This document shows, piece after piece, positions 1-64,000 of a DNA stretch of 64,000 nucleotides (positions within the stretch are counted from its first letter, which is position 1; every line of letters begins with the position of its first letter). This DNA is from Persicimonas caeni (lineage in GTDB: Bacteria > Myxococcota_A > Bradymonadia > Bradymonadales > Bradymonadaceae). The notes under the pieces are model-generated. The model made no database searches and was not told the DNA's origin. It saw only the letters and a program-made list of their open reading frames with translations. Where the stretch lies: contig NZ_CP041186.1 in assembly GCF_006517175.1 (NCBI RefSeq), positions 3,125,074 through 3,189,073 on the forward strand, read 5' to 3'. Both the position numbers and the translations under genes were made by a program.

Positions 1-590
1 GGAGGCGACGGTCTCGGCGAACAGGCCTCGCCCGAGGCTGTCGAGCCCGGCGGGGTTGGCGAAGTTGGCCAGCTCGAGCTGGCCGATCTCGACTTCGGCC
101 GGGTCGTCGGCCATGACCACGCTGACGCGGCCGTCGCGGCCGATGGTGATCGAGGTCGCCTCCTCGGGCACGTTGATATTGGGTTCGAGCTGCAGCCCGT
201 CGGCGTTGACGATCTGGCCGTTGGCGTCCACGCGAAACGAGCCCACGCGGGTGTACGCCGGCTGGCCGTTTTGCTGGACGACCTTGAAGAACCCGTTGCC
301 CTCCACGGCGATGTCGAGCGGGTTGTCGGTCGCCTCCAGGTTGCCCTGCGAGAAGCTCTTCTGAGTGGCCGCGGTGCGCACACCGCTGCCGACCTCGAGG
401 TTGGTGGGCGCGCCGCCGGCGTTGGGGTCGCCGGCGTTGCGCGTCTTCTCGTACAGGAGCTCCTGGAACTCGGCGCGCGAGGACTTGAAGCCTGTGGTGT
501 TGGCGTTGGCGATGTTGTTGGCGGTGACATCGATCTTACGCTGCTGTGCCTGCATGCCGCTGGCTGCTGTGCGAAGTGCCTTATACATCG
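1..590 (-). CDS. flgG: Flagellar basal-body rod protein FlgG (3' end runs off window; N-terminus MYKALRTAASGMQAQQ at 590)
   Basis: Minus-frame translation gives the conserved rod-protein N-terminus MYKALRTAASGMQAQQRKIDVTANNIANANTTGFK and distal-rod motifs. It lies directly downstream of flgF. Confidence 0.8.
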
Positions 591-632
591 TCTACATCCT
601 CCAATTTGGCCGTCCTCTTCGGCTGAACCTGT

Positions 633-1367
633 TCAGCCGCTCGACTTGCCCACTTTGTTGATCGCCTGCTGGTCCATCGTGCGATAGGTCTTCATGAGCT
701 GGTGCATCGTGTCGAAGTGCCGGTGCAGCGCGATCATCTCGGTCATCGACTCGACCGGGTTGACGTTGGCGTTCTCCACAAAGCCCTGCTCGAGCGAAGC
801 CCCCTGGGCGGGCATCAGGTTCTGTTGGGCGGTGGTATACAAACCATCACCCGAGGCCTGAAGAGCCTGAGGGTCTTGCACGTCGACCAGTCGAATCTCG
901 TCGAGCACTCCGATCTCATCGAAGATCAGCCCATCGGGCGCGATCTGGATGTTGGCGGCGTCACCGGGCACGTAAATGGGGAGTCCGTCGATATTGAGCA
1001 CGGGGTGTCCGGACTGGGTGACCAACCGCCTGTCGGCGTCGACGCGCAGGTTGCCGTTGCGGGTCAGCGAAGCCTGCTCGCCGCCTGCCCCGGCCTGCAC
1101 CTGCAAAAAGCCTCTCCCGGTGACGGCGACGTCGAGCGGATTACCCGTCTCCTGCAAAGCCCCCTGGCTCAAATCGAGCCGGCTGCCCTCCATGGCTACC
1201 TGGCGGTCGGCCACGTCCTCACCCGCCAACACCTCCGAGAACGACACGCGCTTGGCGCGATATCCGTCGGTGTCCGCATTGGCGAGGTTATGGCTGACCA
1301 CCTCGAGCTGGCGGTTGCGGGCGATAGCGCCCGACAAGGCTGTGTAGATTCCGTCGCTCATCGTCAC
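633..1367 (-). CDS. flgF: Flagellar basal-body rod protein FlgF
   Basis: 244-aa ORF with rod-protein N-terminal motif (SGAIARNRQLEVVSHNLANADTDGYRA) and C-terminal rod domain. Adjacent to flgG. Confidence 0.8.
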   Translation of the reverse strand: MTMSDGIYTALSGAIARNRQLEVVSHNLANADTDGYRAKRVSFSEVLAGEDVADRQVAMEGSRLDLSQGALQETGNPLDVAVTGRGFLQVQAGAGGEQASLTRNGNLRVDADRRLVTQSGHPVLNIDGLPIYVPGDAANIQIAPDGLIFDEIGVLDEIRLVDVQDPQALQASGDGLYTTAQQNLMPAQGASLEQGFVENANVNPVESMTEMIALHRHFDTMHQLMKTYRTMDQQAINKVGKSSG

Positions 1368-1401
1368 GTTCGGTCGAAAGCTTTAATCATTTTTTGGTAG
1401 A

Positions 1402-1417
1402 GCAATTGGCGTGCCAA
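1402..1417 (-). promoter_or_regulatory. Sigma-54 (-24/-12) promoter upstream of flgF: TGGCAC-GCCAA-TTGCT on minus strand
   Basis: Reverse complement of agcaattggcgtgccaa reads TTGGCACGCCAATTGCT, an exact TGGCAC-N5-TTGCW consensus about 35 nt upstream of the flgF start. Confidence 0.6.
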
Positions 1418-1991
1418 GCCACAATCGGCCCGAGAGGGGTGTAGGGCGGGGATTTCGGGGCCGAAAAAAAGTGGCGGGAAAATTATGCCGGGTGGGTGGG
1501 CAATTGGTTCGGGGGATGGGGGCCCGACCCGTGAACCTGCACGTGCACGTGAACGTCTCACCATCCCGCACACCTTTGTTGATGCGCTGCGTTGACGGTC
1601 GGGGCGCGGTCGTCCCCGGCCGCCGGGGTCCGTCTCGGGCCCCGCACGTGTTTGGGCAAGGCGTGTGCCTTGCAGGAAGACACGCAAGCTGGGGCGGGGA
1701 CGCCCCAGGGCGGGCGAGGACGCCGCGCGCCCCGACCCGGTTGTTCGCCTCCGCCATTTGTGTTGGATGGTGACACGTGAACGTTCACGGCCGTTCCCAC
1801 AGCAATGCGGTCAATCTTGCGATTGAGTCCCCCACTTCAGCGGCGGACCTTACAGTTCGGAGCCCCATTCCGCCCACCGGAAGCCACCCCGCACCTCACC
1901 CATACTTCTTCGGAAAAAAGTCCTCCAACGCCATCGAGGCGAGGTGTAGGCCCTGCAGAAGGCCCACGCCCGTCCGAGAAGCGCGAACGAC

Positions 1992-2618
1992 TCATCCCTC
2001 GCCGCCGCCGGCCACCAACGCGTTATCCAACTCATCCGCACGCTTTTTCGCCGGCCGGTCCTTGATCCTGCCCCAATAGTCGACGAACTCCGCCCGCTTT
2101 TCCAACGTGCCAAACTCCAGCCCAAACCCGATCTGCAGCCCCACGTACACATCCGCCGCGCTGAACCTGTCGCCGGCAATATACGGACGCTGCGACACGG
2201 CGTCGGCCAGCGTATCGAGGACGGCGGCGAGGTTGCCGTAGCCGACCATCCGCTCCTGCTCCGGAGCCACGCTAATCTCCAACGATTGGTTGGTGATCGC
2301 CGACTCGAAGGGCCCGGCCGCAAAGAAGAGCCAACGATAATACGCCGCCCGCTGGGCCGGCTCGGGCGCCAGCCCCGCCTGCGGAAATGCATCGGCCAGA
2401 TACGCACAGATCGCCGCACACTCGGTGACCACCTCATCCCCATGCCGAATCGCCGGCACCTTGCCCATCGGGTTGACGGCCAAATACTCCGCCGACTTCA
2501 TCTCGTCGCCATACTCCAGCACCACGGTCTCATACGGCGCCCCAACCTCCTCGAGCATCCACCGCACGATCCGGCCCCGCGACTGCGGATTGGTATAAAA
2601 GATGAGTTCGTCGGCCAT
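1992..2618 (-). CDS. Glutathione S-transferase family protein
   Basis: ORF MADELIFYTNPQSRGRIVRWMLEEVG... has a GST N-terminal thioredoxin-like fold and C-terminal helical domain signatures. Start codon choice (MEDSM vs MADE) is uncertain. Confidence 0.7.
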   Translation of the reverse strand: MADELIFYTNPQSRGRIVRWMLEEVGAPYETVVLEYGDEMKSAEYLAVNPMGKVPAIRHGDEVVTECAAICAYLADAFPQAGLAPEPAQRAAYYRWLFFAAGPFESAITNQSLEISVAPEQERMVGYGNLAAVLDTLADAVSQRPYIAGDRFSAADVYVGLQIGFGLEFGTLEKRAEFVDYWGRIKDRPAKKRADELDNALVAGGGEG

Positions 2619-2780
2619 GCTGTCCTCCACGGTTGGGTTGTCATCGGTTGGTTTCTGAGCAGCGCAGACCTACACCCAGGCGCCGACCTCGGTCAATCCG
2701 CGCGGGGCCGTTGCGAAACGTACGTCCTGCAGAAGGCCCGCGCCTGCTATTGTAGCAATTATGATTGAAGGGCAGGGAGG

Positions 2781-3068
2781 GGGGCCTCTCCCTCGATCCC
2801 TCTCCTTCCCTTCGCTTCGCTACGGGTGGAGAGGGGGGCCTCTCCTCGGTCCTCTCCTTCCCTCCGCTTCGTTACGGGCGGAGAGGAAGATGTCGTTTAA
2901 TCGATCTCTGTACAGGGTGCGATGTTGCTCTACCGATCTCTGTACAAGGTGCGTACTGGCAACATCTTCCTCCCCTGCGCGAAGCAAAGCGTAGCGTAGG
3001 GGAGGACCGAGGAGGGGACTCCTCCTCCGCGAAGCGAAGCGAAGTGGAGGAGGACCGAGGAGGAGGAA
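2781..3068. repeat. MITE/REP-like palindromic element, family A copy 1 (~290 bp, nested inverted repeats around the ggaggaccgaggagg / cttcgcttcgctacggg cores)
   Basis: Left arms gggcctctccctcgatccctctccttcccttcgcttcgctacgggtggagagg pair with right arms cctcccctgcgcgaagcaaagcgtagcgtaggggaggaccgaggagg. The same element recurs at 3463, 9168, 38771 and 48056. Confidence 0.85.
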
Positions 3069-3149
3069 GCCTTTTTACCTACCCCCGACGCATCTCCAAC
3101 CCCTTTGGCTGTGCGGCTCGACAGGCAAGAAAGACCCCGGCGAGCCTGC

Positions 3150-3243
3150 GGGAGGCTCTTTCGAGGATGCTCGCAGGGTCGAAAATGCCTGCCGGAGGCT
3201 CTTTCGAGGATGCTCGCAGGGTCGAAAATGCCTGCCGGAGGGG
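3150..3243. repeat. Direct tandem duplication of a ~46-bp unit (ggaggctctttcgaggatgctcgcagggtcgaaaatgcctgccgga x2)
   Basis: Two near-identical consecutive copies are visible in the sequence between the two family-A elements. Confidence 0.8.
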
Positions 3244-3462
3244 GACGCGAGGGCGCGAGATGCTCGGAAGTGCCTCGGCGAGGGGGCGGCGAGCTCGCGG
3301 GCATCCACGGAAAAAGCCCCCGGCGGCTCGCCGGGGGCTTTGCTGTCCGCGCGCGCCACGTGCGGAGGTTATGCGGTCGGCTCGACGACGTCCTCGACGA
3401 CGGCCGCGGCGGCCATGACGGCGTTGTGGAGGTGTTTTGGGGGGGTAGCAGAGATTGGGGGA

Positions 3463-3752
3463 GGGGGGCCTCTCCCTCGATCCCTCTCTTTCCCTTCGCT
3501 TCGCTACGGGTGGAGAGGGGGCCTCTCCTCGGTCCTCTCCTTCCCTTCACTTCGTTACGGGCGGAGAGGAAGATGTCGTTTAATCGATCTCTGTACAGGG
3601 TGCGATGTTGCTCTACCGATCTCTGTACCAGGTGCGTACTGGCAACATCTTCCTCCCCTGCGCGAAGCAAAGCGGAGCGTAGGGGAGGACCGAGGAGGGG
3701 ACTCCTCCTCCGCGAAGCAAAGTGAAGTGGAGGAGGACCGAGGAGGAGGAAA
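3463..3752. repeat. MITE/REP-like palindromic element, family A copy 2
   Basis: Near-identical to 2781-3068, including the internal cgatctctgtacagggtgcg direct sub-repeats. Confidence 0.85.
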
Positions 3753-3760
3753 AAAAGCCG

Positions 3761-4501
3761 TTACCCAGCCATCACCCCCCGCAACTCCTTAATCGCCGCC
3801 GACTTCAACTGACTCACCCGCCCCGGCGTCAAATCGAGGATATCGCCGATCTCGGCCAAGGTGAGCTCCTTGTTGAAATACAGGTCCAACACCAACTGCT
3901 TGCGCTCACTCAACCCCTTCAAACAGTCGACGAGTTGCTCGCGGGTCTCCTTGTAGTTGACCAGGCGGAACGGGTCGGGGGTCGGGGCCGTGAGCGAGAA
4001 CGAGACGTCGGCTTCGTCGACGAACGAGTAGGGGGCGACCTTGCCGCGGAGCTCTTGGAGCTCCTGGAGGTCCATCTCCATCTCGGCGGCGAGTTCGGCG
4101 GGTTCGGGGGCGCGGCCCAGGTTGGACTCGAGCTTCTTTTCGGCCTTTTGCAGCTTGTTGGCCTTCTGGCGCAGCCGGCGTGGGAAGAAGTCGTGCTTGC
4201 GCAGGGAGTCGAGGATGGCGCCCTTGATGCGGAACTCGGCGAAGGTGCCAAAGGGCTTGCCCTCGGACGGGTCGAAGCGCTCGTGGGCGTCGAGCAGGCC
4301 CATGACGCCGACGCTGACCAGGTCTTCGAGCTCCAGGCCGCGGATATACGGCGGCAGCCGGCGTAAGATCCGCTGGGCGACCTTGCGCACCAGGCTACCG
4401 TACTCCTCGACGAGCGCGCGGTGCTGGCGCGCTTTCTCGAGCTCCTCGTTCGACGAGCTCGACTTCTGGTAGCTGCGAATGCCTCGTTTGGCTCTATACA
4501 T
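3761..4501 (-). CDS. fliA: Flagellar sigma factor FliA (sigma-28)
   Basis: 246-aa ORF with sigma-70 region 2 and region 4 signatures (LVRKVAQRI..., LTLAEIGDILDLTPGRVSQLKSAAIKELR). Located at the end of the flhA-flhF block. Confidence 0.8.
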   Translation of the reverse strand: MYRAKRGIRSYQKSSSSNEELEKARQHRALVEEYGSLVRKVAQRILRRLPPYIRGLELEDLVSVGVMGLLDAHERFDPSEGKPFGTFAEFRIKGAILDSLRKHDFFPRRLRQKANKLQKAEKKLESNLGRAPEPAELAAEMEMDLQELQELRGKVAPYSFVDEADVSFSLTAPTPDPFRLVNYKETREQLVDCLKGLSERKQLVLDLYFNKELTLAEIGDILDLTPGRVSQLKSAAIKELRGVMAG

Positions 4502-4512
4502 CGTTCAGTCCC

Positions 4513-5844
4513 TCAACGTCCTTGTACTTCCAACTTCTCGCCTGCCGACTCCGAGCCAGGTCGCTCACCGAGCATGATCCAATCGACCAACTCCTGGCTG
4601 TCCGGGCTGGCGATGTCTTCGGGGACCCGCGGGCCGTAACACACGTGCGACACGGGCAACTCGGTGGCGAAGCTCGTCGACAGGATCGAGCCGAGACGGC
4701 GCGATTCGTCGAGCTTGGTGAACACCAGCGAGGCGGGTTGCAGGCGGGCGTACGAGCGCACCGTCTCGACCATGTCGGCGGTGGTGCGCGTGGCGCTCAT
4801 GCAGATCTCGAAGCGCAGCGCGAAGTCGTCGCGGCATGCTCGGGCAAAATCTTCGTAGGCCAGCCCCTGCGAGGGGGCGGGGGCCCAGGGGCTTCGGCCC
4901 ATCGTGTCGACCAAGATGAGGTCGAAATCGCTCAGGCGGGTGAGCGCCAGGCGCAGCTCGGCGGGGGCGGAGACCGCGAAGATGGGCACGCCCACCAGGT
5001 CGGCGTAGGTCTCGAGCTGGTACAGCCCGCCAATCCGAAACGTGTCGGCGCAGATGATGCCCACGCGCTTGTTGCCCACCAGCTTGGCGTGGGCGGCGAC
5101 CTTGGCGATGGTGGTCGTCTTGCCCACGCCCGTGGGGCCGACGAAGACGGCCACTTCGGGCTTGTCGCTCTTCGTCTCCCACAGCGGCGGGGTCGTCTCG
5201 AGGCGGTCGATCATCTGCTGCTCGATGACGTCGTGGAGCACGCCGGGGCTGAGTTCCCACTCGACGTCGGCGTTGAACGCCCAGGCGATGAGCTCCTCGA
5301 TATGCCCCTCGAGCACGCCGCGGTAGCTCAGCGCCTCGTAGATCGCGGCGATGGTCTGGCCGAAATTGTCGGTGTGCTGGGGCTGGTATATGCGCTTGAT
5401 GCCCAGGCGAATCGACTCGAGCGCGTGGTACGGCAGCTCGGGCTTCTCGGGACGCGGCGCGGGGGCCGGCGCCGGGGTGGGCGCGGGCTGCTCGGCGCGC
5501 ATCTCCTCGCGAATGCGAAGGTGGCGCACCTCCGAGCTCAGCGAGCGAATCTGCTTGGCGAGGTCCTCGACCAGCGCGACCAGGGCCGCCTTCGACGGGT
5601 CCTCCTCGATGGGCGCCTGAGTGACCGGGGCCTGTGCCTGTGTCTGGGCGTGGGGCATCGGCGGGTGGGCGAACTCGCTGCTGGAGTCGCTGGGGGCCAC
5701 CGCGATCTCGAGGTTGCGCCCGTCTTCGGCGTGGGGCAGCCGCGAGGTGCTCACGATGACGGCGTCCTCGCCCAATTCACGTTTGATCTGACGCAAGCCC
5801 TCGCGGACGTCTTTGACGCGGTATTTTCGAAGCGGAAGTGTCAT
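4513..5844 (-). CDS. flhF: Flagellar biosynthesis SRP-like GTPase FlhF
   Basis: 443-aa ORF with G1 motif VAVFVGPTGVGKTTTIAKVAA and an SRP54/FtsY-type GTPase domain. Sits between flhA and fliA. Confidence 0.75.
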   Translation of the reverse strand: MTLPLRKYRVKDVREGLRQIKRELGEDAVIVSTSRLPHAEDGRNLEIAVAPSDSSSEFAHPPMPHAQTQAQAPVTQAPIEEDPSKAALVALVEDLAKQIRSLSSEVRHLRIREEMRAEQPAPTPAPAPAPRPEKPELPYHALESIRLGIKRIYQPQHTDNFGQTIAAIYEALSYRGVLEGHIEELIAWAFNADVEWELSPGVLHDVIEQQMIDRLETTPPLWETKSDKPEVAVFVGPTGVGKTTTIAKVAAHAKLVGNKRVGIICADTFRIGGLYQLETYADLVGVPIFAVSAPAELRLALTRLSDFDLILVDTMGRSPWAPAPSQGLAYEDFARACRDDFALRFEICMSATRTTADMVETVRSYARLQPASLVFTKLDESRRLGSILSTSFATELPVSHVCYGPRVPEDIASPDSQELVDWIMLGERPGSESAGEKLEVQGR

Positions 5845-5891
5845 AGCGTTCTACCTTGAGTTACGGGTCATGCGTCTTGTTGCATCGTGCG

Positions 5892-8021
5892 TCATTGAAT
5901 CTGGGCTTGCTGGGCGCCTTCGAGTTCGCCGGCGGGCAGGCTCAATTGAGCCACGCTGACCAGCTCGGCGCTCGGGACCACCTCGCGGTGGCAAAGCACC
6001 TGAATATCCGGGAAAAACTGGGCCAAAAACTGCTCCAGGGGGCCGCGCAAATCGGGCGGAGCCAGGATGACCGGCTCGGCGTCTTTGACGGCGAATTTGC
6101 CCAGCGCCTCCTCGATGGCGCCGAACAGCCCCTGCGCGGTGACCAGGTCGCAGGCGAGCACCGGCTCGCCCTGCTGCTTGACCAGGCACTGGCGAAGCTT
6201 GTCTTCGAGGGGGCGGTCGAGCAGCGCGGCGTGCAGCGTGCCGTTCTCGTCGGTCAGCTGGGCCGAAATCTGGCGAGCCAGCCGCGCGCGGACCTGGTCG
6301 GTCAGGGCGTTGACCGAGGTGTCGGGGTGCGCGCTTTCGGCCAACGCCTCGAGCACCGAGCGCAGGTCTCGGATGGAGACGCCCTCGCTGAGCAGGCGGC
6401 GCAAGACGTTGAGCAGCTTGCCGAAGCTGAGGCGCTCGCCGACGAGTTCCTCGACCAGGCGCGGGGCCTGCAGCTTGATCTCTTCGAGGCGATCCTCGAG
6501 GTCTTCCCAGCCAAACAGCTCGGCGGCGTGCTGACGGATGACCTCGGTGACGTGGGTGGTGATCACCGCCTCGTGGTCGACCACGGTGTAGCCGGCGGCC
6601 TCGGCGCGGTGGCGCTGGCTCTCGTCGACCCACACCGCGTCGAGCCCGAAGGTCGGGTCCTTGGTGGGCTCGCCGTCGATGCGCTGGGTGACGAAGCCGG
6701 GGTTGATGGCCATGAGCTTGTTCTGGCGAAGCTCGGCCGAGGCAATGGGCACGCCCTTGAGCAACAGGCGATAGGCGCCGGGCGCCATCTGCAGGTTGTC
6801 GCGGATATGAATCGACGGGACGATGATGCCCAGGTCGGAGGCGTATTGGCGGCGCACCTGCACGAGGCGCTTGAGCAAGGAGCCGCCGGAGGCCTCGTCG
6901 ACGACCTTGACCAGCCCGAAGCCGATCTCGAGGGCGAGGGTCTCGACGCGCAGCAGCTCGTCGAGCTCGGGCTCGGCCTTCTCGTCCTTCTTTTCGTCGG
7001 CGTCGTCCAGCTCGACGGTCTCGTCGGCCGCCTGCGAGACGCGCCAGCCGAGCCAGCCAATGGCGCCGGCCATCGTCGCAAAGATCATGAAGGGCATGCC
7101 GGGGACCAGCCCCAGCAAAAAGAGGGTGACCGAGGCGCCGAACAACACGCGCTGGTCGCCCAGGAGCTGACCGGTGAGCTCGTCGCCCAGCTCGGCCGCG
7201 CTGGCCGCGCGGGTGACGACCACGCCGGTGGCCGTCGAGATGAGCAACGCCGGAATCTGGCTGACCAGGCCGTCGCCCACCGTGAGCACGGTGTAGGTCT
7301 GCGCGGCGTCACCGAAGGCCATGCCGCCCTGGAAGACGGCGATGAGCAGGCCGCCCATGATGTTGATGGCGGTGATGATCAGGCCGGCGATGGCGTCGCC
7401 GCGCACGAACTTGGAGGCGCCGTCCATCGCCCCGTAGAAGTCGGACTCGCGCTCGACGTCGCTGCGCTTTTGGCGCGCGTCCTCTTCGGTCAACGTGCCC
7501 GCGGCGAGCTCGGCGTCGATGGCCATCTGCTTGCCGGGCAGCGCGTCGAGGGTGAAGCGCGCGGCGACCTCGGCGATGCGCCCGGCGCCCTTGGTGATGA
7601 CCATGAAGTTGATGAGCACCAAGATCAGGAAGACGATGATGCCGATGATGCTGTTGCCGCCGACCACGAAGTGGCCGAAGGTCTCGATGATGCGCCCGGC
7701 GTTGGCCTTGCCCTCGGCCGCGCCCAGCAAGATGAGCCGGGTCGAGGCGACGTTCAGGCCCAGGCGAAAGAGCGTGGAGATGAGCAGCAGCGCCGGCAGC
7801 ACTGAGAACTCGAGCGGCCGGTTGACGAAGACGGCGGTGAGCAGGATGAGCACCGCCACGGTGATGTTGACCGACAACAAAAGGTCGAGCAGCACCGGCG
7901 GCAGCGGCAGCACCATCAGCGCGATGACGCTGAGCAGCACGAACATCAGCGGAGCGCTCTTGGCGCCCTGGAGCCTCTCGGTCAGGCTCATCTGCGTGCT
8001 GGATTTGGTGGCCGAACTCAT
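5892..8021 (-). CDS. flhA: Flagellar type III export apparatus protein FlhA
   Basis: 709-aa ORF with N-terminal polytopic membrane domain and large cytoplasmic domain. Typical FlhA size and motifs (FHFVVGGNSIIGIIVFLILVLINF). Confidence 0.85.
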   Translation of the reverse strand: MSSATKSSTQMSLTERLQGAKSAPLMFVLLSVIALMVLPLPPVLLDLLLSVNITVAVLILLTAVFVNRPLEFSVLPALLLISTLFRLGLNVASTRLILLGAAEGKANAGRIIETFGHFVVGGNSIIGIIVFLILVLINFMVITKGAGRIAEVAARFTLDALPGKQMAIDAELAAGTLTEEDARQKRSDVERESDFYGAMDGASKFVRGDAIAGLIITAINIMGGLLIAVFQGGMAFGDAAQTYTVLTVGDGLVSQIPALLISTATGVVVTRAASAAELGDELTGQLLGDQRVLFGASVTLFLLGLVPGMPFMIFATMAGAIGWLGWRVSQAADETVELDDADEKKDEKAEPELDELLRVETLALEIGFGLVKVVDEASGGSLLKRLVQVRRQYASDLGIIVPSIHIRDNLQMAPGAYRLLLKGVPIASAELRQNKLMAINPGFVTQRIDGEPTKDPTFGLDAVWVDESQRHRAEAAGYTVVDHEAVITTHVTEVIRQHAAELFGWEDLEDRLEEIKLQAPRLVEELVGERLSFGKLLNVLRRLLSEGVSIRDLRSVLEALAESAHPDTSVNALTDQVRARLARQISAQLTDENGTLHAALLDRPLEDKLRQCLVKQQGEPVLACDLVTAQGLFGAIEEALGKFAVKDAEPVILAPPDLRGPLEQFLAQFFPDIQVLCHREVVPSAELVSVAQLSLPAGELEGAQQAQIQ

Positions 8022-8070
8022 CGTTTGCTTATCTCGTGTACTTCGTTTCTCGTTTCGTCACCCTTGCGGG

Positions 8071-9132
8071 TTAGCGCTTCTTTTTCTTCCAGACGTAGGC
8101 CAGAACTTCGGCCACCGCGCGGTAGAAGTTTTCGGGGATTGGCTCCCCGACTTCTACGTGTCTATGCAGTGTGCGTGCCAACGGAGGTTGGGTGACCATC
8201 GGCACGTCGTTTTCGGTGGCGATTTCGCGGATACGCAGCGCCTTGTGGTCGAGTCCTTTGGCGACCACCATGGGCACGCCGAAGTCGGGATCGTAGCGCA
8301 GCGCCACGGAGACGTGGGTGGGGTTGTTGATGATGACATCGGCCTCGGGCACCGCCTCGATGAGCCGGTTGGCGTCGAGCAGGCCGCGGTGCTGCTGGCG
8401 GCGCCGGCTCTTGATGAGCGGGTCGCCCTCGCTTTGCTTGTGCTCTTGCTTGGCCTCCTGCTTGGTCATCTTCATCTTTTCGTTCATCTGATGGCGCTGC
8501 CAAAAGAAGTCGGCGATGCCCAGAAGGACCATGGTCAAAGCGGCGGCAAAGAGCGGGTAGACGGAAATTTTCTCGAAGTAGCGGGCAAATTCTGCCGGGT
8601 GCATGTGCAGCAGTTGCCCGGGGGCCGGCGCGAAGGCGGTCAGCGCCAGGGCGGCCACCAGGCCGATGACCACGACCTTCGCCAGCGTCTTGATGAGCTG
8701 GGCGACGGTGTCCTTGGACAGAAACTTCTTTTTGAAGCCCTTGATGGGGTCGAGCTTCTCGAGCTTGGGCTCGAGCGGTTTGCCGCTCAAAAGCGGGCCG
8801 GTCTGCATCATGTGGGCGGCGATGGCGGCCACGCACATCACCCCGAAGACGGGCACCAACGGGGCGACGACCGCCTCGACGAGGCCCGAGAAGACGACCT
8901 CGGGGCTGCTGATGAAGTTCTCCGACTCGTCGAGCCGCGCCCACACGCCGCTCAGGGCCGCCGAGATGGGACCGCTGGCCAGCGTCGAGCCGACCCACAG
9001 CGCCGCCGCGCTGGCTACGAGCATGACGCCGGCGGCGAGCTCCTGGCTCTTGGCGACTTCACCGCGTTCGCGGAATTGTCGTTTGCGCTGGGGTGTGGCT
9101 TGTTCTGTTTTTTCTTGGCCGGACTCGCTCAT
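8071..9132 (-). CDS. flhB: Flagellar export apparatus protein FlhB
   Basis: 353-aa ORF with four TM helices and the NPTH autocleavage motif (IINNPTHVSVALRYDPD). Confidence 0.85.
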   Translation of the reverse strand: MSESGQEKTEQATPQRKRQFRERGEVAKSQELAAGVMLVASAAALWVGSTLASGPISAALSGVWARLDESENFISSPEVVFSGLVEAVVAPLVPVFGVMCVAAIAAHMMQTGPLLSGKPLEPKLEKLDPIKGFKKKFLSKDTVAQLIKTLAKVVVIGLVAALALTAFAPAPGQLLHMHPAEFARYFEKISVYPLFAAALTMVLLGIADFFWQRHQMNEKMKMTKQEAKQEHKQSEGDPLIKSRRRQQHRGLLDANRLIEAVPEADVIINNPTHVSVALRYDPDFGVPMVVAKGLDHKALRIREIATENDVPMVTQPPLARTLHRHVEVGEPIPENFYRAVAEVLAYVWKKKKR

Positions 9133-9167
9133 GGTGAGGAGTGGTGCAAGGGGTGGGCCAAGCCGGT

Positions 9168-9386
9168 GTCGTCCTCTCCCTCGATCCCTCTCCTTCCCTT
9201 CGCTTCGCTACGGGTGGAGAGGGGGGCCTCTCCTCGGTCCTCTCCTTCCCTCCGCTTCGCTACGGGTGGAGAGGAAGACGTTGCTCTATCGATCTCTGTA
9301 CGGGGTGCGTTGAAGCAACATCTTCCTCCCCTGCGCGAAGCGAAGCGTAGCGCAGGGGAGGACCGAGGAGGACCGAGGAGGAGGAA
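9168..9386. repeat. MITE/REP-like palindromic element, family A copy 3 (shorter), inserted between flhB and fliR inside the flagellar export operon
   Basis: Same arms as copies 1 and 2 (ctccctcgatccctctccttcccttcgcttcgctacgggtggagagg ... ggaggaccgaggaggaccgaggagg). It fills the whole flhB-fliR intergenic gap. Confidence 0.85.
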
Positions 9387-9391
9387 AGTAC

Positions 9392-10177
9392 TTAGTTTGC
9401 CACGAGCATGCGCATCTGATTGGCCACGTCCAAGAGCTGGTCACTCATCAACGCGGCGAACGACGGCATGGTGAAGTAGAGCATGATCATGCCGGCGGGG
9501 ATGGTCAGCGCGAAGCCGAACGCAAAGAGGTTCATCTGCGGGGCGACCTTGGCCATGACGGCCAAGACGACGTAGACCATCAGGCCGGCGGCCATGACTG
9601 GGGCGGCCAGGCGCAGGCTGACCGAGAAGAACTGCGAGCCCAGGTGGGCCATGTCGAGACGCGAGACCGTGGTCATGGCCACGCTGCCCGGCGGGAGCAT
9701 GCGGAAGGTGTCGAAGACCGCGCTGATGATGTGTAGGTGGGCGTCGACGGCGAAGAAGACCAGGAGGCCGATGACCTTGAGGATGCGGCTGATGACGGTG
9801 GTGCTCGCGCCGGTCGACGGGTCGACGAAGCTCGCGAAGCCCAGGCCCATCGAGTAGCTGGCCATCTGGCCCATGCCGGTGGCGAAGGCCATGATCACGC
9901 GCACCATAAGCCCCATCGCCAGGCCGAGGATGAACTCGGGGGCGAGCACGGCCAGCCAGGCGGCGATGCCTGCTTCCGGGGGGAGGTGGGGGAAGCCGAG
10001 CGCCCAGCACATCACCAGGGTCAGGTGCAGGGCCAAGAGCGCGCGCACCCTCGGCGGCACCGCCGAGTTGGTGCCCAGCGGCGTGCCCGACAAGACGCCC
10101 AGCAGGCGCATCATGACCGCCGCGCCGCCCAGTATGTAGCCGTCGGCGGCAAATAGGAGCGCGCTCAGCTCGTTCAC
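9392..10177 (-). CDS. fliR: Flagellar export apparatus protein FliR
   Basis: Polytopic membrane protein with FliR motifs. The longer ORF-track version (to 10234) overlaps fliQ, and a GTG start at 10177 gives a GTGA overlap with the fliQ stop (translational coupling). Confidence 0.75.
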   Translation of the reverse strand: MNELSALLFAADGYILGGAAVMMRLLGVLSGTPLGTNSAVPPRVRALLALHLTLVMCWALGFPHLPPEAGIAAWLAVLAPEFILGLAMGLMVRVIMAFATGMGQMASYSMGLGFASFVDPSTGASTTVISRILKVIGLLVFFAVDAHLHIISAVFDTFRMLPPGSVAMTTVSRLDMAHLGSQFFSVSLRLAAPVMAAGLMVYVVLAVMAKVAPQMNLFAFGFALTIPAGMIMLYFTMPSFAALMSDQLLDVANQMRMLVAN

Positions 10178-10449
10178 GGCAGCTGTCCTACCGTTTCGAT
10201 GGAGCCGATGATCTCTTGGGCGAAGGTCAGCCAATGCTGCAACAGCCAGCCGCTAAGCCCCCACAACACTGCCCCGATGCCCACGATTTTGGGCACGAAG
10301 GTGAGCGTCATCTCGTTGATCTGGGTGGCCGCCTGCAGAATGCTGACAACCAGGCCGATCGCCAGGGCGGCGGCCATGAACGGGCCCCCCAAGAGCACGG
10401 CGACCCACATGGCCTGACGCGCCAATTCACTGACCCACTCGGGACTCAT
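10174..10449 (-). CDS. fliQ: Flagellar export apparatus protein FliQ
   Basis: 91-aa two-TM protein with typical FliQ sequence (LLGGPFMAAALAIGLVVSILQAATQINEMTLTFVPKI). Confidence 0.85.
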   Translation of the reverse strand: MSPEWVSELARQAMWVAVLLGGPFMAAALAIGLVVSILQAATQINEMTLTFVPKIVGIGAVLWGLSGWLLQHWLTFAQEIIGSIETVGQLP

Positions 10450-10450
10450 C

Positions 10451-11287
10451 TCAACCTCCCACGATGCTTCGCGCCAGGCTGCCGATGACCAGGTTCCAGC
10501 CGTCGGCGAGCACGAAGAGCAAGAGTTTGATGGGCAGCGAGACCATGACCGGGGGCACCATCATCATGCCCATGGCCATGAGCACCGAGGCGACGACCAC
10601 GTCGATGACGATGAACGGGATATAGAGCAGCGCGCCCATGATGAAGGCGGTGCGAAGCTCGCTGAGCATGAACGCGGGCACGAGCACCAGGGTGCTCACC
10701 TCGTCGAAGCTCTTGGGCCGCTGCGACTGCGTCATGCTGACGAAGAGGCGCAGGTCTTTGGGCCGGGTGTGGCGCGACATGAACCGGCGAAGGGGCTGCA
10801 CGCCCGCGTCGATGGCCTGTTGGTCGGTCAGTTGGCCGGCGCGGTACGGCTCGATGGCCTGCTCGTTGATGTCCGAGATGACCGGGCTCATCGTAAAGAG
10901 GCACAAAAAGAGGCTCAGGCCGATGAGCACCTGGCTTGGCGGCAGCGCCTGGGTGCCCAGCGCCTGCTTGAGGAAGCCGAGGACCACGACGATGCGCGTA
11001 AAGCTTGTGACGCTGACCAAGAGCGCGGGCAACAGGGTGAGCCCGAGCAGCAAGAAGATGATCTTGAGCACGGGCACCAGGCGCCCATCGCTCTCGCCCA
11101 GGTCGATGCGCACGCCGATGCTGGCGTTGCCTGTGTCGACGGCGTTGGTGTCGATGGTCTGCGCGCCTGTGGCGGCGGCCGCGTTGGCCGGGGCGCCCTG
11201 CGCGCTCGCCGCGACGGGGACCAGGAGCAAGCAGACCGCGATGACGACGGCGCTCAGGAGCAGATAAAAGTGGTGAATCGGGTTCAC
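10451..11287 (-). CDS. fliP: Flagellar export apparatus protein FliP
   Basis: 278-aa ORF with a signal-like N-terminus and conserved FliP core (VPAFMLSELRTAFIMGALLYIPFIVIDVVVASVLMAMGMMMVPP). Confidence 0.85.
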   Translation of the reverse strand: MNPIHHFYLLLSAVVIAVCLLLVPVAASAQGAPANAAAATGAQTIDTNAVDTGNASIGVRIDLGESDGRLVPVLKIIFLLLGLTLLPALLVSVTSFTRIVVVLGFLKQALGTQALPPSQVLIGLSLFLCLFTMSPVISDINEQAIEPYRAGQLTDQQAIDAGVQPLRRFMSRHTRPKDLRLFVSMTQSQRPKSFDEVSTLVLVPAFMLSELRTAFIMGALLYIPFIVIDVVVASVLMAMGMMMVPPVMVSLPIKLLLFVLADGWNLVIGSLARSIVGG

Positions 11288-12204
11288 GACCGCTCCCAGT
11301 TCTTGATGCCGGCCTGGCTCTTGAGCGACTCGAGGCCGCAGACCACGCTGTCCGATTCGAGGTTGGCGCGCGAGGCGCGGCGCAGCTCGCTGCGGGCCTC
11401 ATCGCGAGAGCTTCGGGTATTTCGGGTATTTCGGGTGCTCCGGGAGCTTCGGTCGGCGTCGGTGCGTCGGAAGAGCCCGTCGTGTCCCTCGGGCCTGGGT
11501 CCGGAGTCGATCGCCTCTTGGAGCATCGCCTGCCAGGTATCTTCGTCGCTCTGGCGGGAGGCTGCCTGGCCTAGTGCGGTGGAGCTCAGTGCGGTGGAGC
11601 CGAGTGCAGTGGAGCTGCGGGCTGCGGGAACTGCGTCGAGCTCGGCGAGTACTTGCATGTGGCCGTCGGAGAGGCCGAGCAGGAGCCGACGCCCCTCGAC
11701 CTCGACGATCGTCAGCTGGTGCTTGGTCCCCAGCTTCATGCTGCGAACGTGCTCCATCTCGACGAGCGCGTTCGGGGTCTGGCCGGTGCGGTATTTCTGG
11801 TAGGCCCAGCCGCCCAGCGCGATCAACCCGGCGCCGCCGAAGAGGATCCAGAACGACGACATCGGGACTTCGCCGGCCGGGGTGGCGGGCTTTTGGACCT
11901 CGCCGTCCCCTACGGGTTGGCCGGCGCCCTGCTCGAGCAAGGCGCGGTAGGCGTCGGCGTCCTCGGCTTGCTCGTCGGATGGTGATGGGTCGGCGGGCGG
12001 GTCGGCCGCCACCTTGTCAGCGGCCGGTTTGTCAGCGGCCGGTTTGTCAGCAGCCGGCTTGTCAGCGGCGGCATGATCGGGCTGGGCGGCATCTTTTTCC
12101 GCCCGTGGCTCCGAGTTTTTTGCCGGTTCCTTCGCGCTGGCAGGTACGGCGCTCGCCGCCATCACCAACACGGTGGCCATCATCATCAAAATTCGCAGGT
12201 TCAT
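11284..12204 (-). CDS. fliO: Flagellar biosynthesis protein FliO (with KPAAD low-complexity repeats)
   Basis: Single-TM protein directly upstream of fliP with ATGA overlap. The N-terminus carries (ADKPA)n repeats. The C-terminal part is FliO-like (HVRSMKLGTKHQLTIVEVEGRRLLLG). Confidence 0.6.
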   Translation of the reverse strand: MNLRILMMMATVLVMAASAVPASAKEPAKNSEPRAEKDAAQPDHAAADKPAADKPAADKPAADKVAADPPADPSPSDEQAEDADAYRALLEQGAGQPVGDGEVQKPATPAGEVPMSSFWILFGGAGLIALGGWAYQKYRTGQTPNALVEMEHVRSMKLGTKHQLTIVEVEGRRLLLGLSDGHMQVLAELDAVPAARSSTALGSTALSSTALGQAASRQSDEDTWQAMLQEAIDSGPRPEGHDGLFRRTDADRSSRSTRNTRNTRSSRDEARSELRRASRANLESDSVVCGLESLKSQAGIKNWERS

Positions 12205-12222
12205 TTTCGGCTCCAGCGAGCC

Positions 12223-12612
12223 TCAACCCTTCTTGAGGCTCTCAATCACTTCGTCGGTATCGATGACCGCGGTCAGTCGAATGCCGAAGCGTTCGTTGAC
12301 CACGACCGCCTCACCGCGGGCGATGAGCACGCCGTTGACGCGTACGTCCAGCGGCTCGGTGGCCGCCTTCGACAGCTCGATCATCGATGAGGGACCCAAC
12401 GACAATATCTCGGCGAGGGTCTTGCGGCTTCGGCCCAACTCGACGGTCACCTCGAGGGGGATATCTCCCAGAAACTCGAGGCCGGGCAGGTCGTGCTGCC
12501 CGTCGACCAGGCGCTGGTTATCCAGCCCTGCCTGGTCAGACTGCATGTTCTGTGCCGAACCTTGTCCCGAGGGATCGAAAGCGTTGTTGGCCGGGTTCAT
12601 CTCGTCTTGCAT
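12223..12612 (-). CDS. fliN: Flagellar motor switch protein FliN
   Basis: 129-aa ORF with a C-terminal SpoA/FliN domain (LEVTVELGRSRKTLAEILSLGPSSMIEL...VLIARGEAVVVNERFGIRLTAVI). Confidence 0.85.
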   Translation of the reverse strand: MQDEMNPANNAFDPSGQGSAQNMQSDQAGLDNQRLVDGQHDLPGLEFLGDIPLEVTVELGRSRKTLAEILSLGPSSMIELSKAATEPLDVRVNGVLIARGEAVVVNERFGIRLTAVIDTDEVIESLKKG

Positions 12613-12628
12613 GGCAATATCCTCAGGA

Positions 12629-13675
12629 TCAGGAAGCTTCGTGTAGGGAGGTCAATTCGACGGCCAGGTTGCCGTGGCTCACCGAGATCTGGGCGCGGTA
12701 CTTGGGCCGGCCCTCGATGCTCACGCACACCGGCTCGCTGGCCGACTGGTCCAGGCGCAGCACGTCGCCGGCCTTGAGCGAGGCGAGTTGGCGAAGGGTG
12801 ATATTGGTGCGGCCCAACTCGCCGATGAGCTCGACGGGGAGGCCCGAGGCACGTTGCTTGAGCGTCTGCTGCCAGTCGTGGTCGTCGCGCTCGCTTCGCT
12901 GGTAGCGCCCCGAGGCGAATAGCTCGCGGTAGTCAGCAAGAAGTTCGAAGGGCAGCGCGAAGCTCATCGACCCGCTCTGCGAGCCGAGGTCGATGTTGAA
13001 GGTCGACGCCAGCACCCAGGCCGACGGGCTGGTAAAGGCGATATTCGATGGCGAGGTGTCCACGCGCAGGTGACGCATCGCCACGGGCACCACCGGGCGC
13101 CACGCCTCTTCGACGGCGCGGCCGAAGATGCGCACCAGCCGGCGGATCAAACGCAGCTCGATGGCCGAGAAGCGCTCGCGCTTGGGCGGCGCGGCGTCCG
13201 CGCCCCCGCTCAGGCCGGCGCCGCCGAAGAGGCGCTCGAGCAGGCCGAACAACAACTTCATCTCGATGGAGACCATGCCGTAGCCGTCGAGGGTCTCGAA
13301 CTCGACCAGGTTGTAGCACCCCGGCGATTCGAGCTTGTCGAGCAGCTCGCCCCACGGCTCCATGCCGTCGGCGCGCGCCTCGACGTGGGTCTCGACGTTG
13401 AGCACGTGGGACAGCTCGATGGCCAAGTATTCGGCCACCCGCGCGTCGATGAGCTCGAGGGTGGGCAGCCGGCTGCGCTCGACGCGGCGCTCGCCGGTCA
13501 GGTTGAACGCTCGGTGCTCACGCTCCTCGACGTGGTGGGGCAGGTTCTCGACCAGCGGCGCCGCCTCCTCGACCTCTTCGACAGGAGGCTCGATCGACTC
13601 GGGCAGCGAGAGGCTGGAGTCGGCGGGAAGCTCCTCTGGAGCCTCGCCATCTAAGGGTTCGAATGAAAGATCCAC
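12629..13675 (-). CDS. fliM: Flagellar motor switch protein FliM
   Basis: 348-aa ORF with a CheC-like middle domain and a C-terminal FliN-like domain (LGRTNITLRQLASLKAGDVLRL). Immediately upstream of fliN. Confidence 0.8.
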   Translation of the reverse strand: MDLSFEPLDGEAPEELPADSSLSLPESIEPPVEEVEEAAPLVENLPHHVEEREHRAFNLTGERRVERSRLPTLELIDARVAEYLAIELSHVLNVETHVEARADGMEPWGELLDKLESPGCYNLVEFETLDGYGMVSIEMKLLFGLLERLFGGAGLSGGADAAPPKRERFSAIELRLIRRLVRIFGRAVEEAWRPVVPVAMRHLRVDTSPSNIAFTSPSAWVLASTFNIDLGSQSGSMSFALPFELLADYRELFASGRYQRSERDDHDWQQTLKQRASGLPVELIGELGRTNITLRQLASLKAGDVLRLDQSASEPVCVSIEGRPKYRAQISVSHGNLAVELTSLHEAS

Positions 13676-13688
13676 GACGGGCTCCCGC

Positions 13689-14238
13689 TCACTGCATCAT
13701 GAAGTCAGTGAAATACAGCTGCTGGACGGCGCGCGGCGAGACCACTTTCTTGGCCTCCTCGATGAGCGCCTCGCGCAGCCGGGCTTTGTCCTCCGGCGAG
13801 CGCAACTCGGCGGTGGTATACGCCGACAGCTTGCTCAAGTAGGCGTCGCGCAGGCGCACCTTGACCTCGTCGATCTTGGTGACGGCGTCTTTGTCGGTCG
13901 CCTCCAGGGTGATGCTCACGCGCAAGTAGCGCGGCTCGCCCGGCTCGTTGAGGTTGACCACGAAGGGGTCGAGGGGAACCAGGGGGCCCGGCGTGGCGCT
14001 CGGAGCTGCCTCGACCTCCGCTTCGGCCGGCTCGGCGGCCGCTTCGGGTGGGTTGGCGGCCTGAGCTCCTCCCATCAGCGAGGGGCCCATGAAGAAGAAG
14101 AAGGCCGCCAAGCCCGCGTTCGACACCAAGATGGCGGCGACCACGGCGATGATGACGCCTTTGTTCGATCCGCCCCCGGAGGCCTCGGCGGCCTCTTCGG
14201 CGCCCTCGACGTTTTCCTGCTCGTTATCCTTACTCATT
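13689..14238 (-). CDS. fliL: Flagellar basal-body-associated protein FliL
   Basis: Single-TM protein with a C-terminal FliL domain (FVVNLNEPGEPRYLRVSITLEATD...). Start taken at MSKDNEQENV. The ORF track extends upstream over the motB end in another frame. Confidence 0.7.
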
Positions 14239-15016
14239 TCGGTGCCCCCTGAGGCGTTGAAGAAGTCGGTTCGGCGGCCGGAGGGCCGGTCAAGATACTC
14301 ATTCGCAGTAGATTGCTCTGGCGCAAAAAGCGCTTCTCGCGGCGGCCGGCCTCGTGGCCAAAGCCCATGATGCGCAGCCGGTCGGGCTCGATGCCGCGCT
14401 GCAACAGGAAGCGGGCGACTCCGTCGGCGCGGCGAAGCGCCAGGTCCCAGCCCGCTTCGACCTCCTTGAAGGACTCGCCGCCCTTGGCGTAGGTCTCCAC
14501 GGCGACGTTGAACTGCGGCGGGCCAACCAGACTGACCAGTTGGCGCAAGAAGCGCTGGGCGGCCGGCTGCAACTCGTCGCTCCCCTCTTTGAAGGAGATC
14601 TGCCCGTCGACGTTGATGTGGATGCCCTCGGGCCGGTGCTCGACCCACGCCCGCCCTTCGAGGCCGGTGGCCTTGAAGAGCGCGGAGACCAGCGACTCGA
14701 CCTTCTTCTTGGAGCGCTGTTTGACGGGCATGTTTAGCTCCTTGCGCAGCTCTTCGACCGCCTCGTTCATGGGCGTGCCCGCGATGAGCTCGCGCGTGGA
14801 GACCATCGCCGACTCGCTCTGCTGGGGATCGACCATCAGACCGTCACGCATCGCCTGACGAATCTGCTGGTCGTCGAGGCTCGACATGGTCAGCAGCAGC
14901 ACGAAGAAGGTGAGCATGAGCATCAACAGGTCGGAGAACGTCGACATCCACGCGTTGGGATCGCCGGTCGGCCCCGACGGCTTCGAGCCTCCACGTTTGT
15001 CACGTCGGCCCATCAC
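14234..15016 (-). CDS. motB: Flagellar stator protein MotB (OmpA-like peptidoglycan-binding domain)
   Basis: N-terminal TM plug region (WMSTFSDLLMLMLTFFVLLLTMSS) and a C-terminal OmpA-like domain. Confidence 0.75.
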   Translation of the reverse strand: MMGRRDKRGGSKPSGPTGDPNAWMSTFSDLLMLMLTFFVLLLTMSSLDDQQIRQAMRDGLMVDPQQSESAMVSTRELIAGTPMNEAVEELRKELNMPVKQRSKKKVESLVSALFKATGLEGRAWVEHRPEGIHINVDGQISFKEGSDELQPAAQRFLRQLVSLVGPPQFNVAVETYAKGGESFKEVEAGWDLALRRADGVARFLLQRGIEPDRLRIMGFGHEAGRREKRFLRQSNLLRMSILTGPPAAEPTSSTPQGAPK

Positions 15017-15696
15017 GAACCTCCCTTGCGCACCGGCGGCAAGAAGACGACCTCGACGCGGCGCTGCTGGGTCTCACCGGTGCGCAACGGGCGAGTGGCG
15101 CCGTAGCCGGCGGCGGTCAACATGTCGGCGGGCACCCCGGCGGCGTGGTGCAGGTAGCGGTACACCGCCGCGGCGCGCGCGGCCGACAGGTACCAATTCG
15201 ACTGCGGCCCCGAGCTGGGGACCACGTCGGTGTGCCCCTCGACGCGTACCGGAAAGCCCACGCGCACGATGAGATCGGCCAGCCCGTCGAGCTGCGGAAA
15301 GCTTCGCGGGTTGATGCGCTGGCTGCCCGAGGCGAATAGGAGCCGGCTCTCGAAGCGAATTACCACCCGGCCGTCGCTGCGCTCGGCGACGTTGGCGCCC
15401 TGCAGGTCGTGAATCTCGAGCAGGGCCTGCACGCGGCGTTTGAGGTTTTGGGGCTGCTTGCGTGACTTCTTCTTGTGGGGCATCTCGGGGCCGAACTCCC
15501 CCTGCTTGAAGCCGGGGAGCACGCCGAAAGTACCGATCAACGAGTTGAGCACGATGCGGCTTCGGGCCTCGTCGATGGTCGCCAGGCTGTTGAGCATGAT
15601 GAAGAAGGCCAACAGGATCATCGACAGCGCCGTAAAGAGCACGATGAACTCGTCGCTTTTCGGCTCGTCCTCTTTTTTCTTTCTGCGTCGTCCCAT
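15013..15696 (-). CDS. Second MotB/OmpA-family stator protein (paralogue)
   Basis: TM segment FIVLFTALSMILLAFFIMLNSLA plus an OmpA-like C-terminus (SGSQRINPRSFPQLDGLADLIVRVGFPVRVEGHTD...YGATRPL). It overlaps both neighbouring genes by 4 bp. Confidence 0.7.
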   Translation of the reverse strand: MGRRRKKKEDEPKSDEFIVLFTALSMILLAFFIMLNSLATIDEARSRIVLNSLIGTFGVLPGFKQGEFGPEMPHKKKSRKQPQNLKRRVQALLEIHDLQGANVAERSDGRVVIRFESRLLFASGSQRINPRSFPQLDGLADLIVRVGFPVRVEGHTDVVPSSGPQSNWYLSAARAAAVYRYLHHAAGVPADMLTAAGYGATRPLRTGETQQRRVEVVFLPPVRKGGS

Positions 15697-15704
15697 GATC
15701 TGGC

Positions 15705-16496
15705 TCAGCCGTTGTCACTGCGTTGGGAGGGCGGAAGCTCGACTTCGAGTTGCTGGGCCAGGATGCGCGGGTTCTCGCCGCGGGCGATGCCCATCAAGCC
15801 CTTGACGACGAGCGCCTTGGCCTGCAGCTCCTCTTGGTGGCGAATGCGCAATTTGCCGGCCACGGGGGTGAACACGACGTTGGCCAGAAGCGCGCCGTAG
15901 AAGGTGGTCAGAAGGGCGACGGCCATCGCGGGGCCGATCGCCGAGGGGTCTTCCATGTTCTGGAGCATGTTGACCAGACCGATGAGCGTACCGACCAGAC
16001 CGAGTGCGGGCGCCGAGGAGGCGAAGGTCTCGAAGATCTGGGCGCCCGTGCCGTGGCGAGTCTCCATGCCCTCGAGCTCGTCGTACATCAGGTCTTCGAT
16101 CTTCTCGGGCTCGATGCCGTCGACCAGAAGCTGCACGCCGCGCTTCATGAAGTCGTCCTCGATGCTCGACAGGCTGCCTTCGAGCGACAAGATCCCTTCT
16201 TTGCGCGCCGTGTCGGCGAACTCGATGATCTGGGTGTTCTGCTCGCTGATGTCGGGCACCTCGTAGCGAAATACGTTGATGGCGACCTTCATGGCCGAGA
16301 GCACCCGGGCCATCGGGAAGCTGATCAAGCCGACGCCGAACGTACCGCCGACCACGATCATCATGCTGGGCACGTCCAAGAAGGAGGTCAGCGAACCGCC
16401 GGTGAGAATACTACCGATGATGAGGCCGAAGGCGGCCACCAGGCCAATGATGGTTGCGATGTCCACGACTGCGTCTCTCTCTCCTGAGGCAGACAA
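15705..16496 (-). CDS. motA: Flagellar stator protein MotA (MotA/TolQ/ExbB proton channel family)
   Basis: 263-aa four-TM protein with a conserved C-terminal channel region (PALGLVGTLIGLVNMLQNM...ALLTTFYGALLANVVFTPVAGKL). Confidence 0.8.
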   Translation of the reverse strand: MSASGERDAVVDIATIIGLVAAFGLIIGSILTGGSLTSFLDVPSMMIVVGGTFGVGLISFPMARVLSAMKVAINVFRYEVPDISEQNTQIIEFADTARKEGILSLEGSLSSIEDDFMKRGVQLLVDGIEPEKIEDLMYDELEGMETRHGTGAQIFETFASSAPALGLVGTLIGLVNMLQNMEDPSAIGPAMAVALLTTFYGALLANVVFTPVAGKLRIRHQEELQAKALVVKGLMGIARGENPRILAQQLEVELPPSQRSDNG

Positions 16497-16698
16497 TCAA
16501 ACAGTTCCGGGCCCGAGTTGGAGCAAACTCCGTACCAGCCCGAAAACAAAGTTCGTGCTCCGCTCGCACACCCCGTAGAAGGCCTACTCGGAAAATTGTG
16601 CCGGATCCGAAGGTGGATTTTTTGCCGGGTGGGTAGGGATCGCGCCTGGCGCCAAGACCCACGACCTCACGACGCCACGACCTCACGACTCCAGCCGT

Positions 16699-16714
16699 TG
16701 GCACACCCCTTGCT
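16699..16714 (+). promoter_or_regulatory. Sigma-54 (-24/-12) promoter: TGGCAC-ACCCC-TTGCT
   Basis: Exact TGGCAC-N5-TTGCW match about 20-80 nt upstream of the first plus-strand gene of the signalling operon. It lies in the divergent intergenic region next to motA. Confidence 0.6.
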
Positions 16715-16795
16715 AGTTGTTCGGCACGTCAACGAGTGCCCCGCGCCGACCGAGTCGAACGCGGACGATTTCAAGGGTCTTCGCCCCAGACACAC

Positions 16796-17242
16796 ATGAA
16801 CTCCCGATCGATCGAATTACTCCGCCGCGTGCGCGACACCGAGATGGCCGACGCGGTTCGCGCCGTCAGCCGCGCCCGCCAGGCGGTCGAGCAGGCCGAG
16901 CAGAAGCTCGACCAACTGATCAGCCAGCGCGACGACTTCCGCCAGCAGGTGCGCGCGCAATTCGAGAGCGGCGTGCCTCAGCGTGAGATGACTTTGCTCC
17001 ACCGCCAGATGGACTCGTTCGACCGGCAGGTCGAGATGCAGCGACGCGAGCTCAGCCGCCAGTACGGCCAGCTCGAAGAGGCGCGCGAGCACCAGATGGA
17101 GCTGGCGATGGTGCTCAAACAGCAAGAGCGCCTCGAAGAGCGACTGGCGGCGATGCGCCGCAGCGAAGACCGCGCCCGCGAGCAGCGCCAGCTCGACGAG
17201 CTAGGAGCCCAATCCGTGTACCGCTGGAACCTGTCGGACTGA
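16796..17242 (+). CDS. Coiled-coil protein, FliJ-like (flagellar export chaperone family) - tentative
   Basis: About 150 aa, entirely helical and charged, with Q/E/R-rich heptads like FliJ. Start taken at MNSRSIELL (ORF track begins at 16736). No strong motif, so the call rests on size, composition and context. Confidence 0.35.
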   Translation: MNSRSIELLRRVRDTEMADAVRAVSRARQAVEQAEQKLDQLISQRDDFRQQVRAQFESGVPQREMTLLHRQMDSFDRQVEMQRRELSRQYGQLEEAREHQMELAMVLKQQERLEERLAAMRRSEDRAREQRQLDELGAQSVYRWNLSD

Positions 17243-17245
17243 ATC

Positions 17246-18745
17246 ATGACGAGCCTGTGTAAACGAGCTGAGGCCCACGGCTGCGGTCAATTGCTGACCA
17301 CTCGTGCCCGCGTATTGACGATCGGTGACCGCGACACCTGCGAGCGCCTCGAGCGCAACTTTCGCTCGCCGGCGCCCGACGCCCGGCAGTGTGACCAGCA
17401 ATCCCACCTGGAGTTCGTCCACCTCGACGAGCAGCCCAAACTGCGTGAAACGTTGAACGCGAGCGCCGATCAGTGGGCGCTGCTCTTCATCGACGGCGAC
17501 TCCATGCCCAGCTTTCAGGCCGTCCACCTGATGGCCAACGCTCTGACGGTCGAGGCGTCGTTTCTGGTGCTGGTGGCCGTCAAGCGCATCGGCGCCGAGT
17601 GGTGCATGGCGCTCGAGCAACTGCAGTGGTCCAACCGCGTCTTCGCCATCGAGTCGTCCCCGGAGGCGGCCAGCGAGGCGCAGACTGCCCGGCGGCTCAT
17701 CGAGAAATGGTGTTGCTCGTCGCAGGCCGGCCACGGCGCCGAGCTCGGCGAGAACGACACCGAGGTCGACCGAAATCATCAAACCGGCGAGGCGGACGAG
17801 GCGTTCGACACCAAGGATACGCAGCGACAGCCGGCGCCGGCCTTTGTCGGCCACGACTCGACCGATGAAGCCGCGTACTCGGAGACCGCCCCCACGCTGG
17901 AGGAGGTCGGCGAGGCGCCCGTCCCGGCCATGCCGCCGATGCACCAGGCCCGCGCGCTCGAAGCCGTCGGCCAACTGGCCAGCGGCGTCGCCCACGAGAT
18001 CAACACCCCGGTGCAATTCGTCAGCGACAGCGTCTTCTTTTTGCAGGAGGCGTTCGAGGCCTTCGCCGAGTTGTTCAGCTCGCATCAGGAGTTGCTCGAC
18101 GAGATGGTCGACGGCCCGGAGGTGCGCCGCCACTGGAAGCACATCAGCCGCAATCACGACCTCGACTACTTTTTGGAGTCGGCCCCCGGTGCGTTGCGCC
18201 GGGCCGTCGAAGGCCTCGAGCAGGTCTCCGATTTGGTGCGCGCCCTCAAGGACTTCGCCCCGCGGGCCAATCAGCACGCCAAGAACCCGGCCGACCTGCA
18301 CCGCTCGCTGACCAACGCGGCCACCGTGTCGCGCAACCACTACAAGTACGTGGCCGAGCTCGAGCTGGACCTCGAGCCGGTCCCCCACGTGCCGTGCTAC
18401 GTGACCGAGCTCAACCAGGTCTTCTTGAACCTGATCATCAACGCCACCGACGCCATCGCCGAGCGCTTCGAGGGCTCGGGCCAGATGGGCACCATCAAGG
18501 TGTCGTGCTGGCAGGAGGCGAACGAGGCCGTGGTCACCATCGAGGACAACGGCTCGGGCATCTCCCCCGAGACCCAAGACCGGATATTCGACCCCTTTTT
18601 CACCACCAAGCCCGTCGGCAAAGGGACCGGTCAGGGACTGGCGATCGCGTGGGCGACCGTCGTCGATGGCCACGGAGGCCAGTTGAGCTTCGAGTCGACC
18701 ATGGGCGAGGGAACGACCTTTACAGTGCGACTGCCGCTCGTCTGA
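17246..18745 (+). CDS. Sensor histidine kinase with N-terminal receiver-like domain (REC-HisKA-HATPase)
   Basis: HisKA H-box region ASGVAHEINTPVQFV and HATPase N, G1 and G2 boxes (LNLIINATDAI, IEDNGSGI, GKGTGQGLAI). The N-terminal 120 aa resemble a receiver (ALLFIDGDSMP). Confidence 0.8.
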   Translation: MTSLCKRAEAHGCGQLLTTRARVLTIGDRDTCERLERNFRSPAPDARQCDQQSHLEFVHLDEQPKLRETLNASADQWALLFIDGDSMPSFQAVHLMANALTVEASFLVLVAVKRIGAEWCMALEQLQWSNRVFAIESSPEAASEAQTARRLIEKWCCSSQAGHGAELGENDTEVDRNHQTGEADEAFDTKDTQRQPAPAFVGHDSTDEAAYSETAPTLEEVGEAPVPAMPPMHQARALEAVGQLASGVAHEINTPVQFVSDSVFFLQEAFEAFAELFSSHQELLDEMVDGPEVRRHWKHISRNHDLDYFLESAPGALRRAVEGLEQVSDLVRALKDFAPRANQHAKNPADLHRSLTNAATVSRNHYKYVAELELDLEPVPHVPCYVTELNQVFLNLIINATDAIAERFEGSGQMGTIKVSCWQEANEAVVTIEDNGSGISPETQDRIFDPFFTTKPVGKGTGQGLAIAWATVVDGHGGQLSFESTMGEGTTFTVRLPLV

Positions 18746-18787
18746 TCAGGCGGGCCGCCAGCCCATCGACCCCAACTTGCCAAAGCA

Positions 18788-20017
18788 ATGAGCCATACCA
18801 AACACATTCTCTTCGTCGACGCCGAGCAACGCGCGCTCGAGGCGATCGAGCAGGTGCTGCACCGCGACAGCTACCGCTGGAACCTGTCGTTTGCCTCCGA
18901 CGGCGAATCGGCGCTGGAGCTGCTGGAGACCGACACCGTCGACGTGCTGGTCACCGAGCTGGCGCTGCCGCGTCTCGACGGAGTCCAACTGCTCGAGTCG
19001 GCCCGCCAACTGCACCCGGACTCGATCCGCATCGTCTTCTCGGGCGAGGTCGAGTTGCACCGCATCCTGCAGTCGAGCGCGGTCGCCCACCAGGCGCTGG
19101 CCAAGCCGGCCTCCCCGCGACAGGTGCGCCAGGCCATCGAGCGCGCCAGCCAAGTGCACGAAGCCCTGGGCACCGAGGCGTGCCGGCGGCTGGTCAGCGG
19201 CGCCGACGGCTTGCCGATGGTCCCGTCGATCTACTCGAAGCTGGTGTGCACCCTGGCCAACCCGAACGCCTCGATGCAGCAGGTGGCCGACGTGATCAGC
19301 GAGGACGTCTCGCTGTGCGCCCAGATCCTGCGGCTGGTCAACTCGGCCTTTTTCGGCCTGGCCCGCGAGGTCACCACGGTGGGCGACGCGATCCGCTACC
19401 TCGGCCCGGCGGTGGTGCGTGACCTCGTGCTCTCCGAGGAGGCCTACCGGCTGGTCGCCCACGGCTCGCAGCAGGCCAACGCGATCATCGAGAGCGTACG
19501 GCGCCACTCGCGCATGACCGCCAAGGTGGCGCGCAAGCTGGTCAGCTCGCCGGAGTTGGCCGAGCAGGCCTTTTTGGCCGGCATGCTCCACCAGGTCGGC
19601 ACCTTGCTTCTGGCCGCGCGCGGCGAAGACATCGAGTCGCTCGAGCGCCCGGCACGAGCAGACGCCCCGAGCGCCGGCGGCGGGTTGATCGCCCGGCGCA
19701 AAGAGCCCGAGCTCGACCATTTTCGCCTGGGCGCCTACTTGCTCGGTCTGTGGGGGCTGCCCGCCGCCATCGTCGAGACGGTCGCCGAGTGCAGCGACCC
19801 GTCGATCAGCGCCTCGACCCACGCCGAGTTGATCGCCGCGGTCCACGTCGCCCACCGCGTCATCGCCAACGTTTTGCCTGCCCATGACGGCAGCGAGCCG
19901 GTCTACGAAGCTCCGCGCCTGTACTGCCTCGAGCGCCTGGGCCTGCCCGACGCCCACGAATTGACCGCATCGGTGCGCGCCCAGATTTCCGTTCAATCGA
20001 TGGAGACGCGATCATGA
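18788..20017 (+). CDS. Response-regulator receiver + HDOD domain protein
   Basis: N-terminal CheY-like fold and a C-terminal HDOD (LPMVPSIYSKLVCTLANPNASMQQVADVISEDVSLCAQILRLVNSAFFGL). Confidence 0.75.
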   Translation: MSHTKHILFVDAEQRALEAIEQVLHRDSYRWNLSFASDGESALELLETDTVDVLVTELALPRLDGVQLLESARQLHPDSIRIVFSGEVELHRILQSSAVAHQALAKPASPRQVRQAIERASQVHEALGTEACRRLVSGADGLPMVPSIYSKLVCTLANPNASMQQVADVISEDVSLCAQILRLVNSAFFGLAREVTTVGDAIRYLGPAVVRDLVLSEEAYRLVAHGSQQANAIIESVRRHSRMTAKVARKLVSSPELAEQAFLAGMLHQVGTLLLAARGEDIESLERPARADAPSAGGGLIARRKEPELDHFRLGAYLLGLWGLPAAIVETVAECSDPSISASTHAELIAAVHVAHRVIANVLPAHDGSEPVYEAPRLYCLERLGLPDAHELTASVRAQISVQSMETRS

Positions 20018-21225
20018 TCACTTCGAGTTTGGTGCGCCCCCGCGTGCTGTGTGTCGACGACGAGCCGCGCGTGCTCGCCGGGCTGCGCCTACACCTTCGC
20101 CGCGAATACGAGGTCGAGGTGGCCGAAGGTGGCGAGCAGGCCCTCGAAATCATCAACCAGCGCGGGCCCTTTGCGGTGGTCATCTCGGATATGCGCATGC
20201 CGTACATGAACGGGGCGGCGTTTTTCGCCCAGGCGCGTGTGCTCGCCCCCGACACCGTGCGCATTCTGCTGACCGGCTACTCCGACATCGACGACGCCAT
20301 CGCCGCGATCAACCAGGGCCAGATCTTTCGATTTTTAACCAAACCGTGCCGCCCGGCCGTGCTGCGCCACGCCGTCGAAGATGCGGTCGCCCAGTATCGC
20401 ATGATCACGGCCGACCACGAGCTGGTGCGCCGCGAGGTCGACAAGATCTCGCACCAACTGCTGCACACCGAGCGATTGGCTACCCTGGGCACCATGGCCA
20501 GCGGCGTGGGACACGAGCTCAACAACATGGCGGCGGTGTTCAACTCCCTGGTCCACGCCCTCGAGCAATGCGCGCAAAAAGAGCGTCCGCCCAGCGCCGA
20601 AGACCTCGAGGACCTCAACTGGGTCGCCAAGCGGCTGACCATGCACGGGCGCCAACTGCTCAATATGGGCCGGCCCCAACGCCACCACACCGAGACGCTC
20701 GACCTGCGCGAGCTGGTCCGGCGCACCATCGAGCGCCTGGAGCTGACCGGCAAGCTCAAGACCGTCCAACTGCAGCTCGACCTGCACCCCACCCCGCTCA
20801 AAATTACCGGGAAGGCCGGCCAGCTCGAGCAGGTGCTCATCAACCTGTGCCTCAACGCCGTCGACGCCATCGACGACCACGGCACCCGTCCCGGCCGCGT
20901 CCACGTCAGCCTGGGCACCGACACCCACGGGGGCGTCTGGTGCAAAGTCACCGACAACGGGGTGGGCATTCCCCAGTCCGACCTCGGCTCGATCTTCGAG
21001 CCGTACTTCACCACCAAATCCGACGACCGCGGCACCGGTCTGGGCCTGTCGGTATGCCGTCAGATCGTCGTCGAGCACGACGGCGAGCTGAAGGTCGAGT
21101 CACAGGTCGGCGAGGGCACAACGATGACCATGACGCTGCCCAACGCCGAGCCGGACACCGAACCTCTCAGCGAGCCGGGCTTCTCGCTCGACGAAGACAC
21201 CATCGCCACCCAGGACCGCTCCTAG
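20014..21225 (+). CDS. Hybrid receiver-histidine kinase (REC-HisKA-HATPase)
   Basis: REC with DDEPRV, ISDMRMPYMNG and KP motifs. H-box MASGVGHELNNM and the HATPase boxes follow. It overlaps the upstream gene by 4 bp. Confidence 0.85.
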   Translation: MITSSLVRPRVLCVDDEPRVLAGLRLHLRREYEVEVAEGGEQALEIINQRGPFAVVISDMRMPYMNGAAFFAQARVLAPDTVRILLTGYSDIDDAIAAINQGQIFRFLTKPCRPAVLRHAVEDAVAQYRMITADHELVRREVDKISHQLLHTERLATLGTMASGVGHELNNMAAVFNSLVHALEQCAQKERPPSAEDLEDLNWVAKRLTMHGRQLLNMGRPQRHHTETLDLRELVRRTIERLELTGKLKTVQLQLDLHPTPLKITGKAGQLEQVLINLCLNAVDAIDDHGTRPGRVHVSLGTDTHGGVWCKVTDNGVGIPQSDLGSIFEPYFTTKSDDRGTGLGLSVCRQIVVEHDGELKVESQVGEGTTMTMTLPNAEPDTEPLSEPGFSLDEDTIATQDRS

Positions 21226-21523
21226 GTCCTCATACGCCTCCCTACCACTCCAACGAACACCACTCGCCGCGCGCTCGTGCAACTGCCTTTCGTGCACGAG
21301 CGTGCACGGTCTCTGCCGTTCTGGCACACATTGGGGAAAGGCTGCACGAAATCTGCACGAAGCCCCTCAAATTGCACGATTTCGGCGGCCATTCGCCCCC
21401 CATTCTTCACGCAAATAAGATTGTCTACGCAGGCACTTAAGCTAAACTTACATATGTTGCTTAGAGCCTCTCGGGGGACAGAAACCGGAGGCCAACGCTA
21501 CCCATTTTGCGTAGGAGTCGAAC

Positions 21524-22618
21524 ATGTCAGCATCACTCGAAGAATGGTCGTCCGCCCTTGGACTCGAGGTCTCCGAGGTCTTCGAAGACGAGCGTCCGAT
21601 TGTCCGTCTGACTCGTTTCCACCAATGGGATGATTCGTATCCTGTGATGGTCTATGGGGACGACAAGACCGAAAAGTTGCTCTGCCTCGCCGAAAGCGTG
21701 GCGCGCACGCCGTCCACGGTGCTGTTGCGCGGCGAATCGGGCGTGGGCAAAGAGGTCATGGCCCGGTTCATCCACCGCGAGTCGCCGCGCGCCGACAAGC
21801 CGTTCGTGGCGATCAACTGCGCGGCGCTGCCGCCGTCACTGCTCGAATCGGAGCTGTTCGGCCACAACAAAGGTGCGTTTAGCGGCGCCCATAAAGATCA
21901 TAAGGGAGTGTTCGAGCGCGCAGACGGCGGCACGCTGCTGCTCGACGAGGTCACCGAGATGCCCTTGGAGCTGCAGGCGAAGTTGCTGCGCGTCATCCAG
22001 GAGCGCAAGGTGCGCCGCGTGGGCGGCACCAAGGAGCATCCGGTCGACATCCGCATCATCGCCACGACCAACCGGGACCTGAAGGCTTACGTCGACGACG
22101 GCGAGTTTCGCGCCGACCTGTACTACCGCCTCAACGTCTTTCCGCTGCGCATGACGCCGCTGCGCGAGCGTCCCGACGACATCGCGCCGCTGGTGCGCTA
22201 CCACCTGGGTAGGATCGCCGCGACCACCCACCCGGGCCTGCGCGGGTTGACCCAAGACGCGATGCGCAAACTGCAGAGCTACACCTACCCGGGCAACGTG
22301 CGCGAGCTGCTCAATATCCTGCAGCGCGCCGTGATCATGGCCGGTCGCTCGGACATGGTCGACGTCGAGCACCTGATGTTCGAGACCAACGTCGAGTGTC
22401 TGGCCTCCTACCGCCAGAGCGACGGTCCCGAGCACACGGTGACCATCCGCGCCGGTGACGACCCGCTCGACGACGTTCAGCGCGAGGTCATCCTCAACGC
22501 CCTGGCGCGGTTCAACGGCAACCGCACCCAGACCGCCCGCGCCCTGGGAGTCAGCGTGCGCACCATCCGCAACAAGATTCGCACCTATCGCGAGCAGGGT
22601 ATCCCGGTCCCCGAATGA
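21524..22618 (+). CDS. Sigma-54-dependent transcriptional activator (AAA+ sigma-54 interaction domain + Fis-type HTH; no receiver domain)
   Basis: Walker [15 protein letters not shown] motif ([13 protein letters not shown]), Walker B LLLDEV, arginine finger region, and a C-terminal HTH ([19 protein letters not shown]). Confidence 0.85.
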
Positions 22619-22751
22619 CCTGCCACACCGCACGCCGACCGGACCATCGAGGCCGGTCGGCGTGCGCCTCGAACTTTTTAGTGGTCGAAAGCGCCTAAAT
22701 GATTCAAGATTGAGTTGGCCAGCCCCGCTCTCCGCCAGCTCCACGTGAATC

Positions 22752-25547
22752 ATGGCAAAGCCCAACGACCCCACGCATTCACCCGCCGTCGACCACCGCG
22801 CGCTCGAGCGCAGTGCGGCGCACGCGCCGGTGGCGCTCTACCAGTTTCAACGACTCGACGACCGGGCGCACATCCCCTTTGTGACCGAGCCGGTCGAGCG
22901 CGTTCTCGGCGTCGACGCCGCGACCATGATGCGCGAGTTCGACCTCGACTGGCTGGCTGCGCGCGTGGACCCGAACGACTGGGAGGATTTCTCCGACGCC
23001 GTCGCCCACTCTTGCCATACGGGCGAGACGTTCGACCAAACATTCCGCTTTCGGGCCGGCGAGGACCAGCCGTGGCGCTGGATTCGGGCGACCTCAGTGG
23101 CCGAAAACAACGCGTCGGGGCGGGTGTGGCACGGCTCGTTGCAAGATGTCACCAGTACGATTGAAAAGCGCCAGGCGCTCGATCTGACCCGCCGACGCCT
23201 GTCGACGCTGGTCGAAAATGTCTCGGTGGGCTTGCTCGTCGAAGATGACCGCGGCCAAGTCGAGCAGCTCAACCGCACCCTCATCGAACTGTTCGCCGTC
23301 GACTACGACACCGACGATCTCGCCGGCCTTCCAATCGAAAAATGCCGCGAGATTCTAGCCCCCCGCTTTGCCGAGCCCGACACCGCCGTCGCCTGGTTCG
23401 CCCAGCGCCGGCGCGAGCGCAAACCCGCCCGCCACACCTTCTCCATGGGCGACGGGCGTGTCCTCGAGTGCATCTATCGCCCGCTGACCGACACCAGCGG
23501 CGAGGGCGCGCACCTGTGGCAGTGGCACGACGTCACCGACGACAAACGCGCCGAGGGTCAATTGCGCCAGGCCAAAAGGGAGGCCGAGGCCGCCGTGGCC
23601 GCCAAGAGCGAGTTCGTCGCGCGCATGAGCCACGAGCTGCGCACGCCGCTGAGCGGGATCTTGGGCATCACCGAATTGATGACGCGCAGCCCGCTGACCG
23701 AGGAGCAGCACGAGTATTGCGACATCATCGCCGCCTCGGGTCACACCCTGTTGTCGATCATCAACGAGGTGCTCGATTTCACCCGCGGCGAAGAGGGCAA
23801 GCTCGACCACCAAAGCGGCCCCTTCGATCTGTACGAGGTGCTGTTCGGCGCGGCCAAGATGTTGATGGCCAACGCCGCCAACGCCGGCCTCGATCTGGCC
23901 GTCCATTACCCGCCCGACGCCCCGCGCACCTTCGTGGGGGACGCGCGCAAGTTACGCCAAGTGGCGCTGAACCTGATCGGCAACGCCATCAAGTTTACCG
24001 ACGAGGGATACGTGTGCGTGCGCGTCGACGTCTCCGAGCCGGTGGGCGCCAGCAGCAAGGTGCGCGTGGAAGTCTGTGACACCGGCGTGGGCATCCCGCC
24101 CCTCGACCAAGATCGCCTCTTCGAGGCGTTCACCCAGCTTCCTGGCCAGCATCGCCCCGGCACCGGGCTGGGGCTGGCCATCTGCCGACACTTCGTCGAA
24201 TCGATGGGCGGCACGATCGGCGTCGACAGCACCGTAGGCTCTGGCTCGACCTTCTGGCTCGAGCTCGATCTGCCGCGATTCGAGGAGGCAACGGGCGATG
24301 TGCTGCACACGTCGCTCAACGACCAGCGGCTCCTGGTGGTCCACGAGTGCGTGGCGGTGCGCAAGCTCACCGAAGACTACCTGCGCTACGCCGGCGCGAG
24401 CGTCCACAGCTTCGCCTCCGTCGAAGAGGCCCTCGCCAAACTCGACGTGCTCTGTGCCGCGCCCTTCGACGCCCTGCTCGTCGACGAGCAACGCAGCGCC
24501 CAATCGCTGCGCGAGGAACTCTCCCGGCGTCAAGCGGACCCACCGGCGCTGATCTTGCTCGACCACCGCCGCCAACGCGCCGCAGGCGATCACGACACCC
24601 CGAGCCTCGAGCAGCCACTGCACATCCACCACCTGCTCGACACCGTCGGCGCGGCGTTGAGCCGCCGCCAGGACCATGACGAGACGGTCCACGATCGCAA
24701 CCTGCGCTACTGTCGCACGCGGCCCGTGACCGACCCGCGCATCAAACGGGTCAACCGACCGCGACGCGTGCTTTTGGTCGAAGACGACCCCATCAACTGC
24801 ACCGTGGTCACGCGCATGCTCGAGACCTTACGCTGCGCGGTCACCCACGCGCCCGACGGCCCCGACGCGGTGGCCGCAGCACAAGCCAGCGAGTTCGATC
24901 TCATCTTGATGGATTGTCAGTTGCCCACGTTTACGGGCATCGAGGCGACCCGGCGAATCCGTGGGCTCGACACCGAGCGCACCACACACCAGCCGATCCT
25001 CGCGCTCAGCGCCAACGTGATGCCCGAGTTCCGACAGGCGTGCATCGAGGCGGGGATGGACGACTTCCTGCTCAAACCGGTCAACCGCGACCAGCTCTCC
25101 CGGGCCCTGCTCGAATGGTGCGGCGGCGAGACGTTGGACGAAGCCTCGTCGGCCGCCAGCGACCGTATCGAGCCGCCGGTGGTCTTCGACCGCGACGCCC
25201 TGCTGGCTCGCTTCGACTACGAGGAAGACCTGGTCGATGCGGTCGTCGATGCGTTCTGCCAAGATCTGCCCCGGCGGCTGGATCTGATGCGCGAGGCGGT
25301 CAAATTGCGCCGCAGCGAAGATCTCGACCGCCACGCCCACACCCTCGCAGGCGCCGCCTCACAGGTGGGCGCCGATACCATCGCGCAGGCTGCCGAGCGG
25401 ATTCGCCAGGCGATTCGCGCCCACGACTGGGACCGCGTGCGCTACAATATCGGCTGGCTTTTCGAGGAGAGTCAGTTGTTCGGAAGATTGATCAGCGGAG
25501 AGCTGACCTCGGTGATCGACGAGTCCGAGGACGAGACGCCATCGTAA
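22752..25547 (+). CDS. Multidomain hybrid sensor kinase (PAS x2-3, HisKA, HATPase, degenerate REC, REC, Hpt)
   Basis: H-box MSHELRTPLSGILGITELM. HATPase boxes NLIGNAIKFT, DTGVGI and GTGLGLAI. REC has VLLVEDDPINC...LILMDCQLP...LKP. C-terminal Hpt (HAHTLAGAASQVGA). Confidence 0.85.
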   Translation: MAKPNDPTHSPAVDHRALERSAAHAPVALYQFQRLDDRAHIPFVTEPVERVLGVDAATMMREFDLDWLAARVDPNDWEDFSDAVAHSCHTGETFDQTFRFRAGEDQPWRWIRATSVAENNASGRVWHGSLQDVTSTIEKRQALDLTRRRLSTLVENVSVGLLVEDDRGQVEQLNRTLIELFAVDYDTDDLAGLPIEKCREILAPRFAEPDTAVAWFAQRRRERKPARHTFSMGDGRVLECIYRPLTDTSGEGAHLWQWHDVTDDKRAEGQLRQAKREAEAAVAAKSEFVARMSHELRTPLSGILGITELMTRSPLTEEQHEYCDIIAASGHTLLSIINEVLDFTRGEEGKLDHQSGPFDLYEVLFGAAKMLMANAANAGLDLAVHYPPDAPRTFVGDARKLRQVALNLIGNAIKFTDEGYVCVRVDVSEPVGASSKVRVEVCDTGVGIPPLDQDRLFEAFTQLPGQHRPGTGLGLAICRHFVESMGGTIGVDSTVGSGSTFWLELDLPRFEEATGDVLHTSLNDQRLLVVHECVAVRKLTEDYLRYAGASVHSFASVEEALAKLDVLCAAPFDALLVDEQRSAQSLREELSRRQADPPALILLDHRRQRAAGDHDTPSLEQPLHIHHLLDTVGAALSRRQDHDETVHDRNLRYCRTRPVTDPRIKRVNRPRRVLLVEDDPINCTVVTRMLETLRCAVTHAPDGPDAVAAAQASEFDLILMDCQLPTFTGIEATRRIRGLDTERTTHQPILALSANVMPEFRQACIEAGMDDFLLKPVNRDQLSRALLEWCGGETLDEASSAASDRIEPPVVFDRDALLARFDYEEDLVDAVVDAFCQDLPRRLDLMREAVKLRRSEDLDRHAHTLAGAASQVGADTIAQAAERIRQAIRAHDWDRVRYNIGWLFEESQLFGRLISGELTSVIDESEDETPS

Positions 25548-25578
25548 TGAAGACCGGGGGCTCCATTAAGACACACTG

Positions 25579-26307
25579 CTAAGACCCACTTCGGTCGTCG
25601 AACGAGTTGATCTGGAAGCCCACACCGCGAACCGTCTGGATGAGCTCGACGTCGAAGCGCCGAAACTTCTTGCGCACTCGGCGCACGTGGCTGTCGATGG
25701 TGCGCTCGCTGACGACCGTATCCTCGTAGACCTGCTCGATGAGCTCGGCGCGGGGAAACACTCGCCCGGGCGCGCTGGCCAGCACCTGCAAGATCTCGAA
25801 CTCGGTCTTGGTCAGCTCGACGTCCTCACCGGCCCAGACCACTTGATACTGGTTCAAATCGAGCACCAGCGGGCCTAGCTCGATAAGCCCCTCGTCACCG
25901 GCGCGCTCGGCGCTTACCGGCTCCTCGACGGTGCCCGAGCGACCGGTACGCCGGAGCACCGCGCGCACTCGAGCGAGCAACTCGCGCGGGTTGAACGGCT
26001 TGCTGATATAGTCGTCGGCCCCCAACTCCAGGCCCACAATGCGGTCGATCTCGTCGGCGAACTTCGACATGAACAAAATCGGGACTTCCGAGCGCTGCCG
26101 AATGTAGCGGCAGATGTCTTCGCCGCGCATATTCGGCAAAATATTGTCGAGAACGACGATGTCGAATGCATCGGAGTCGAACACCTCCAGGCAGTCTTCG
26201 CCCGTCGTTGCCTCGACGGTCTCGATTCCTGCGCGCTGGAGCGTACGAGTCACCAATGTCAACGTGGTCGGATCGTCGTCGACCACCAGACAGGTTAGGT
26301 CAGCCAT
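25579..26307 (-). CDS. OmpR/PhoB-family response regulator
   Basis: REC (VVDDDPTT...IVVLDNILPNMRGEDI...SKPFNPRELLARVRAVLRR) plus a winged-helix trans_reg_C domain (LTKTEFEILQVLASAPGRVFPRAELI). Confidence 0.85.
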   Translation of the reverse strand: MADLTCLVVDDDPTTLTLVTRTLQRAGIETVEATTGEDCLEVFDSDAFDIVVLDNILPNMRGEDICRYIRQRSEVPILFMSKFADEIDRIVGLELGADDYISKPFNPRELLARVRAVLRRTGRSGTVEEPVSAERAGDEGLIELGPLVLDLNQYQVVWAGEDVELTKTEFEILQVLASAPGRVFPRAELIEQVYEDTVVSERTIDSHVRRVRKKFRRFDVELIQTVRGVGFQINSFDDRSGS

Positions 26308-26481
26308 AGAAGAGAACTAGGGCAAAGGACTTCTATTGCGACGCAAATGGCCCCAAAAACTCCATCAGCGCCTGAAAGGTGCTAAACCACTAGATATCCT
26401 ATAATTTCTGGACAGTTGTGCAAGTGGCTTTGCAAAAAACGCGCAAAAAGGTGGGTTAACGCCGCGGGGAGAATACGCGCG

Positions 26482-27192
26482 TCATTCGCAGACAAGCTGG
26501 AAGCCGACACCACGCACGGTGCGGATCGGGTCGACGTCGAAATCACGAAATTTTTCTCGAATACGACGCACGTGGCTGTCGATGGTGCGCTCGCTGACGA
26601 CGACATTGTCATCGTACGCGCGGGCCACCAACTCCTCGCGGGTGTAGACGCGCGACGGCCAGCGTGCCAGCGTGCTCACCAGATCGAACTCGGTTTTGGT
26701 GAAGTCGATGGCGTGCTCGCCCCAGAAGGCTTTGTAGGCGTGCAGATCGAGGCGAAGCTTGCCGACTTCGAGTTCGTTGGTGTCGGCGCTCGGTTGGGGG
26801 GTGGGTTTGTGCTGGTCTCGCGCCGAGCGGCGCATCACGGCACGGACTCGCGCCAGCAGCTCGCGCGGATTGAACGGCTTGGCGATATAATCGTCGGCGC
26901 CCAATTCCAAGCCGACGATTCGGTCGACGTCGTCGGCGAATTTGGAGACGAACAAAATCGGCACGTCCGACTCGGCGCGGATGTGGCGGCAGACTTCCTC
27001 GCCGTCGACCTCGGGCATGACGTTGTCGAGCACCACCAAGTCGAGGTCGGTGGAGTCGAACAGTTCGATGGCCTCAGCGCCCGTGGTCGCCTCGATGATA
27101 TCGAAGCCCGCCCGGGTCAACGTCTTGACCACGATGGCGCGGCTGGTCGGATCGTCTTCTGCGACAAGTGCCTTTTCTCGAGCCATAACCAA
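26482..27192 (-). CDS. OmpR/PhoB-family response regulator (paralogue of 25579-26307)
   Basis: Same architecture and about 60 % identical over the REC core (VVLDNVMPEVDGEEVCRHIR...AKPFNPRELLARVRAVMRR). Confidence 0.85.
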   Translation of the reverse strand: MVMAREKALVAEDDPTSRAIVVKTLTRAGFDIIEATTGAEAIELFDSTDLDLVVLDNVMPEVDGEEVCRHIRAESDVPILFVSKFADDVDRIVGLELGADDYIAKPFNPRELLARVRAVMRRSARDQHKPTPQPSADTNELEVGKLRLDLHAYKAFWGEHAIDFTKTEFDLVSTLARWPSRVYTREELVARAYDDNVVVSERTIDSHVRRIREKFRDFDVDPIRTVRGVGFQLVCE

Positions 27193-27512
27193 GTACTTTT
27201 ACTGTTCACGACGTCATCCACATCGGTAGCCCACACAGGGAGCCTATCCGATGGCGCTCGCTCTACCGGGGCATTCCCAAAAGAATCGAGTCATCATCAC
27301 AAAGCGTATATGTCGAGCATTCGGCTTTAATGAAGCTAATGTAGTCGGAACCGCCCACATTGCAACAGAACTATCCGGCCATGCGCTTTGGGTGAATTAG
27401 ATGCAACAACGACCGCTCGAGTTGCATTTTCTCGAAAAACACAGAAACGGGTTGCGAAGCCCATGTACACGCACGTATCTTCACAGCAACAAATCCCCAC
27501 GTTCTTTGGGAA

Positions 27513-29927
<2,415 letters not shown>

Positions 29928-30092
29928 CCGCTGCCGCGCTCTCTCATCGCGGCCGAACTCATGGGCGTCGAAACCGTCGGTTGTTAAATACGTCCAAATT
30001 AACTACAAATGAGCCTCGTAATAACACCATCGACTGGAAGCGAGGGTCACGAGCCGCGTGCGTCCCGTTACAACGCTCGTAAGTGACGACGA

Positions 30093-30875
30093 ATGGAAGA
30101 GTTTCTCCAGATTGCACTGTCTTTCCCGACGGTCATCTTCTCGGGCATGCTCATCGGCGTGTTGCTGTACTGGACGATGGTCATCGTCGGCGCGGTCGAC
30201 ATCGACTTATTCGATCTCGACATCGATCTCGACACCGACTTCGACATCGACATGGACCTCGACGTCGACGCCGATGTCGACGGTGACTTCGACGTCGACG
30301 CCGACGGGCCCAGCGCAGGCATCATGCATTCGTTGATGGCGGCCATCGGCCTGGGGACCGTGCCGGTGACCATCATCGGCAGCATCGTCACCCTGGCGGC
30401 CTGGTTTTTGTCCTTCGCGGCAGTCTACTACCTGGGCCCGATGCTCGGCACCAGCGTCTTTGCCGGCCTGGGCATCGTGGTGGTCAGCTTCGTGTTGAGC
30501 CTGCCGATCACCTCGGTCTTCACCCACCCGCTCAAGGGCATCTTCAAGACTCACACGCACACCGGCGGCCAGACTCTGGTCGGCAAGCTGTGCAAAGTCA
30601 CCTCGGGCTCGGTCACCCAGACCTTCGGGCAGGCCGAGGTCGACGACGGCGGCGCAGGGCTGCTGGTGTCGATCCGCTGCGAGACCGAAGGCCTGCTGAA
30701 GCGTGGCTCGCGCGCATTGATCATCGAATACAACGCCGAACAAGATATCTACTTCGTCGAGCCCTATGACAACTTGCTGGCTGACGATGACGATGAAGTC
30801 GTCTTCGACACCGCCCAGGCGACCGACGACGCCGTACAACCCCAGCGAAACAAACAACTCGAGACGAATGAGTGA
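30093..30875 (+). CDS. YqiJ/DUF1449-like inner-membrane protein with C-terminal NfeD-type OB-fold and an unusual (D-x)n acidic loop
   Basis: Several TM segments, the loop DIDLFDLDIDLDTDFDIDMDLDVDADVDGDFDVDADG, and a C-terminal beta-rich segment (TLVGKLCKVTSGSVTQTFGQAEVDD...ALIIEYNAEQDIYFVEPYD) typical of NfeD-like partners of SPFH proteins. Confidence 0.6.
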   Translation: MEEFLQIALSFPTVIFSGMLIGVLLYWTMVIVGAVDIDLFDLDIDLDTDFDIDMDLDVDADVDGDFDVDADGPSAGIMHSLMAAIGLGTVPVTIIGSIVTLAAWFLSFAAVYYLGPMLGTSVFAGLGIVVVSFVLSLPITSVFTHPLKGIFKTHTHTGGQTLVGKLCKVTSGSVTQTFGQAEVDDGGAGLLVSIRCETEGLLKRGSRALIIEYNAEQDIYFVEPYDNLLADDDDEVVFDTAQATDDAVQPQRNKQLETNE

Positions 30876-30920
30876 GCCCGCGGGCTCGCGCAAACCGAAC
30901 GTTCTACTCGGAGAATAGAA

Positions 30921-33080
30921 ATGGACCCGATATCAGGAATGAGCGTGGCGACGATCGTGTTGGCGGCCGCCGCCGCGGTGATCATCCTCGGCGGCTTCGC
31001 CTTCGCCATCAAGTGCTATGTAAAGGTCGATCAGGGCCAGGCCTTGATCATCAACAAGACCACCAAAGAGCCGGAGGTCACCTTTACTGGCGGGTTGGTC
31101 ATCCCGGTGTTCAACCGCGCCGAGTACATGGATATCTCGCTGAAGACGGTCGAGATCGACCGGCGAGGCAAAGAGGGTCTGATATGTGCGGACAATATCC
31201 GCGCCGACATCAAGGTCACCTTCTTCGTGCGCATCAACAAGACCGCCGAAGACGTGCTCAAGGTCGCCCAGTCCGTGGGCTGCAAGCGCGCCTCCGACCA
31301 GGACAAAATCGAGGAGCTCTTCGTCTCGAAGTTCTCCGAGGCATTGAAGACCGTCGGTAAGCAGCTCGAGTTCGAGTCGCTGTACCAGGAGCGCGTGCAC
31401 TTCCGCGACAAGATCATCGAGATCATCGGCCAAGACCTCAACGGCTACGTCCTCGAAGACGCCGCCATCGACTACCTCGAGCAGACCCCGGTCGAGAACC
31501 TCGACCCGCAGAATATTCTCGACGCCCAGGGCATCCGTAAGATTACGGATCTGACCTCGGTCCAGCGGGTTCAGACCAACGAGTTCAGCAACAAAGCCAA
31601 GAAGGATATCGGCAAGGACGACCTCGAAACCAAGATGGCGCTGCTCGAGTACGAGCGCCAAGAGGCCGAGGCGACCGCCAAGCAGCAGCGCGAAATCGGC
31701 GTGGTCCAGGCGCGTGAGAAGGCCGAAGAGGCCGAAATCACCGCCAAGGAAGAGGCGCGCGCCCAGAAGGCGCACATCCAGGCGCAGCAAGAGATCGAAA
31801 TCCAGAAGATCAACAAGCAGCGCGAGGAAGAGGTCGCCCAGAAAAACCGCGAGCGCATCATCGCGGTCGAGACCGAAAACGTCGAAAAAGAGCGCCAGCT
31901 CCAGGTCATCAGCCGCGAGCGTGAGACCGAGCTGCAGCGCATCGAGAAGGACAAAGAGGTCGAGGTCGAGAAGAAGAATATCGCCGAGATCGTGCGCGAC
32001 CGCGTCTCGGTCGACAAGACGGTGGCCGAAGAGGAAGAGCGCATCCAAGACCTGCGCGTGATCGCCGACGCCGAGCGCCAAAAGAAAGCCGCGGTCATCG
32101 CCGCCGAAGGCGAGGCCGAGCAAGCGCTCGTCAAAGACATCAAAGAGGCCGAGGCCCAAGAGGCCGCCGCCAAGCACCGCGCCCAGCAGAAGGTCATCGA
32201 GGCCGAGGCCGAGCTCGACGCCAGCGAGCGCACCGCCAAGGCCAAAAAGCAGCTCGCCGAAGGTATCGAGGCCGAAGAGGCCGCCGCCGGCCTGGCCAAA
32301 GTCCGCGTCAAAGAGGCCGACGCTCAGGCCAACGAAAAGCAGGGTCTGGTCGACGCCCGCGTGCGCAAAGAGCAGCTGCTCGCAGAGGCCGCCGGCGAGG
32401 AAGAAAAGGGCATGGTGGAAATCCGCCTGACCGAAAAACGCGCCGAGGCCATCGAGAAGGAAGGCCTGGCCCAAGCCAAGGTCACCCGCGAGAAGGCCGT
32501 GGCCGAAGCCGCCGGCGACCAGGAAAAAGGCCTGGCGCAGGTGCGCATCAAAGAAGCCGAGGCCGACGCCATCCGCAAGGAAGGCATGGCCCGCGCCGAG
32601 GTCCGCGCCCAGCAGGGCGAGGCCGACGCCAAGGCCATCCAGGACAAGCTGGCCGCCGAGGCTGCCGGTCTGACCGAGAAGGCCGAGGCGATGAAGAACT
32701 TCGACAAGGAAGGCTACGAGTTCGAACGCTTCCAGATGGAGCTCGACCTGCAGCGCGAAATCAGCATGGAGCAGCTCGAGAAGTCGATCGAGATCGCCAA
32801 GGCGCAAGCCGCGGTGCTCGGAGACGCCTTCAAAGCCTCCAACATCAACATCGTGGGCGGCGACGACGCCTTCTTCGACAACTTCACCAAGTCGATCACC
32901 GTCGGCAAAATGGTCGAGGGGTTCATCGACACCAGCCCCACGGCCCGCAAGGTGCTCGACCAGGTCATGAACAAGGTCAGCAAGGACGAGGAGCCCGAGG
33001 CGCCCAAGGCGTCGGAGCCGACTGCATCGAAGGCTGACGACGTCGAAGAGGCGGTCACGGATCTGACGCCCGGAGAGTGA
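30921..33080 (+). CDS. Flotillin-like SPFH/Band-7 domain protein (YqiK/FloT-like) with very long E/A/K/Q-rich coiled-coil tail
   Basis: N-terminal TM helix, SPFH domain (KVDQGQALIINKTTKEP...VFNRAEYMDISLKTVEIDRRGKEGLICADNIRADIKVTFFVRIN) and flotillin-type EA repeats (AEAAGEEEKG.., AEAAGDQEKG..). Confidence 0.8.
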   Translation: MDPISGMSVATIVLAAAAAVIILGGFAFAIKCYVKVDQGQALIINKTTKEPEVTFTGGLVIPVFNRAEYMDISLKTVEIDRRGKEGLICADNIRADIKVTFFVRINKTAEDVLKVAQSVGCKRASDQDKIEELFVSKFSEALKTVGKQLEFESLYQERVHFRDKIIEIIGQDLNGYVLEDAAIDYLEQTPVENLDPQNILDAQGIRKITDLTSVQRVQTNEFSNKAKKDIGKDDLETKMALLEYERQEAEATAKQQREIGVVQAREKAEEAEITAKEEARAQKAHIQAQQEIEIQKINKQREEEVAQKNRERIIAVETENVEKERQLQVISRERETELQRIEKDKEVEVEKKNIAEIVRDRVSVDKTVAEEEERIQDLRVIADAERQKKAAVIAAEGEAEQALVKDIKEAEAQEAAAKHRAQQKVIEAEAELDASERTAKAKKQLAEGIEAEEAAAGLAKVRVKEADAQANEKQGLVDARVRKEQLLAEAAGEEEKGMVEIRLTEKRAEAIEKEGLAQAKVTREKAVAEAAGDQEKGLAQVRIKEAEADAIRKEGMARAEVRAQQGEADAKAIQDKLAAEAAGLTEKAEAMKNFDKEGYEFERFQMELDLQREISMEQLEKSIEIAKAQAAVLGDAFKASNINIVGGDDAFFDNFTKSITVGKMVEGFIDTSPTARKVLDQVMNKVSKDEEPEAPKASEPTASKADDVEEAVTDLTPGE

Positions 33081-33358
33081 CGTCGTTCGCGGAGCGGCTG
33101 CTTGCTGCCCGCGGAGCGCGCCCCGTTGTTTGGGGCGCCCGTGCAGCCCCGGGGCTCGCCCCGGGGGTTTGATCGACAATCACCACATGCGTTCGGCTAT
33201 GCGACGTTACGTTGTGCCGACACGTGGCGTTCAGAGTTGCCCCGAGTTCAGGAGACGCACGGTTAACCCCAAGGCAAGCCATGGGGCTGCACCGGCGAGG
33301 GCTCCGCTGGGGGCAAGCCCCCGCTCCGCATGATTCCGGCGTTCGCAGGCCATTTGCC

Positions 33359-36300
33359 ATGTCCGAAGAATCCCAAAAAGCCACCGAGACCCAAACCGAC
33401 CAACCCCAGGTCTCGTCGTCCAACTACGACATCATCCGCAAGCGCCTCGAAGACCAGGCGCGCCAGCTGCGTGAGCGCACCGACAAGCTCAACGCCGCCC
33501 GCGCCGACCTCTTCGGCGGCACCGAGATGACCGTCATCGGCCAAGAGCGCATCCGCACCGAGAACAACTGCATCCCGCAGGACATCGTCAACGTCGGCGG
33601 GCGCATGCTCTTTGGCTACAACGTGCATATCGGCCTGAAGACCAAGACCGAGGTCGACGACGTCTTCAGCCTGCACGCCTTCGACAAGTCCGACGACGGC
33701 TTCAAGCTCGAGTCGGTCGGCCAGGATTCGGACGCCAACTTTCTAAGCGACGCCAAGTTCGTCAAAGACTTCGACGAGCTGTACGCCTACTACAAAGACG
33801 CGCGCCTGCGGCAGCTCATCAAGCTCGAGGGCCGACTGCTGGGCATCTTCCAGATCGGCTCGACCCTCGAGGACCGCCGCGTGCTTCGCTGGGGCTTGGA
33901 CGCCCAGGAAAACGTCGAGTACATCGACAACGCCGGCGACCGCGACCTCAAGGCGCCCGACACCCACGACTTCCAGTGGCAGGGCGTCACCCGCGACGAT
34001 CACGTCAAGGGCAAGCACCCGCATATCAGCATCCTCGACGAGGTCTTCGTCGAGACCGTCGGCGGCGACCTGACCATCAAGATCGAGGACAACACCGACG
34101 ACGGCAAAGGCATCTACAGCGAGCCTGTGGAGGACCTGCACCAGTCGCTGGGCGACGGGGAGTTTTTCTGGGCCAAGATCGGCAACCTGATCTTGCTCAA
34201 GATCTTGCCGTACCGCGAGGAGGCGTGGCGCTACTTCGTCTACAACACGCTCACCCAAAAGGTGGAGCGCCTCGACGCCATCGGCCAGTCGTGCATCCGG
34301 CTGCCCGAAGACCAGGGCGTCATCTTCCCGGGCGGCTTCGTCTTGTCGAACGGCCAATCGAAGCGCTTCGACGCCACCGTCGAAGGCCTTCGCATCCACC
34401 AGGTCATCCGCTCGGCCAACGGTGAGGACGTCCTGTACGTCTTCTATCATCCCAAAGAGGGCGACTACCTACTGCTGGCCTACAACGTCATCCGCAAGGA
34501 CGTCCAAAACCCGATCAACTGCCACGGCTACTCGCTGTTCGACGACGGCACGATGATCGTGTTCCGGTTCATGGGCGACGAGCCCACGCGCATCCATCCG
34601 ATGCAGATCTGGCAGACGCCGTTTATCTCGGATGAGCACGCCGCCCAGCAGCCCAAAGACGACTCGCTGCTGAGCAATATCGGCAACGCCGAGCTGGTGC
34701 GCGGCATCTCCGACGCCTACAGCCTCTGCTCGATGGTCGGCGACCTCGAGCCGTCGATGCCGGTGTACGAGGCGCTCATCGCCACCGCCCAGAAGCTGCT
34801 CGACGCCTACTTCTGGCTCGACAAGGACGAGGCGCAAAACCTCGCCGAGGTCGCCACAGAGATCATCTCGACCGCCGAGCTCGTCATCGACGAGTTCCAG
34901 AAGGTCACCGCCCTCAAAAAGCGCGCCAAAGAGGCCCTCGAAGAGGCCGAGGCCAAGCAGCGCTCGCTCTTCACCGACGTGCGCTACCACGATTGGAACC
35001 GCATCGAGCGCTTCGTCGAGGGCCTCGACAAGCTCCGAAAGCAGCGCGGTCATCTGATCACGCTCAAGGAGATGCGCTACATCAAAGTCAGCCGCCTCGA
35101 CGAGCTCGAGGCCGAGGTCAGCGAGCGCTACGACGACCTGAGCCGGGCGACCGTCGACTTTTTGCTCCAAGACGAGGCGCTTCGCACGTATCAAGAGGGC
35201 CTCGACGAGCTCGACGCCACTGTCGAAAACCTCGAGAACACCAAGCAAGCCGCCGAGCTCGAAAAGAAGCTCGACGAGATCAACAAAGGCCTGAACCTGT
35301 TGACCGAGGTCATCAGCGGCCTGCAGATCGACGACCCCACTAAACGCACGAAAATACTGGAGAATATCGGCGAGGTCCTCAGTCGCCAGAACCGCGCCCG
35401 CGCCCGGCTCGAGCGCAACACCAAGGAGCTGCAGGAAAAAGAGGGCAAGGCCGAATTCGCCGTCCAATTCCAGCTCTTCAGCCAGAGCGTGACCAGCGCG
35501 CTGGGCATGTGCGACACGCCTGAAGCGTGCGACGAGCAGCTCACGCGTTTGATGGTCCAGCTCGAGGAGCTCGAGAGCCGCTTTAGCTCCTTCGACGGCT
35601 ATCTGGGCCGCCTCGCCGAGAAGCGCGAAGAGGTCTACGAGGTCTTCGAATCGCGCAAGCAAGCCTTGCTCGAGGAGCGCCAGCGCAAGGCGAACAACAT
35701 CGCCAGGAGCGCCGACCGCATCCTCAAGGGCGTGGTGCGCCGCGCGTCGAACATGAAGTCGGTCGACGACCTGAACGCCTACTTCGCCTCCGACGCCATG
35801 GTCATGAAGGTGCGCGACCTGGTGACCAAGCTTCGCGAGCTCGAAGAGGACGTCAAAGCCGACGACATCACCACCCAGCTCAAGGCCGCCAAAGACAAAG
35901 CGGTGCGCCAGCTCCGCGACAAGCTCGACCTGTTCGAAGGTGGCGACAACGTCATCAAGTTCGGCCAGCACCGCTTCAGCGTGAACACCCAGTCGCCCGA
36001 GATGACGATGGTGCCGCGCGAGGTCGACGGCGAGCCGCGCATGGCGCTGCACATCACGGGCACCGACTTCTTCGAGATCATCGACGACGAGGAGTTCAAC
36101 AAAACCCGGCGCTTCTGGGACCAGCACCTCATCTCGGAGACCGACACCGTCTACCGCGGCGAGTACTTGGCCGCCTCGATTCTCTTCGACGCCGAAGCGG
36201 GCGAAAACGAGCTGACGGTCGCCGAGTTGCAGCGCCGCAAAAAGTCCGAGAAGGGCCTGCAGCCGCTCATCCGCGAGTACATGAACGAGCGCTACGACGA

Positions 36301-38749
36301 GGGCTACGAGCGCGGCGTCCACGACGAGGACACCGCTAAAATTCTCGGAGCGTTCTTGGGCATGTACGCCACCGCCGGCCTGCTGCGCTTTACGCCGCGC
36401 GCCCGGGCGCTGGCGACGATGTTCTGGACGTTCGCCGAGCAACCCGACCGGCGCAAGAACTGGGGCCGAAGAGGCGTGAGCCTCGGGCGTCTGCGCGAGA
36501 TCTTCGAGCACGGCAAGCCGCTCGAGGCATTGGGCGAAGAGCTCGCCCAAGAGATAGAAGCGTTCGCCGCCACCTTCGGTGCGGGGGCATCCCTGCCCTC
36601 GCCGCGAGAGCTAGAAGCACTCGCACCGAAAAAGGGCCTCTGCCGCGAAGCCGGACGCTACCTCGCCGAAGAGCTCGTCGACACCAACCCCCGCTTCGTC
36701 GAATCGAGCGAAGCGGTCGCCCTGCGCGACAAGTTCTTCAACTATCTCGACCAAAAGCACACTCGCCTCGACTTCGACGAGGACTTGAAGCAACTCCAAG
36801 GCAACCTCGCCGCGCGCTGGGAGCTCGTCATCGCCTGGCTCACGGGCTTCGCCGACAGCCAGCTCGACGACGACATGTCGCACCTGATCCCCGAGGTCGC
36901 CGCGCTGATCTTGACCGACGGCACCCTCGAGCGGCAGACCGCGCAGGCGCGCACCACCGCCGAAGTCACCGACCTTCTGGGCGACCACCCGCGCATCGAC
37001 GGCGGCGCGCTCGAGCTTCGCCTCGACGAGTTTTTGACCCGGCTTCGCCGCTATATCGACGAGCACGTCCCCGCCTACAAGGAGTACAAAAAGCTCAGCC
37101 GCGACTTGCTCGAGCGCGAGCGCCGGCGCCTTCGCGTCGACAGCCTCGAGCCGCAGGTCTTCAGCGGATTCGTGCGCAACCGCCTCATCGACGAGGTCTA
37201 CCTGCCGCTCATCGGCGACAACCTCGCCAAGCAGATGGGCACCGTCGGCGAGGACAGCCGCTCGGACCGAAGCGGCCTGCTCCTGCTCATCTCGCCGCCC
37301 GGCTACGGCAAGACGACCTTGATGGAGTATATCGCCGACCGCCTCGGCCTGATGTTCATGAAGATCAACGCACCCAGCCTGGGTCACGACGTCACCTCGC
37401 TCGACCCCGACGAGGCGCCCAACGCCACCGCGCGAAACGAGGTCGAAAAGATCAACCTCGCCCTCGAGATGGGCAACAACGTGATGCTCTATCTCGACGA
37501 TATCCAGCACACCCACCCCGAATTCTTGCAGAAATTCATCTCGCTATGCGACGCCACCCGCCGCATCGAGGGTGTCTGGAACGGACGCACCAAGACCTAC
37601 GACCTTCGCGGCAAGCGCTTCTCGGTGGTCATGGCCGGTAACCCGTACACCGAGTCGGGCGAGCGCTTCACGATCCCCGACATGCTCGCCAACCGCGCCG
37701 ACACCTACAACCTGGGCGACATCCTCAGCGGCAAGCAGGACGCCTTCGAGATGAGCTATATCGAAAACGCGCTCACCTCGAACAAGGTCACCGCCCCGCT
37801 CGTCACCCGCGAGCGCCAAGACATCATGCGCTTCATGAAGATGGTCGACGGCCAGCAAATCCCGCTGACCGAGTTCGACCACGCCTACTCGTCAGTGGAG
37901 GCCGGCGAGATCGTCAACGTGCTCGAAAAGCTGGTGCAAATCCGCGACGTGGTGCTCAAGGTCAACCAGCAGTACATCATCTCGGCGGGCAAAAAGGACG
38001 AGTACCGCACCGAGCCGCCCTTCCAGCTGCAGGGCAGCTACCGCAACATGGGCCGCATGACCGAGAAGGTCGCCTCGGCGATGAACGACCGCGAGGTCCA
38101 AGAGATCATCGACAACCACTACAACCAGGAATCCCAGACGCTCACCACCGGCTCCGAGCAAAACCTGCTCAAGCTCGCCGAGCTTCGTGGCACCTTGACC
38201 GAGGAGCAAAAAGAGCGTTGGGAAGAGATCAAACGCGAGTACAAACGCCGCAAGATGATGGGCGGCGACGACGACCCCGTCAGCCGCGTCGCCGGCCCCC
38301 TGGCCACGCTCGTCCAACGCCTCGAAGACGTCCACACCGCCCTGCAGACCGACACGGTCTCCGGCGAGCTGGGCGAAATCCGCGGGGTGCTCGAAAAGGC
38401 CGTCGATTCGGCAGCCAAAGCCACAGCCAAAAAGCCGTCGACCGTCGACCGCCCCAAGCCCAAACAACAGCAGCCGGCAGCAACCGCCCCGGCCACCGCC
38501 GAAGCCTTGTCCGAAGCCCTGCTCTCCCTGCAACAAGCCAAGCTCGAGGTCCAGGTCGTCGGCGACATGCCCTCGAAACTCGGCGAGGTCCTCGAGAGCC
38601 AACTCGGCCTCATCGAAAGCGCCATCTTGCCCTTGGCCAAATTCGTCTACCGCGAAGCCGAAGACGACAAACGCCGCGACGCCCAACTCGACGAGGTCAT
38701 GCGCAAGCTCGACGCGCTGCGCGGCACGCCCGTGCCGGAAGGCGAGTAA
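33359..38749 (+). CDS. Giant (~1796 aa) multidomain protein: N-terminal beta-rich domain, extended coiled coils, C-terminal dynein/MoxR-like (AAA_5-type) ATPase. Function unknown
   Basis: Uninterrupted ORF (track 33212-38749; start placed at MSEESQKATE). Walker A LLLISPPGYGKTTL, Walker B VMLYLDDIQH, sensor-1-like VVMAGNPYTE. About 500 aa of heptad-rich sequence between the N-terminal and ATPase domains. Co-directional with and 130 bp downstream of the flotillin gene. Confidence 0.6.
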   Translation: MSEESQKATETQTDQPQVSSSNYDIIRKRLEDQARQLRERTDKLNAARADLFGGTEMTVIGQERIRTENNCIPQDIVNVGGRMLFGYNVHIGLKTKTEVDDVFSLHAFDKSDDGFKLESVGQDSDANFLSDAKFVKDFDELYAYYKDARLRQLIKLEGRLLGIFQIGSTLEDRRVLRWGLDAQENVEYIDNAGDRDLKAPDTHDFQWQGVTRDDHVKGKHPHISILDEVFVETVGGDLTIKIEDNTDDGKGIYSEPVEDLHQSLGDGEFFWAKIGNLILLKILPYREEAWRYFVYNTLTQKVERLDAIGQSCIRLPEDQGVIFPGGFVLSNGQSKRFDATVEGLRIHQVIRSANGEDVLYVFYHPKEGDYLLLAYNVIRKDVQNPINCHGYSLFDDGTMIVFRFMGDEPTRIHPMQIWQTPFISDEHAAQQPKDDSLLSNIGNAELVRGISDAYSLCSMVGDLEPSMPVYEALIATAQKLLDAYFWLDKDEAQNLAEVATEIISTAELVIDEFQKVTALKKRAKEALEEAEAKQRSLFTDVRYHDWNRIERFVEGLDKLRKQRGHLITLKEMRYIKVSRLDELEAEVSERYDDLSRATVDFLLQDEALRTYQEGLDELDATVENLENTKQAAELEKKLDEINKGLNLLTEVISGLQIDDPTKRTKILENIGEVLSRQNRARARLERNTKELQEKEGKAEFAVQFQLFSQSVTSALGMCDTPEACDEQLTRLMVQLEELESRFSSFDGYLGRLAEKREEVYEVFESRKQALLEERQRKANNIARSADRILKGVVRRASNMKSVDDLNAYFASDAMVMKVRDLVTKLRELEEDVKADDITTQLKAAKDKAVRQLRDKLDLFEGGDNVIKFGQHRFSVNTQSPEMTMVPREVDGEPRMALHITGTDFFEIIDDEEFNKTRRFWDQHLISETDTVYRGEYLAASILFDAEAGENELTVAELQRRKKSEKGLQPLIREYMNERYDEGYERGVHDEDTAKILGAFLGMYATAGLLRFTPRARALATMFWTFAEQPDRRKNWGRRGVSLGRLREIFEHGKPLEALGEELAQEIEAFAATFGAGASLPSPRELEALAPKKGLCREAGRYLAEELVDTNPRFVESSEAVALRDKFFNYLDQKHTRLDFDEDLKQLQGNLAARWELVIAWLTGFADSQLDDDMSHLIPEVAALILTDGTLERQTAQARTTAEVTDLLGDHPRIDGGALELRLDEFLTRLRRYIDEHVPAYKEYKKLSRDLLERERRRLRVDSLEPQVFSGFVRNRLIDEVYLPLIGDNLAKQMGTVGEDSRSDRSGLLLLISPPGYGKTTLMEYIADRLGLMFMKINAPSLGHDVTSLDPDEAPNATARNEVEKINLALEMGNNVMLYLDDIQHTHPEFLQKFISLCDATRRIEGVWNGRTKTYDLRGKRFSVVMAGNPYTESGERFTIPDMLANRADTYNLGDILSGKQDAFEMSYIENALTSNKVTAPLVTRERQDIMRFMKMVDGQQIPLTEFDHAYSSVEAGEIVNVLEKLVQIRDVVLKVNQQYIISAGKKDEYRTEPPFQLQGSYRNMGRMTEKVASAMNDREVQEIIDNHYNQESQTLTTGSEQNLLKLAELRGTLTEEQKERWEEIKREYKRRKMMGGDDDPVSRVAGPLATLVQRLEDVHTALQTDTVSGELGEIRGVLEKAVDSAAKATAKKPSTVDRPKPKQQQPAATAPATAEALSEALLSLQQAKLEVQVVGDMPSKLGEVLESQLGLIESAILPLAKFVYREAEDDKRRDAQLDEVMRKLDALRGTPVPEGE

Positions 38750-38770
38750 CCCAATCGGTCAATTGTTCGA

Positions 38771-38980
38771 CATCTTCCTCCCCCGCGTAGCGAGGGGAGG
38801 ACCGAGGAGGGGCGTCCCTTTCCATGTAGCGAAGCGAAATGGAGAGGGATTCAGGGAGAGGCCCCTACTACAATCGCCCGCAAGCAATCCGCCCCCCGCT
38901 ACGGGCAACGCACGTCGGCTACGCCTCCGTGCTCGCCCGCAGCTAAAAGTTCGTATCACCCACAAGGGGTTCGAGGACGA
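38771..38980. repeat. Composite repeat: half of a family-A element (catcttcctcccc...ggaggaccgaggagg) followed by a family-B element (ccgctacgggcaacg...ctcgcccgcagctaaaagttcgtatcacccacaaggggttcgagg)
   Basis: Sequence identity to 48056-48265 and to the B copies at 39285 and 39455. Confidence 0.8.
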
Positions 38981-39096
38981 GAAGCGGCTTCGTGGTTAGC
39001 AACCGCCGGGAAGCAACCCATTGGAACGAGCGTCGATCGTTGCTAGAATCCGAGTAGGCGCCCACACTTGGGCTGTGAGCATAGGAGGTGCTTCAA

Positions 39097-39395
39097 TGCC
39101 GCGTACCGAAATCAAAGAGCAAGCCCACAAACTTGTCGATGAACTACCAGACGACGCGACTTGGGAGGACCTCGAGTACAAGATCTATGTGCGTCGCAAG
39201 ATAGAGCGTGGCCTCGAGAGTATCGAGAAGGGAGAGACCGTGAGTACCGATGAGGTACGCGCACGCTTCGGACTGGATAAGAGAAGCTACGGGCAACGCA
39301 CGTCGGCTACGCCTCCGTGCTCGCCCGCAGCTAAAAGTTCCGTATCACCCACAAGGGGTTCGAGGTTGGAGTCCTGGCAGGAGAATGCATTTTGA
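39097..39395 (+). CDS. Small antitoxin-like/addiction-module-like protein (about 60-aa native core; C-terminal about 36 aa read through a repeat element)
   Basis: AGGAGG 7 nt upstream of ATG. The core MPRTEIKEQAHKLVDELPDDATWEDLEYKIYVRRKIERGLESIEKGETVSTDEVRARFGLDK resembles small antitoxin-type proteins. The reading frame then continues into the family-B repeat copy. Confidence 0.4.
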
Positions 39396-39542
39396 GCCGT
39401 CCGGAGCCTGTTGCTCAATTGTCTCGAACGGGCCGTTTGGGCAGGACCGACGATCGTGGAACCCCTTGTGGGTGCAAAAGAATTTGTAGCTGCGGGCGAG
39501 CGAGGCGTCCCGAAGGGCGCCGAGAGTTGCCCGTAGCGGGGT
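39285..39542. repeat. Family-B repeat pair in inverted orientation (39285-39366 direct, 39455-39542 inverted) forming a long hairpin with about 90-nt spacer
   Basis: cccacaaggggttcgagg ... cctcgaaccccttgtggg arms and the agctacgggcaacg.../...cgttgcccgtagc outer arms. Confidence 0.8.
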
Positions 39543-39560
39543 TTGTCCTTGCCTTCCACC

Positions 39561-40916
39561 TCACGGCACCGTCGCCTGCCCGCTGCTATCACTGCCCCAA
39601 CAATGGGTCGTCCCATTGTCATCCACCCCGCAGGTATGCCACCGCCCCGCGTCGATGGACGTGAACACGACCGTCGTAGGCGGCGTCGATTGCCCGTAGG
39701 AGTCTTGCCCCCAACACTCGACCTGCCCAAAACCGTCGAGCACGCAGGTGTGGTTCCACCCCGACGAGATCTGCTCGTAGCCAGCCCCCGCTGGCGCGTC
39801 GCTCACCTCGCCGGCGTCGTCTTTGCCCCAGCAATTGACTTCGCCGCCCGTCGTCAGCGCGCACGTAAAGCTCTGGCCGACGCTGACCTGCGCGAAGCTG
39901 CCCTGGCGCACCTGGGCCTGGCCGTGGTCGCTGCGTCCCCAGCACCATAGCTCGTTCGACTCTTTGATCCCGCAGGTATGATGCGGCCCGGCGGCGATCT
40001 GCAAAAACTCGCCCGTCGGCGCCGAGGCCTTGCCGTCGTCGGTATTGCCCCAGCATTCGACCCGCCCGTCGACGCCGATCGCGCAGGCGTGCCGGCTGGC
40101 CGCGCTCACCTGCACGTACTCGCCGCCCAGCGGCGTCGCCATGCCGTCGGTGTCCGCGCCCCAGCACTGCAACTCGTGAGACATATCGATACCGCAGGTG
40201 TGCAGGCCCCCGGCGCTCACGTCGATGAAGCTCGCCTGCGGCGGCGTCGCCTGACCGGCGTTATCCGCGCCCCAGCACCGAACGGAGCCGCCGGCGGCGA
40301 TCTCGCAGGTGTGGTTGCCGCCGGCGCTCACCTGCGTGTCGATGCAGCTCGCGGTCGTGCTCGGCATCCAGTCCGACGAGACGGACGACGGAAGGCACAA
40401 CAGACACGCATCGTCGCTCTTGGCCTCGCCGCTCGAAAAACACGTGCCGTCGATCAGACACGCGTCCGCATTCACGCTGCCCTGCTGGCACTGCCCCAGA
40501 TCGTCGCACGTCCCCTCCCCGGTGCAGCTCAGCCCGTCATCGCAGCTCGCGCCGGGGGTCACGCGCTCCACGCAATTGCCGCGCAGACACACGTTCTCCA
40601 TGCACGGCGTGTCGATGGGCGCACACTCGACGTCCGCGCACAGGTCGGCCGCGTCCGCCTCTCCCGTATCCTCGTCGCCTGCATCCTCCCGGCCTCCATC
40701 CGGAGCGACGGTGCTGTCCTCCTCGACGTCACTCGACGCATCCTGGGGCTGCTCGGCGTCGCCGGCATCAGACACCCCCGCGTCGGCCGTGCCGTTCGGC
40801 TCGGGGTCGTCCGAACAGCCGCCCGTCGCCAGCACGGTCGCCAGCGCGACGAACAAAACAACCACCACACGACGGGATGCGGGCACGCGCCCCCGGGACA
40901 TCGAGTCTGACTTCAT
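39561..40916 (-). CDS. Secreted lipoprotein with RCC1/BLIP-II beta-propeller repeats and an N-terminal Cys-rich (EGF-like) module
   Basis: Signal peptide plus lipobox (VLFVALATVLATGGCSD). A D/E-rich linker, then a Cys-rich segment. Seven or more repeats of the CWGxxxxGQ / HTCG(I/L) type (SAGGLHTCGID, VSAASRHACAIG, IAAGPHHTCGIK...). Confidence 0.75.
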   Translation of the reverse strand: MKSDSMSRGRVPASRRVVVVLFVALATVLATGGCSDDPEPNGTADAGVSDAGDAEQPQDASSDVEEDSTVAPDGGREDAGDEDTGEADAADLCADVECAPIDTPCMENVCLRGNCVERVTPGASCDDGLSCTGEGTCDDLGQCQQGSVNADACLIDGTCFSSGEAKSDDACLLCLPSSVSSDWMPSTTASCIDTQVSAGGNHTCEIAAGGSVRCWGADNAGQATPPQASFIDVSAGGLHTCGIDMSHELQCWGADTDGMATPLGGEYVQVSAASRHACAIGVDGRVECWGNTDDGKASAPTGEFLQIAAGPHHTCGIKESNELWCWGRSDHGQAQVRQGSFAQVSVGQSFTCALTTGGEVNCWGKDDAGEVSDAPAGAGYEQISSGWNHTCVLDGFGQVECWGQDSYGQSTPPTTVVFTSIDAGRWHTCGVDDNGTTHCWGSDSSGQATVP

Positions 40917-41080
40917 ACAACTTCTCTCCAAAAGCATCGTCTTGATCAGGCGCCGTATCGCACTCTACAGACTTACCTTGCGGGCGCGTTTGCAAGCAAC
41001 CTGCGAGCACTGCTCACCGCAGTTGCCCAACCGGCCTCCCTTGGGGCACACTCGCCCAGCAAAACGTTTCTCCAGATTCG

Positions 41081-41455
41081 GTGCATGTCATGCTCTTCGA
41101 AGTCCTCGTCGGCGTATTTTTCATCGCGGTAGGCGCTGCGGTGACGCTCTACCAACAGCACAAGACGTACAAGCCCCCCGAGGGGAGCGCCCTCGACGAG
41201 CCGATCAAGTTCGACGAGCTGCGCAACAAGCCCGCCAAGCTCGCCCGCGTGGCCGACAAGATCTCGTCGGTGGGCATCATCCGCTTCGAACAGATCGAGG
41301 GCCGCAACGAGCACACGGTCTACGAGGCCTTCGTCATCGACAGCAACGGGATCCCGGTCACGATCGCCCAAGAGCTCGATCATGCGACCGCGCTCGAAAA
41401 GGCCCAGTGGCTCGCCGCCAAGCTCGACGTGCCCCTCGACGACCAATCCGACTGA
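41081..41455 (+). CDS. Hypothetical small membrane-anchored protein
   Basis: 124-aa ORF with an N-terminal TM helix (LFEVLVGVFFIAVGAAVTLY) and normal codon usage. No recognisable motif. Confidence 0.4.
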   Translation: MHVMLFEVLVGVFFIAVGAAVTLYQQHKTYKPPEGSALDEPIKFDELRNKPAKLARVADKISSVGIIRFEQIEGRNEHTVYEAFVIDSNGIPVTIAQELDHATALEKAQWLAAKLDVPLDDQSD

Positions 41456-41581
41456 CTCACCTCTCCCTACCTCTTCCTCCCCCCACCTCCCCCTCCCATT
41501 GTATCGCAACCTCGCTTCCGCTATGCACAAGGCGAGGATCGACAATTCGACCACAATGAATACCACTGGAGGGAGAGGAGT

Positions 41582-44500
41582 ATGAGGTACTGTAGAGACG
41601 CAACTGTTTCACCTGCGGCCGGCGCGATGCGCCTGCTCGCCCTGATCGGCCTGCTCGCCTTGACGATCGTCGGCACTGCGTGCTCCGACGACGAGGAGCC
41701 GCCCGCCGAGACGACGACGCCGCAGATCTCCGCCTTTGCGGCCGAGCCTGCGACCATCACCGCCGGTGAGCCGGCCACGCTCAACTGGACGATCGCCAAC
41801 GCGACCTCGGCCGAGATCTCGGTCGTCGACGGCGACTTCAGCCACACGATCGCCGACGAGAACCTCGCCTCCGGCTCGCTCGAAGTCACCCCCGAGGCGA
41901 CGACCACCTACGTGCTGACCGCCGTCAACGGCGACAAAGAGGCGACCGCGCAGGTCGAAGTCACCGTCGAGGAGCCGGTCGCCGCGCCCAGCGTCGACAG
42001 CTTCGAGGCCTCGCCCGAGACGATCACCGAAGGCGAGACGGCCACCCTCAGTTGGACGACGACCGGGGCTACTTCGCTCGCGCTCGTCGACGGCGACGGC
42101 AACGACATCGACCTGGGCGACGCCGACGTCGACTCGGGCTCGGTCGACGTCTCGCCGACCGCAGACACCACCTACACCCTGACGGCCACCAACGATGGCG
42201 GCAGCGACCAACAGAGCGTGACCGTCTCCGTCGACGCGCTGCCCGACGCCCCGACCATCGACGCCTTCTCGGTCTCGCCGAACCCGGCGCAGGTCGGCGG
42301 CACCGTTACCGTCTCCTGGGATGTCACCGGCGCCGACACCCTCACCCTCGAATCGGACGCCGACGGCGCCATCGACATCAGCAGCGAGCCGACCGACACA
42401 GGCTCGATCGACGTGACCGTGCCCGACCAGACCGACGTGGTCTACACGCTCACCGCCGAGAACGCCGGCGGCACCGCCACCCAGGACTTCACCCTGACCA
42501 CCGGCGACGCGGTCACCATCGCCTCGTTCACCGCCGACCCCAGCGACACGATCGTCCAGGGCGACAGCGTCACGCTGAGCTGGTCGGTCGCCAACGCCAC
42601 CGACGTCACCCTCGAGTCCGACATCACCGGCGCCATCGACCTGAGCAACCTGGCCACGCCCGGCGAGATCTCGCTGCAGCCCCAGCAGACCACGACCTAC
42701 ACGCTGACCGCCGAGGGCCTCGGTGGCCCGGTCACCGAGACCTTGACCGTCGACGTCGCCCCGCCGGTCGCCATCACCGACTTTAGCGCCAGCCCGCAGA
42801 CCGACGTCGCCCCGGGCTCCGACGTCACCCTCAGCTGGACCGTCACCGGCGCCACCCAGATCGACATCGAGGATAGCGCCGCCAACTCGGTCTACTCGGG
42901 CACCGACCTGACCGGCACGGTCACCGTCACCCCCTCGGCCGACGAGACCTACACGATCACGGCGAGCAACGCGGGCAGCTCGGACACCGCCGACGTCACC
43001 GTCACCGTGCTTTCCGCCCCCACGATCAACACGTTCGGCGCCACGCCCGACACCGACGTCCCCGCAGGCTCCGACGTCACCCTGAGCTGGGACGTCTCCA
43101 ACGCAGCCCAGGTCGACATCGTCGACGACGCCGCCACCTCGATCTACTCGGGCAGCGACGCCACCGGCACCGTCACGGTCAACCCGACCGCCGACGTGAC
43201 CTACACCCTGACGGCGACCAACGCCAACGGCTCGGACACCGCCGACGTCACCGTGACCACCGTGGCCGCGATCACCATCGACAGCTTCAGCGCCGACACC
43301 ACCACGACCGTCTCCGGTGAAGCCGTCCAACTGAGCTGGACGACCACCAACGGCAACGCGCTGACGATCACCGGCGACGCGGGCATCACCAACTACACCG
43401 CCGCCAGCGGCGAAGTCGCCTCGGGCACCCTCGTGGTGCGCCCGCAGACGACCACCATCTATACGCTCACCCTCGACGGGCCGGGCAACCAGCAGCAGAC
43501 CTCCACGCTCACCGTCACCGTCGACGCCGCCAACCTGGTCATCAGCGAGGTGCTCTATGACGTGGCCGGAAGCGACGACACCTACGAATGGATCGAGGTC
43601 TACAACGCCGGCGACACCTTCGTGGACCTGTCGAATTACTCGATGGGCGGCGGCGGGAGCGACTACACCTACTCGCAGCTCGACCTGAGCGGCACCCTCG
43701 CCCCGCAGGGCTGCGCGGTCTTCGGCGGGCCGGCCTCCACCGCCGACAACGCCAACCCGACCTTCTTCGACGGCACCGGCACCGACATCGTCAACGACCT
43801 GCAAAACGGCGGCAGCACCGCCGACGGCGTGGCGCTCTTCTTCGCCCCCTCGGCCAACGTCGACGCCTCCAGCGTGCCCATCGACTCGGTGCTGTACGGC
43901 GACGCCAACAGCTCCGGGCTGCTCGGCGAAGACGGCTCCGCCGACACCGAGCTCTCCCCGGACGTCGCCAGCGGCTCGAGCCTCGCGCGCATCTCGCCGA
44001 CGAGCGACGTCTTCGTCGAGCGCACCTCGCCGACGCCCGGGCGCTGCTTCAACGCCACCACCGTCAGCTCGGCCAGCGCCCCCGCCGACACCACCGGCAC
44101 CACCACCATCGAGGGCTTCGGCCTCGACCCGGCCCTCGACACCTACGAACTCGAGGACGACAGCGGCACCGCCTTCGTGCTCACCAACTGCACCGAGACG
44201 AGCCAAGACGTCGTCGAATGCACCGTCCCGGTGCTCACGAGCGCCTCGTCGGCCGCCCTCGACCTGGTGATCACCCGCAACCTCGAGTACACCCCCGACG
44301 CCGACGGCGACCCCACGGCGACCCCGGCCGCCCAGCCGCAGGAGTTCCGCCTCGCCGACGCCTACGCGCCGAGCAACACCATCAACTGGTGCAACGTCCA
44401 GTTTCCCCCCACCGCCACACTCACCACGGGCGGCACCACGATCGTCTACGGCCAGCTCTACATCGCCGGGTACACCGACACGCAGTCGACCGTCTTCGAC

Positions 44501-44782
44501 TCTCCGTCCATCGTCTCGCAGCTGGGCGTCGGCCCCGACAACAGCGACCCGTCCACGGCCACCGGCTGGTCCTGGACCGACGCGTCGCCGAACACGGGCT
44601 TCGACTTCTCCCAGAATAACGACGAGTACCAGGCCACGCTCACCGCTCCGGCGACCGCCGGAAACTACGACTACGCCTATCGCTTCTCGGGCGACGGCGG
44701 CCAGACCTGGACCTACTGCGACAGCAACGGTCCCGGCGACGGCTACGTACCGAGCGACGCCGGCCAGTTGACGGTGAACTAA
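41582..44782 (+). CDS. Large secreted protein: lipoprotein-type signal, about 9 tandem ~85-aa Ig-like/Big-type repeats, lamin-tail domain (LTD), C-terminal beta domain
   Basis: Strong RBS. Signal MRLLALIGLLALTIVGTACSD. Repeats of the form SF.A.P.TI..G..ATLSW.V..A..V.L......ID..........V.P...TTYTLTA.N. LTD signature LVISEVLYDVAGSDDTYEWIEVYNAGDTFVDLSNY. Confidence 0.75.
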   Translation: MRYCRDATVSPAAGAMRLLALIGLLALTIVGTACSDDEEPPAETTTPQISAFAAEPATITAGEPATLNWTIANATSAEISVVDGDFSHTIADENLASGSLEVTPEATTTYVLTAVNGDKEATAQVEVTVEEPVAAPSVDSFEASPETITEGETATLSWTTTGATSLALVDGDGNDIDLGDADVDSGSVDVSPTADTTYTLTATNDGGSDQQSVTVSVDALPDAPTIDAFSVSPNPAQVGGTVTVSWDVTGADTLTLESDADGAIDISSEPTDTGSIDVTVPDQTDVVYTLTAENAGGTATQDFTLTTGDAVTIASFTADPSDTIVQGDSVTLSWSVANATDVTLESDITGAIDLSNLATPGEISLQPQQTTTYTLTAEGLGGPVTETLTVDVAPPVAITDFSASPQTDVAPGSDVTLSWTVTGATQIDIEDSAANSVYSGTDLTGTVTVTPSADETYTITASNAGSSDTADVTVTVLSAPTINTFGATPDTDVPAGSDVTLSWDVSNAAQVDIVDDAATSIYSGSDATGTVTVNPTADVTYTLTATNANGSDTADVTVTTVAAITIDSFSADTTTTVSGEAVQLSWTTTNGNALTITGDAGITNYTAASGEVASGTLVVRPQTTTIYTLTLDGPGNQQQTSTLTVTVDAANLVISEVLYDVAGSDDTYEWIEVYNAGDTFVDLSNYSMGGGGSDYTYSQLDLSGTLAPQGCAVFGGPASTADNANPTFFDGTGTDIVNDLQNGGSTADGVALFFAPSANVDASSVPIDSVLYGDANSSGLLGEDGSADTELSPDVASGSSLARISPTSDVFVERTSPTPGRCFNATTVSSASAPADTTGTTTIEGFGLDPALDTYELEDDSGTAFVLTNCTETSQDVVECTVPVLTSASSAALDLVITRNLEYTPDADGDPTATPAAQPQEFRLADAYAPSNTINWCNVQFPPTATLTTGGTTIVYGQLYIAGYTDTQSTVFDSPSIVSQLGVGPDNSDPSTATGWSWTDASPNTGFDFSQNNDEYQATLTAPATAGNYDYAYRFSGDGGQTWTYCDSNGPGDGYVPSDAGQLTVN

Positions 44783-44814
44783 GCTCGCCCCGCGTGCACA
44801 ACATGCGGGCACAA

Positions 44815-44852
44815 AAAAAGGCCGCCGAGGATTGCCTCGGCGGCCTTTTTTC
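44815..44852. terminator. Bidirectional rho-independent terminator (aaaaaggccgccgaggattgcctcggcggcctttttt)
   Basis: GC-rich 13-bp stem with A-run and T-run flanks, between convergent genes ending at 44782 and 44873. Confidence 0.75.
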
Positions 44853-44872
44853 ATGTCACACACGCGAGCTTC

Positions 44873-45217
44873 TCAGCCGCGATAGACCCGCTCCATGCGG
44901 TTGGTCAGCCGGTTGAGGCCGCCACCCATGAAGGTCTTTTGGACCTCGCCGTCCTTGTAGATGACCGTGAACGGAAGGTCGGTCACGTCGGCCAGCCACG
45001 GGCTCTGCTTTTTGAACCCGGCCAGACCCGGCTGATTGATGATCAGCTTGCCGAAGCGCACGTCGTCCCATCCCTCGCAGCCTTCGCACCACTCGGTGAG
45101 CTCTTTGGCGAACGCATCACATGCGGGGCAGTCAGACTTGCCGAGCATCAGCACGGCCTTGGGCGAATTGACGAACTCTTCCCAGTTGTCGCGTCCAATG
45201 ATTTCAAATTCCGCCAT
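44873..45217 (-). CDS. Thioredoxin-family protein (CxxC)
   Basis: 114-aa ORF with a CPAC active-site motif in a thioredoxin-fold context (AVLMLGKSDCPACDAF). Confidence 0.7.
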   Translation of the reverse strand: MAEFEIIGRDNWEEFVNSPKAVLMLGKSDCPACDAFAKELTEWCEGCEGWDDVRFGKLIINQPGLAGFKKQSPWLADVTDLPFTVIYKDGEVQKTFMGGGLNRLTNRMERVYRG

Positions 45218-45338
45218 GATTTACTTCCTTGGGGTTTGAGGCGTTGGGGGTTGGGACTTACCACGGGGGCCACGGCGAACACGGTGAACGACATTATTGT
45301 TCTTCCCCGTACTCCCCGTGGTGAATTACATGCAGTTC

Positions 45339-45884
45339 TCAGTCAGTCTCGACGAACTCTGCGCCCGGCTCCCACTCGGCGCCGCAAAGGCCACCCGACT
45401 GGAGCGCCTGCACGGTGCGCAGCACCTCTTTGGCGCTACGGCCGACGCCGGCCTCGTCGCGGTCGATGTCGTTGACCGACAGCGACTTGATGCGGCCTTC
45501 GGGGTTGACGACCACGGTGGCGCGGAAGGCGATGCCGTTCTCTTCTTCGTAGACGCCGAACGCCTTGCTCACCGAGTGGTTCGTGTCGGCGAGCACCGGG
45601 TGGGTGATGCCCTCTTCGAAGGTCTCTCCGTCTTCGAACCAGTTCTTGTGGCTGAAGAACGAGTCGGTGCTGCAGCCGATCACGGCCACGCCGTCGTCGG
45701 CGAAGTCTTCCTGCAGCTCTTCAAACTCACGGATCTCGGTGGGGCAGATGAACGTGAAGTCGGCCGGGTACCAGTAAAGCACGTACCACTGACCCTCATA
45801 GTCCTTGCTCGAGACGGTCTTGTTCTCGCCTTTGACGTATGCTGCTGCTTCCCACTCAGGTGCCTGCTGTCCTACGATCGTCAT
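45339..45884 (-). CDS. Peroxiredoxin (AhpC/TSA 2-Cys family)
   Basis: Peroxidatic Cys motif YPADFTFICPTEI. Start at MTIVGQQAPEW. ORF track extends further upstream. Confidence 0.8.
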   Translation of the reverse strand: MTIVGQQAPEWEAAAYVKGENKTVSSKDYEGQWYVLYWYPADFTFICPTEIREFEELQEDFADDGVAVIGCSTDSFFSHKNWFEDGETFEEGITHPVLADTNHSVSKAFGVYEEENGIAFRATVVVNPEGRIKSLSVNDIDRDEAGVGRSAKEVLRTVQALQSGGLCGAEWEPGAEFVETD

Positions 45885-46221
45885 TGGGTTCCTCGCTTCC
45901 TGATTACAGAAATACAAATTGGTACTCTTAGATGCGCAATCGCGCCGGCCGTTACATGCGCCGGTGCACTCGCGCCCCGGAGAGTAAAGGGACATCTTGT
46001 GCTGTCAATCCCCCATCGGGGATCGCCAGGCAGAGTAATTAAGAACGATTCTAAATTATTTCAAGCCCCGATTTCGTCCGGCGGCGTCACCCCTCGGAGC
46101 AACGGGTTTGTGGAGGGCCCTACCTCGCAGCAGCGTCTATCGTTTGCACAAGCGCTGCGGCTTCGCTATCACACCCGGCGTCGAACGATACCTTCTGGCA
46201 CTACGAATTCGGAGAACCACG

Positions 46222-46809
46222 ATGTACCTCTACAAAGCACTCACGGGCGCAGCCCTGCTGCTCCTCGTCGCCGCTTGCAGCAACACCGTCGGCCGCAGCA
46301 TCAGCCGCGACCACGTCGGCACCAAATACGCCAAGCTGCAGGGTTATTTTCGCGCCGCCGACATGGTCGAAGAGGTCCCCGGCGACATCCGCCACGACGC
46401 GGTCCTGGACGAGGCGATCTTGACCAAAGCGGGCGACGCCGAGACCTGCGCCGAGGTGACCATCCGCACCGCGCGCCGCTACGACGAGCCCATCTCCCAG
46501 CAAAGCCCCACCTGCCAGGCCGCCGGCCAGACCGCCGAGGCGATCGCCGACAACGAGACGGTCAGCGTCTACGACTACAGCTACGCCGGCCGCATCGAGA
46601 CGGTCGCCGTCGACGCCGTCGCCCTCGACGAGTACGTCGGCCTGTCCATCTCCGAGCCGGCCGAAAAGATCTTCCGCGTCGTCGAGCGCAAGGCCACCGT
46701 CTGCTGCCCCATCTCCGGCCACTCCGGCGTCGAGCTCACCTTCGAGAACTCGCGCATGGACTACAACAACCTGGCCTACGGGCTGGGCTTCGACTGGAAG
46801 CTGCAATAA
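46222..46809 (+). CDS. Hypothetical lipoprotein
   Basis: Signal plus lipobox (MYLYKALTGAALLLLVAACSN). Coding-like composition, no recognisable domain. Confidence 0.5.
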   Translation: MYLYKALTGAALLLLVAACSNTVGRSISRDHVGTKYAKLQGYFRAADMVEEVPGDIRHDAVLDEAILTKAGDAETCAEVTIRTARRYDEPISQQSPTCQAAGQTAEAIADNETVSVYDYSYAGRIETVAVDAVALDEYVGLSISEPAEKIFRVVERKATVCCPISGHSGVELTFENSRMDYNNLAYGLGFDWKLQ

Positions 46810-46840
46810 GCGTCGACATTTGTTCGGTGCGGCCCCGGGC

Positions 46841-48010
46841 TCACCGCCGACACCCGATACGCTCGGTCGCCACCACCACATCGTCGTACAGGATCGTCTG
46901 CTCGTCGGAGACGGTCAGCCCGCGGTCTTCGAGCGCCTGCTGTTTGCGCGCGCTCGAGCCGCGCTCGTAATACGCGTCGAGGATGACGCGCTTGAAGCCG
47001 ACCTCCTCGGAGGTGCGGAAGTTGAAGCCCTCGAAGGGCTCGGGCTCGCCGCACGCGCTCCAGTCGCAGCCGTCGGTGTGGAATTGGTCGCGCAGCCAGG
47101 TCCCCTCGGGGTGGCCGGCGCGGTACTCGCCGACCGGCTCGCCGTCCACCCAGAAGGCCAACTCCCCGTCCATCTGCCCGGGCGTATTCGCCTTCGCGCG
47201 CATCTCGATGCACACCCACTCGTCGAGGGGATAGGGCTGCTGGCCGGGCGGGCGGAAGGTGTTGCCATAGTGGTACGTCGTGCCCTGGTCGCCCGCGCAG
47301 CCGGGCTCGGCGGTGCCGTCGTTGCAGCGCCCCGAGCGCATCTCGTGCCAGTAGACGTAGAAGTTGAAGACGTTGTCGTTGTTGATGTCGAAGTCGAACC
47401 AGAACCCCTCGTCCCCCGGCGGCACGGTGTTGGCCAATCCGCTCGAGTTCCACGACGCGTTGCCCGCCGACACGCGCACCCAGTGGTGCGGGTTGGGGGC
47501 CACGTGCGGAAAGCGCGCGTAGAAGCGCCAATAGATCTCGTCGACCCGCTCGAAGCCCACCCGCGACGCCGACGAGATATACTGGTCATTCGCCAAATCC
47601 TCGGTGGTCACCGTCGAGCGCAGGTAGCCGCTGCCCGAGTGGGCGACCGCAGCGTCGTCCTGCATCGTCAGGTACTGCGTATCCGCCTGCGGCGCATCCC
47701 AGCGCCCCCACCCCGCCTCGAAATCGTCGAAAAAGAGCACCGCCGAATCCTCGGCCATCCCCTCATCCCCCGGATAACGCTCACTGAGCGTCGCCGCGTC
47801 GGCCTGTACGTCGGCTTGCGTGTCCGCCAGCACGTCCTCCGACACATCGGCCGCCGTCGTATCCGCCGCATCACTCGTCGCCACGTCGACCAACTCCCCG
47901 TCGCCTCCCGAGGAGCCGCCGTCGTCGCAACCGAGCGAGGCGAGCAGAAGCACCGAACACAAACCGACCACCAGACGTGCACCCATCATCATCCTCCGAC
48001 CACGAGTCAT
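46841..48010 (-). CDS. Secreted lipoprotein, possible polysaccharide-lyase/concanavalin-like fold (function unknown)
   Basis: Signal plus lipobox (LVVGLCSVLLLASLGCDD), an acidic linker, then a beta-rich domain with W/Y/H-rich segments. I cannot assign a family from sequence alone. Confidence 0.5.
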   Translation of the reverse strand: MTRGRRMMMGARLVVGLCSVLLLASLGCDDGGSSGGDGELVDVATSDAADTTAADVSEDVLADTQADVQADAATLSERYPGDEGMAEDSAVLFFDDFEAGWGRWDAPQADTQYLTMQDDAAVAHSGSGYLRSTVTTEDLANDQYISSASRVGFERVDEIYWRFYARFPHVAPNPHHWVRVSAGNASWNSSGLANTVPPGDEGFWFDFDINNDNVFNFYVYWHEMRSGRCNDGTAEPGCAGDQGTTYHYGNTFRPPGQQPYPLDEWVCIEMRAKANTPGQMDGELAFWVDGEPVGEYRAGHPEGTWLRDQFHTDGCDWSACGEPEPFEGFNFRTSEEVGFKRVILDAYYERGSSARKQQALEDRGLTVSDEQTILYDDVVVATERIGCRR

Positions 48011-48055
48011 TCACACAAACGAGCCCCCATCTTGCCCGGAGACACCGCGCCAAGG

Positions 48056-48265
48056 CAACATCTTCCTCCCCTGCGCGAAGCACAGCGGAGCGTAGGGGAG
48101 GACCGAGGAGGGGACTCCTCCTCCGCGAAGCAACGCGAAGTGGAGGAGGACCGAGGAGGAGGCCGGGCTCCATAATCGAACCCCGCTACGGGCAACGCTC
48201 GACTCCCTCCGGTCGCCTCGCTCGCCCGCAGCTACAAGTTCCGTTTCACCCACAAGGGGTTCGAG
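48056..48265. repeat. Composite repeat: family-A half-element + family-B element (second copy of the 38771-38980 arrangement)
   Basis: caacatcttcctcccctgcgcgaagca...ggaggaccgaggagg followed by ccgctacgggcaacgctcg...cccgcagctacaagttccgtttcacccacaaggggttcgagg. Confidence 0.8.
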
Positions 48266-48504
48266 GCTGTCGGCCCCGCAAGAAATCACGTCCCGCGCCG
48301 GTCGAAGCCAGACGCACAAGCGCCCAGGACCGCCGCACCTACAGGGCCGGAGGTTGTGGTGGATGAGCCGGTCGGGCCGGTCGAGCCGGTTGGGGTGTAG
48401 GACTCCCAGCCAGGTTGACCGGCCCCCGGGGCGGCCTACGCCGCCCGGCCCCCCGCCGCTCATTGAGCACACATAAATCCGTGTACTGGCCAAGAGGCCA
48501 ACTC

Positions 48505-48675
48505 AGTGCCCGTGACCGCGCCCGCGCCCGCGACCGCGCCCCGTTGTTGAACTGCCAAGAGGTCGCCACTGGCGTTTGCTTCGAACCCACCCGATTTGCT
48601 CGTCTGAAACCACAACGCATCTTCGAAGGCCTTGCAGCTCTAAACGGCGGGGCGCGGTCGCGGTCACGGTCGCGG
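48505..48675. repeat. Inverted repeat of about 30 bp (cccgtgaccgcgcccgcgcccgcgaccgcgccccg / cggggcgcggtcgcggtcacggtcgcggg) enclosing an about 100-bp loop
   Basis: Complementarity is visible directly. It lies in a 680-bp region with no convincing ORF. Confidence 0.6.
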
Positions 48676-48699
48676 GTTCGAATCGACCGTCGCCGCCAA

Positions 48700-48864
48700 T
48701 TAAGTAACTGCACGAAGATTCTGCGGTCATCTCGGCGGTTCTGAGCGCCAATGACTGCGTTGCTTCTTCTCGACGATGCGCTGCATCGCCTCGGCGTCGC
48801 GCCTTGTCCTTGACACTCAGTCCTCGCCGAGGCTTTCCCGCACAATCTCCGTGCAGTTACTTAG
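48700..48864. repeat. MITE-like element family E (about 165 bp; terminal inverted repeats ttaagtaactgcacgaagattctgcgg / ccgcacaatctccgtgcagttacttag)
   Basis: A second copy in opposite orientation lies at 50304-50472, with about 80 % identical internal sequence. Confidence 0.75.
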
Positions 48865-48969
48865 AAACTCCTGATCAATCATGAGCCGCTCCGTGCGCGG
48901 GGGGCAGCGTAGCGAACCTCTCATACCTTCAACTACAACACCTCGACGCCACCCACCCCAACGAGTAAG

Positions 48970-49968
48970 ATGGCCGCCATGAAATACGCCATCACACTCG
49001 TCATACTCGCCGCCGGTCTCACCCTCGCCACAGGTTGCGGCTCCGATGCCGACTCCACGCAGCAGAACACGGGCGACGCCGGCCAATCCGATACAACTCA
49101 GACCGATACAAACCAGCCTGACACGAATCAGCAGGACGCAGGCGGCGACGCGGCGCTCGCGCCGCCGTGGGATGCGAGCGCGCCGTTGGGCGGCGACCGT
49201 CCGGCGCGGGTGATCTTGCCCAACGCCTACGACCGCACGCAGAGCTGGCCGCTGGTCGTGTTGCTGCACGGGTACACGGCCACCGGGCCGCTGCAGGATG
49301 CCTATTTCGGGTTGAGCCGGCGTGGCGACGAGCGTGGGTTTATCACCGTGCTGCCCAACGGGACGCAGGACGGGGCGGGCAACCGGTTTTGGAACGCGAC
49401 CGACGCGTGCTGCAACTTCGGGGGGAGCAGCGTCGACGACGTGCAGTACCTGAGTGACCTGCTCGCCGAGGCCAAAGAGCGCCTGGCGGTCGACGCCGAC
49501 CGGGTCTACTTCATGGGGCACTCCAACGGCGGGTTCATGAGCTACCGGATGGCCTGCGAGCTCGGCTCCGAGATCGCGGCCATCGCCAGCCTGGCGGGCA
49601 GCGCGTTCGACGACGCGCAGGATTGCGCCGAGAACGGGCAGGTGGGCGTGCTGCAGATCCACGGCGACGCCGACGAGACCGTGCTGTACGACGGCGGCCA
49701 ATTCGCCGGCAACGCCTACCCCGGCGCGCGCGAGGTCGCCGAGCGCTGGGCGGCCAGAAACGGCTGCGACGCCCAGGCGCAGACCGGCGAGGCGGCCGAT
49801 CTCGACAAGGATGTCGACGGCGCCGAGAGCGATATCGAGCAGTGGGGTGGGTGCGAGGCCGACCGGCGCGTGGAGCTGTGGAGCATCCGCGGCGGCGGGC
49901 ATATCCCGAGCCTGAGCGACGATTTTACCGACCGGGTGCTCGACTTTTTGTTCGCGCACAGCCGATGA
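48970..49968 (+). CDS. Secreted alpha/beta-hydrolase, PHB-depolymerase-type esterase lipoprotein
   Basis: Signal plus lipobox (ITLVILAAGLTLATGCGSD), T/Q/D-rich linker, nucleophile elbow GHSNGG and the esterase core VVLLHGY...FMGHSNGGFMSY. Confidence 0.75.
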   Translation: MAAMKYAITLVILAAGLTLATGCGSDADSTQQNTGDAGQSDTTQTDTNQPDTNQQDAGGDAALAPPWDASAPLGGDRPARVILPNAYDRTQSWPLVVLLHGYTATGPLQDAYFGLSRRGDERGFITVLPNGTQDGAGNRFWNATDACCNFGGSSVDDVQYLSDLLAEAKERLAVDADRVYFMGHSNGGFMSYRMACELGSEIAAIASLAGSAFDDAQDCAENGQVGVLQIHGDADETVLYDGGQFAGNAYPGAREVAERWAARNGCDAQAQTGEAADLDKDVDGAESDIEQWGGCEADRRVELWSIRGGGHIPSLSDDFTDRVLDFLFAHSR

Positions 49969-49977
49969 GGAGCGAAA

Positions 49978-50170
49978 AAGCTAACGAGCGAAGCAGGGAA
50001 TGAGCGAAGAAGGGAATGAGCGAAGAAGGGAATGAGCGAAGAAGGGAATGAGCGAAGAAGTGAATGAGCGAAGAAGGGAATGAGCGAAAAAGAGAATGAG
50101 CAGAACAGGTAATGAGCGAAAAAAGGAATGAGCGAAAAAGGGAATGAGCAGAACAGGTAACGAGCAAAAA
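49978..50170. repeat. Tandem array of about 12 copies of a 16-bp unit (gaatgagcgaagaagg) with 3' degeneration
   Basis: Directly visible perfect copies, then diverged copies (gaatgagcgaaaaaga, gaatgagcagaacagg). Confidence 0.9.
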
Positions 50171-50303
50171 AGGCGCGCAAATTCTGCCTACGCGGCGCGC
50201 TGACGAAAATATTGCCTACCTCGAACGGCGCTGGAGACCTCTCTAGCGCCGTTTTTCGTGGCACACGCCTTGCATCGCCTTTCTACGGTTTAAATCCACC
50301 CCG

Positions 50304-50472
50304 ATTAAGTAACTGCACGGAGATTGTGCGGGAAAGCTCGGCGAGCAATCGGCGGCAAGCACAAGGAGACAGCCCGCAGGCGATGCCAGCGGCATCGTCG
50401 AGGGATGGCGACGCAGTGATTGGCGTCGAGAGCCGCCGAGATGACCGGCAGAATCTTCGTGTAGTTACTTAA
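50304..50472. repeat. MITE-like element family E, inverted copy
   Basis: ttaagtaactgcacggagattgtgcgg ... ccggcagaatcttcgtgtagttacttaa. The internal sequence is the reverse complement of the 48727-48837 interior. Confidence 0.75.
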
Positions 50473-50489
50473 CCAAGATGAGGTAAGGC

Positions 50490-50885
50490 ATGGCATTTAT
50501 CGACTGGAAAGAATCGTACAACACCGGCGTTGGCCCCATCGACGAGCAGCACCAGAAGCTCGTCGAGCTCATCAACGAGCTGCACTCGGCGATGAAGCAG
50601 GCCAAGAGCAAAGAAGTCATCGGCGACGTGATCGGTGAGCTGGCCAAGTACACCCAGTATCACTTCACCGACGAAGAGAAGTACATGCAGCGGGCCAACT
50701 ACCCGAAGCTGCTCGAGCACAAAAAGGAGCACGACGACTTCGTGGCCCACGTCAGCGATTACAAAGGCCGCTTCGACCGCGGCGAGGTGATGCTGTCGAT
50801 CGACGTGCTCAACTTCTTGCAGGATTGGCTCGTCGACCACATCGAGGGCAGCGACCAGGATTACGTCAGCTACGTCAAAGGCTGA
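50490..50885 (+). CDS. Bacteriohemerythrin
   Basis: 131-aa ORF with hemerythrin signatures (WKESYNTGVGPIDEQHQKL, HFTDEEKYM, EHKKEHDDF, LQDWLVDHI). Confidence 0.85.
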   Translation: MAFIDWKESYNTGVGPIDEQHQKLVELINELHSAMKQAKSKEVIGDVIGELAKYTQYHFTDEEKYMQRANYPKLLEHKKEHDDFVAHVSDYKGRFDRGEVMLSIDVLNFLQDWLVDHIEGSDQDYVSYVKG

Positions 50886-51151
50886 CGTTCACGAGTACGT
50901 CTGACCTCTTCGGAGCGTCGGCGTATCGCTGCGCAGCGCGCCCTCACCGCGCTGCGCGGCTCTTGCTTGCTGTCCGCACGCACTTGCTTTCCGCACGCAC
51001 CTGCCCCCCTGCATCCTTTAGAACGCCCGAGTCCTTCGGAAAGCCCCCGCCTCGGCGCATCGCTTTTGAATATCGACGGTCGCGACACGTCTCACCGGCC
51101 CCTGCCGGATTTTGCTCGTGTTGATGATTGACTTGTTTGGGACCGATTCAA

Positions 51152-53254
51152 ATGCGCTACCGTGCTTGTTGTGCCGCCCTCGGTTTATTCGCCCTACTCA
51201 CTGTGTCCGCCGGATGCTCCGAGGATTCGGGCGGCGGGACGGACGCGCCGCTCGACGGCGGGTCCGGTGCGGACGCCGCGGCTGACGTGGGCGACGTCGG
51301 CGACGACGCAGCCGACACGTCCGATCCGGGCGACACCGGCGTCGACGCGACCGATGCGGCGGACGCCGACAGTTCGTCCGACTCCGGGGATGCGGCCGAC
51401 GCCTCCGACACCGCGGAGGACGTCGAAGAGGACACCACGCCCGCCGCCGAGTGCGGCAACGGCGTGCGCGAAGAGGGCGAGGCGTGCGACGGCGACGATA
51501 TCCCCGAGGCGTGCACGGGGTGGAGCGAGGCGGTGTCGTGCACGGCCAGCTGCGAGTTGACCCCGTGTCGGGGCAGGCTCACGATCACGCCGAGCACCCA
51601 GGGCCAGGTCGACCTGGCCAAGGTCACCGCGGACGGCCAGACGCTCTTCTTCTACACCTCGGCGGGCGGCGACCTCGTCGACTGGCACTCGCTCGATCTG
51701 GCGACCGGCAACGTCACCCCGGTGGCCTCGGGGCTCGACGAAGACTTCGCCGCCGTCTACCCGAGCTCCACCGGTGAGCACGCGGTGCTCTACGAGTTCT
51801 TGTCGCCCTTCAAGGTGTGGACGAAGTCGACCGGCGCGCTGGTCGACTTGACGGTCGATCCCGTCGAAGACCAGCTCTACGTGTACGACCACGCCCTGGC
51901 CTATCTCGAGGAGCGCGGCAACAGCCGCCGCGAGCACGCCCTGCATGTGTTCGACTACGCCAGCGGCCAGACCACCGAGGTGCTCGACAACGTCTACGAA
52001 CCGTACGGAAGGCTGCGGGTCAGCCCCGACGGGCGCTACATGGCGGTGTGGACGCAGGCGGACTTCGACGCCCCATTCGAGATGCACGTCGTCGACCTGA
52101 CCACCGCCAGCGTGCTGGCGAGCGACTCGAGCCGCGACACGGTGCGCGGGCGCTTCTCGCCGACCGGCGAGGCGTTCGTCTTCGAGAAGAACTCGGGCCT
52201 GGCGGTGTGGTTTGCGGCGACGAACACCATCGAGGAGGCCCCCAACGGCGGCGGCACCGTCCTGGAGGCGCGGTTCTCGCCCGACGGCTCGCTTCTGGCC
52301 TACGCCGACCCGGTCAACAGCACCAACAAGGACTACGAGAGCTGGTTGTGGGACTTGCAGGCCAACACCGACACCGCGTTGAGCGATCGAGCGGGCACGC
52401 GCTTCGACTTCTCGCCCGACGGCACCAAGCTGGCCCATTTGAGCACCCGCAGCCCGAGCTTGCGAGACAGCGCCGAGCTGCGCATTCGCGACCTGACCAC
52501 GCAGACCGATATCGTCGTGGCTGACGGCGTGGCCCACGAGCACGTCACCTGGAGCCCGTCGAGCGACGCGGTGGCCTTCGCCGACCCGACCTCCAACTAC
52601 ATCTACGCCGAAGAAGACTTGCGCGTCGCCGAGCTGGCCAACGGGGCGGCCACTGTCCACGACGTGACCCGCGGCGGCTCGGCCCGCGCGGTGTGGCACC
52701 CCGACTCCGAAGGCCTGTTCTGGATTACCGCCCAGAGCCAGGTGCAGAGCAAGCGCTTTGGCTACTGGCAGCGCGCCTCGCAGCAGACCACCGAGTTGCT
52801 CGACGAGTTGCGCCAGAGCTTTTCGGTGATCGTCAACGCCACCTGGGATCACGTCCTGGGCGTCTTCCCGGGCACCGGGCTCAACCCGGGCGCGCCCATC
52901 ACCGCCTTCGCCCCCGACACCCAGACGACCACCGAGCTGTCGGCCTCCGACCGCTTCCGCGCCGAGTGGTTCGACGGAGGTTCGCCCCACTCGGCCGCCT
53001 GGACCGGCCAGGGTCAGTGGTTGGGGCCGACCTCGCGGTTTGTGAGCTGGCGAGAGCGCGACGAGGAGTTCGACGGCACCGGCCCGCTGGACGTGTTCGA
53101 CCTGGCCACCGGCACCACCAGCAGCGTGCCGCTGCTGCTGAGCGATGAGGCCCGGCTCAACGACCACATGCACGGGTCGGACGCCGTGGCGGTCGTGGAG
53201 TTATACCGCCCGCAGTATACGAACACTTATACGTTCTGGATCTATCGGCCGTAG
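51152..53254 (+). CDS. Lipoprotein with acidic linker, Cys-rich module and TolB/WD40-like beta-propeller
   Basis: Signal plus lipobox (LGLFALLTVSAGCSED), a D/A/S/T-rich linker, an ECGNGVREEGEACDGDD Cys-rich module, then repeated (R)FSPDG...(L)A(Y/F) motifs typical of TolB-like propellers. Confidence 0.7.
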   Translation: MRYRACCAALGLFALLTVSAGCSEDSGGGTDAPLDGGSGADAAADVGDVGDDAADTSDPGDTGVDATDAADADSSSDSGDAADASDTAEDVEEDTTPAAECGNGVREEGEACDGDDIPEACTGWSEAVSCTASCELTPCRGRLTITPSTQGQVDLAKVTADGQTLFFYTSAGGDLVDWHSLDLATGNVTPVASGLDEDFAAVYPSSTGEHAVLYEFLSPFKVWTKSTGALVDLTVDPVEDQLYVYDHALAYLEERGNSRREHALHVFDYASGQTTEVLDNVYEPYGRLRVSPDGRYMAVWTQADFDAPFEMHVVDLTTASVLASDSSRDTVRGRFSPTGEAFVFEKNSGLAVWFAATNTIEEAPNGGGTVLEARFSPDGSLLAYADPVNSTNKDYESWLWDLQANTDTALSDRAGTRFDFSPDGTKLAHLSTRSPSLRDSAELRIRDLTTQTDIVVADGVAHEHVTWSPSSDAVAFADPTSNYIYAEEDLRVAELANGAATVHDVTRGGSARAVWHPDSEGLFWITAQSQVQSKRFGYWQRASQQTTELLDELRQSFSVIVNATWDHVLGVFPGTGLNPGAPITAFAPDTQTTTELSASDRFRAEWFDGGSPHSAAWTGQGQWLGPTSRFVSWRERDEEFDGTGPLDVFDLATGTTSSVPLLLSDEARLNDHMHGSDAVAVVELYRPQYTNTYTFWIYRP

Positions 53255-53545
53255 AGCTTGGAGGCAGCGCATCTTGCGCTGGGTGCATTGGCGCGCGCTC
53301 CTGCTACCAGCGCTGGAAGCGCTGCCTCCAAACGGCGCCGTAGAGCTTGGAGGCAGCGCATCTTGCGCTGGGTGCATTGGCGCGCGCTCCTGCTACCAGC
53401 GCTGGAAGCGCTGCCTCCGAACGGCGCTGGAAGCGCTGCCTCCAAACAGCGCCGTAGAGCTTGGAGGCAGCGCATTTTGCGCTGGTTGCATTGGCGCGCG
53501 CTCCTGCTACCAGCGCTGGAAGCGCTGCCTCCAAACGGCGGCGAC
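53247..53545. repeat. Tandem array of 3 copies of a about 92-114-bp palindromic unit (family D; gtagagcttggaggcagcgcatcttgcgctgggtgcattggcgcgcgctcctgctaccagcgctggaagcgctgcctccaaacggcgcc)
   Basis: Three consecutive near-identical copies. Each unit is itself an inverted repeat (ggaggcagcgc ... gcgctgcctcc). A related single unit lies at 55690-55775. Confidence 0.9.
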
Positions 53546-53646
53546 GGGACCGGAGCTCTCACCGAGTCGCCGCGCCACGGTTGTCGAGCGCGGCGACTCG
53601 ACGTAGGATGGGCGGTCCGGAATTGAAACTACGATGAGTGACGAAA

Positions 53647-54279
53647 ATGAAGAACAGAATCCCCTCGAAGCTCCATCTTCTGCTGATCCTCACCTTTGTG
53701 CTCGCCCTGGCCGCTTGCTCCGACGACGCGACGAGCGGCACGCAGACGAGCGACGTTGCCCTCGAAGAGGACGCCGCCTCGGCGTCGGACGCGAGCGATA
53801 TGGCCGCGCGAGACACGGATGAAAAAGATGCCGGCGAAGAGGATACCGGCGAGCAGGATGCGGGAGACGAGGATACCGGCGCGCAGGATGCGGGCGCGGA
53901 CGATACTGGCGTCCAGGATTCGGGCGCGGAAGATACCGGCGTCCAAGATTCGGGGACCCAGGATGTGGGTCAGCAGGATACCGGCCAGCAGGATACCGGC
54001 CAGCAGGACGCGGGCATCGACTCCGGCCTGAGCTGCACACCCGGCGACACCAAGCAGGTCGAATGCAACACCTGCACGTGCACCCAGCAGCAGGTGTGGA
54101 GTTGCACCAAGATGGCGTGCCCCGGCGGCCCGTACGACCCGTGCGAGAACAAGAGTTGCGGCGAGACCTGCACGCTGTGCGATCCCGCCGACCCCAACTG
54201 CAGCGAGACCGCCGTGGTCAAGTATTGCGACGAGAACGGCAACTGCAGCGCGCAGAACTCGCCGCAATGCAGCATTTGA
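53647..54279 (+). CDS. Cys-rich secreted lipoprotein with (DTGxQD)n acidic repeats
   Basis: Lipobox LTFVLALAACSDD, repeats EDTGEQDAGDEDTGAQDAGADDTGVQDSGAEDTGVQDSGTQDVGQQDTGQQDTGQQDAG, then a 14-Cys module (CTPGDTKQVECNTCTCTQQQVWSCTKMACPG...CDENGNCSAQNSPQCSI). A GTG at 53638 is an alternative start. Confidence 0.7.
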   Translation: MKNRIPSKLHLLLILTFVLALAACSDDATSGTQTSDVALEEDAASASDASDMAARDTDEKDAGEEDTGEQDAGDEDTGAQDAGADDTGVQDSGAEDTGVQDSGTQDVGQQDTGQQDTGQQDAGIDSGLSCTPGDTKQVECNTCTCTQQQVWSCTKMACPGGPYDPCENKSCGETCTLCDPADPNCSETAVVKYCDENGNCSAQNSPQCSI

Positions 54280-54282
54280 GGC

Positions 54283-55572
54283 TCACAGCTCCAAGTCGAC
54301 CCACACCAGGTGATGGTCGGAGACGTCGACGAGCTCGGCCTGCGGCTGGCCGGGCGCGGGCCAGAACACTCCGCTGTCGGTGACCGACAGGCCCTGTGAG
54401 GGCAGCGCGTAGTCGACGCGCAGGTTGCCCACGCGGCCGTCGCTGAAGTCGGCGGTGTCGAGCGCGTGGTCGCCTTCGTGCTCGGCGTTGGCCCGGCCCT
54501 GGTCTTCGCCGGCCTGCGCGCCGCCCTCGCTGGTGGGCTGCGGGTCCTGGGCGAAGGCGAGCAGGTCGACGAGCGCGCCGCGCCGGCTGTCGCCGTCTTT
54601 CGGGTCGGTGTTCAGATCTCCCACCACCACAAACTCGGCGCCGTCGGCGAGCCCGCCGGCCACGCCGCTATCGTCGACCAAATAGGCCGCCTGCTCGCCG
54701 CCGGTGACGTAGTCGAGCCACAGGCGAACCTCGTCGTGATTGCGCCGCCCGTTTCGGTCCTCGGGGCCGTCGAAGGCCGGCGGGGTCGGGTGACTCGCCA
54801 GCACGTGCACGGTCGTGCCGTCGATCTCGACGGGCACGTCGACGTGGTTCTTCGACGACAGGCGCATCACGTCCTTGGCCTCCTCCGAGTAGAAGTCGGC
54901 GGGCATCTGCGAGTCGGGCATCTCCTTCCACAAGAACTCTTGAAAGCTGCGGATCGCGTCGGTCGCGATGGGATAGCGCGAGTAGATGACCATGCCGTAT
55001 TGGCCCGTAAACTGGCCGTAGCCGTACGAGTCGTTGCCGTAGGCGTTGCTGCCCGGCTCGGTGGTCGCCTGGCCGTCGCCGTCGAGGTCGACGCCCGACG
55101 ACAGGCCGGTGTTGGTCGCCGGCACGTAGCGGTGGGCGTAGTCGAGGGCCTCTTGGCCGGCCTGGCCTACTGCCAAATACTCCTCTTGGAAGATCCGCGC
55201 GGCCTCGCCGTCGGCGTCCCAGTCGAACTCGTTGATGAGGACGACGTCGGGGCGCACGCGCTGCAGGACCTCGGCGACCTCTTTGGCCTGGGCGTCCTGG
55301 CCGCCGGCGAGGTCGTCGGCGAGTTGGCCGGCCTGCTGGCGGTAGAGCGAGGCGTTGTAGGTGGCGACGCGGACGGTGGTGGGGGCACTGGTGGTGTCTT
55401 GCTGGGTTGCGTCCTGCTGGGTTGCGTCCTGCTGGGTTGCGTCCTGCTCGGTCGTATCCTGCTCGCCGGCGTCGGCCTGGGCGTTGGAGTCGTCGACGGT
55501 GTTGTTCTCGCTGGCGCAGGCGGTCAGGGTGGCGCACAGGGCGAGGGTGAGGAGGTGGTGCTTGCGGATCAT
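54283..55572 (-). CDS. Secreted endonuclease/exonuclease/phosphatase (EEP) family lipoprotein
   Basis: Lipobox LALCATLTACASE, (QDAT)n linker, and EEP motifs (VRVATYNASL, VVLINEFDWD, VVGDLNTDPKDGDS, SDHHLVWVDLEL). Confidence 0.75.
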   Translation of the reverse strand: MIRKHHLLTLALCATLTACASENNTVDDSNAQADAGEQDTTEQDATQQDATQQDATQQDTTSAPTTVRVATYNASLYRQQAGQLADDLAGGQDAQAKEVAEVLQRVRPDVVLINEFDWDADGEAARIFQEEYLAVGQAGQEALDYAHRYVPATNTGLSSGVDLDGDGQATTEPGSNAYGNDSYGYGQFTGQYGMVIYSRYPIATDAIRSFQEFLWKEMPDSQMPADFYSEEAKDVMRLSSKNHVDVPVEIDGTTVHVLASHPTPPAFDGPEDRNGRRNHDEVRLWLDYVTGGEQAAYLVDDSGVAGGLADGAEFVVVGDLNTDPKDGDSRRGALVDLLAFAQDPQPTSEGGAQAGEDQGRANAEHEGDHALDTADFSDGRVGNLRVDYALPSQGLSVTDSGVFWPAPGQPQAELVDVSDHHLVWVDLEL

Positions 55573-55689
55573 GTTGTTTCTCGGGGGGTTGGGTGAGCTT
55601 GGCGGGGAGGACTATAAGGGAGGCGTGGGATTTTGGCGACCATTATCGTTTTTTTGGGGCGGGGACGCCCCTGAGGCTGTCACTAAAGG

Positions 55690-55775
55690 TCGCCATAGTT
55701 TGGAGGCAGCGCTTCTAGCGCTGGTTGCATGAGCGTACGGGCTTGCAACCAGGGCAAGATGCCCGGCCTCCAAAG
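55690..55775. repeat. Family-D single unit (gtttggaggcagcgcttctagcgctggttgcatgagcgtacgggcttgcaaccagggcaagatgcccggcctccaaa)
   Basis: Shares the ggaggcagcgc core with the 53247 array and the gggcaagatgccc motif with family C. Confidence 0.7.
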
Positions 55776-56009
55776 GCTTTCGCGACAGCCTCGTCCCCGA
55801 CCGCCGGGGTCCGTCTCGGGCCCCGCACGTGTTCGAGCAGGGCGTAGCTTGATGGGGCCCCCATCCACCTCGCGCTGTACGACGCGCGAGGCACCTTCCC
55901 CCGGGGGAAGGGATGTCCTTGCTTGTTTGCAAAGCGTTGGGTATTCGCTGGATTGTCGTCGTGGTGTTACAATCGCGCGGCGGGTGGCGGAGTTCGACGC
56001 GGGCAGAGG

Positions 56010-59000
56010 ATGTATTCAATATCGTGCGGTGCCTATGACCTCCACGAGGTCATCGGCGAAGGGGGAATGGCCCAGGTTTGGAGGGGCGTCCACCGAGCCA
56101 AAGGGGTGCCTGTGGCGGTCAAGGTGGTCACCGCGGGCAACTCGCTCGAGGCGGCCTACGTCGACAGCTTCGAGCGCGAGGTGCAGGCGGTCGCGGCGTT
56201 GAACCACCCCGGGATCGTGCGCGTGTTCGACTACGGGCGCATCAGCGAAGAGACCGCCCGCGGGCACGAGAGCCTGGCGGCCGGGAGTCCTTACCTGGTC
56301 ATGGAGCTGTTCGAGGCGGGCCCGCTCGAGCCGGGGCGCGCCATCACCAGTTGGGCGGAGGTGTGCGATTTTGCCTTCGCGCTGCTCGACGCGCTCGCTC
56401 ATGCCCATGCTCGCGGGGTCATCCACCGCGACATCAAGCCCGACAATATCCTGTGCGATGACGCAGGCTCCCCCACCCAGCCGAACCGAAACTATCCCAA
56501 TTCAACCTATACAAATAGGCGTCACTACAAGCTGAGCGATTTCGGCCTGGCGCACGCCGCCGAAGAAGGCGTCGGCGAGGCCGTGTCGGCGGGGACGCCG
56601 CAGTATATGCCCCCCGAGCAGCTCACCGGGCGCTGGCGAGACTTCGGCCCGTGGACAGATCTGTACGCGCTCGGGTGTCTGCTCTACGAGCTGGTGTGCG
56701 GCCGGCTGCCGTTCGACCACGAGAAGCTGTTGCGCATCGTGCACATGCAGATGCACGAGCCCTTGCCGCCCATCGAGCCGCGATTCGCGGTGCCCGCCGG
56801 CCTGGAGGCGTTTTTGCGCCGGATGGTGGCCAAGGAGCCGGCCAAGCGGTTTCGCCGGGCGGCCGACGCGGCCTTCGCGCTGGCGCAGCTCGAGGCGCCG
56901 GTGGCCCGAGTGGCTGCCCCGCCGATCGGGCCGCCGCCGTCGCAGATCGACACCGACGCCGACACGCTGATGGACACCTCGCCCGAGGCGTACACGGCGC
57001 TGCACGAGGGGCATTTGCCCACGCGGGTCTCCCACGACACGATGGCCGACCTGATCCAGACGGAGACGACGCGCGGCATGGCGACCTTGCCGCTTTGGGA
57101 GGGGCCGCTGATCGACGCATCGGCTCCGAAAACGTCGCCCGACACGTTAGTCGATGTCGAGGCGGCGCTCTCCAACTTCGAGCCGCCGCCGCCCCTTCCC
57201 GAGAGCTGGCGTCTGGCCGAGCCCGAGCAGAAGCTCAAGCAGCTCGACGGCACCGGGCTGGAGTTGTTCGGGCTGCGCGCGCTGCCGTTTGCGGGCCGCC
57301 AACTCGAGCGTGACGAGATGTGGCGGGTCTTTCGCGAGGTCTTCGAGACGCAGGGGCTGCGCGTGGTCAGCCTGCGCGGGCCGGCGGGCATCGGCAAGAG
57401 CAGCCTGGCCGAGTGGATGAGCCACCGGGTCGAGGAGATGGGCGCGGCCAACGCGCTCAAGGCGCTGCACAGCTCGCGAAGCGGGGCGAACGAGGGCGTG
57501 CCGGCGATGCTCGAGCGTTATTTCGGCGTCTGGCATTGCTCGCGCCAGCAGATCTACGAGCGCATCGTCGAGCGCCTCGAGTATGTGCGGCCTACTAGCG
57601 ACGGCGGCGCCGACGCCGACGTCGAGCAGGCCGAGGCGGACGACGAGTTGGCGCGCGCGCTCACCGAGATTATTCGCCCGGCGAAGTCCGACACCGACGA
57701 CGACGGCCCCACCTACCAGTTCTCCAGCCACGGCGAGCGCTACGCCACCGTGCGCAAGCTGCTCGAGCGACTCGGCTCGGAGCGGCCGGTGTTGATGTGG
57801 CTCGACGACGCCGTGCGCAGTCAGATGGCGCTCGGATTCGTGCGCTACCTGATGGAGCACGACAGCACGCTGCCCATTTTGATCGTGCTGACCTCGTCGA
57901 ACGAGACGGCCACCGAGAACACGGTGGCGGCGGGTTATCTGCGAGAGATCGAAGAGGACGACCGGGTCGACCGCCTCGACCTGCGGCCGATGGACACCGC
58001 CGCGATGGGCGAGCTGATCGGCCAGGCCTTGCGCCTCGACGACGCGTTGGTCGCGCGCCTGCAGCGCCGCGCCCAGGGCTTGCCGCTGTACGTGACCCAG
58101 CTCCTGGGCGACTGGGTCAGCCAGGGTGCGCTCGTCGACGGCGAGGCCGGGTTTCGGCTGCGCGAGGACGGCGCGGAGGCCTTTCCGGTGAGCATCGCCG
58201 AGCTGTGGGACCGGCGTATCGAGCGGCTCTTGGGCCGGTTCGACGCCGCGCGTCGCGACGGGTTCGAGATCGCGCTCGAGCTCGCCGCCACGCTCGGCCA
58301 CCAGATCGACCAGGCCGAGTGGCTCGCCGCGTGTGAAGCGCGCGGGATCTCGGGCGCCAAGCAGCTCTTGGCGGCCATGTTCGACGAGAACCTCGCCCGG
58401 CTGACCGCCCCGGGCGCGCTCTTCGCCCACGAATTGCTCACCGACAGGCTGGTGCAGCGCGCTCAGGAGGCCGGACGCACCCGCCAGAACCACCGCGCCT
58501 GCGCCCGAGCCCTCGAGCAGGTCTACCCGCCCAGCGACGTGGAAGCTGCGGTGCGAAGCGCGCGCCACCTGATGGACGCCCACGCCCTCGATGACGCCCT
58601 CGACAAGCTCGAGGCGACGCTGTTGCACCTGCGCGAGTCGGGCGATGCATCGGCGGCGATGTCGCTGCTCGACCGATGCAAGAAGGCCGCCGACCGACTG
58701 GGGCTGGACGAGAACCACCGCCGCAGGGCGCGCCACGCATGGCTTCGCGGCCACTTCTTGCTCATGCGCGGCGAGCTACGCGAGGCGCAGCGCTGCGCCC
58801 AGCAGGCCATCGAGTCCGCCGAGCGCCACGAGTGGCATAACGAAGCCGGCCACGCCCGGATCATCGAGGGCCGCTCGCTGATGGGCCAGCTCGAGCTCGA
58901 CGCCGCGATGGAGAGCTACAAAAAGGCGACGCGTCATTTCGAGGCCACCAAGGATCGCGAGGGGCTCGCCCGCGCGAAGTTCGGCAAGGGCGTCGTTCAC

Positions 59001-59654
59001 ACTCACAGCGGCGAGCACGCCGCGGCCAAGCAATGTTTCAAGGAGGCGGCCTGGTGCGCCGAGCTCGTCGACGACGGCCCGCTGCGCGCCAAGTCCCTGG
59101 TGCAACTAGGCACCGTCTTGCTCGCCGAAGGCGACCCCGACGAGGCGTTCGCGTGCACCGAGCAAGCCTATAAGATCGCCGAGCAGGCGGGCGCACGCGC
59201 CTCCCGCGCGAACGCCGCGCGCCACCTGGGCGAGATCGCCCGGCTGCAAAAAGACTGGGAGACGGCGCGCCGCTGGCTGCAAGAAGCCTACGACGCCACG
59301 CTGTCGGCGATGATGTTCGTGCGCCACTACGACCGGCTCAACCTGGCCCTGGTCGACCTGGACACCGAGCACTACGAGCGCGCCGACACCACCTTTGGCG
59401 AGTTGCGCGACAGCTTCGCTCAGGCCCAAGACAACGCCGCCCTGCCCTTGATCGACCTGGCGCGCGTGCTGTGCGCCGTGGCGCTCGACCGCCAGGACCA
59501 GTACCTCGAAGAGCTCGCCCGAGTCGCCGACAACCCCGCGCCCGCGCCGAATATGCGTCGCGACATGGCCGCGATTGCCGAGAAAGCGGCCAAATTGGCT
59601 GAGGCGCGCGGGTGGGATGGGGTTGGGGTGTTGCGGGGTGTTGGTGAGGCGTAG
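56010..59654 (+). CDS. STAND-type Ser/Thr protein kinase (kinase domain + NB-ARC/AAA-like NTPase + TPR repeats)
   Basis: Kinase subdomains GEGGMAQVW, VAVK, HRDIKPDNIL, DFGLA, PQYMPPEQ. A P-loop LRGPAGIGKSSLAEW follows at about residue 480. The C-terminal 400 aa are TPR-like helical repeats. ORF track begins at 55923; ATG 56010 has an RBS. Confidence 0.8.
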   Translation: MYSISCGAYDLHEVIGEGGMAQVWRGVHRAKGVPVAVKVVTAGNSLEAAYVDSFEREVQAVAALNHPGIVRVFDYGRISEETARGHESLAAGSPYLVMELFEAGPLEPGRAITSWAEVCDFAFALLDALAHAHARGVIHRDIKPDNILCDDAGSPTQPNRNYPNSTYTNRRHYKLSDFGLAHAAEEGVGEAVSAGTPQYMPPEQLTGRWRDFGPWTDLYALGCLLYELVCGRLPFDHEKLLRIVHMQMHEPLPPIEPRFAVPAGLEAFLRRMVAKEPAKRFRRAADAAFALAQLEAPVARVAAPPIGPPPSQIDTDADTLMDTSPEAYTALHEGHLPTRVSHDTMADLIQTETTRGMATLPLWEGPLIDASAPKTSPDTLVDVEAALSNFEPPPPLPESWRLAEPEQKLKQLDGTGLELFGLRALPFAGRQLERDEMWRVFREVFETQGLRVVSLRGPAGIGKSSLAEWMSHRVEEMGAANALKALHSSRSGANEGVPAMLERYFGVWHCSRQQIYERIVERLEYVRPTSDGGADADVEQAEADDELARALTEIIRPAKSDTDDDGPTYQFSSHGERYATVRKLLERLGSERPVLMWLDDAVRSQMALGFVRYLMEHDSTLPILIVLTSSNETATENTVAAGYLREIEEDDRVDRLDLRPMDTAAMGELIGQALRLDDALVARLQRRAQGLPLYVTQLLGDWVSQGALVDGEAGFRLREDGAEAFPVSIAELWDRRIERLLGRFDAARRDGFEIALELAATLGHQIDQAEWLAACEARGISGAKQLLAAMFDENLARLTAPGALFAHELLTDRLVQRAQEAGRTRQNHRACARALEQVYPPSDVEAAVRSARHLMDAHALDDALDKLEATLLHLRESGDASAAMSLLDRCKKAADRLGLDENHRRRARHAWLRGHFLLMRGELREAQRCAQQAIESAERHEWHNEAGHARIIEGRSLMGQLELDAAMESYKKATRHFEATKDREGLARAKFGKGVVHTHSGEHAAAKQCFKEAAWCAELVDDGPLRAKSLVQLGTVLLAEGDPDEAFACTEQAYKIAEQAGARASRANAARHLGEIARLQKDWETARRWLQEAYDATLSAMMFVRHYDRLNLALVDLDTEHYERADTTFGELRDSFAQAQDNAALPLIDLARVLCAVALDRQDQYLEELARVADNPAPAPNMRRDMAAIAEKAAKLAEARGWDGVGVLRGVGEA

Positions 59655-59905
59655 CTTTCGGTGCGAGTGCATCCCTGCTCTCGCTCACGAGGGCGAGATG
59701 CCCACGCACCGAACACTTCGCGCGCTATCGGTGCGAGTGCTTCCAGCTCTCGCGTTTTGTTTGTAGTCACAGCTTTCCGTCGCCCCCCATCCGCCCTTCG
59801 CTTCGCTACGGGCACCTTCCCCCCGGGGGAAGGGATGCCCTCGCCGCATTGTGGCGTGGTCGGTTGTTGGGGGAGATTCTGCGTGGCGTTGTTATTCTAC
59901 GACCG
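59655..59905. repeat. Family-C repeat, left copy (about 250 bp; contains gagggcgagatgcccacgcaccgaa sub-repeats and the cttcgcttcgctacgggcaccttccccccgggggaagggatgcc palindrome)
   Basis: An inverted, more than 85 % identical copy lies at 61595-61860. Confidence 0.85.
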
Positions 59906-60870
59906 ACTGACCGAAGTAGAACGTCACCTTGCGTGGGGCTTCGTCATCGCGGCCATGCTCGTCGTTGTAGTCGGAGACTTTCTGGCGAAGGGCCGACACT
60001 CGCTCGCGAGTCTCGCGCAGGAGCGCCAGGACCTCGTCCTCGTGCGGATGACCCTCGGGGACGTCGAACGAGTAGGTGCTACCCCCGACGACATCCGACG
60101 GGAGTGTCTTGAGGCGCAACTGGCGCAACTTGACGCACAATGCCGTGACCATGGCGTTGAAGTGATCGAAGACCGCGGCTTCCCAGCCTGCGGCTTCGTC
60201 CATCGGGATGAAGCAGGTGTCGGCTCGGTACAAAAGTTCGTCGCCGCGCTCGTCTTCGATGATGCGGCCCTCGTCGAGAAGTTGGACGAGTGCGTCTTCG
60301 AGTTCTTCTTTGCCGGCGCCGGTCATCGGCCCGAGTTGCTCGAAGCTCACCGGCCCGCTGCGGTACACGGCGATCCAAAGGAGCATCGCCAGCGAGTCGT
60401 GGTTCTCACCGGCGACAATCTGCTCGATCTCTTCGTCACTCGCCGCGCGGTAGCTCGTCTTTTGGCCGCGCCCGGTTTGGAAGACGAGCCCCGACTCCAC
60501 CAGATCACGCAAGATGCCTTTGACGCTGGCCTCATCGTCGTCCGCAAAGCGGGTGAGCACCTCGGCGCGGCGCACGACCTTTTGAGCGCGGATGAAGTCG
60601 AGCACCGCCTCCCACAGCGAGCGCTCGCGGTCGGTGAGGCTCTCGGAGAGGCGCTGGATCTTGAGCTGGTAGGAGCGCAACGCCAGCCCGAACATGTCGG
60701 CGGCGACCTTGCGCGTACCCCCCTGCGTTTCGAGCTCGTTGGCCAGATCCAAGAAGACCTGGTTGGCCACGTGCGCCAGCGGCGCGCGGATGCCGGCGGT
60801 GGTCGCCAGTTGGGCGACGAGCACCGTCGTCTGCTGGATGACTGTGTCGATGAGCAGTTTGACGTTCATG
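59892..60870 (-). CDS. Hypothetical cytoplasmic protein (about 326 aa), possible winged-helix region
   Basis: Start at MNVKLLIDTV (ORF track extends upstream to 61163 across the neighbouring gene). Coding-like composition, no recognisable catalytic motif. Confidence 0.45.
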
Positions 60871-60882
60871 GTGTAGTGGGGC

Positions 60883-61557
60883 TCAGTTGCAAATGACGTC
60901 CCAGCCGTCGCCGGCGTCGGCAACTTCGCCGATGGAGGACTCCGCGCAGCCGTTGTCGCAGGTTCCGACGTAGTCGCCGGGGCCGCAGCTCGATCCCTCG
61001 CTGCACGGCATCGGGCCGTAGGGAAGCTGGTAGACCTCTCCGTTTTCACATCGCAGTCCGCCGAAGCAGTCGATATGGCAGTCATCGTCGACATCGGCGT
61101 CGTCACTGATGTCCGTAGCGTCGCTCGTGATCGCGTCTGCGGTGTCGGCCGTGTTTCCGGCATCAGCCAGCGTCGACGCGTTCATCATCATGCAATGGCC
61201 GCCCAAACACTGCAGCCTCGAGTCGCGCTGCTCGCACTCAGCGTTGGTCTGGCATGGCTCGAAACATACGCCGCCGGAGCCCGACAAGGTCTCGCCGCAC
61301 GCGTCGTTCAAGTCGACGCCCGGCTCGGCGCACACGGCGACCTGTGCACACGAGTTCTGCGCCCCGCACGCCTCGGTGCACACCCCGCACTGGCAAGAGA
61401 GGTCGCTCACGCAGTCGGCGTCGGTGCGGCAGGCTTCCAGATTCCCTGACTGCCAGTGAGTTTCGCTGTCGGTGCTCGGGTCGCTGTCGTTCGAGCACGC
61501 AGCGAGCAGAAGGGCGAGGAAGGCGATGAACAAAAGTCGGTCGAGTCGGCGGTGCAT
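60883..61557 (-). CDS. Cys-rich secreted lipoprotein (about 28 Cys)
   Basis: Lipobox FLALLLAACSND, EGF-like or defensin-like spacing of Cys (CRTDADCVSDLSCQCGVCTEACGAQNSCAQVAVC...), and an acidic T/D-rich segment. Confidence 0.6.
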   Translation of the reverse strand: MHRRLDRLLFIAFLALLLAACSNDSDPSTDSETHWQSGNLEACRTDADCVSDLSCQCGVCTEACGAQNSCAQVAVCAEPGVDLNDACGETLSGSGGVCFEPCQTNAECEQRDSRLQCLGGHCMMMNASTLADAGNTADTADAITSDATDISDDADVDDDCHIDCFGGLRCENGEVYQLPYGPMPCSEGSSCGPGDYVGTCDNGCAESSIGEVADAGDGWDVICN

Positions 61558-61594
61558 CAGCAGGTCCCCAAATAGTCATACATCTTGCAGATTC

Positions 61595-61860
61595 GAGACT
61601 ATCAGCCGCCCAAGTCGCCACAAGCGAAAAAAACTACACCCCCAACAACCGACCACGCCACAACGCGCTAAGGCATCCCTTCCCCTGGGGGAAGGTGCCC
61701 GTAGCGAAGCGAAGGGCGGATGGGGGGCGACGGAAAGCTGTGACTACAAACAAAACGCGAGGGCAAGATGCCCCCGCACCGAACACATCACGAGGGCAAG
61801 ATGCCCACGCACCGAATCCACAGCGCCGCGAATTTACACGATCCCCCGTCTGTGTCATCA
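61595..61860. repeat. Family-C repeat, right copy (inverted relative to 59655-59905)
   Basis: Its reverse complement aligns with the left copy through gcgttttgtttgtagtcacagctttccgtcgccccccatccgcccttcgcttcgctacgggcaccttcccc...gggaagggatgcc...ttgtggcgtggtcggttgttggggg. Confidence 0.85.
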
Positions 61861-61908
61861 TCTCGACAACCTGTTGTCACAAATATAACCCTGTGGAGGA
61901 GCCACGCG

Positions 61909-63228
61909 ATGAAGATCAAGAAGCTTCATGCTCTGCTCGCCCTTGCGCTCAGCGTTTCGCTGGTCGGCGTCGGGTGCGACAAGAAGGAAGAGGCCAAGAC
62001 CGACGAGAAGGCCGAGGCCGAAGGCGCCGCTGAGGAAGCCGCCCCCGAGATCAAAGCCGACAAGGGCGTCGATTTGGAGAGCAAGACCATCCACGTGGGC
62101 GCGCTCAACGACACCAGCGGACCGGCGGTGGCCATCGGCAAGCCGTTCGCGGTGGGTAAGAAGCTCGTGGCCGAGCGGGTCAACGCCGGTGAGGTGCTGC
62201 CCGAGGGTTGGAAGGTCGAGATGCACAACAAAGACCACGGCTACAACCCGCAAAAGGCGCTGCAGGGCTACAAAGAGATGAGCGACGACGTCCTGTACGT
62301 CGCCACCAGCTTCGGCACCCCGCCGACCTTGCAGGTGCGCCCGATGCTCGAGCGCGACAAGGTCGTGGCCTTCCCGGCGTCGTTGTCCGAGCAGCTCGCC
62401 CAAAACGAGTTCACCCCGCCCACCGGCCCGACCTACAAGATGGAGACGATGCGCGCGTTCGACTGGGCGGTCGAGCACGCCAAAAAAGGGGGCAAGGAGT
62501 TCAAGCCCGGCATCATCTACCAGGCCGACGACTACGGCAAAGACGGCATCGACGGCATGAAGCAGGCCGCCAAGGCCCACGGCGTCGAGATCGTGGCCGA
62601 GGCGTCGATCAAGCCGGGCGAGAAGGAAGTCACCGCCGCGGTCAAAAAGCTCAAGGACGCCGGCGCCAACTACGTCATGCTCACGCTGCTGCCGTCGAGC
62701 GCCGCCCCCGTGCTCGGCAAGGCCGCCCAGCTCGAGTACCAGCCGGTCTTCATGGGCAATACCCCCACCTGGGTCGACGCCTTCTTCAGCGACAAGAGCC
62801 CGGCGCCGCCGCAGATCTTCGCCAACTTCCACTGGGTCACCGGCTTTCCGTACTGGGGTGAGGACGTGCCCGGCATGAAGGAGTTCGAGGCGGCTTTCGA
62901 CAAGCACGCCAAGGACCAGCCGCGCGACTTCTACGTGCTCGTCTCCTATATCCAGGGGCTGGCGCAGGCCGAGATCTTGAAGCGCGCCATCGAGAACAAG
63001 GACCTGACCCGCGAGGGCTTCGTGACGGCGATGCACAGTATCGAGGACTGGAACGCCGACGGCCTCATCCAGCCCATCAGCCTGGAGAAGGTCCCCTACG
63101 TCACCGGCACCAAGACGCGCGTGCTCAAGCCCAACTTCGAGAAGAAGACCTGGGAGGTCGCCGGCGACTACAAGACGCCCAAGGCGTTTGAAGGCGCAGG
63201 CGACAAGCAAGCCAAGAAGGACGAATAA
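61909..63228 (+). CDS. ABC transporter substrate-binding lipoprotein (type I periplasmic binding protein, Liv-like)
   Basis: GGAGGA RBS. Lipobox ALALSVSLVGVGCDKK followed by an E/A/K-rich linker. The PBP1 fold is recognisable from conserved segments and an ABC ATPase gene follows. Confidence 0.7.
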   Translation: MKIKKLHALLALALSVSLVGVGCDKKEEAKTDEKAEAEGAAEEAAPEIKADKGVDLESKTIHVGALNDTSGPAVAIGKPFAVGKKLVAERVNAGEVLPEGWKVEMHNKDHGYNPQKALQGYKEMSDDVLYVATSFGTPPTLQVRPMLERDKVVAFPASLSEQLAQNEFTPPTGPTYKMETMRAFDWAVEHAKKGGKEFKPGIIYQADDYGKDGIDGMKQAAKAHGVEIVAEASIKPGEKEVTAAVKKLKDAGANYVMLTLLPSSAAPVLGKAAQLEYQPVFMGNTPTWVDAFFSDKSPAPPQIFANFHWVTGFPYWGEDVPGMKEFEAAFDKHAKDQPRDFYVLVSYIQGLAQAEILKRAIENKDLTREGFVTAMHSIEDWNADGLIQPISLEKVPYVTGTKTRVLKPNFEKKTWEVAGDYKTPKAFEGAGDKQAKKDE

Positions 63229-63246
63229 CCCAAAGGACGTAGCGCA

Positions 63247-64000
63247 GTGCTCGAGATCGCGAACTTAGAAGTCGTCTACCACTCCGTCGTGCGTGTGCTC
63301 GACGGGGTGAGCTTGAAGGTGCCCGAGGGCTCCATCGTCGCCCTGTTGGGGCCTAACGGCGCCGGCAAGACCACGACTCTGCGCGCGATCTCGGGCCTGC
63401 TCGACGTCCACGACGGCCAGGCCACCAAAGGCACCATCACCTGGGAGGGCCCGTCGGGTGACCCAAAGGCCCTCTTGGGCAGCCCCGCCGAGCAGATCGT
63501 CGGCGCGGGCATCGCCCAGGTGATGGAAGGCCGGCGCATCTTCGCCGACCTGACCGTCGAAGAGAACCTCCTCGCTGGCGCGCACGTGAGCTCCGGCGAC
63601 GTGAAGCAAGACATCCAAAAATTCTACGAGCGTTTCCCGGTCCTCGGAGACCGGCGAAAACGCACCGCCGGCTACCTGTCGGGCGGTGAGCAGCAGATGC
63701 TCGCCATCGCTCGCGCGCTGATGAGCCGGCCCAAGCTCCTGTTGATGGACGAACCCTCGCTGGGGCTCGCCCCCAAGATCGTGGCCGACGTCGCCGAGCT
63801 CATCCGCGAGCTCAACGACGAGGGCATGACCATCTTGCTCGTCGAGCAAAACGCGGCCATGGCGCTCGATTTGGCCGAGTACGGCTACGTCATGGAGAAC
63901 GGCAAGATCGTGCGCGACGGGCCCTCCCAGGAGCTCCTCGACGACGAGGACATCCAAGAATTCTACCTGGGCATGGGTCGCGGCGAGACCAAGAGCTACC
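63247..64000 (+). CDS. ABC transporter ATP-binding protein, LivF-like (3' end beyond window)
   Basis: GTG start. Walker A GPNGAGKTT, Q-loop, signature LSGGEQQML, Walker B LLLMDEPSLGL. Confidence 0.8.
   Translation, partial: MLEIANLEVVYHSVVRVLDGVSLKVPEGSIVALLGPNGAGKTTTLRAISGLLDVHDGQATKGTITWEGPSGDPKALLGSPAEQIVGAGIAQVMEGRRIFADLTVEENLLAGAHVSSGDVKQDIQKFYERFPVLGDRRKRTAGYLSGGEQQMLAIARALMSRPKLLLMDEPSLGLAPKIVADVAELIRELNDEGMTILLVEQNAAMALDLAEYGYVMENGKIVRDGPSQELLDDEDIQEFYLGMGRGETKSY

Follow-up and report, generated by a model that had tools for sequence, protein, structure and literature searches.

Control of flagellar genes by sigma-54 is well established, and units that hold motAB together with fliA are on record in Rhodobacter sphaeroides (PMC7277832, PMC3930126, PMC3162934). 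In the four-tier hierarchy of Pseudomonas and Vibrio, FleQ or FlrA is followed by FleSR or FlrBC with sigma-54 and then by FliA (sigma-28), and the genes for the basal body and for export have TGGCAC-N5-TTGC promoters that work with an AAA+ activator (PMC3930126, PMC6424431). In the Fla1 system of Rhodobacter (Cereibacter) sphaeroides (FleQ, FleQ/FleT, RpoN2, FliA), sigma-54 and FleQ/FleT activate the class that contains fliA and motA/motB (PMC7277832). A PspF class of sigma-54 activators without regulatory domains has also been listed (PMC3162934). In Caulobacter crescentus, FliA is not used in flagellar biogenesis and the activator FlbD is controlled by its partner FliX, apparently not by sensor-kinase phosphorylation (PMC3930126), and divergent sigma-54 flagellar units with common ftr elements, flaN/flbG, are the subject of a title cited in PMC3096577. 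The FlbD/FliX pair thus provides a precedent for control in trans.

Persicimonas caeni is a predatory bacterium of the Bradymonadia, Myxococcota. It makes flagella (PMC7188933), and the 64-kb stretch of its genome analysed here, hereafter the window, carries a flagellar cluster that illustrates this already well-known type of control clearly, though in an ordinary form. Scanning the whole window on both strands with the pattern TGGCACNNNNNTTGCW (TGGCAC-N5-TTGCW) returned three matches against 0.04 expected, a roughly 75-fold enrichment; at least three matches were reached in 0 of 100 dinucleotide-preserving shuffles, and the mean over separate block shuffles was 0.06. All three exact sites, at 1401-1416 (minus strand), 16699-16714 (plus) and 50259-50274 (plus), are intergenic, in a window of which intergenic DNA makes up 13%, are co-oriented with the next gene and end 40, 82 and 216 nt, respectively, from its start codon (flgF ATG at 1361, fliJ ATG at 16796 and a hemerythrin gene ATG at 50490). 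Their GG and GC dinucleotides stand exactly 10 bp apart, and the same core is intact in a one-mismatch site at 16522-16537 (minus strand). The sites and genes concerned are the following:

1-1361, minus strand: flgF (633-1361) and the 5' part of flgG (1-588), from Pfam and the genome annotation (L001)
1401-1416, minus strand: PflgF, exact -24/-12 motif TGGCACGCCAATTGCT, from the pattern scan
1462-1490, no strand assigned: two adjacent dyad copies, 1462-1476 CGAAAAAAAGTGGCG and 1476-1490 GGGAAAATTATGCCG, from Gibbs sampling
3761-16466, minus strand: flagellar string motA-motB-motB-fliL-fliM-fliN-fliO-fliP-fliQ-fliR-(260-nt gap)-flhB-flhA-flhF-fliA, from Pfam, NCBIfam and annotation
9145-9160, minus strand: possible internal promoter TGGCCCACCCCTTGCA, one mismatch, a weak candidate from the motif scan
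16522-16537, minus strand: PmotA, sigma-54-type site TGGTACGGAGTTTGCT, one mismatch, GG/GC core intact, from the motif scan
16589-16627, no strand assigned: common motA/fliJ element, dyad CGGAAAATTGTGCCG at 16589-16603 and a weaker copy CGGCAAAAAATCCAC at 16613-16627, from Gibbs sampling and matrix
16699-16714, plus strand: PfliJ, exact motif TGGCACACCCCTTGCT, from the pattern scan
16796-21225, plus strand: fliJ (16796-17242), histidine kinase (17246-18745), REC-HDOD (18788-20017) and REC-histidine kinase (20014-21225), from Pfam and NCBIfam
21524-22618, plus strand: receiver-less sigma-54 activator, AAA+ with GAFSGA loop and Fis-type HTH, from Pfam and NCBIfam
50259-50274, plus strand: third exact motif TGGCACACGCCTTGCA, upstream of the hemerythrin gene, from the pattern scan

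A first-pass annotation of this DNA had reported two of these motifs, and both are present, the plus-strand site exactly as given and the minus-strand site one base away from the 1402-1417 proposed; its naming of flgF/flgG, motA, fliJ, the histidine kinase, REC-HDOD, REC-kinase and sigma-54 activator genes is correct throughout by Pfam and NCBIfam. Its description of the two sites as bracketing the locus needs amending, since a third sigma-54-type site, PmotA, lies between them. Likewise, the fliJ/signalling operon does run divergently from motA, but motA has a sigma-54-type promoter of its own, which had been missed. The cluster consequently has three sigma-54 units, with the fliJ and motA promoters forming a divergent pair around a common upstream element.

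Both reported motifs are real, and they very probably work as sigma-54 promoters for flagellar genes. This reading, and with it the earlier proposal that the flagellar genes and the fliJ-kinase operon belong to one sigma-54 regulon, is supported by motif enrichment, placement and orientation, recurrence at orthologous genes, the footprint, the conserved dyad and the flagellar linkage of the activator family. The locus displays the element spacing, the enrichment and placement, the conservation, the GAFTGA-type activator and the upstream element at ~80-150 bp that characterize the sigma-54 class. No rpoN gene was found in the 64-kb window or in any relative locus compared, and RpoN appears in a published supplement only among roles combined across several genomes.

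PflgF precedes flgF by a predicted start at ~1390, giving a 5' UTR of ~29 nt, and in the annotation of the source genome (L001) the genes beyond flgG are flgA-flgH-flgI. PmotA reads TGGTAC-N5-TTGCT and points away from the fliJ promoter; 56 nt separate it from motA, whose GTG at 16466 follows the predicted start (~16511) by 44 nt. The motA string ends with fliA (sigma-28; 3761-4501), at the end of which lies a terminator-like hairpin (3770-3756). For fliJ, whose product passes NCBIfam TIGR02473, the predicted start at ~16725 leaves a 5' UTR of ~71 nt, and the tight packing or overlap of the genes from fliJ to the REC-kinase makes a single operon probable.

Inferring sigma-54 dependence, transcription starts, operon extents and the dyad-binding protein from sequence, and the mechanism by analogy, we consider it likely that three sigma-54 promoters transcribe the flagellar cluster, with the dyad as enhancer, the 21524-22618 protein as the most likely activator and sigma-54 acting before sigma-28. 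PflgF would drive flgF-flgG and the genes beyond, PmotA would drive the genes from motA to fliR and probably also flhB-flhA-flhF-fliA, and PfliJ would drive fliJ and three two-component signalling genes. As in characterised sigma-54 systems, the sigma-54 RNA polymerase would form a closed complex at the -24 GG and -12 GC elements, and a hexameric AAA+ activator at the dyad, ~80-130 bp upstream, would loop over and open the promoter using ATP. Because PmotA and PfliJ stand back to back, 161 bp apart, with one dyad region, one enhancer could serve both. An activator without a phospho-accepting domain would not be switched by phosphorylation, leaving control to its own level or to a partner protein. 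Finally, the position of fliA as the last gene of the PmotA operon implies a sigma-54 to sigma-28 cascade, in which sigma-54 activity would precede the sigma-28-dependent late genes.

Such a scheme resembles that of Pseudomonas and Vibrio in the promoter type and AAA+ activator of the basal-body and export genes, in the placement of fliA at the end of a putatively sigma-54-driven flhA-flhF-...-fliA string, with sigma-54 before sigma-28, and in the location of the activator gene near fliD-fliS-fliT or flgB/fliE in relatives. It differs in that the P. caeni activator carries neither a FleQ nor a REC domain, no fleN/flhG lies between flhF and fliA, and motA-motB, instead of belonging to the late sigma-28 genes, stand first in a sigma-54 unit. 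The presence of motAB and fliA in a sigma-54-type unit recalls R. sphaeroides Fla1, although the P. caeni locus holds no second activator or rpoN copy and the comparison is between Myxococcota and Alphaproteobacteria. Unlike Caulobacter, P. caeni has FliA, and the likeness of its divergent pair to the ftr-bearing units is one of arrangement.

The protein encoded at 21524-22618 is the most likely activator of the three promoters, as judged from its domains and genomic associations. It contains Sigma54_activat (PF00158, E = 3.9e-71), AAA_lid_14 (PF25601) and HTH_8 (PF02954) domains, with the GAFSGA loop at residue 117, and has no REC (PF00072) or FleQ (PF06490) match in Pfam. The AAA+ domain starts after only ~45 residues, and the frame opens a mere 9 nt upstream of the ATG, so that the missing receiver, which the first-pass annotation had also noted, is not a start-codon artefact; the N-termini of other members of the clade are short and unconserved. 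The FleQ/FlrA-style hierarchy which that annotation suggested, on the other hand, needs amending as regards the activator: despite the AAA+ domain and Fis-type HTH, the lack of an N-terminal FleQ or REC domain excludes membership of that family, and the AAA+/HTH core most resembles that of REC-bearing flagellar activators of the FlrC-labelled kind (~54% identity over 87% of the length to 444-aa REC-bearing proteins labelled FlrC by their sources). The best NCBIfam match is Caulobacter-type FlbD, over the AAA+ and HTH regions and aligned from model position 119 onward, but at 366 bits, less than half the cut-off of 750, and with the REC domain absent, the protein was not assigned to the FlbD family. 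Nor was it assigned to PspF (NCBIfam; 251.6 against a cut-off of 443.55 bits, and 218.7 against 529), with which only the architecture is in common. This architecture, an AAA+ domain and HTH with a short N-terminal tail as in PspF and HrpR/HrpS, implies that the protein is constitutively active when no partner protein holds it back; in contrast to those systems, no PspA- or HrpV-like gene adjoins, and the context is flagellar and two-component signalling.

We regard it as rather unlikely that the promoters, though real, are activated by another enhancer-binding protein (for instance of the FleQ or FlrC type) elsewhere in the 8-Mb genome, with the 21524 protein serving the neighbouring hybrid kinase/OmpR-type module or another target. 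The link between this protein and the dyad is a candidate one, and a total of 53 such activators has been reported for Myxococcus xanthus, a member of the same phylum (PMC3162934). In the close relatives L089 and L090, moreover, the genes to the right of the activator (hybrid kinase, Hpt, OmpR-type regulator) are conserved but the flagellar genes are missing, and homologues with 52-57% identity occur in Lujinxingia and Microvenator, for which we found no description as flagellated in the literature examined, so that the activator family may not be purely flagellar. Yet in the same two close relatives the dyad and promoter still precede the activator, on its own strand, which fits autoregulation, and receiver-less homologues are embedded in the flagellar clusters of two further relatives, as fliS-fliT-kinase-EBP in L091 and as fliT-...-EBP-flgB-flgC-fliE-fliF in L092. 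The best 10 metagenomic relatives on contigs >3 kb all lie beside fliF/fliG/flhA/flhB, the top ones carrying REC-like N-termini, and the 64-kb window encodes no other sigma-54 activator.

The candidate enhancer itself is a 15-nt dyad, CGGAAAA-N4-TGCCG, which was found by Gibbs sampling without prior input, lies ~80-130 nt upstream of the predicted starts, both in the gap of the divergent pair and ahead of flgF, and is conserved across relatives. With a matrix built from the relatives only, the two copies upstream of flgF, ~80-95 nt from its predicted start, score 14.0 and 13.6 bits; those between motA and fliJ are at ~-85/-109 from the predicted motA start and -129/-105 from the predicted fliJ start. 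With the same matrix, six sites of the window reach 14 bits or more, compared with 0.82 in shuffled sequence, and 6/6 fall in the flagellar cluster; the top one (12087-12101, 20.7 bits) is in the fliO coding sequence with no promoter nearby, which indicates that the matrix is not fully specific. When the fliJ-promoter gap of P. caeni is compared with those of L089 and L090, only the 19-nt promoter block and the dyad are conserved, and their spacing, ~97 nt, is the same in all three.

Many sigma-54 promoters have bending elements at ~-80 to -130. The A-rich dyad, which is rich in A/T although the genome is 65% GC, and which lies at just this position, could in principle be such an element, whether an intrinsic A-tract bend or a binding site for IHF or some other nucleoid protein, and aid looping from an activator bound further upstream or acting from solution. 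We saw no further conserved upstream block, and some flagellar activators, such as Helicobacter pylori FlgR, act without DNA binding (PMC3930126). We nevertheless consider this improbable, given that the GC-rich flanks of the element are conserved and show dyad symmetry (CGG...CCG), extending in L089 to the perfect palindrome CGGAAAACTTTTCCG, as is typical of a dimeric HTH site and not of an A-tract, and that the activator retains its Fis-type HTH domain.

The promoters were followed through seven syntenic relatives (FlhB identity 47-57%). Exact or near-exact -24/-12 motifs recur upstream of flgF and motA, though not universally, in intergenic DNA that has diverged around them, where we estimate the chance of an exact match at ~1e-4 per 300-nt gap. 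Upstream of flgF, the exact motif is found also in L083, L084 and L085 (4/5 flgF-bearing loci) and is absent from L082. Upstream of motA, it is exact in L082, L083, L087 and L088 (4/8 loci), with one mismatch in P. caeni, hence 5/8 loci with at most one, and two in L086; L084 and L085 have no sigma-54 motif there, and a sigma-28-type promoter replaces or accompanies the motif in L085 and L083. Conservation of the fliJ promoter is limited to the closest relatives: the 19-nt block GTTGGCACACCCCTTGCTA is identical in L089 and L090 amid diverged flanks, L082 has a one-mismatch motif upstream of fliJ, and among the relatives compared only these three have the promoter in common with P. caeni. The fliJ-kinase-HDOD synteny is kept in L082, L083 and L085, and in the latter two the signalling genes are fused behind motA-motB-motB-fliL, with sigma-54 and/or sigma-28-type promoters, an arrangement that we counted in favour of regulon membership. 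It is highly improbable that the motifs have no function, having arisen by chance or persisted as relics, and that sigma-70 or sigma-28 promoters serve the operons instead: although a weak sigma-70-like match (TTGGCA-17-AAAAAT, 9/12) overlaps PflgF, sigma-28-type promoters precede motA in L083 and L085 and one conserved sigma-54-like site, within flhB, was rejected as a coding artefact, these points are outweighed by the enrichment over chance, the recurrence at orthologous genes despite diverged flanks, the perfect retention in the diverged gap of L089 and L090, the conserved dyad at enhancer distance and the finding of no sigma-28-like or good sigma-70-like site upstream of motA and fliJ in P. 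caeni.

A broader and decidedly speculative extension would hold that the receiver-less GAFSGA-loop activators of Bradymonadia-like flagellar clusters form a distinct class of master regulators that have lost phospho-control and are governed in trans by the signalling proteins of the PfliJ unit, with positive feedback and with the motA/fliJ dyad as a bidirectional enhancer. The activator gene lies downstream of the PfliJ unit on the same strand, with no terminator-like hairpin found between them, which would give a positive feedback loop.

Two further sites lie apart from the three promoters. The possible internal promoter TGGCCCACCCCTTGCA, 13 nt upstream of the flhB ATG, adjoins, from outside, a repeat-element insertion that splits fliR from flhB in the P. 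caeni lineage only; L093 has cGGCAC-GAACC-TTGCg 43 nt upstream of flhB, and in the other relatives fliR and flhB overlap and no such site is found. The exact motif TGGCACACGCCTTGCA upstream of the hemerythrin gene lies away from the flagellar cluster and, lacking a strong dyad copy as well, probably responds to a different activator; its 216-nt distance from the gene is accounted for by a 168-nt MITE at 50306-50472.

A gene map built from third-position GC, Pfam and NCBIfam bears out the gene calls of the first-pass annotation and lays out the flagellar cluster of Persicimonas caeni (Bradymonadia, Myxococcota) as follows:

Minus strand, first part: flgG, flgF, a gap of ~630 nt, a GST gene and a gap of ~1.1 kb
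Minus strand, after the ~1.1-kb gap: fliA, flhF, flhA, flhB, a 260-nt gap, fliR-Q-P-O-N-M-L, motB, motB and motA
Plus strand: fliJ, a histidine kinase, REC-HDOD, REC-kinase, a 298-nt gap, a sigma-54 activator and a hybrid kinase

The fliJ product scores above the TIGR02473 cut-off, and a terminator-like hairpin follows fliA, the closing gene of the motA unit. The species is described as having flagella and flagellar motility, unlike the non-flagellated Bradymonas sediminis (PMC7188933). The two consecutive motB paralogs after motA (14234-15696) each encode MotB_plug and OmpA domains, and this motA-motB-motB stator unit is kept in P. caeni and in all seven syntenic relatives examined (L082-L088).

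Two exact -24/-12 motifs had been proposed from the sequence alone, and both are present: the minus-strand one at 1401-1416, one base from its reported position (1402-1417), and the plus-strand one precisely where it was placed. Dinucleotide-preserving shuffles predict 0.04 matches to TGGCACNNNNNTTGCW in the 64-kb window and never reached three, the number observed; all three matches are intergenic (13% of the window is intergenic), and each is directed toward the next gene. A relaxed scan, which required GG and GC and allowed up to two other mismatches, added two intergenic and correctly oriented sites:

1401-1416, minus: PflgF, exact motif TGGCACGCCAATTGCT upstream of flgF
9145-9160, minus: relaxed match TGGCCCACCCCTTGCA, 13 nt upstream of flhB
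16522-16537, minus: PmotA, relaxed match TGGTACGGAGTTTGCT, 56 nt upstream of motA
16699-16714, plus: PfliJ, exact motif TGGCACACCCCTTGCT upstream of fliJ
50259-50274, plus: third exact match, upstream of a hemerythrin gene outside the flagellar cluster

The motA-fliJ gap thus carries a divergent pair of sigma-54-type promoters at a distance of 161 bp. With PmotA added, the cluster has at least three sigma-54-type units and is not simply bracketed by the two sites first proposed. Predicted transcription starts fall near 1390 (minus), 16511 (minus) and 16725 (plus). The 9145 site is a weak candidate for a lineage-specific internal promoter: it would place a start ~2 nt ahead of the flhB ATG, and a similar element lies 43 nt upstream of flhB in another homologous locus (L093). 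It lies just outside the repeat element that has inserted into the fliR-flhB gap, and was rejected as a part of that element. A sigma-54-like site within flhB (8165-8180, minus) holds the same position in every relative and was rejected as promoter evidence, since its recurrence reflects coding constraint on the conserved FlhB peptide PPLAR(T/A)LH. A two-mismatch sigma-54-like site at 1655-1670 has 14 nt (GGCACACGCCTTGC) in common with the 50259 site.

A FlhB scan of reference genomes returned only relatives of at most 41% identity, of no use for footprinting, and the seven loci L082-L088 were therefore taken from a large protein collection, in which relatives with 47-57% FlhB identity lie on long contigs. 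Synteny is well kept among them and their intergenic sequence cannot be aligned, yet the promoter motif recurs, although by our own estimate a 300-nt gap would hold an exact match by chance with a probability of only ~1e-4. Upstream of flgF it is exact in P. caeni, L083, L084 and L085, with no sigma-54 motif there in L082; upstream of motA it is exact in L082, L083, L087 and L088 and has two mismatches in L086, with none found in L084 and L085. One-mismatch sites precede fliJ in L082 and, in additional intergenic positions, flhA in L085 and flhF in L087 and L088. Instead of a sigma-54 motif, motA in L085 is preceded by a sigma-28-type promoter, TAAA-N16-GTCGATGA, and L083 has both classes upstream of motA, the sigma-28-type one ~45 nt away. 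Sigma-28-type promoters in the relatives (TAAA-N15/16-GCCGATGA, 9-11/12 matches) also precede the late genes flgM (L085) and fliC and fliD (L091). Promoter class has thus turned over within one regulon, and this switching of the same operons between sigma-54 and sigma-28-type promoters makes a useful case of regulatory turnover. Furthermore, in L083 and L085 the fliJ-kinase-HDOD-REC genes are joined directly behind motA-motB-motB-fliL. The earlier proposal that the signalling genes belong to the flagellar regulon is therefore supported, under their own sigma-54 promoter or as part of the motA unit depending on the genome.

To look for activator sites, we applied Gibbs sampling to the 200-nt stretches preceding 13 candidate promoters; it converged on the dyad CGGAAAA-N4-TGCCG, located 45-120 nt ahead of the -24 element. 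A dyad matrix trained on the relatives only and then applied to the P. caeni window gave six matches scoring 14 bits or more, all six inside the flagellar cluster, where shuffles gave 0.82. The dyads include:

1462-1490: two copies, upstream of PflgF
16589-16603: one copy, between PmotA and PfliJ, with a weaker copy at 16613-16627
1911 and 3308: other matches, within the large fliA-flgF gaps

The matrix is imperfectly specific, since its top match (12087-12101, CGGAAAAAGATGCCG, 20.7 bits), with a second 24 nt away (12087-12125, minus), falls within the coding sequence of fliO. That stretch is real coding sequence, a signal peptide followed by a low-complexity Lys/Ala/Asp-rich linker, and has no promoter nearby; the match is probably spurious and due to chance, and may alternatively be an internal regulatory site.

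Footprinting came from a close relative sampled twice (L089 and L090), whose activator shares 89% identity with that of P. caeni. Its flagellar locus (L089, 1-3100) is reduced to fragments of fliA (the 5' end), flhB (a piece), fliJ (a truncated start) and the kinase genes, followed by the activator; this near relative of P. caeni appears to have lost its flagella recently. It keeps the sigma-54 promoter and the dyad, as well as the activator with the genes to the right of it, and alignment of the residual gap with P. caeni leaves only two conserved blocks: the identical 19-nt GTTGGCACACCCCTTGCTA and, ~97 nt upstream, the dyad, which reads CGGAAAATTGTGCCG in P. caeni and is the perfect palindrome CGGAAAACTTTTCCG in L089. 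The fused kinase fragments of the relative form an intact 334-aa ORF. The dyad lies between roughly -80 and -130 relative to the predicted starts; this position, its symmetry and its conservation argue for an activator site, and it fits a candidate upstream activator sequence for a dimeric Fis-type HTH; an alternative is that it serves as a bending element. Two other proposals were rejected. The direct repeat of CCACGACCTCACGAC beside PfliJ (two copies, 16659-16692), considered as an activator site, lacks conservation in L089/L090; CGTGCACG and TTCACGTG, considered as enhancers upstream of flgF, occur too rarely and are not conserved.

The protein encoded at 21524-22618 contains Sigma54_activat, AAA_lid_14 and HTH_8 domains and a GAFSGA loop, with only ~45 residues N-terminal of the AAA+ module. 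Its reading frame cannot be extended upstream and a domain search of the protein found neither REC nor FleQ domains, so that it is indeed receiver-less, as first described, and for the same reason not a member of the FleQ/FlrA group to which its style of control had been likened. The top NCBIfam match, FlbD, covers the AAA+/HTH part alone and reaches half the cut-off, and PspF models fail as well. Receiver-less proteins 340-400 aa long, many of them encoded by Bradymonadia, are its nearest homologs; their N-termini are short and unconserved, and their loop is mostly GAFSGA. Next come 444-aa REC-bearing proteins with GAFTGA, labelled FlrC by their sources. Homologs were also found in Lujinxingia and Microvenator. 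Two relatives have the homolog (EBP) in the settings fliC-fliD-fliS-fliT-...-EBP-flgB-flgC-fliE-fliF-fliG-fliH-fliI (L092) and fliL-fliJ-kinase-HDOD-REC-fliC-fliD-fliS-fliT-kinase-EBP (L091). In a metagenome scan, 10 of the 11 best-ranked relatives adjoin fliF, fliG, flhA or flhB, the exception (L094) spanning only 2.8 kb, and these best-ranked relatives have REC-like N-termini. Genomic context thus appears to tie the family to flagella, and the P. caeni protein has, judged by sequence, a flagellar-activator core and has lost its receiver. With this core and context it is the best candidate for activating the three promoters and a putative dyad binder, and the analysis delimits a receiver-less clade of flagellum-linked activators. 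Upstream of its gene, the 298-nt gap holds a TGCACGA/CGTGCACG repeat cluster (21275-21380), which accounts for 8 of the window's 16 intergenic TGCACG occurrences and may be an operator array for some regulator, and a TGGCAC lacking a matching -12 element lies at ~21313.

We propose a mechanism modelled on characterised sigma-54 systems (PMC3930126, PMC7277832, PMC3162934), in which sigma-54 polymerase would sit closed on the -24/-12 elements until the activator at the dyad loops over and uses ATP to open the promoter. Because fliA closes the motA unit, with the hairpin behind it, sigma-54 activity would precede sigma-28-dependent genes. Phosphorylation cannot switch an activator that lacks a receiver; control may come from its abundance or from a partner protein, the latter with a precedent in Caulobacter FlbD-FliX. 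A tblastn search with E. coli RpoN found no match in the 1.7 Mb of fetched loci. The earlier observation is confirmed and its interpretation supported, with the amendments noted. Sigma-54 control of flagellar genes is textbook knowledge in Pseudomonas, Vibrio, Campylobacter, Helicobacter, Caulobacter and Rhodobacter, and Myxococcota are better known for gliding motility and many sigma-54 activators. The system is of a familiar type, so far undescribed in this lineage, our literature search having found no paper that joins Bradymonadales, flagella and sigma-54. The result would not surprise specialists, and its value is local: the first testable regulatory map of the P. caeni flagellum, which sets out three promoters, one candidate activator with a 15-nt candidate enhancer, and an order in which sigma-54 precedes sigma-28.

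The window also contains several repeat elements:

50306-50472 (plus) and 48700-48863 (minus): MITE-like element of 168 nt, 83% identical copies, ~27-nt terminal inverted repeats (TAAGTAACTGCACGGAGATTGTGCGG...)
49938-50193: tandem array of ~14 copies of a 16-nt unit (GGGAATGAGCGAAGAA)
2785-3068, 3468-3751, 9173-9371, 48017-48162 and 38793-38861: GA/GC-rich, internally palindromic, REP-/MITE-like dispersed repeats
53255-53535 and 55697-55774: 78-nt palindromic repeats, three in tandem and a fourth, inverted, 2.1-2.4 kb away
59728-59833 and 61677-61782: 106-nt inverted repeats, 92% complementary, flanking a 1.8-kb segment

The long leader after the 50259 promoter was rejected as a riboswitch or structured RNA, being the 168-nt MITE with its second copy in the window, and Rfam gave no match anywhere in the window; without the MITE, the promoter would lie ~48 nt from the hemerythrin start codon. 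The 49938-50193 array, between an esterase-like gene and the hemerythrin gene and 65-320 nt upstream of the 50259 motif, could be a binding-site array or a mere simple repeat. In P. caeni the fliA-flgF interval (1362-3760, ~2.4 kb) contains the GST gene, repeat elements and the dyad-like matches at 1911 and 3308; in the relatives flgF follows fliA within ~100-830 nt. Two copies of the dispersed repeat lie 683 nt apart between fliA and the GST gene, and another fills the fliR-flhB gap; most relatives lack this gap and have overlapping fliR and flhB genes. The tandem 78-nt repeats lie downstream of a beta-propeller gene, and the 78-nt repeats flank the genes for a Pacifastin-domain protein and an endonuclease/exonuclease/phosphatase-family protein. 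Finally, the 1.8-kb segment holds two unannotated minus-strand ORFs and may be mobile or invertible.

Follow-up and report, generated by a model that had tools for sequence, protein, structure and literature searches.

Modules with the sequence rule of purine-motif triplexes form a palindromic repeat family at the flagellar locus of Persicimonas caeni

Introduction

When a large palindromic repeat lies between two genes of a bacterial operon, it might regulate those genes, or it might be foreign DNA that the host tolerates. This question is raised by the flagellar locus of the predatory bacterium Persicimonas caeni, where such a repeat separates fliR from flhB. The window considered here is a stretch of 64,000 nucleotides from contig NZ_CP041186.1, in which an initial annotation had described elements resembling MITEs and REPs and had proposed that one copy is transcribed as a long hairpin within a coupled flagellar mRNA. 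A different class of structure offers a better account of these elements. To our knowledge, BoxC, PIT, and TM motifs have been recognized since the 1990s and are abundant in many bacteria, with no accepted function or copy mechanism. The P. caeni repeats, here called family A, are likely to be a lineage-specific repeat made of modules of this type, carried as tolerated selfish or neutral DNA. As a flagellar regulator the family is disfavored, and it is probably a selfish DNA element instead.

Results

Copies of the repeat

The three long copies and two half copies in the window lie where the initial annotation had placed them (Table 1), and they form a genuine multicopy, noncoding palindromic family. 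The core CTTCGCTTCGCTACGGGTGGAGAGG, allowing up to three mismatches, occurs six times, always within the three long copies (0.00 expected from shuffles), and the core GGAGGACCGAGGAGG, allowing at most one mismatch, occurs nine times across the five loci (0.02 expected). A sixth copy, p6, lies just left of the window at the flgG/flgA junction. Enrichment is local and patchy: four of the six loci fall inside a 12-kb flagellar cluster, and family A modules are missing from a further 47 kb of sampled genome, which takes in the neighborhood of a RAYT-like gene.

A half element consists of ACATCTT followed by two modules, and the full form of 220-295 bp is made of two halves arranged head to head around a core of 60-90 nt. 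Across 294 nt, copies 1 and 2 share 97.3% identity. Copy 3 agrees with them at 81-94%, and two internal stretches that copy 1 has are deleted from it: one 32-nt core repeat and the 38 nt separating two AGGACCGAGGAGG repeats. The half element p5 corresponds, at 96-97% identity, to the right-hand half of the first two copies, and p4 is more diverged. A second repeat, family B, comes after both p4 and p5. A tandem duplication was considered as the origin of copies 1 and 2, whose starts are 683-684 nt apart, and was rejected, since the intervening 382 nt show no repetition.

Table 1. Positions of family A copies, their modules, and neighboring features (window coordinates unless another contig is named)
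Feature	Position	Strand	Remarks
flgF	633-1361	minus	
GST (glutathione S-transferase)	1992-2618	minus	between fliA and flgF; absent there in L114 and L116
Copy 1, full form	2776-3069	plus	about 155 nt upstream of GST start codon
Copy 1 modules	2786-2837, 2840-2888	minus	
Copy 1 modules	2969-3019, 3021-3067	plus	
Copy 1 core	2889-2968		32-nt direct repeat and inverted repeat AAGATGTTGC...GCAACATCTT
Copy 2, full form	3460-3752	plus	ends about 8 nt downstream of fliA stop codon (3761-3763)
Copy 2 modules	3471-3521, 3523-3571	minus	
Copy 2 modules	3652-3702, 3704-3750	plus	
fliA	3761-4501	minus	
flhB, 353 aa	8071-9132	minus	downstream of copy 3
Sigma-54-type promoter-like site TGGCCCACCCCTTGCA	9145-9160	minus	consensus match
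Copy 3	9168-9386	plus	between fliR stop codon (9392-9394) and flhB promoter-like site
Copy 3 modules	9173-9225, 9228-9276	minus	
Copy 3 fused module	9325-9384	plus	
fliR, 261 aa as annotated	9392-10177	minus	upstream of copy 3
Half element p4	38770-38862	plus	ACATCTT, then modules 38777-38813 and 38816-38862; second loops CCG and TTC; begins about 20 nt past stop codon of 1845-aa DUF3686/AAA ATPase gene
Half element p5	48055-48163	plus	GCAACATCTT, then modules 48065-48115 and 48117-48163; 45-153 nt upstream of minus-strand gene starting at 48010
Copy p6	-327 to -218 (L119 11583-11672)		flgG/flgA junction
RAYT-like gene	L244 13975-14952		55 bits, cut-off 80

A three-arm module

The nested inverted repeats that had been read as hairpins are real, but that reading misses a rule at the level of DNA, since exact purine mirror repeats are also present and had been overlooked. 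Each element holds two to four modules, and each module reads, 5' to 3', as a pyrimidine arm (Y), a first loop, a purine arm (R), a second loop of CCG, TCG, or TTC, and finally the purine arm in exact mirror image, as in TCCTCCCCT...AGGGGAGGACCGAGGAGGGGA. The 82.6 kb examined contain 17 such modules, compared with a mean of 0.06 and a maximum of 1 in second-order Markov simulations. The mirror (the second purine arm as the reverse of the first) is exact over 8-10 nt in all 17, and the Y arm has no more than one mismatch in 16 of them and two in the remaining one.

The three arms vary together. Module types include GGGGAGGA/AGGAGGGG/CCTCCCC, GGAGAGGA/AGGAGAGG/CCTCTCC, GGAGAGGGA/AGGGAGAGG/CCCTCTCC, and GGAGGAGGA/AGGAGGAGG/CCTCCTCC, and both the mirror symmetry and the matching Y arm have been kept through substitutions and an insertion. 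An alternative-pairing switch and a Shine-Dalgarno mimic were both set aside, as the conserved feature is exact mirror symmetry and not direct repetition. The first loop spans 9-24 nt, mostly as a GNA triloop or a GCGAAGC mini-hairpin, and includes GTAG in most module types; the second is always 3 nt. Modules measure 37-53 nt, except for the 60-nt fused module of copy 3, and inverted arrangements occur. When six modules were folded as DNA, the Y arm paired with the first purine arm in five and the mirror arm stayed essentially unpaired, a result to be read with the fact that ViennaRNA models no third strands; the exception, a U2-type module, adopts another pairing.

Relation to known triplex motifs

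The sequence rule that the modules obey is that of the class II purine-motif intrastrand triplex motifs, the group to which the BoxC, PIT, and TMECO motifs of E. coli belong. Motifs of this kind have been described in E. coli and other bacteria (Hoyne et al. 2000; Holder et al. 2015, PMC4666352), and TMECO DNA forms a triplex in vitro, although such triplexes went undetected in vivo by DMS footprinting (PMC4666352). All 17 modules have the class II domain order, with the pyrimidine, purine, and reverse-Hoogsteen arms on one strand. The class also calls for G*G-C, A*A-T, or T*A-T triads and for stems of at least 8 nt with at most one mismatch, and the family A arms agree with this, one module having two mismatches in its Y arm. 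Published loop limits are 1-6 nt in ITxF and 0-10 nt in Hoyne et al.; the second loop falls within them, and the first does not. As the first loop exceeds these limits and folds into an additional triloop-capped stem, the modules would escape the formal search definitions. The TMECO consensus, CCCTCNCCC-N3-6-GGGNGAGGG-N3-GGGNGAGGG, is likewise unmatched by the family A stems GGGGAGGA, GGAGAGGA, GGAGAGGGA, and GGAGGAGGA.

Compared with the known BoxC, PIT, and TM motifs, family A is thus a composite, long-loop variant. What is shared is the succession of Y arm, loop, R arm, 3-nt loop, and mirror arm, with G/C-rich stems of 8-10 nt built on GGAGAGGG-like words, and, with TMECO type B, a second loop of CCG. 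In both groups stems are conserved and loops variable, copies are multiple, mostly intergenic, and found as inverted pairs, neither is found on phage contigs, and small deletions separate close strains. The first loop, in contrast, is 3-6 nt in TMECO and 9-24 nt in family A, and the E. coli pairs stand tail to tail with no core, whereas family A forms head-to-head composites of 220-295 bp around one. Two-module half elements with a conserved ACATCTT head and a copy in a coding region are found in family A and not in TMECO.

The same module design occurs in many phyla, where stem sequences differ and T may stand opposite A. A scan with AGGGGAGGACCGAGGAGG of a genome collection that does not include the source genome returned chance matches in coding sequence along with this same module in many phyla. 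Among 81 hairpins from fetched loci, all free of the search seed, a mirror third strand (at least 7 of 8 positions) lies directly downstream in 20, compared with 1 at a control position and 6 for a direct-repeat control. Viral contigs scanned with an 18-mer and metagenomes scanned with the family-specific 26-mer CAACATCTTCCTCCCCTGCGCGAAGC each gave no matches, and a literature search by sequence string returned nothing relevant. Rfam 15, at gathering and E-value thresholds, assigned no family, with only sub-threshold eukaryotic miRNA-hairpin models appearing.

An in-frame copy and variation between strains

Copy p6 sits in frame at the 5' end of the flgA reading frame, in the signal-peptide region. 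The open reading frames running through the elements had been dismissed as artefacts, which holds insofar as they are unannotated and have no homologues (copy 1, translated in all six frames and searched at the protein level for miscalled reading frames over other copies, matched nothing) but does not extend to p6. In-frame insertion into coding genes is also known from the Rickettsia palindromic elements (RPEs); these are unrelated in sequence and design, and family A copies are mostly intergenic. The same kind of module also occurs in frame in the T9SS C-terminal sorting domains of Ignavibacteria.

A near-identical environmental strain (L121), whose FlgF is 100% identical, has an exact 30-nt deletion in p6, about the length of one module. 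This indel is a slippage deletion. Small deletions have been reported for TMECO as well, and their pattern matches the deletions in p6 and copy 3 (PMC4666352). One metagenome contig (L122) ends inside a family A element. Exact look-ups of FliR and FlhB in search of environmental contigs over the fliR-flhB junction found these proteins only in two isolate assemblies.

The fliR-flhB junction

The gene calls of the initial annotation are correct, and all of these genes, flhF and flhA included, lie on the minus strand. Copy 3 had been said to fill the entire gap between flhB and fliR; it takes up most of the 259 nt but leaves about 7 nt on the fliR side and about 40 nt on the flhB side. The remaining junctions from motB to fliA measure -4 to +49 nt each. 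In two relatives (L114 and L116, with 54-57% FlhB identity) fliR and flhB overlap by 4 nt, and a third (L113) has a different spacer of 150 nt; none of the three relatives has modules, and copy 3 is therefore derived. Copies 1 and 2 and the GST gene are derived additions too, and they do widen the fliA-flgF gap to 2.4 kb, compared with 196-832 nt in relatives.

A sigma-54-type promoter-like site, TGGCCCACCCCTTGCA, is separated from the end of copy 3 by 8-13 nt, with its own 3' end 12 nt from the flhB ATG (9132). It nearly matches a site before a fliJ-like gene, and the spacer of the closest relative also has a GGCACG-N4-TTGCG site. Sigma-54-type sites number four in the window, where 0.85 would be expected, and three of the four are properly positioned ahead of flagellar genes. 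CTCCTC stands just upstream of flhB, which has no Shine-Dalgarno-like sequence. Because the sigma-54-type site lies between copy 3 and flhB, the junction in this lineage is probably, judging from sequence, an operon boundary with a putative promoter and not a coupled junction. The proposal that copy 3 is transcribed as a long RNA hairpin within a coupled polycistronic mRNA therefore survives in part: the predicted fold is strong (-134.9 kcal/mol, z = -6.9), but the coupling is doubtful. A search of copy 3 for a terminator or a sigma-70 promoter found neither.

Discussion

A structured DNA element, probably tolerated

In single-stranded DNA, the Y and R arms of a module would form a hairpin, and the mirror arm could then double back to join the purine strand as the third strand of G*G-C and A*A-T triads. 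On this account family A would be selfish or neutral structured DNA that comes to rest at the edges of genes, in one case in frame within the region of a signal peptide, and that changes through slippage between its own internal repeats. It would be tolerated by the host and not recruited. Copy 3 would have entered a short stretch separating the stop codon of fliR from the putative sigma-54-type flhB promoter, where, if it has any role, it would act as a hairpin at the 3' end of the upstream RNA and not as an attenuator within a coupled operon.

Other explanations

Two readings invoke transposition. A classical MITE is non-autonomous, ends in terminal inverted repeats, and is mobilized in trans by a DDE transposase. 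Its likeness to family A is evident in the size of 220-295 bp, the intergenic locations, the 97% identity of copies 1 and 2, and the imperfectly inverted ends (CCTCTCCCTCGATCCCTCTCC matches the reverse complement of the right end at about 16 of 21 positions), and Correia/NEMIS, ERIC, and RUP elements share the similar size, long hairpin, multiple copies, and insertion into operons. However, the flanks of all six loci show no visible target-site duplication, copies differ by whole modules, and solo halves carry differing combinations of them, so that the unit has no set length. What look like terminal inverted repeats coincide with the outer triplex modules, the ends being internal modules, in contrast to the transposase-binding repeats of MITEs; furthermore, the only transposase seen in the 130 kb sampled is a Y1-type gene with its own, unrelated palindromes. 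The MITE label given initially is not supported, and an origin of this kind is improbable. The modular mosaic and inverted hairpin doublets, the positions at gene 3' ends and inside operons, some just past stop codons, the possible mRNA hairpins, and the GTAG in the first loop recall instead a REP/BIME or REPIN-type cluster spread by a REP-associated tyrosine transposase (RAYT), and one Y1_Tnp protein of this genome matches RAYT weakly. REPs carry GTAG at the foot of the palindrome and not in its loop, however, and they lack a mirror third arm. The REP unit is an imperfect palindrome of 20-40 nt, single or in inverted doublets; family A modules are hairpins of 37-53 nt, the fused module apart, that include a third arm and also occur in inverted arrangements. 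The one RAYT-like gene sampled is flanked by palindromes of its own (ATGGTGTCWGACACC), which do not occur in the window and bear no relation to family A, and with no family A modules in its surroundings or elsewhere in the 47 kb, no link between the two was found there. Spread by a RAYT is improbable.

The remaining readings concern RNA or other nucleic acid structures. Copies 2 and 3 might be cis-acting RNA elements that act by attenuation, by protection from 3' exonucleases, or as RNase sites, and that set the ratio of fliL-fliR to flhB-fliA expression. REPs stabilize upstream mRNA in E. coli operons such as malE-malF, and this mode is matched by copies 2 and 3, which start 5-8 nt after the fliA and fliR stop codons; the strong fold of copy 3 and the missing Shine-Dalgarno sequence of flhB also fit. 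That placement, together with the long-range inverted repeat, counts against the preferred account of a tolerated DNA element, as both would suit an RNA role of the REP kind. On the other side, family A turns up in unrelated settings, with either orientation to transcription, is absent from all relatives examined, and has neither a U-tract terminator nor an Rfam family, and the putative sigma-54-type promoter, placed downstream of copy 3, would allow flhB to be expressed on its own. PIT elements, moreover, have no promoter or terminator activity in E. coli, according to the account of Hoyne and Maher (2002) given in PMC4666352. A regulatory RNA role is therefore unlikely. It is exceedingly unlikely that the purine arms serve as G-quadruplexes or as ribosome-binding (GGAGG) decoys in place of triplexes. 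The G-rich arms do repeat GGAGG, and CTCCTC precedes flhB, but the G runs are mostly 2 nt long, modules lie on both strands relative to transcription, and neither structure needs the mirror symmetry or the Y arm that have both been retained through substitutions and an insertion.

Wider implications

A bolder extension of the preferred account, very unlikely as it stands, is that Y-R-mirror modules constitute a pan-bacterial, structure-selected element with its own single-stranded-DNA copy mechanism, of which P. caeni would carry an actively changing composite form, and that copy 3 has been co-opted as a spacer or bend driving a near-leaderless flhB transcript after fliR-flhB coupling was lost. 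Such co-option is conceivable because copy 3 places about 220 bp of triplex- and cruciform-prone DNA at roughly -28 to -250 of the sigma-54 promoter, where enhancer-binding proteins loop DNA.

Family A in P. caeni is a convenient natural system for testing the importance of the third arm, because it combines three-way covariation, local enrichment, module-length indels between strains, and an in-frame copy. For flagellar biology, the junction between fliR and flhB here is probably a boundary that bears a promoter. There is also a lesson for annotation, as such elements can split or extend open reading frame calls (flgA), break metagenome assemblies (L122), and mimic regulatory hairpins.

Modules of a known triplex design

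The two cores of the palindromic repeats (family A) recognized in the initial annotation occur six and nine times, where 0.00 and 0.02 occurrences are expected, and the repeat family is therefore real. Extending the window by 9-10 kb on either side (L118, L119) revealed a sixth copy, p6. Each predicted hairpin has the order 5'-pyrimidine arm, loop, purine arm R1, CCG (or TCG or TTC), and R2-3', in which R2 is R1 exactly reversed, not complemented. Examples are CCTCCCCT..AGGGGAGGA-CCG-AGGAGGGGA, TCCTCTCC..GGAGAGGA-CCG-AGGAGAGG, CCCTCTCC..GGAGAGGGA-TCG-AGGGAGAGG, and TCCTCCTCC..GGAGGAGGA-CCG-AGGAGGAGG. The three arms covary, such that a substitution or inserted G in R1 has its mirror counterpart in R2 and its complement in the pyrimidine arm. 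There are 17 modules in 82.6 kb, whereas second-order Markov simulations average 0.06 and never exceed 1, and all but one of the exact purine mirror repeats in the window belong to the family.

In DNA folding predictions, the pyrimidine arm pairs with R1 in five of six modules, with the U2-type module folding otherwise. The main stem continues into a small inner stem capped by a GNA triloop, in many cases GCGAAGC, and R2 stays essentially single-stranded. A half element consists of ACATCTT and two modules, and the full form places two halves head to head around a core with AAGATGTTGC...GCAACATCTT.

Judged by sequence, these modules follow the class II purine-motif intrastrand triplex design already known first as E. 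coli BoxC, later as PIT elements (Hoyne et al. 2000), and later as TM/TMECO (Holder et al. 2015; PMC4666352). TMECO sites are intergenic, may occur as inverted pairs, and have the pattern CCCTCNCCC-N3-6-GGGNGAGGG-N3-GGGNGAGGG, with TTA or CCG as the second loop (PMC4666352). Because family A has a long first loop (9-24 nt), different stem words, and modules built into half and full composites, it is best described as a variant of the BoxC/PIT/TM kind and not as a TMECO member.

A scan of a genome collection, among whose genomes the source genome is not included, matched the module cCTCCTCCCcT-loop-AGGGGAGGACCGAGGAGGgg in Xanthomonadales, Alcanivorax bins, Ignavibacteria, Patescibacteria, Bacteroidales, and others. 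The loci hold many further stem variants that obey the three-way rule, with T also tolerated opposite A. Of 81 hairpins that lack the search seed, 20 are followed directly 3' by a third arm with a mirror match of 7/8 or better, versus 1 at a control position. A second module type, GGAGAGGACCGAGGAGAGG, is plentiful in soil metagenomes, with the pyrimidine arm upstream in 91 of 124 matches. Triplex modules also form tandem arrays with a spacing of ~190-240 nt in Stenotrophomonas MAGs (L003 5325-6059, L077 85-788, L064, L092).

Features of the region and of comparison loci (window positions unless a locus is named)
Feature	Position	Strand	Remark
Family A copy 1	2776-3069		97.3% identical to copy 2
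Family A copy 2	3460-3752		97.3% identical to copy 1
Family A copy 3	9168-9386		element of copies 1/2 minus one 32-nt core repeat and minus 38 nt between two AGGACCGAGGAGG repeats
Family A p4	38770-38862		diverged half, two modules
Family A p5	48055-48163		right half only, 96-97% identity
Family A p6	L119 11583-11672 (window -327 to -218)		half element, flgG/flgA junction, just left of window
In-frame modules, Ignavibacteria	L007 4486-5043; L058 4929-7295		also L011, L042, L059, L062, L090, L094, L104
Sigma-54-type -24/-12 site	9145-9160	-	TGGCCCACCCCTTGCA; between copy 3 and flhB ATG
Sigma-54-type site	1401-1416	-	TGGCACGCCAATTGCT; before flgF
Sigma-54-type site	16699-16714	+	TGGCACACCCCTTGCT; before divergent fliJ-like gene
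Sigma-54-type site	50259-50274	+	fourth match
TGGCACG-N4-CTGCAT site	~8165-8180	-	flhB 3' end, upstream of flhA; kept in relatives L113, L114, L116
flhB	8071-9132	-	start region 9133-9160
GST-flgF spacer	1362-1991; L121 673-1128; L122 491-727		630, 456, 237 nt
Y1_Tnp gene	L244 13975-14952 (CP042468.1 about 548000-548977)		325 aa
Family B repeat	38895-38977; 39287-39369; 39442-39544; 48180-48280		ccgctacgggcaacg...cacccacaaggggttcgagg
Third palindromic family	53249-53545; 55652-55798; 1611-1665; L119 (window -6976 to -6831)		AGCTTGGAGGCAGCGC...GCTGCCTCCAAA; tandem and dispersed
Tandem array	49938-50193		~16 copies of 16-nt unit GAGCGAAGAAGGGAAT
43-nt tandem repeat (2.3-2.5 copies); G+C-rich hairpin with minus-strand T run	3144-3252 and 3311-3345		between copies 1 and 2
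Repeat pairs, 83-93% identity	59729-59874 / 61640-61783; 48701-48864 / 50307-50473; 61759-61817		inverted or dispersed; last with L118 copies

Origin, variation, and spread

The source is Persicimonas caeni YN101 (Bradymonadales; CP042468.1:3125074-3189073), for which the initial gene calls were correct and agree with Pfam and public annotation. The minus-strand order is fliO-fliP-fliQ-fliR, then flhB-flhA-flhF-fliA, then GST, then flgF-flgG-flgA-flgH. Junctions from motB to fliA measure -4 to +49 nt except for the 259-nt fliR-flhB gap, and fliA and flgF are 2.4 kb apart. In the flagellar loci of two relatives (L114 and L116; FlhB 57% and 54% identical), fliR and flhB overlap by 4 nt, fliA and flgF are separated by 196-832 nt, the GST gene is absent, and no modules were found in 17 kb each. 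The closest relative (L113; FlhB 74%) has a different fliR-flhB spacer of 150 nt. Copies 1-3 thus represent a derived state of the P. caeni lineage.

Two environmental contigs (L121, L122) encode FlgF 100% identical to that of P. caeni. In L121, p6 has an exact 30-nt deletion, about one module's length, between GGAGAGG repeats, and L122 terminates within p6. This module-level slippage resembles small deletions reported at TMECO sites, and TMECO-bearing loci show greater between-strain variation (PMC4666352). The GST-flgF spacer also differs in length among the three strains because a further ~85-nt repeat (gggcgtgggccttctgcagggcc...) has been gained or lost.

Based on its reading frame, p6 is predicted to be translated as part of flgA. 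It lies in frame within the annotated 5' end, ahead of the signal-peptide core, the sole in-frame start codon of flgA in L121 is upstream of it, and the 30-nt indel preserves the frame. The FlgA proteins of relatives lack the ~30 p6 residues preceding the hydrophobic core of the signal peptide. A AGGGGAGGACCGAGGAGG triplex module is likewise in frame (SSPLAKGRTEEG) in Por_Secre_tail (T9SS C-terminal sorting) domains of real Ignavibacteria proteins, where loops are variable and stems are conserved across paralogues and species.

The 12-kb flagellar cluster contains four of the six known family A loci. No family A copy or any module was found in 47.4 kb from elsewhere in the P. caeni genome (L244, L245), where ~3.4 loci would be expected at the density around the window, nor in a relative's contig (L246), and the family is therefore patchy. 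The initial annotation called the elements MITE/REP-like; no target-site duplications were seen at the copies. One of the sampled regions encodes a Y1_Tnp protein with a weak, sub-threshold match to REP-associated tyrosine transposases (RAYT). Its gene is flanked by its own inverted ATGGTGTCWGACACC palindromes, which are missing from the window, and may represent a separate REP/RAYT system; no link to family A was found in L244 or the window. Taken as a whole, family A is specific to this lineage and is composed of intrastrand triplex modules of the BoxC/PIT type. It most probably represents structured DNA of a selfish or neutral kind, varying through slippage.

Copy 3 at the fliR-flhB junction

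The observation of these repeats in the flagellar locus was confirmed, and its interpretation is upheld in part. Copy 3 had been proposed to act as a regulatory RNA hairpin inside a coupled operon, and its transcript indeed has a strong predicted fold (-134.9 kcal/mol, z = -6.9). No U-tract terminator, sigma-70 promoter, or Rfam match was found in copy 3. PIT elements showed neither promoter nor terminator activity in E. coli, RNA forms no purine-motif triplexes, and single-stranded TMECO DNA forms a triplex in vitro that has not been seen in vivo (PMC4666352).

The claim of coupling fares less well, as the sigma-54-type site between copy 3 and flhB favors a boundary between two transcription units, which is the more likely nature of this junction. 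The pattern TGGC-N7-TTGCW has four matches in the window versus 0.85 expected, and sigma-54 appears to drive the flagellar cluster, with putative promoters at several internal sites. The L113 spacer contains GGCACGAACCTTGCG, and no such site is present at the fliR 3' end of the overlapping-gene relatives. Because flhB lacks a Shine-Dalgarno-like sequence and its start codon lies ~12-14 nt past the -12 element, its mRNA is a candidate for being nearly leaderless. If the boundary reading holds, copy 3 would be a passenger in a permissive spacer and would act at most as a 3' hairpin of the upstream transcript. Family A may have a regulatory role in the flagellar operon, but the data can be explained without one.

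Other repeats in the region

Family B directly adjoins p4 and p5, 3' of each half element, which suggests larger mosaic units. The G+C-rich hairpin between copies 1 and 2 looks by eye like a candidate intrinsic terminator downstream of fliA and is not among the automated terminator-scan results. Overall, the repeat content of P. caeni intergenic regions is unusually high.

Follow-up and report, generated by a model that had tools for sequence, protein, structure and literature searches.

The window analysed here is a stretch of 64,000 nucleotides (64 kb) of the Persicimonas caeni genome, on contig NZ_CP041186.1. Three co-directional genes lie on its forward strand behind a 70-bp AT-rich island: g1 (positions 30093–30875, an ORF of 260 aa), g2 (30921–33080, 719 aa) and g3 (33359–38749, 1796 aa), the last of these inside a longer ORF (33212–38749). 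The start of g3 was placed at the ATG at 33359 because this N-terminus is conserved in the homologue alignment. The gaps are therefore 45 nt between g1 and g2 and 278 nt between g2 and g3, in agreement with the 45 bp and about 280 bp given in an earlier note on this DNA. The AT-rich island directly upstream of g1 (29971–30040, forward strand), which the same note had called unusual, is real but small. Its minimum GC content over 60 nt is 0.367, versus 0.651 for the window, and it is one of only three spots as AT-rich in the 64 kb. It is probably the promoter region; neither a sigma-70 nor a sigma-54 consensus was found in it. Upstream of the operon, the window also encodes two hybrid histidine kinases and an OmpR-type regulator. 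Three consecutive GC-rich stem-loops (33089–33166, forward strand) follow the g2 stop codon and appear as three hairpins in the centroid fold. They have no T-run, do not stand out statistically (z = -1.5) and possibly act as a partial terminator or attenuator. In other genomes g2 and g3 either overlap or are separated by a short gap. The earlier note was wrong in placing a hairpin only after the second gene, since another one (CCTCCCC...GGGGAGG, 38776–38799, forward strand) lies 3' of the g3 stop codon, where it likely marks the end of the operon.

The g1 product has three hydrophobic segments (aa 7–32, 77–99 and 122–140), an acidic, D-rich loop (aa 36–72) and a soluble C-terminal domain. A Pfam search gave no match at all for the window protein, neither to NfeD nor to YqiJ, and 30 homologues gave weak matches only, to YqiJ_N, YqiJ_OB and NfeD. 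Comparison with the YuaF structure (2k14) gave a match at the corresponding position with E=0.81, and the Hymenobacter homologue carries the NCBI name 'DUF1449 family'. This protein represents the YqiJ/YuaF type (short NfeD-like) of membrane partner for SPFH proteins, although sequence comparison detects its NfeD/YqiJ homology only weakly. It is 34% identical (E=3e-31) to BacC (PA3730) of Pseudomonas aeruginosa, of which it is the orthologue. The g2 product consists of a single N-terminal transmembrane segment (aa 12–30), an SPFH domain, a coiled coil of about 370 aa rich in E, A and K (E+A+K+R+Q fraction of 0.66 over aa 230–600) and a conserved C-terminal domain. Pfam was silent on the full-length protein, and the Band_7 domain (PF01145, E=6.5e-13, aa 35–179) was seen when the N-terminal 234 aa were searched alone. 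The FloT equivalog model gave 17 bits against a cut-off of 700 bits, and BacD is 50% identical across 652 aa. By sequence, g2 encodes a flotillin-like SPFH scaffold protein orthologous to BacD/PaFlo3 (PA3729). The earlier note had read the domains of all three proteins correctly, including the YqiJ/NfeD and SPFH identities, although Pfam searches with the two full-length window proteins returned neither. The same arrangement, in which the gene directly 5' of an SPFH gene with long coiled coils encodes a membrane protein ending in a soluble domain, is known from YqiK-YqiJ and QmcA-YbbJ in E. coli, FloT(YuaG)-YuaF in B. subtilis and FloA-NfeD in S. aureus. As published, these pairs are without an ATPase gene, whereas the trio of the window has g3; it also differs from them in that g2 falls far under the FloT cut-off and g1 is missed by the NfeD and YqiJ models.

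The g3 product is a soluble, cytoplasmic protein of about 200 kDa in which no transmembrane segment was found, and it is 100% identical to the 'DNA repair ATPase' of Persicimonas caeni at NCBI. Pfam detects DUF3686 (E=1e-204), DUF7902 and AAA_5. The N-terminal DUF3686 domain (33467–34813, forward strand, as for all g3 domains) is a divergent beta-propeller packed on a helical bundle. It is followed by a coiled coil (34826–35938, aa ~490–860) that includes DUF7902 (35174–35428, aa 606–690; PF25472, E=6e-26). Heptad periodicity is raised over aa ~450–800, where 43% of the residues are charged or Gln and Pro+Gly make up 4%. The middle region (35939–37165, aa ~861–1269) contains a small beta unit and a large helical domain; the latter, for which no recognisable relative was found, is novel. 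The AAA+ module (37166–38278) is of the MoxR/dynein type with a C-terminal helical extension. Its motifs GYGKTT (Walker A, 37301–37318), LYLDDIQH and MAGNPY are all present, as the earlier note had stated, and the key residues K1318, D1380/D1381 and N1428 are invariant in a 12-sequence alignment. The Walker B motif is thus Asp-Asp (D1380-D1381) rather than Asp-Glu in all 12 sequences. Judged by AAA+ proteins in general, g3 may therefore switch slowly instead of running as a processive motor. The nearest folds to the module are the MoxR remodellers CbbQ and NorQ, and Foldseek also gives RuvB matches. With 47% identity to BacE (PA3728) across 1790 aa, g3 is a DUF3686-family AAA+ ATPase and the orthologue of BacE.

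The linkage of these genes was surveyed at 80 independent loci with a g3 homologue, from about six phyla (taxa: Myxococcota, Actinomycetota, Gamma-, Beta- and Zetaproteobacteria, Acidobacteriota). A g2-like SPFH gene lies immediately 5' of the g3 homologue on the same strand in 79 of them, and so wherever the upstream DNA is long enough. This recurrence goes beyond chance and bears out the earlier idea of a repeated gene order in which yqiJ/yqiK-like pairs precede giant AAA_5 coiled-coil proteins. In 74/80, a g1-like gene whose product has three transmembrane segments lies immediately 5' of g2, also on the same strand; loci lacking an upstream match mostly have too little upstream DNA. The SPFH part of g2 is 53–77% identical in the 79 loci, and its C-terminal part was detected in 78 of the 80. 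A 4-nt overlap of g2 and g3 is frequent in Actinomycetota, and a Bacteroidota plasmid has the same gene order. The trio is an operon conserved across bacterial phyla. Genes for YjfI and PspA lie directly upstream of it in 19 of the 80 loci, and also in pQBR103 and on a Hymenobacter plasmid; neither gene is present in the 64-kb window.

The operon is not undescribed, as had been supposed: g3 falls in the Pfam families DUF3686 and DUF7902, and Ravi et al. 2024 (PMC11237479) have already reported an operon of a band-7 protein, a YqiJ-YuaF protein and a 'novel AAA+ ATPase with coiled-coil and beta-propeller', associated with PspA. They also described 'abbreviated operons' without PspA that hold only the band-7/flotillin and YqiJ/YuaF proteins, sometimes with the ATPase. 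The three proteins of the window and their architectures match this description exactly, with no difference in kind, and the window operon is a Bradymonadales example of the abbreviated class. Orthologues of its genes have been studied experimentally as bacC-bacD-bacE in P. aeruginosa, within the 'biofilm-associated cluster' bacABCDEF (PA3732–PA3727; PMC2587700, PMC10948618). The products of the cluster are a YjfI-like chaperone, a PspA homologue, BacC, BacD, BacE and a PLD-family protein, and our P. aeruginosa locus (L083) reads DUF2170, PspA_IM30, a 213-aa protein, a 688-aa protein, the DUF3686 ATPase, PLDc_2, YaeQ, RecJ and LasB. All eight published RT-PCR primers map to gene junctions of this locus. 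The window thus holds a conserved operon in its abbreviated form, with three genes, and the full form in Pseudomonas is bacABCDEF: BacC-BacD-BacE have the same order and strand as g1-g2-g3, whereas BacA, BacB and BacF have no counterpart in the window. The bac operon is co-transcribed, encodes a PspA homologue and has a putative sigma-54 site (PMC10948618), in contrast to the region upstream of g1. In a bacA mutant, BacB-F are up 6–13-fold (PMC10948618). The PspA homologue PA3731 accumulates upon osmotic shock, and cells that lack it form biofilms and swarm less well and are less virulent (PMC2587700). A point against the membrane-maintenance reading favoured below is that P. aeruginosa could largely do without its SPFH genes, including PaFlo3 (BacD), in the laboratory (PMC13086221). 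Operons of this kind are known but poorly understood.

The names 'ATPase involved in DNA repair' (Pfam) and 'DNA repair ATPase' (NCBI) would make g3 a repair enzyme whose adjacency to membrane genes is incidental. Besides the Foldseek matches, RuvB P-loop matches were found below threshold (E about 1e-3), and the third gene downstream in P. aeruginosa is recJ. However, the RuvB matches are limited to the generic P-loop (aa 1300–1342) and score 17 bits against family cut-offs of 282–299, searches for DNA-binding or nuclease domains in g3 were negative, and the papers searched contain no mention of DUF3686 or PF12458, nor any repair evidence. The SPFH and three-TM genes accompany g3 almost without exception, in some genomes with translational coupling. 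A role in DNA repair is very improbable. The earlier note had also suggested anti-phage defence. In such a defence or other conflict system, g3 would be the sensor of infection or of damage to the membrane, and killing or protecting the cell would fall to an effector, for which proteobacterial versions offer the PLD/HKD protein. Defence systems do include large coiled-coil ATPases, and the coiled coil of g3 has a weak LmuB match (E=1e-6). A PLDc_2 gene follows g3 in 8–9 gammaproteobacterial loci and in P. aeruginosa, the operon occurs on megaplasmids such as pQBR103, and its occurrence among Pseudomonas species is patchy. Two loci carry insertions in the g2–g3 gap, namely a HepT/MNT toxin-antitoxin pair and PD-(D/E)XK transposase genes. 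Yet PADLOC recognised no system and matched single proteins only weakly, homologues were absent from 50,697 phage records, and clustering of neighbours yielded no conserved defence genes. The window version has no effector, and the extra genes that are conserved elsewhere are those of PspA and YjfI, which relate to envelope stress. Identity between phyla exceeds 45% across about 1700 aa of g3, which is unusual for defence proteins and fits a conserved cellular partner. We consider a defence function improbable.

The relation to MoxR ATPases deserves more weight. MoxR proteins are about 250–500 aa long and act with a VWA-domain partner, and CbbQ and NorQ remodel client enzymes. The flotillin/NfeD pair could be no more than a platform; g3, as a chaperone of the MoxR kind, would then serve the maturation, insertion or extraction of one particular client, a membrane protein or complex, and would not act on the flotillin scaffold itself. 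Propellers typically serve to bind clients or partners, and Ravi et al. (PMC11237479) suggested chaperone-like help in building complexes linked to the membrane. In contrast to CbbQ, NorQ and RavA, g3 is 1796 aa long, includes a propeller, a coiled coil and helical domains, and has a DD Walker B. Pfam scanning of nine neighbouring ORFs found neither a VWA adaptor nor a nuclease partner, as the earlier note had claimed, and no client gene is kept beside the operon across phyla. The near-obligate linkage of g3 to one SPFH subfamily suggests that its partner is the scaffold, which leaves a dedicated client rather unlikely.

The reading that we favour, with reasonable though not strong confidence, is a flotillin/NfeD-type scaffold under the membrane that is remodelled or serviced by the g3 ATPase in envelope maintenance. 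Sub-membrane assembly and dynamics were also proposed in PMC11237479, as a contextual hypothesis that gives no mechanism for the ATPase. As in other SPFH-NfeD pairs, g1 and g2 would form a cage or microdomain at the cytoplasmic face of the inner membrane. The g3 protein would probably form a ring via its AAA+ domain, with the propeller and coiled coil probably docking on the g1/g2 scaffold, and its use of ATP could drive assembly, disassembly or remodelling of the scaffold or of proteins held there. A functional analogy, and only that, exists with HflK/C-FtsH and ESCRT-III-Vps4, where a membrane scaffold or polymer (SPFH cage, PspA/ESCRT-III polymer) is combined with an AAA+ machine; in some lineages g3 shares its operon with both an SPFH protein and PspA. 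The link to envelope stress is extrapolated from other lineages, since the window has neither PspA/YjfI genes nor a sigma-54 promoter upstream of g1. Where the PspA/YjfI dyad is present, the system would be coupled to the ESCRT-III-like PspA protein, and in Persicimonas a partner PspA may be encoded elsewhere. The overall role of the system would then lie in envelope stress or membrane maintenance.

The three genes lie on the forward strand and encode a membrane protein of 260 aa (g1, 30093-30875), an SPFH protein of 719 aa (g2, 30921-33080) and a giant AAA+ ATPase (g3, 33359-38749). The ORF call that contains g3 spans 33212-38749, and an alignment of 12 diverse homologues places a conserved methionine and the matching N-terminus at the ATG at position 33359. 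The g3 protein therefore has 1796 aa, and the gaps are 45 nt between g1 and g2 and 278 nt between g2 and g3, in agreement with the 45 bp and about 280 bp of the earlier note. A simple hydropathy scan gave three membrane segments for g1, one for g2 and none for g3. The unusually AT-rich island reported upstream of g1 is real but short (29971-30040), with a minimum 60-nt GC fraction of 0.367 versus 0.651 for the whole window. A GC fraction at or below this value is found at only three places in the 64 kb. The sole other 60-nt stretches matching the AT-richness before g1 (21402-21465 and 26380-26439) are both gene starts, one before a sigma-54 activator gene and one at the start of the ORF 26416-27330. 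RNA folding predicts three GC-rich stem-loops after the g2 stop codon (33089-33166), with no T tract and with a stability that is not above that of shuffled sequence (z = -1.5). The hairpin was said to occur only after the second gene; another (38776-38799) is also present 3' of g3. The DNA being GC-rich, a scan for sigma-70 promoters and terminators was uninformative.

The g3 protein is 100% identical to the NCBI entry 'DNA repair ATPase [Persicimonas caeni]' and belongs to the giant ATPase family of Pfam DUF3686/DUF7902. DUF3686 (PF12458) matches aa 37-485 over the full model length (E=1.1e-204, 680.6 bits versus a cut-off of 25). DUF7902 (PF25472) matches aa 606-690 (90.8 bits versus a cut-off of 26) within the coiled-coil region, which shows heptad periodicity and many charged residues at aa ~450-800, and the Pfam domains AAA_5 and AAA are found C-terminally at aa 1304-1432. 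Both DUF domains are present in all of the best 120 homologues, and an AAA-type domain in nearly all. When 1.84 billion cluster representatives were searched with the N-terminal domain of g3, 767 clusters passed E<=1e-3; among the 150 clusters listed, the proteins have ~1600-2000 aa, or are shorter and apparently partial. The AAA+ fold is of the MoxR/dynein (AAA_5) type, with conserved Walker A, Walker B, sensor 1 and arginine finger. The Walker A lysine, the Walker B Asp-Asp pair, the sensor-1 Asn and the Arg of 'ANRAD' are invariant in a 12-sequence alignment; the site is intact, yet unusual in that its Walker B is DD. The MoxR family proper consists of small stand-alone AAA+ proteins with a VWA partner gene, whereas g3 is a very large protein with three extra domains. 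In agreement with the earlier note, no VWA partner was found: the domain is absent from the scanned neighbouring genes of the window and from the conserved neighbours in 80 loci sampled around g3 homologues. Two Pfam matches in the middle of g3, to MIT (E=0.074) and, below the cut-off, to Tox-SHH (E=0.0035), were dismissed as noise. Apart from generic P-loop similarity, nothing supports the database name 'DNA repair ATPase', and a DNA-repair role was rejected. Our literature search found nothing on DUF3686/PF12458, and nothing joining 'DNA repair ATPase' or the plasmid pQBR103 with flotillin.

The g2 protein is a member of the SPFH/Band 7 superfamily. Band_7 (PF01145) was detected when the N-terminal 234 aa were scanned alone (49.5 bits versus a cut-off of 23.6, E=6.5e-13); the full-length protein gave no Pfam match and nothing usable in NCBIfam, probably because of its long coiled coil. 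From the N-terminus, the protein comprises a transmembrane segment, the SPFH domain, a coiled coil of ~370 aa that is rich in E, A and K, and a C-terminal domain that is conserved. It does not belong to the FloT/YqiK flotillin subfamily as judged by the FloT equivalog NF058507 (17.4 bits versus a cut-off of 700), and sequence searches of the PDB with the whole protein, its N-terminus and a 27-sequence profile gave no match. We thus call g2 flotillin-like by architecture only.

Classification of g1 is less direct. The protein has no Pfam or NCBIfam match, including to NfeD (PF01957), YqiJ_OB (PF07290) and YqiJ_N (PF21001), and 30 homologues gave only weak ones: YqiJ_N in 2 (best E-value 6e-4), YqiJ_OB in one (0.013) and NfeD in one (0.021). 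Against the PDB, the family profile hit the corresponding region of Bacillus subtilis YuaF (2k14) at a sub-threshold E=0.81. A Hymenobacter homologue is annotated as DUF1449, the earlier name of YqiJ_OB. The orthologue PA14_16160 (BacC) of Pseudomonas aeruginosa has been termed a short NfeD (PMC13086221). Assignment of g1 to the YqiJ/YuaF class (short NfeD) rests mainly on such annotations of its orthologues, on its multi-pass topology and on its position directly upstream of, and co-directional with, the SPFH gene. The stretch between the first two membrane segments, aa 36-72 (30198-30308), is strikingly acidic and quasi-periodic: DIDLFDLDIDLDTDFDIDMDLDVDADVDGDFDVDAD. A short G..D.D..D motif is retained at this place in homologues, but the length of the stretch differs greatly among them; as a speculation, it might bind divalent cations.

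Scanning one genome per species revealed more than 590 loci with g3 relatives, of which the best 80 were analyzed. These come from Myxococcota, Actinomycetota (Nonomuraea, Nocardiopsis, Micromonospora, Actinoplanes and others), Gamma-, Beta- and Zetaproteobacteria, and Acidobacteriota. In 79 of the 80 loci, the SPFH part of g2 immediately precedes g3 on the same strand, the sole exception having just 65 nt of upstream DNA. The g1 gene is present in 74 loci, and most of those lacking it have too little upstream DNA. The 79/80 loci speak against a chance adjacency of the ATPase to the SPFH pair, an explanation that was rejected. The earlier observation on the three genes is sound, and its key prediction, a recurrent linkage in gene neighbourhoods, is borne out; that the homologues would never be linked to SPFH/NfeD genes is clearly not the case, the linkage being near-obligate. 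Median gaps in these loci are 25 nt (g1-g2) and 69 nt (g2-g3), and a 4-nt overlap of g2 with g3 in many Actinomycetota points to translational coupling. Foreign genes are located exactly between g2 and g3 in three loci (L074, 8027-9927; L076, 7653-9986; L028, 3996-9291). These insertions comprise two tandem PD-(D/E)XK transposase genes, an NYN-domain gene with an MNT/HepT toxin-antitoxin pair, and OmpA-family and DUF11-domain genes, respectively, and the spacer seems to tolerate or attract insertions. Some Myxococcota loci have a second, shorter SPFH ORF between g1 and g2 (L053, 7090-8418; L011, 7088-7546), so the scaffold gene has been locally duplicated.

The earlier note took this system to be a candidate for an undescribed one. 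However, Ravi, Anantharaman, Aravind, Gennaro and colleagues have already described operons in which a CesT/Tir-PspA dyad is joined to three proteins, with a phospholipase D superfamily gene added in some Proteobacteria (PMC11237479, mSystems 2024; preprint 2020). Their description fits the window exactly, which holds a YqiJ-like three-TM protein, a band-7/flotillin protein and a beta-propeller/coiled-coil AAA+ ATPase in one operon. Orthologues have also been studied in P. aeruginosa as the 'biofilm-associated cluster' bacA-F (PA14_16140-16200), whose co-transcription was demonstrated by RT-PCR across each junction, whose BacB-F are up 6-13-fold in a bacA mutant, and which has a proposed sigma-54 site 5' of bacA (PMC10948618). 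Loss of the PspA homologue PA3731, a protein that accumulates upon osmotic shock, impairs biofilm formation, swarming, rhamnolipid production and virulence (PMC2587700). The orthology of g1, g2 and g3 with BacC, BacD and BacE was verified directly by sequence comparison (34, 50 and 47% identity). The P. aeruginosa g3 homologue (P0131, 1746 aa) has the DUF3686, DUF7902 and AAA domains, and the gene order at its locus is DUF2170, PspA, a 213-aa protein, a 688-aa protein, the ATPase, PLDc_2, YaeQ, RecJ and LasB. All eight published RT-PCR primers map to gene junctions of this locus (L083), seven of them exactly. The eighth, PA14_16180/90_R (7202-7221 in L083), is listed in the supplementary table of PMC10948618 as a 21-mer with one extra base and one substitution relative to P. 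aeruginosa, probably a typographical slip. The two bac papers (PMC10948618, PMC2587700) do not comment on the domains of BacE, and a review table gives PA3728 as a plain 'ATPase'. A 2026 study named BacD 'PaFlo3' and found SPFH genes largely dispensable under laboratory conditions (PMC13086221). PA3729 also appears in an Arc-pathway paper, merely as a background protein of an immunoprecipitation. The window thus adds no new kind of system, but a further case of one that is computationally described and partly studied.

Clustering of flanking ORFs in the 80 loci revealed no further neighbour conserved across all phyla. DUF2170 (YjfI-like) and PspA/IM30 genes lie directly upstream on the same strand in 19 loci, all proteobacterial, and a PLD-family gene and a rhomboid gene lie 3' of g3 in 8-9 loci. 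HMMs for the dyad matched in the same number of loci (19/80) and in pQBR103, with PspA only in Hymenobacter; no match was obtained in the 64-kb window, nor in any Myxococcota or Actinomycetota locus. The window lacks the upstream dyad of CesT/Tir-like YjfI (DUF2170) and PspA/IM30 that marks the full-length form, and is therefore an 'abbreviated' form. On pQBR103, a P. fluorescens megaplasmid, the g1-g3 homologues follow a complete yjfIJKLMC-like block with a rhomboid gene. This locus (L081; NC_009444.1, 84437-97641, P. fluorescens SBW25) is a ten-gene (+) strand block ending with the g1, g2 and g3 homologues; next to it is an MvaT/MvaU-family gene in the opposite orientation. A Hymenobacter (Bacteroidota) plasmid has the three homologues behind a 'chaperone Tir' gene and a PspA gene. 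In the window, a signalling cluster (21524-29927) just upstream of the operon encodes a PspF-like sigma-54 activator that lacks a receiver domain (21524-22618), two Hpt-containing hybrid histidine kinases (22752-25547 and 27513-29927) and an OmpR-type regulator (25579-26307, -). A search for sigma-54 promoters gave none ahead of g1. Perfect matches to the consensus TGGCAC-N5-TTGC are located at 1402-1416 (-), 16699-16713 (+) and 50259-50273 (+), none near g1, and overall match counts in the window are not above chance. Downstream of the operon are genes for an RCC1-repeat (beta-propeller) protein (39561-40937, -) and a protein of 1066 aa containing Lamin-tail and Ig-like domains (41582-44782, +), neither of which is conserved beside the operon elsewhere in the 80 loci.

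An anti-phage defence module, as had also been suggested, finds little support in these data. The three genes match no known system in PADLOC-DB v2: g1 and g2 gave no matches, and those of g3 are weak coiled-coil/P-loop ones only (LmuB 26 bits, IetA 14 bits). Relatives of g3 occur in 13 records of a plasmid collection, but in none of 50,697 phage records. The version in the window lacks an effector, the sequences are very highly conserved across phyla, and the extra conserved genes, where present, are the envelope-stress genes for PspA and YjfI.

Established are the gene content and domain architectures, the near-obligate linkage of the three genes, the co-transcription of their P. aeruginosa orthologues and the intact but unusual AAA+ site. 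In the most likely scenario, the g1 and g2 proteins would build a scaffold of the SPFH/NfeD type at the cytoplasmic side of the membrane. The g3 protein, presumably soluble and ring-forming, would dock on this scaffold via its propeller and coiled coil, and would use ATP to assemble it, take it apart or remodel it, or to act in these ways on its contents. Overall, the system would serve in envelope maintenance, with a coupling to PspA in some lineages. As the main alternative, the scaffold would be a platform only and g3 a MoxR-like chaperone of some client. A more specific form of the remodelling role, which we put forward tentatively and consider rather unlikely, is that g3/BacE is a dedicated ATP-driven remodeller of flotillin cages and, where PspA is present, also of its ESCRT-III-like polymer. 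If so, g3/BacE would play in bacteria a part like that of Vps4 or of the FtsH-HflKC pairing, as a MoxR-type AAA+ ring with beta-propeller 'hands' on coiled-coil arms, and it would be the missing source of energy for membrane repair and for the dynamics of SPFH microdomains.

Flotillins and PspA of bacteria are credited with organising and repairing membranes, and we know of no energy-consuming partner established for either. The operon joins an AAA+ ATPase, very large and strongly conserved, to a single flotillin subfamily and in some lineages also to PspA, and the window shows that a minimal three-gene core without PspA exists in Bradymonadales. Being linked so consistently across phyla (79/80 loci), the operon is tractable for asking how SPFH scaffolds are assembled, turned over and used. 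The role of the ATPase is a real and testable question, for which P. aeruginosa BacE (PA3728) offers the obvious starting point for experiments.

Follow-up and report, generated by a model that had tools for sequence, protein, structure and literature searches.

Proteins that combine a beta-propeller, a coiled coil and an AAA+ ATPase have been described by comparative genomics (Ravi et al. 2024, mSystems, PMC11237479). According to the searchable text of that study, they belong to an operon with YqiJ/YuaF and Band-7/flotillin proteins, with or without CesT/Tir and PspA, and an abbreviated form of the operon is included. YqiJ/YuaF proteins are homologues of NfeD and are paired with flotillin-like SPFH2 proteins (PMC2636767). 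Both the gene family and the operon are already catalogued (Pfam DUF3686; NCBI "DNA repair ATPase"). The searchable text of PMC11237479 contains no discussion of a DD Walker B motif, of the S-PPGYGKT P-loop or of a MoxR-type classification. Literature searches on DUF3686, on "DNA repair ATPase" together with flotillin, and on SPFH together with MoxR retrieved nothing relevant, and no experiment on any family member was found.

We analyzed a member of this family in 64,000 nt of the Persicimonas caeni genome (contig NZ_CP041186.1, positions 3,125,074 to 3,189,073; hereafter, the window). The Persicimonas locus has the same domain order and the same partners as the operon presented in the searchable text of Ravi et al., with no structural difference from it. 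All coordinates are those of the window, and all genes and protein features lie on the forward strand.

Identity and start codon of the giant gene

The open reading frame at 33359..38749 (gene 3, 1796 aa) encodes a giant protein that showed 100% identity and equal length to an NCBI Persicimonas caeni protein named "DNA repair ATPase" and that matched Pfam DUF3686, DUF7902 and AAA_5. When the reading frame and its translation were checked, the frame, its length and its motifs were found at the positions originally given. A hydropathy scan of the giant protein showed no hydrophobic or transmembrane segment; the protein is soluble and cytoplasmic.

The original prediction had regarded the start codon as uncertain and had allowed for an N-terminal extension. 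A start at ATG 33359 is well supported, because the N-termini of orthologues agree with it, because the stop codon of the SPFH gene and the start codon of the giant gene overlap as TGATG at the equivalent position in an 81%-identical orthologue, and because codon-position composition differed between the two regions (GC3 of 0.89 within the giant gene vs. 0.63-0.69 in the upstream extension). These three lines of evidence refute the extension, which is not conserved in orthologues. Two in-frame upstream ATGs had been proposed: the one at 33281 is an ATG and is in frame, but position 33212 carries TTG. The reported lack of a ribosome-binding site was confirmed, with no Shine-Dalgarno-like sequence at ≤25 nt from ATG 33359.

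The 278 nt preceding the start codon (33081..33358, no strand assigned) are an intergenic insertion that is noncoding and is no N-terminal extension of the giant gene. Nested inverted repeats were found in this interval, and folding produced one long imperfect hairpin (MFE -154 kcal/mol, z -4.9). The 81%-identical orthologue lacks the insertion, and its two genes overlap there. An Rfam search of the window gave no match.

Domain architecture

The giant protein consists of a beta-propeller, a helical bundle and coiled coil, a small beta domain, a helical domain, a single AAA+ module and a variable tail, in that order. Structure was examined in AF2 models of residues 1-1200 (pLDDT 86.2) and residues 1240-1640 (pLDDT 84.4). 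The N-terminal all-beta domain (residues 58-420; 33530..34618) is roughly a seven-bladed propeller, modeled with 26 DSSP strands at pLDDT around 90, and is the core of DUF3686 (PF12458), which covers residues 37-485 (E 1e-204). Foldseek matches of the propeller were generic (Elp1, DCAF1, Ski8, tricorn and prolyl oligopeptidase, E 1e-6 to 1e-4). When the whole 1-1200 model was searched, dynein heavy chain, IFT-A, nucleoporins and clathrin were retrieved at TM-scores of 0.05-0.13; these were rejected as a propeller-plus-helix resemblance, not homology. The helical bundle and coiled coil (residues 437-858; 34667..35932) have modeled helices of up to 58 residues and contain DUF7902 (residues 606-690, E 6e-26). 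In the model, they are followed, ahead of the ATPase, by a small beta domain (residues 865-907) and an all-helical domain (residues 933-1185; together 35951..36913), and residues 865-1185 had neither a Pfam nor a PDB sequence match. The AAA+ module (37181..38257) comprises an alpha/beta domain at residues 1275-1455 and a lid at residues 1460-1633 in the model. The C-terminal tail (residues 1640-1796; 38276..38749) is low-complexity, helical and poorly conserved: it was recovered by tblastn in 3 of 83 loci, closest relatives only, and its alignment consensus was mostly "x".

The order of propeller, coiled coil and AAA+ module, which the original prediction had considered unusual, is real and family-wide, as seen in homologues and in the AF2 model. 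The claim of a single ATPase module also held, as the 1-1200 model contains no P-loop fold. Placement of the ATPase after the coiled coil was correct, but its extent was not: the module spans about residues 1275-1633, including alpha0 and the lid, rather than 1290-1500. A C-terminal AAA+ module behind a large recognition region is common in AAA+ proteins, such as katanin, Vps4, FtsH and dynein.

Family distribution

The giant protein had at least 6749 homologues at E ≤ 1e-10, and the gene was found in at least 590 species genomes. Carriers included Myxococcota, Gammaproteobacteria (Pseudomonas, Proteus, Xenorhabdus, Lysobacter and Vibrio), Actinomycetota, Acidobacteriota, Deinococcus and Bacteroidota. 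At E ≤ 1e-10, 664 clusters of 50% identity matched the AAA fragment, and the module was located at about residues 1200-1650 in all of them. Identity of the ATPase module across phyla was 63-71%. The gene was also found on megaplasmids and chromids (pQBR103, and plasmids of Streptomyces, Deinococcus and Hymenobacter).

ATPase motifs and their conservation

Walker A (S1312-PPGYGKT-1319; 37292..37315) showed no variation among all 118 close homologues and was kept in 134 of 136 representatives. Compared with the consensus GxxxxGK[ST], Ser replaces the usual first Gly throughout the family, and Lys1318 and Thr1319 are present.

Walker B (L1377-YLDD-IQH-1384; 37487..37510) carries D1380 and D1381, the latter at the position of the catalytic Glu, so the sequence departs from hhhhDE. 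In the AF2 model of residues 1240-1640, the DD pair closes strand beta3 (fragment E136-141 plus D142). This is the true Walker B position, and therefore no realignment restores DE. Thus, the predicted DD in place of DE survived a structure-based check, and it is conserved in the family: DD was kept in about 264 of the 267 members examined, including all 118 closest homologues with a recognizable Walker A and about 146 of 149 representatives of 50%-identity clusters containing the region, and all 31 genomes of a set spanning four phyla had it. The histidine-rich stretch that had been pointed out next to it (QHTHPE) does not characterize the family. Conservation is limited to Q1383 and H1384; in homologue alignments, the T-H-P-E after H1384 varies, with T, C or V followed by H, N, D, S or A.

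A pre-sensor-1 beta-hairpin was identified from the model and its conserved sequence at residues 1402-1415 (RIEGVWNGRTKTYD; 37562..37603), where alpha3 and beta4 are separated by two strands (fragment E163-168 and E171-176). The adjoining invariant columns (37619..37702) hold beta4 with the sensor-1 motif FSVVMAGNPYTESG, followed by IPDMLANRAD with the putative arginine finger R1446. Sensor 1 had been predicted in MAGNPYTE; in the model, the strand reads VVMAGNPYTE and N1428 follows beta4, in agreement with that assignment. In the lid, the invariant columns of QLQGSYRN (38024..38047), at the N-terminal end of a modeled lid helix, contain the putative sensor-2 residue R1562. Alignments showed N1428, R1446 and R1562 to be invariant across phyla, and from their position only we infer that they may have the corresponding catalytic roles.

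Placement of the AAA+ module

The module belongs to the AAA_5/MoxR type and carries a pre-sensor-1 hairpin. Among Pfam families, AAA_5 scored best for each of the 31 members (29.4-33.1 bits vs. a gathering cut-off of 22; best E 9e-9, profile positions 2-126 of 139). The best Foldseek TM-scores of the module were those of CbbQ (0.63) and NorQ (0.56-0.62), and the top Foldseek families (RuvB, MCM, NorQ, CbbQ, ClpA, HslU and Lon) all carry a pre-sensor-1 hairpin. The pattern from sensor 1 to the arginine finger parallels that of MoxR (2R44), and an hhalign comparison of the AAA profile with 2R44 from Walker B to the arginine finger gave the expected sensor-1 register at a nonsignificant E of 0.58 and was not used as evidence. 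A conserved 18-residue loop (fragment 99-116) between beta2 and alpha2 occupies the site of the helix-2 insert, which together with the pre-sensor-1 hairpin marks the MoxR/AAA_5 superclade, and DSSP assigned no beta-hairpin to this loop. PDB sequence searches with the whole protein, the full-length profile and the AAA-only profile gave matches only at Walker A (p97, Rix7, NVL and RuvB) and could serve neither to assign the clade nor to align Walker B, and the NCBIfam search of the giant protein gave RuvB only, below threshold. No VWA domain was found: Pfam gave no match in the giant protein, the 1-1200 model contains no alpha/beta domain, and no VWA protein occurred among the conserved neighbors.

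Conserved neighbors

Two partner genes lie directly upstream of the giant gene on the same strand at the Persicimonas locus. Gene 1 (30093..30875) encodes a 260-aa membrane protein of the YqiJ/YuaF type (DUF1449, NfeD-like OB fold) with about three transmembrane segments (hydropathy segments 4-40, 77-115 and 113-147). Its identity rests on the names of its homologues ("DUF1449 family protein" or "OB-fold-containing protein" in NCBI and UniRef); Pfam YqiJ_N and YqiJ_OB matched gene 1 and nine orthologues at sub-threshold level only (E 0.02-0.08 in the orthologues). The product of gene 2 (30921..33080; 719 aa) is an SPFH (Band 7) protein of the flotillin type that has a long Glu/Ala-rich coiled coil and, according to hydropathy, a single N-terminal transmembrane segment (residues 3-36). 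It was identified as SPFH because of a weak match to NCBIfam FloT (residues 55-309, E 0.0019), the presence of Pfam Band_7 in 2 of 13 orthologues (best E 9e-11) and the annotation of the pQBR103 orthologue as "SPFH domain-containing protein". A search of the PDB with the SPFH profile found nothing.

The YqiJ-like gene, the SPFH gene and the giant gene form a three-gene cassette that is conserved across phyla. In 69 of 83 loci, the giant gene had the SPFH gene upstream of it; among the nonredundant loci with enough upstream DNA, this was so in 67 of 69. Gene 1 immediately preceded the SPFH gene in 60 of the 83. When flanking reading frames were clustered without supervision, only the SPFH and small membrane genes recurred, along with DUF2170 and PspA_IM30 in 21 loci. 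This pair, YjfI (CesT/Tir-like, DUF2170) and PspA/IM30, precedes the cassette in 21 of 83 loci, mostly in gammaproteobacteria. No YjfI/PspA pair was found in the window by tblastn. As no CesT/Tir-PspA pair is adjacent to it, the Persicimonas locus represents the abbreviated form of the operon. Genes similar to yjfK/L/M/C, which lie beside the cassette on pQBR103, were considered as general neighbors and were rejected, with only one other locus having them.

Histidine kinase genes were observed upstream of the cassette in the window.

Proposed function

We consider it fairly probable that the giant protein, a catalogued DUF3686-family AAA+ protein coupled to a flotillin/NfeD cassette, is a partner-regulated scaffold remodeller. 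Most likely, it would use ATP to remodel membrane scaffolds made of SPFH or PspA proteins; its tie to SPFH and PspA is genomic only. The AAA+ modules would form a ring, and R1446, a conserved arginine presumed to act in trans, is an argument for active sites that neighboring subunits share. Coiled-coil arms tipped by propellers would dock on the cytoplasmic face of the SPFH/NfeD assembly, and nucleotide turnover would power assembly, disassembly or client extraction at SPFH scaffolds and, where present, PspA scaffolds. Such activity would resemble the remodelling of partner complexes by MoxR and the action of FtsH inside HflK/C cages. With DnaA as the precedent, the invariant DD Walker B, alongside a Walker A Lys, a sensor-1 Asn, an arginine finger and a sensor-2 Arg that are all intact, most likely denotes a hydrolysis-competent, slow, partner-regulated ATPase rather than a dead enzyme or a GTPase.

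A further-reaching proposal, which we put forward only tentatively, is that bacterial membrane scaffolds have in the giant protein their missing ATP-driven remodeller, which, where PspA is present, would act on ESCRT-III-like PspA polymers as Vps4 does in archaea and eukaryotes; a review states that a Vps4-like ATPase appears to be absent from bacteria (PMC7619361). A MoxR-like ring with six propeller-tipped arms would be docked on flotillin/NfeD cages, and the invariant DD Walker B would make the protein a slow switch, firing only once its active site is completed or stimulated by a partner. The conserved gene linkage points in this direction.

Points that weigh against a remodeller are the departures from canonical MoxR proteins in size, Walker B, VWA partner and helix-2 hairpin, the restriction of PDB sequence matches to Walker A, and the lack of a PspA gene near the cassette in the window. 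In addition, DD could instead signal the loss of hydrolysis. The protein would then be a nucleotide-binding, hydrolysis-dead scaffold that stays ATP-bound and statically links the flotillin cage to other factors; the catalytic Glu is absent from essentially every member, the first Gly of Walker A is changed as well (to Ser), and the long coiled-coil arms of the AF2 model fit such an adaptor. We regard this as unlikely, given that the Asn of sensor 1, the Arg of the putative finger and the Arg of sensor 2 do not vary across phyla, which is unexpected if hydrolysis had been lost, that Asp retains a carboxylate at the site, and that DnaA, with an equal DD motif, is generally known to hydrolyze ATP. 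Walker B and its flanks are atypical, as would suit a McrB-like enzyme, and the original prediction had likened the module to the AAA_5/McrB-like clade, with its GTP-specific members. The AAA_5 part of that comparison stood, this being the best Pfam match and a family that also covers McrB, but the McrB-like part did not: McrB was not a preferred structural neighbor in Foldseek, and no McrC-like partner occurred among the conserved neighbors of the cassette. A McrB-like, GTP-specific NTPase is thus very improbable.

The phyletic spread of the family is patchy, yet its AAA+ module is 63-71% identical across phyla, and the presence of the gene on megaplasmids, chromids and plasmids would likewise suit an anti-phage or conflict system, in which a large AAA+ sensor or effector with a membrane scaffold triggers abortive infection. 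PADLOC gave weak matches to LmuB (residues 493-890, E 1e-6) and IetA; however, the former covers the coiled coil only and the latter the Walker A (P-loop) region only, and a known defense system was rejected on these grounds. Neither Pfam nor the AF2 model showed a nuclease, protease or other effector domain in the giant protein, variable effector genes are absent among the conserved neighbors, the protein shows high conservation and not rapid evolution, and its conserved partners are membrane-homeostasis proteins; a defense role is therefore quite unlikely. The same LmuB match, SMC-like and weak, together with the long coiled coil and the NCBI and Pfam labels, could be taken to indicate a true DNA-repair ATPase of the SMC/SbcC/RecN kind. 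Such an enzyme would be expected to have an ABC-type split ATPase head, but the N-terminus is a beta-propeller and residues 1-1200 are without a P-loop fold, so that the only NTPase is the MoxR-like AAA+ module. Pfam matched neither SMC_N nor AAA_23, nor any other domain for DNA binding or nuclease activity, the conserved neighbors are membrane proteins, and no paper supporting the name was found in the literature searched. This is the least probable of the alternatives, and "DNA repair ATPase" is probably a wrong, legacy name derived from coiled-coil similarity to SMC/SbcC.

For the Persicimonas window, the outcome is mostly clean-up: the start codon is settled, the Walker B motif is real and has precedent, and the McrB/GTP idea is unsupported. 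For the family, the near-obligate linkage to flotillin/NfeD, plus PspA in gammaproteobacteria, makes the giant protein stand out most clearly as a candidate partner that would spend energy on bacterial SPFH and ESCRT-III-like scaffolds, and the invariant DD and S-PPGYGKT P-loop offer precise mutagenesis targets (D1381, K1318 and R1446).

Comparison with known AAA+ systems

The nearest relatives of the module are in the MoxR family (CbbQ, 6L1Q; NorQ, 9QH4; MoxR, 2R44), and the AAA_5 modules of midasin and dynein are more distant. Sequence identity between the module and MoxR-family structures is only 12-17%. Canonical MoxR proteins are stand-alone, of about 300 aa, with a DE Walker B (ADE in 2R44) and a VWA partner, whereas the module described here ends a 1796-aa protein, has DD (LYLDD), is without a VWA/MIDAS partner and shows no clear helix-2 hairpin. 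McrB falls under AAA_5 like the giant protein but differs in its sensor-1 motif.

The DD Walker B, put forward originally as an unusual AAA+ signature, has a precedent in DnaA, structures of which carry LLIDDIQF or LLLDDVQF at the position of LYLDDIQH, with a common DD-[IV]-Q motif. DnaA, a nucleotide switch, shows that regulated ATP hydrolysis and switch-like behavior can go together with a DD Walker B. The likeness consists of the DD-IQ motif: initiator-clade proteins lack a pre-sensor-1 hairpin and have an initiator-specific motif, and the module has the hairpin and is without that motif.

The parallel with HflK/C plus FtsH, with other pairs of an SPFH cage and an AAA+ protein, and with Vps4 plus ESCRT-III is a functional analogy only, in which an AAA+ machine is genetically linked with an SPFH scaffold, and with ESCRT-III-like PspA in gammaproteobacteria. 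FtsH and Vps4 belong to the classical clade, unlike the giant protein, which has neither the protease domain of the former nor the MIT domain of the latter.

Nucleotide-binding site of the giant protein

The Walker B signature and domain order proposed in the original prediction for the giant protein (gene 33359-38749, + strand) are correct and well above chance, and the DD signature is family-wide, in a catalogued, previously described protein family. The quoted motifs were present (Walker B, L1377-YLDDIQH; sensor-1 region, VVMAGNPYTE with N1428), and Walker A was S1312-PPGYGKT (residues 1312-1319, window 37292-37315). In the AlphaFold2 model of residues 1240-1640 (50 homologues, pLDDT 84.4, pTM 0.78), strand beta3 ended V-M-L-Y-L-D, with the second Asp directly after. 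Thus, D1380 and D1381 occupy the canonical hhhhD-E positions, and no realignment recovers Glu. DD was found in 118/118 of the closest homologues in which Walker A could be recognised, in 31/31 genomes (Myxococcota, Gammaproteobacteria, Actinomycetota, and Acidobacteriota), and in approximately 146 of the 149 50%-identity cluster representatives containing the region, the exceptions being a "DTTQH", an apparent frameshift, and a third case left unaccounted for. In the stretch QHTHPE, described earlier as histidine-rich, Q1383 and H1384 were near-invariant, but the "THPE" after H1384 was not, and histidine richness is therefore not a family trait. Further invariant elements were sensor-1 GNPYTE, PDMLANRAD (R1446, putative arginine finger), and QLQGSYRN (R1562, putative sensor-2).

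The P-loop, S-PPGYGKT, has Ser where GxxxxGK[ST] has its first Gly. The change is family-invariant and gives the nucleotide site a second non-canonical feature, one unmentioned in the original prediction.

Architecture and AAA+ clade

The open frame (+ strand) extended from TTG 33212 to the stop at 38749; translation from ATG 33359 gave the 1796-aa giant protein, 100% identical and equal in length to NCBI "DNA repair ATPase [Persicimonas caeni]". Pfam matches were DUF3686 (residues 37-485, E 1e-204, full profile covered), DUF7902 (residues 606-690), and, weak although above threshold, AAA_22, AAA_5, and AAA (residues 1304-1432). The model of residues 1-1200 (pLDDT 86.2) comprised a helix (22-52), an all-beta domain of 26 strands (58-420) resembling generic beta-propellers (Foldseek, E 1e-6 to 1e-4), helical bundles and coiled coils (437-858), a small beta domain (865-907), and a helical domain (933-1185). 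The AAA+ module lies C-terminal to the coiled coils, as proposed, and is the only one: no second P-loop domain, VWA domain, or nuclease was found by Pfam or in the model of residues 1-1200. No hydrophobic segment was found in the protein, and its C-terminal ~155 residues showed low conservation. The architecture is common to the whole family: the AAA fragment matched 664 clusters (E ≤ 1e-10), in which the proteins were 1600-2000 aa long and the module was nearly always at ~residues 1200-1650. It is listed as "Betapropeller+Coiled-coil+AAA-ATPase" in a supplementary table of Ravi et al. (PMC11237479).

The top Foldseek matches of residues 1-1200 (window 33359-36958) included dynein heavy chain, IFT-A subunits, a nucleoporin, clathrin heavy chain, and Vps18, all of which combine a beta-propeller with a helical-repeat or coat-like organisation; because TM-scores were very low (0.05-0.13), the resemblance to these proteins is architectural at most.

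Sequence searches against PDB sequences detected only the P-loop region. Structure comparison with the AAA+ model was informative: the nearest solved structures were MoxR-type, followed by midasin (score 14.7) and dynein AAA modules (13-14), with about 12-13 for ClpA, ClpB, NVL, and p97, and 11.6-12.1 for McrB. The top Foldseek TM-scores were those of CbbQ (0.63) and NorQ (0.56-0.62); Foldseek E-values did not separate RuvB, MCM, NorQ, CbbQ, ClpA, HslU, and Lon, all pre-sensor-1 hairpin families. The AlphaFold2 model showed a pre-sensor-1 beta-hairpin (positions 163-176 of the 1240-1640 fragment) and, at the helix-2 insert position, a conserved loop with no hairpin. From Walker B to arginine finger, the giant protein (LDDIQH...RRIEG...FSVVMAGNPYTESGERFTIPDMLANRAD) parallels MoxR 2R44 (ADEVNR...QVTIG...), with an hhalign score for this segment that was not significant. 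The module is AAA_5/MoxR-like, with a clade-atypical DD.

Start codon and intergenic sequences

The giant gene starts at ATG 33359, as fixed by four independent observations that refute the uncertain start and N-terminal extension suggested earlier. NCBI annotates the same ATG. The block SNY(D/E)IIRxRL, conserved among 115 homologues, is preceded in them by a leader that is short (6-50 residues, median 22), acidic, and variable; counted from 33359, the P. caeni leader is exactly 22 residues. In a related genome whose orthologue is 81% identical, the flotillin-like stop overlaps the giant-gene start at the equivalent Met (TGATG), and an extension is therefore impossible there. GC content at codon positions 1/2/3 was 0.64/0.36/0.89 in the giant gene vs. 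0.71/0.65/0.63 (from 33212) and 0.81/0.65/0.69 (from 33281) in the putative extension, whose composition is non-coding. Of the two upstream in-frame ATGs named in the original prediction, the one at 33281 exists and would add a basic, Arg-rich peptide with no like in any orthologue, whereas the codon at 33212 is TTG. A Shine-Dalgarno sequence was indeed absent before 33359.

The 278-nt spacer between the flotillin-like and giant genes (33081-33358) is an insertion relative to the orthologue with the TGATG overlap. It contains nested inverted repeats and folds into one hairpin of ~250 nt (-154 kcal/mol, z -4.9); it had no second copy within the window, and Rfam gave no match. A MITE-like element is one possibility, and a structured RNA uncoupling translation of the two genes is another.

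The non-coding stretch 3′ of the giant gene holds an ~80-nt dispersed repeat, with two direct copies (38898-38976 and 39286-39365; 100% and 91-99% identity), one inverted copy (39454-39541), and, at a distance of 9 kb, another copy that is partial (48181-48266). It resembles a P. caeni genomic element of the REP or MITE type. Within 39021-39395 (+ strand), a small ORF begins at ATG 39096, preceded by an AGGAGG (39083-39088) and a sigma-70-like promoter (39021-39049). It had no Pfam match; its first ~60 residues (MPRTEIKEQAHKLVDELPDD...STDEVRARFGL) look like a small antitoxin or regulator. Because a repeat copy supplies its 3′ end, the insertion may have changed its reading frame.

Conserved neighbours and distribution

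Two genes on the same strand lie upstream of the giant gene. The YqiJ-like gene (30093-30875, +) encodes 260 aa with ~three transmembrane segments; homologues carry the name "OB-fold-containing" or DUF1449, which is what Pfam formerly called YqiJ. In the NCBI annotation (FIV42_11685), the product is 207 aa. Read from ATG 30093, the 260-aa ORF opens with a transmembrane segment, MEEFLQIALSFPTVIF..., conserved at orthologue N-termini in other phyla, and NCBI has therefore probably placed the start too far downstream. The 719-aa product of the next gene (30921-33080) has a single transmembrane segment, at the N-terminus, and a long coiled coil rich in Glu/Ala. This product is a divergent SPFH/flotillin protein, given a match to NCBIfam FloT (E 0.0019), Band_7 matches in 2/13 orthologues (up to 9e-11), and one orthologue annotated "SPFH domain-containing protein". 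Hinderhofer et al. 2009 (PMC2636767) established that YqiJ/YuaF are homologous to NfeD and pair with flotillin-like SPFH2 proteins.

The giant gene occurred in at least 590 species (one genome scanned per species). Upstream of it, the SPFH gene was present in 69/83 loci (67/69 non-redundant loci with enough upstream DNA) and the small membrane gene in 60/83. Unsupervised clustering of all flanking ORFs recovered only these two and a DUF2170 (YjfI) + PspA_IM30 pair, directly upstream in 21 loci, mostly gammaproteobacterial. The operon had already been described by Ravi et al. 2024 (PMC11237479), in whose account abbreviated operons without PspA are more widely distributed. Thirteen plasmid or chromid records carried the cassette, among them that of pQBR103 from P. 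fluorescens SBW25.

On that megaplasmid (locus L084, NC_009444.1 87154-106269), the cassette is preceded by yjfK/L/M/C-like genes, which code for DUF2491, DUF350, DUF1190, and glutathionylspermidine-synthase-like products, and is followed ~9 kb downstream by a phospholipase D family gene. A GspS-like neighbour recurs at a single other locus, L076. In P. caeni, the region just upstream of the cassette (22752-29927) encodes two hybrid histidine kinases of 931 and 804 aa, with PAS, HisKA, HATPase, receiver, and Hpt domains, together with an OmpR-type response regulator (25579-26307, minus); downstream is an RCC1-repeat protein (39561-40937, minus). None of these is a conserved neighbour in other genomes.

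Proposed function

The giant protein is soluble, with one complete MoxR-like AAA+ module, and its operonic linkage to the flotillin/NfeD pair is near-obligate. We propose that it forms a ring via its AAA+ modules, that its propeller and coiled-coil arms would dock on the cytoplasmic SPFH/NfeD assembly, and that slow or partner-gated ATP hydrolysis would remodel SPFH (and PspA) scaffolds or their clients.

Alternatively, the protein might be a dead scaffold; the Glu-to-Asp change is in the active site, but the nucleotide-binding and trans-acting residues are otherwise intact, and we consider this unlikely. Membership of a conflict system is still less probable. The McrB-like GTPase of the original prediction is very improbable: AAA_5 was the best Pfam family in 31/31 members tested, but McrB ranked only from 22 down in the structure comparison and was absent from the top 50 Foldseek matches, so that the module shows no specific likeness to McrB, and GTP specificity has no argument in its favour. 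Least probable of all is a true DNA repair protein, the role in its NCBI name. No experimental work on this ATPase family was found in the literature searched.

According to a 2025 review (PMC7619361), bacteria appear to lack a Vps4-like ATPase. The P. caeni window adds an ordinary member to a family whose biology is potentially important. The DD itself has a precedent in DnaA chains in the PDB (LLIDDIQF, LLLDDVQF, or LLIDDVQF), and DnaA is a slow, partner-stimulated ATP switch.
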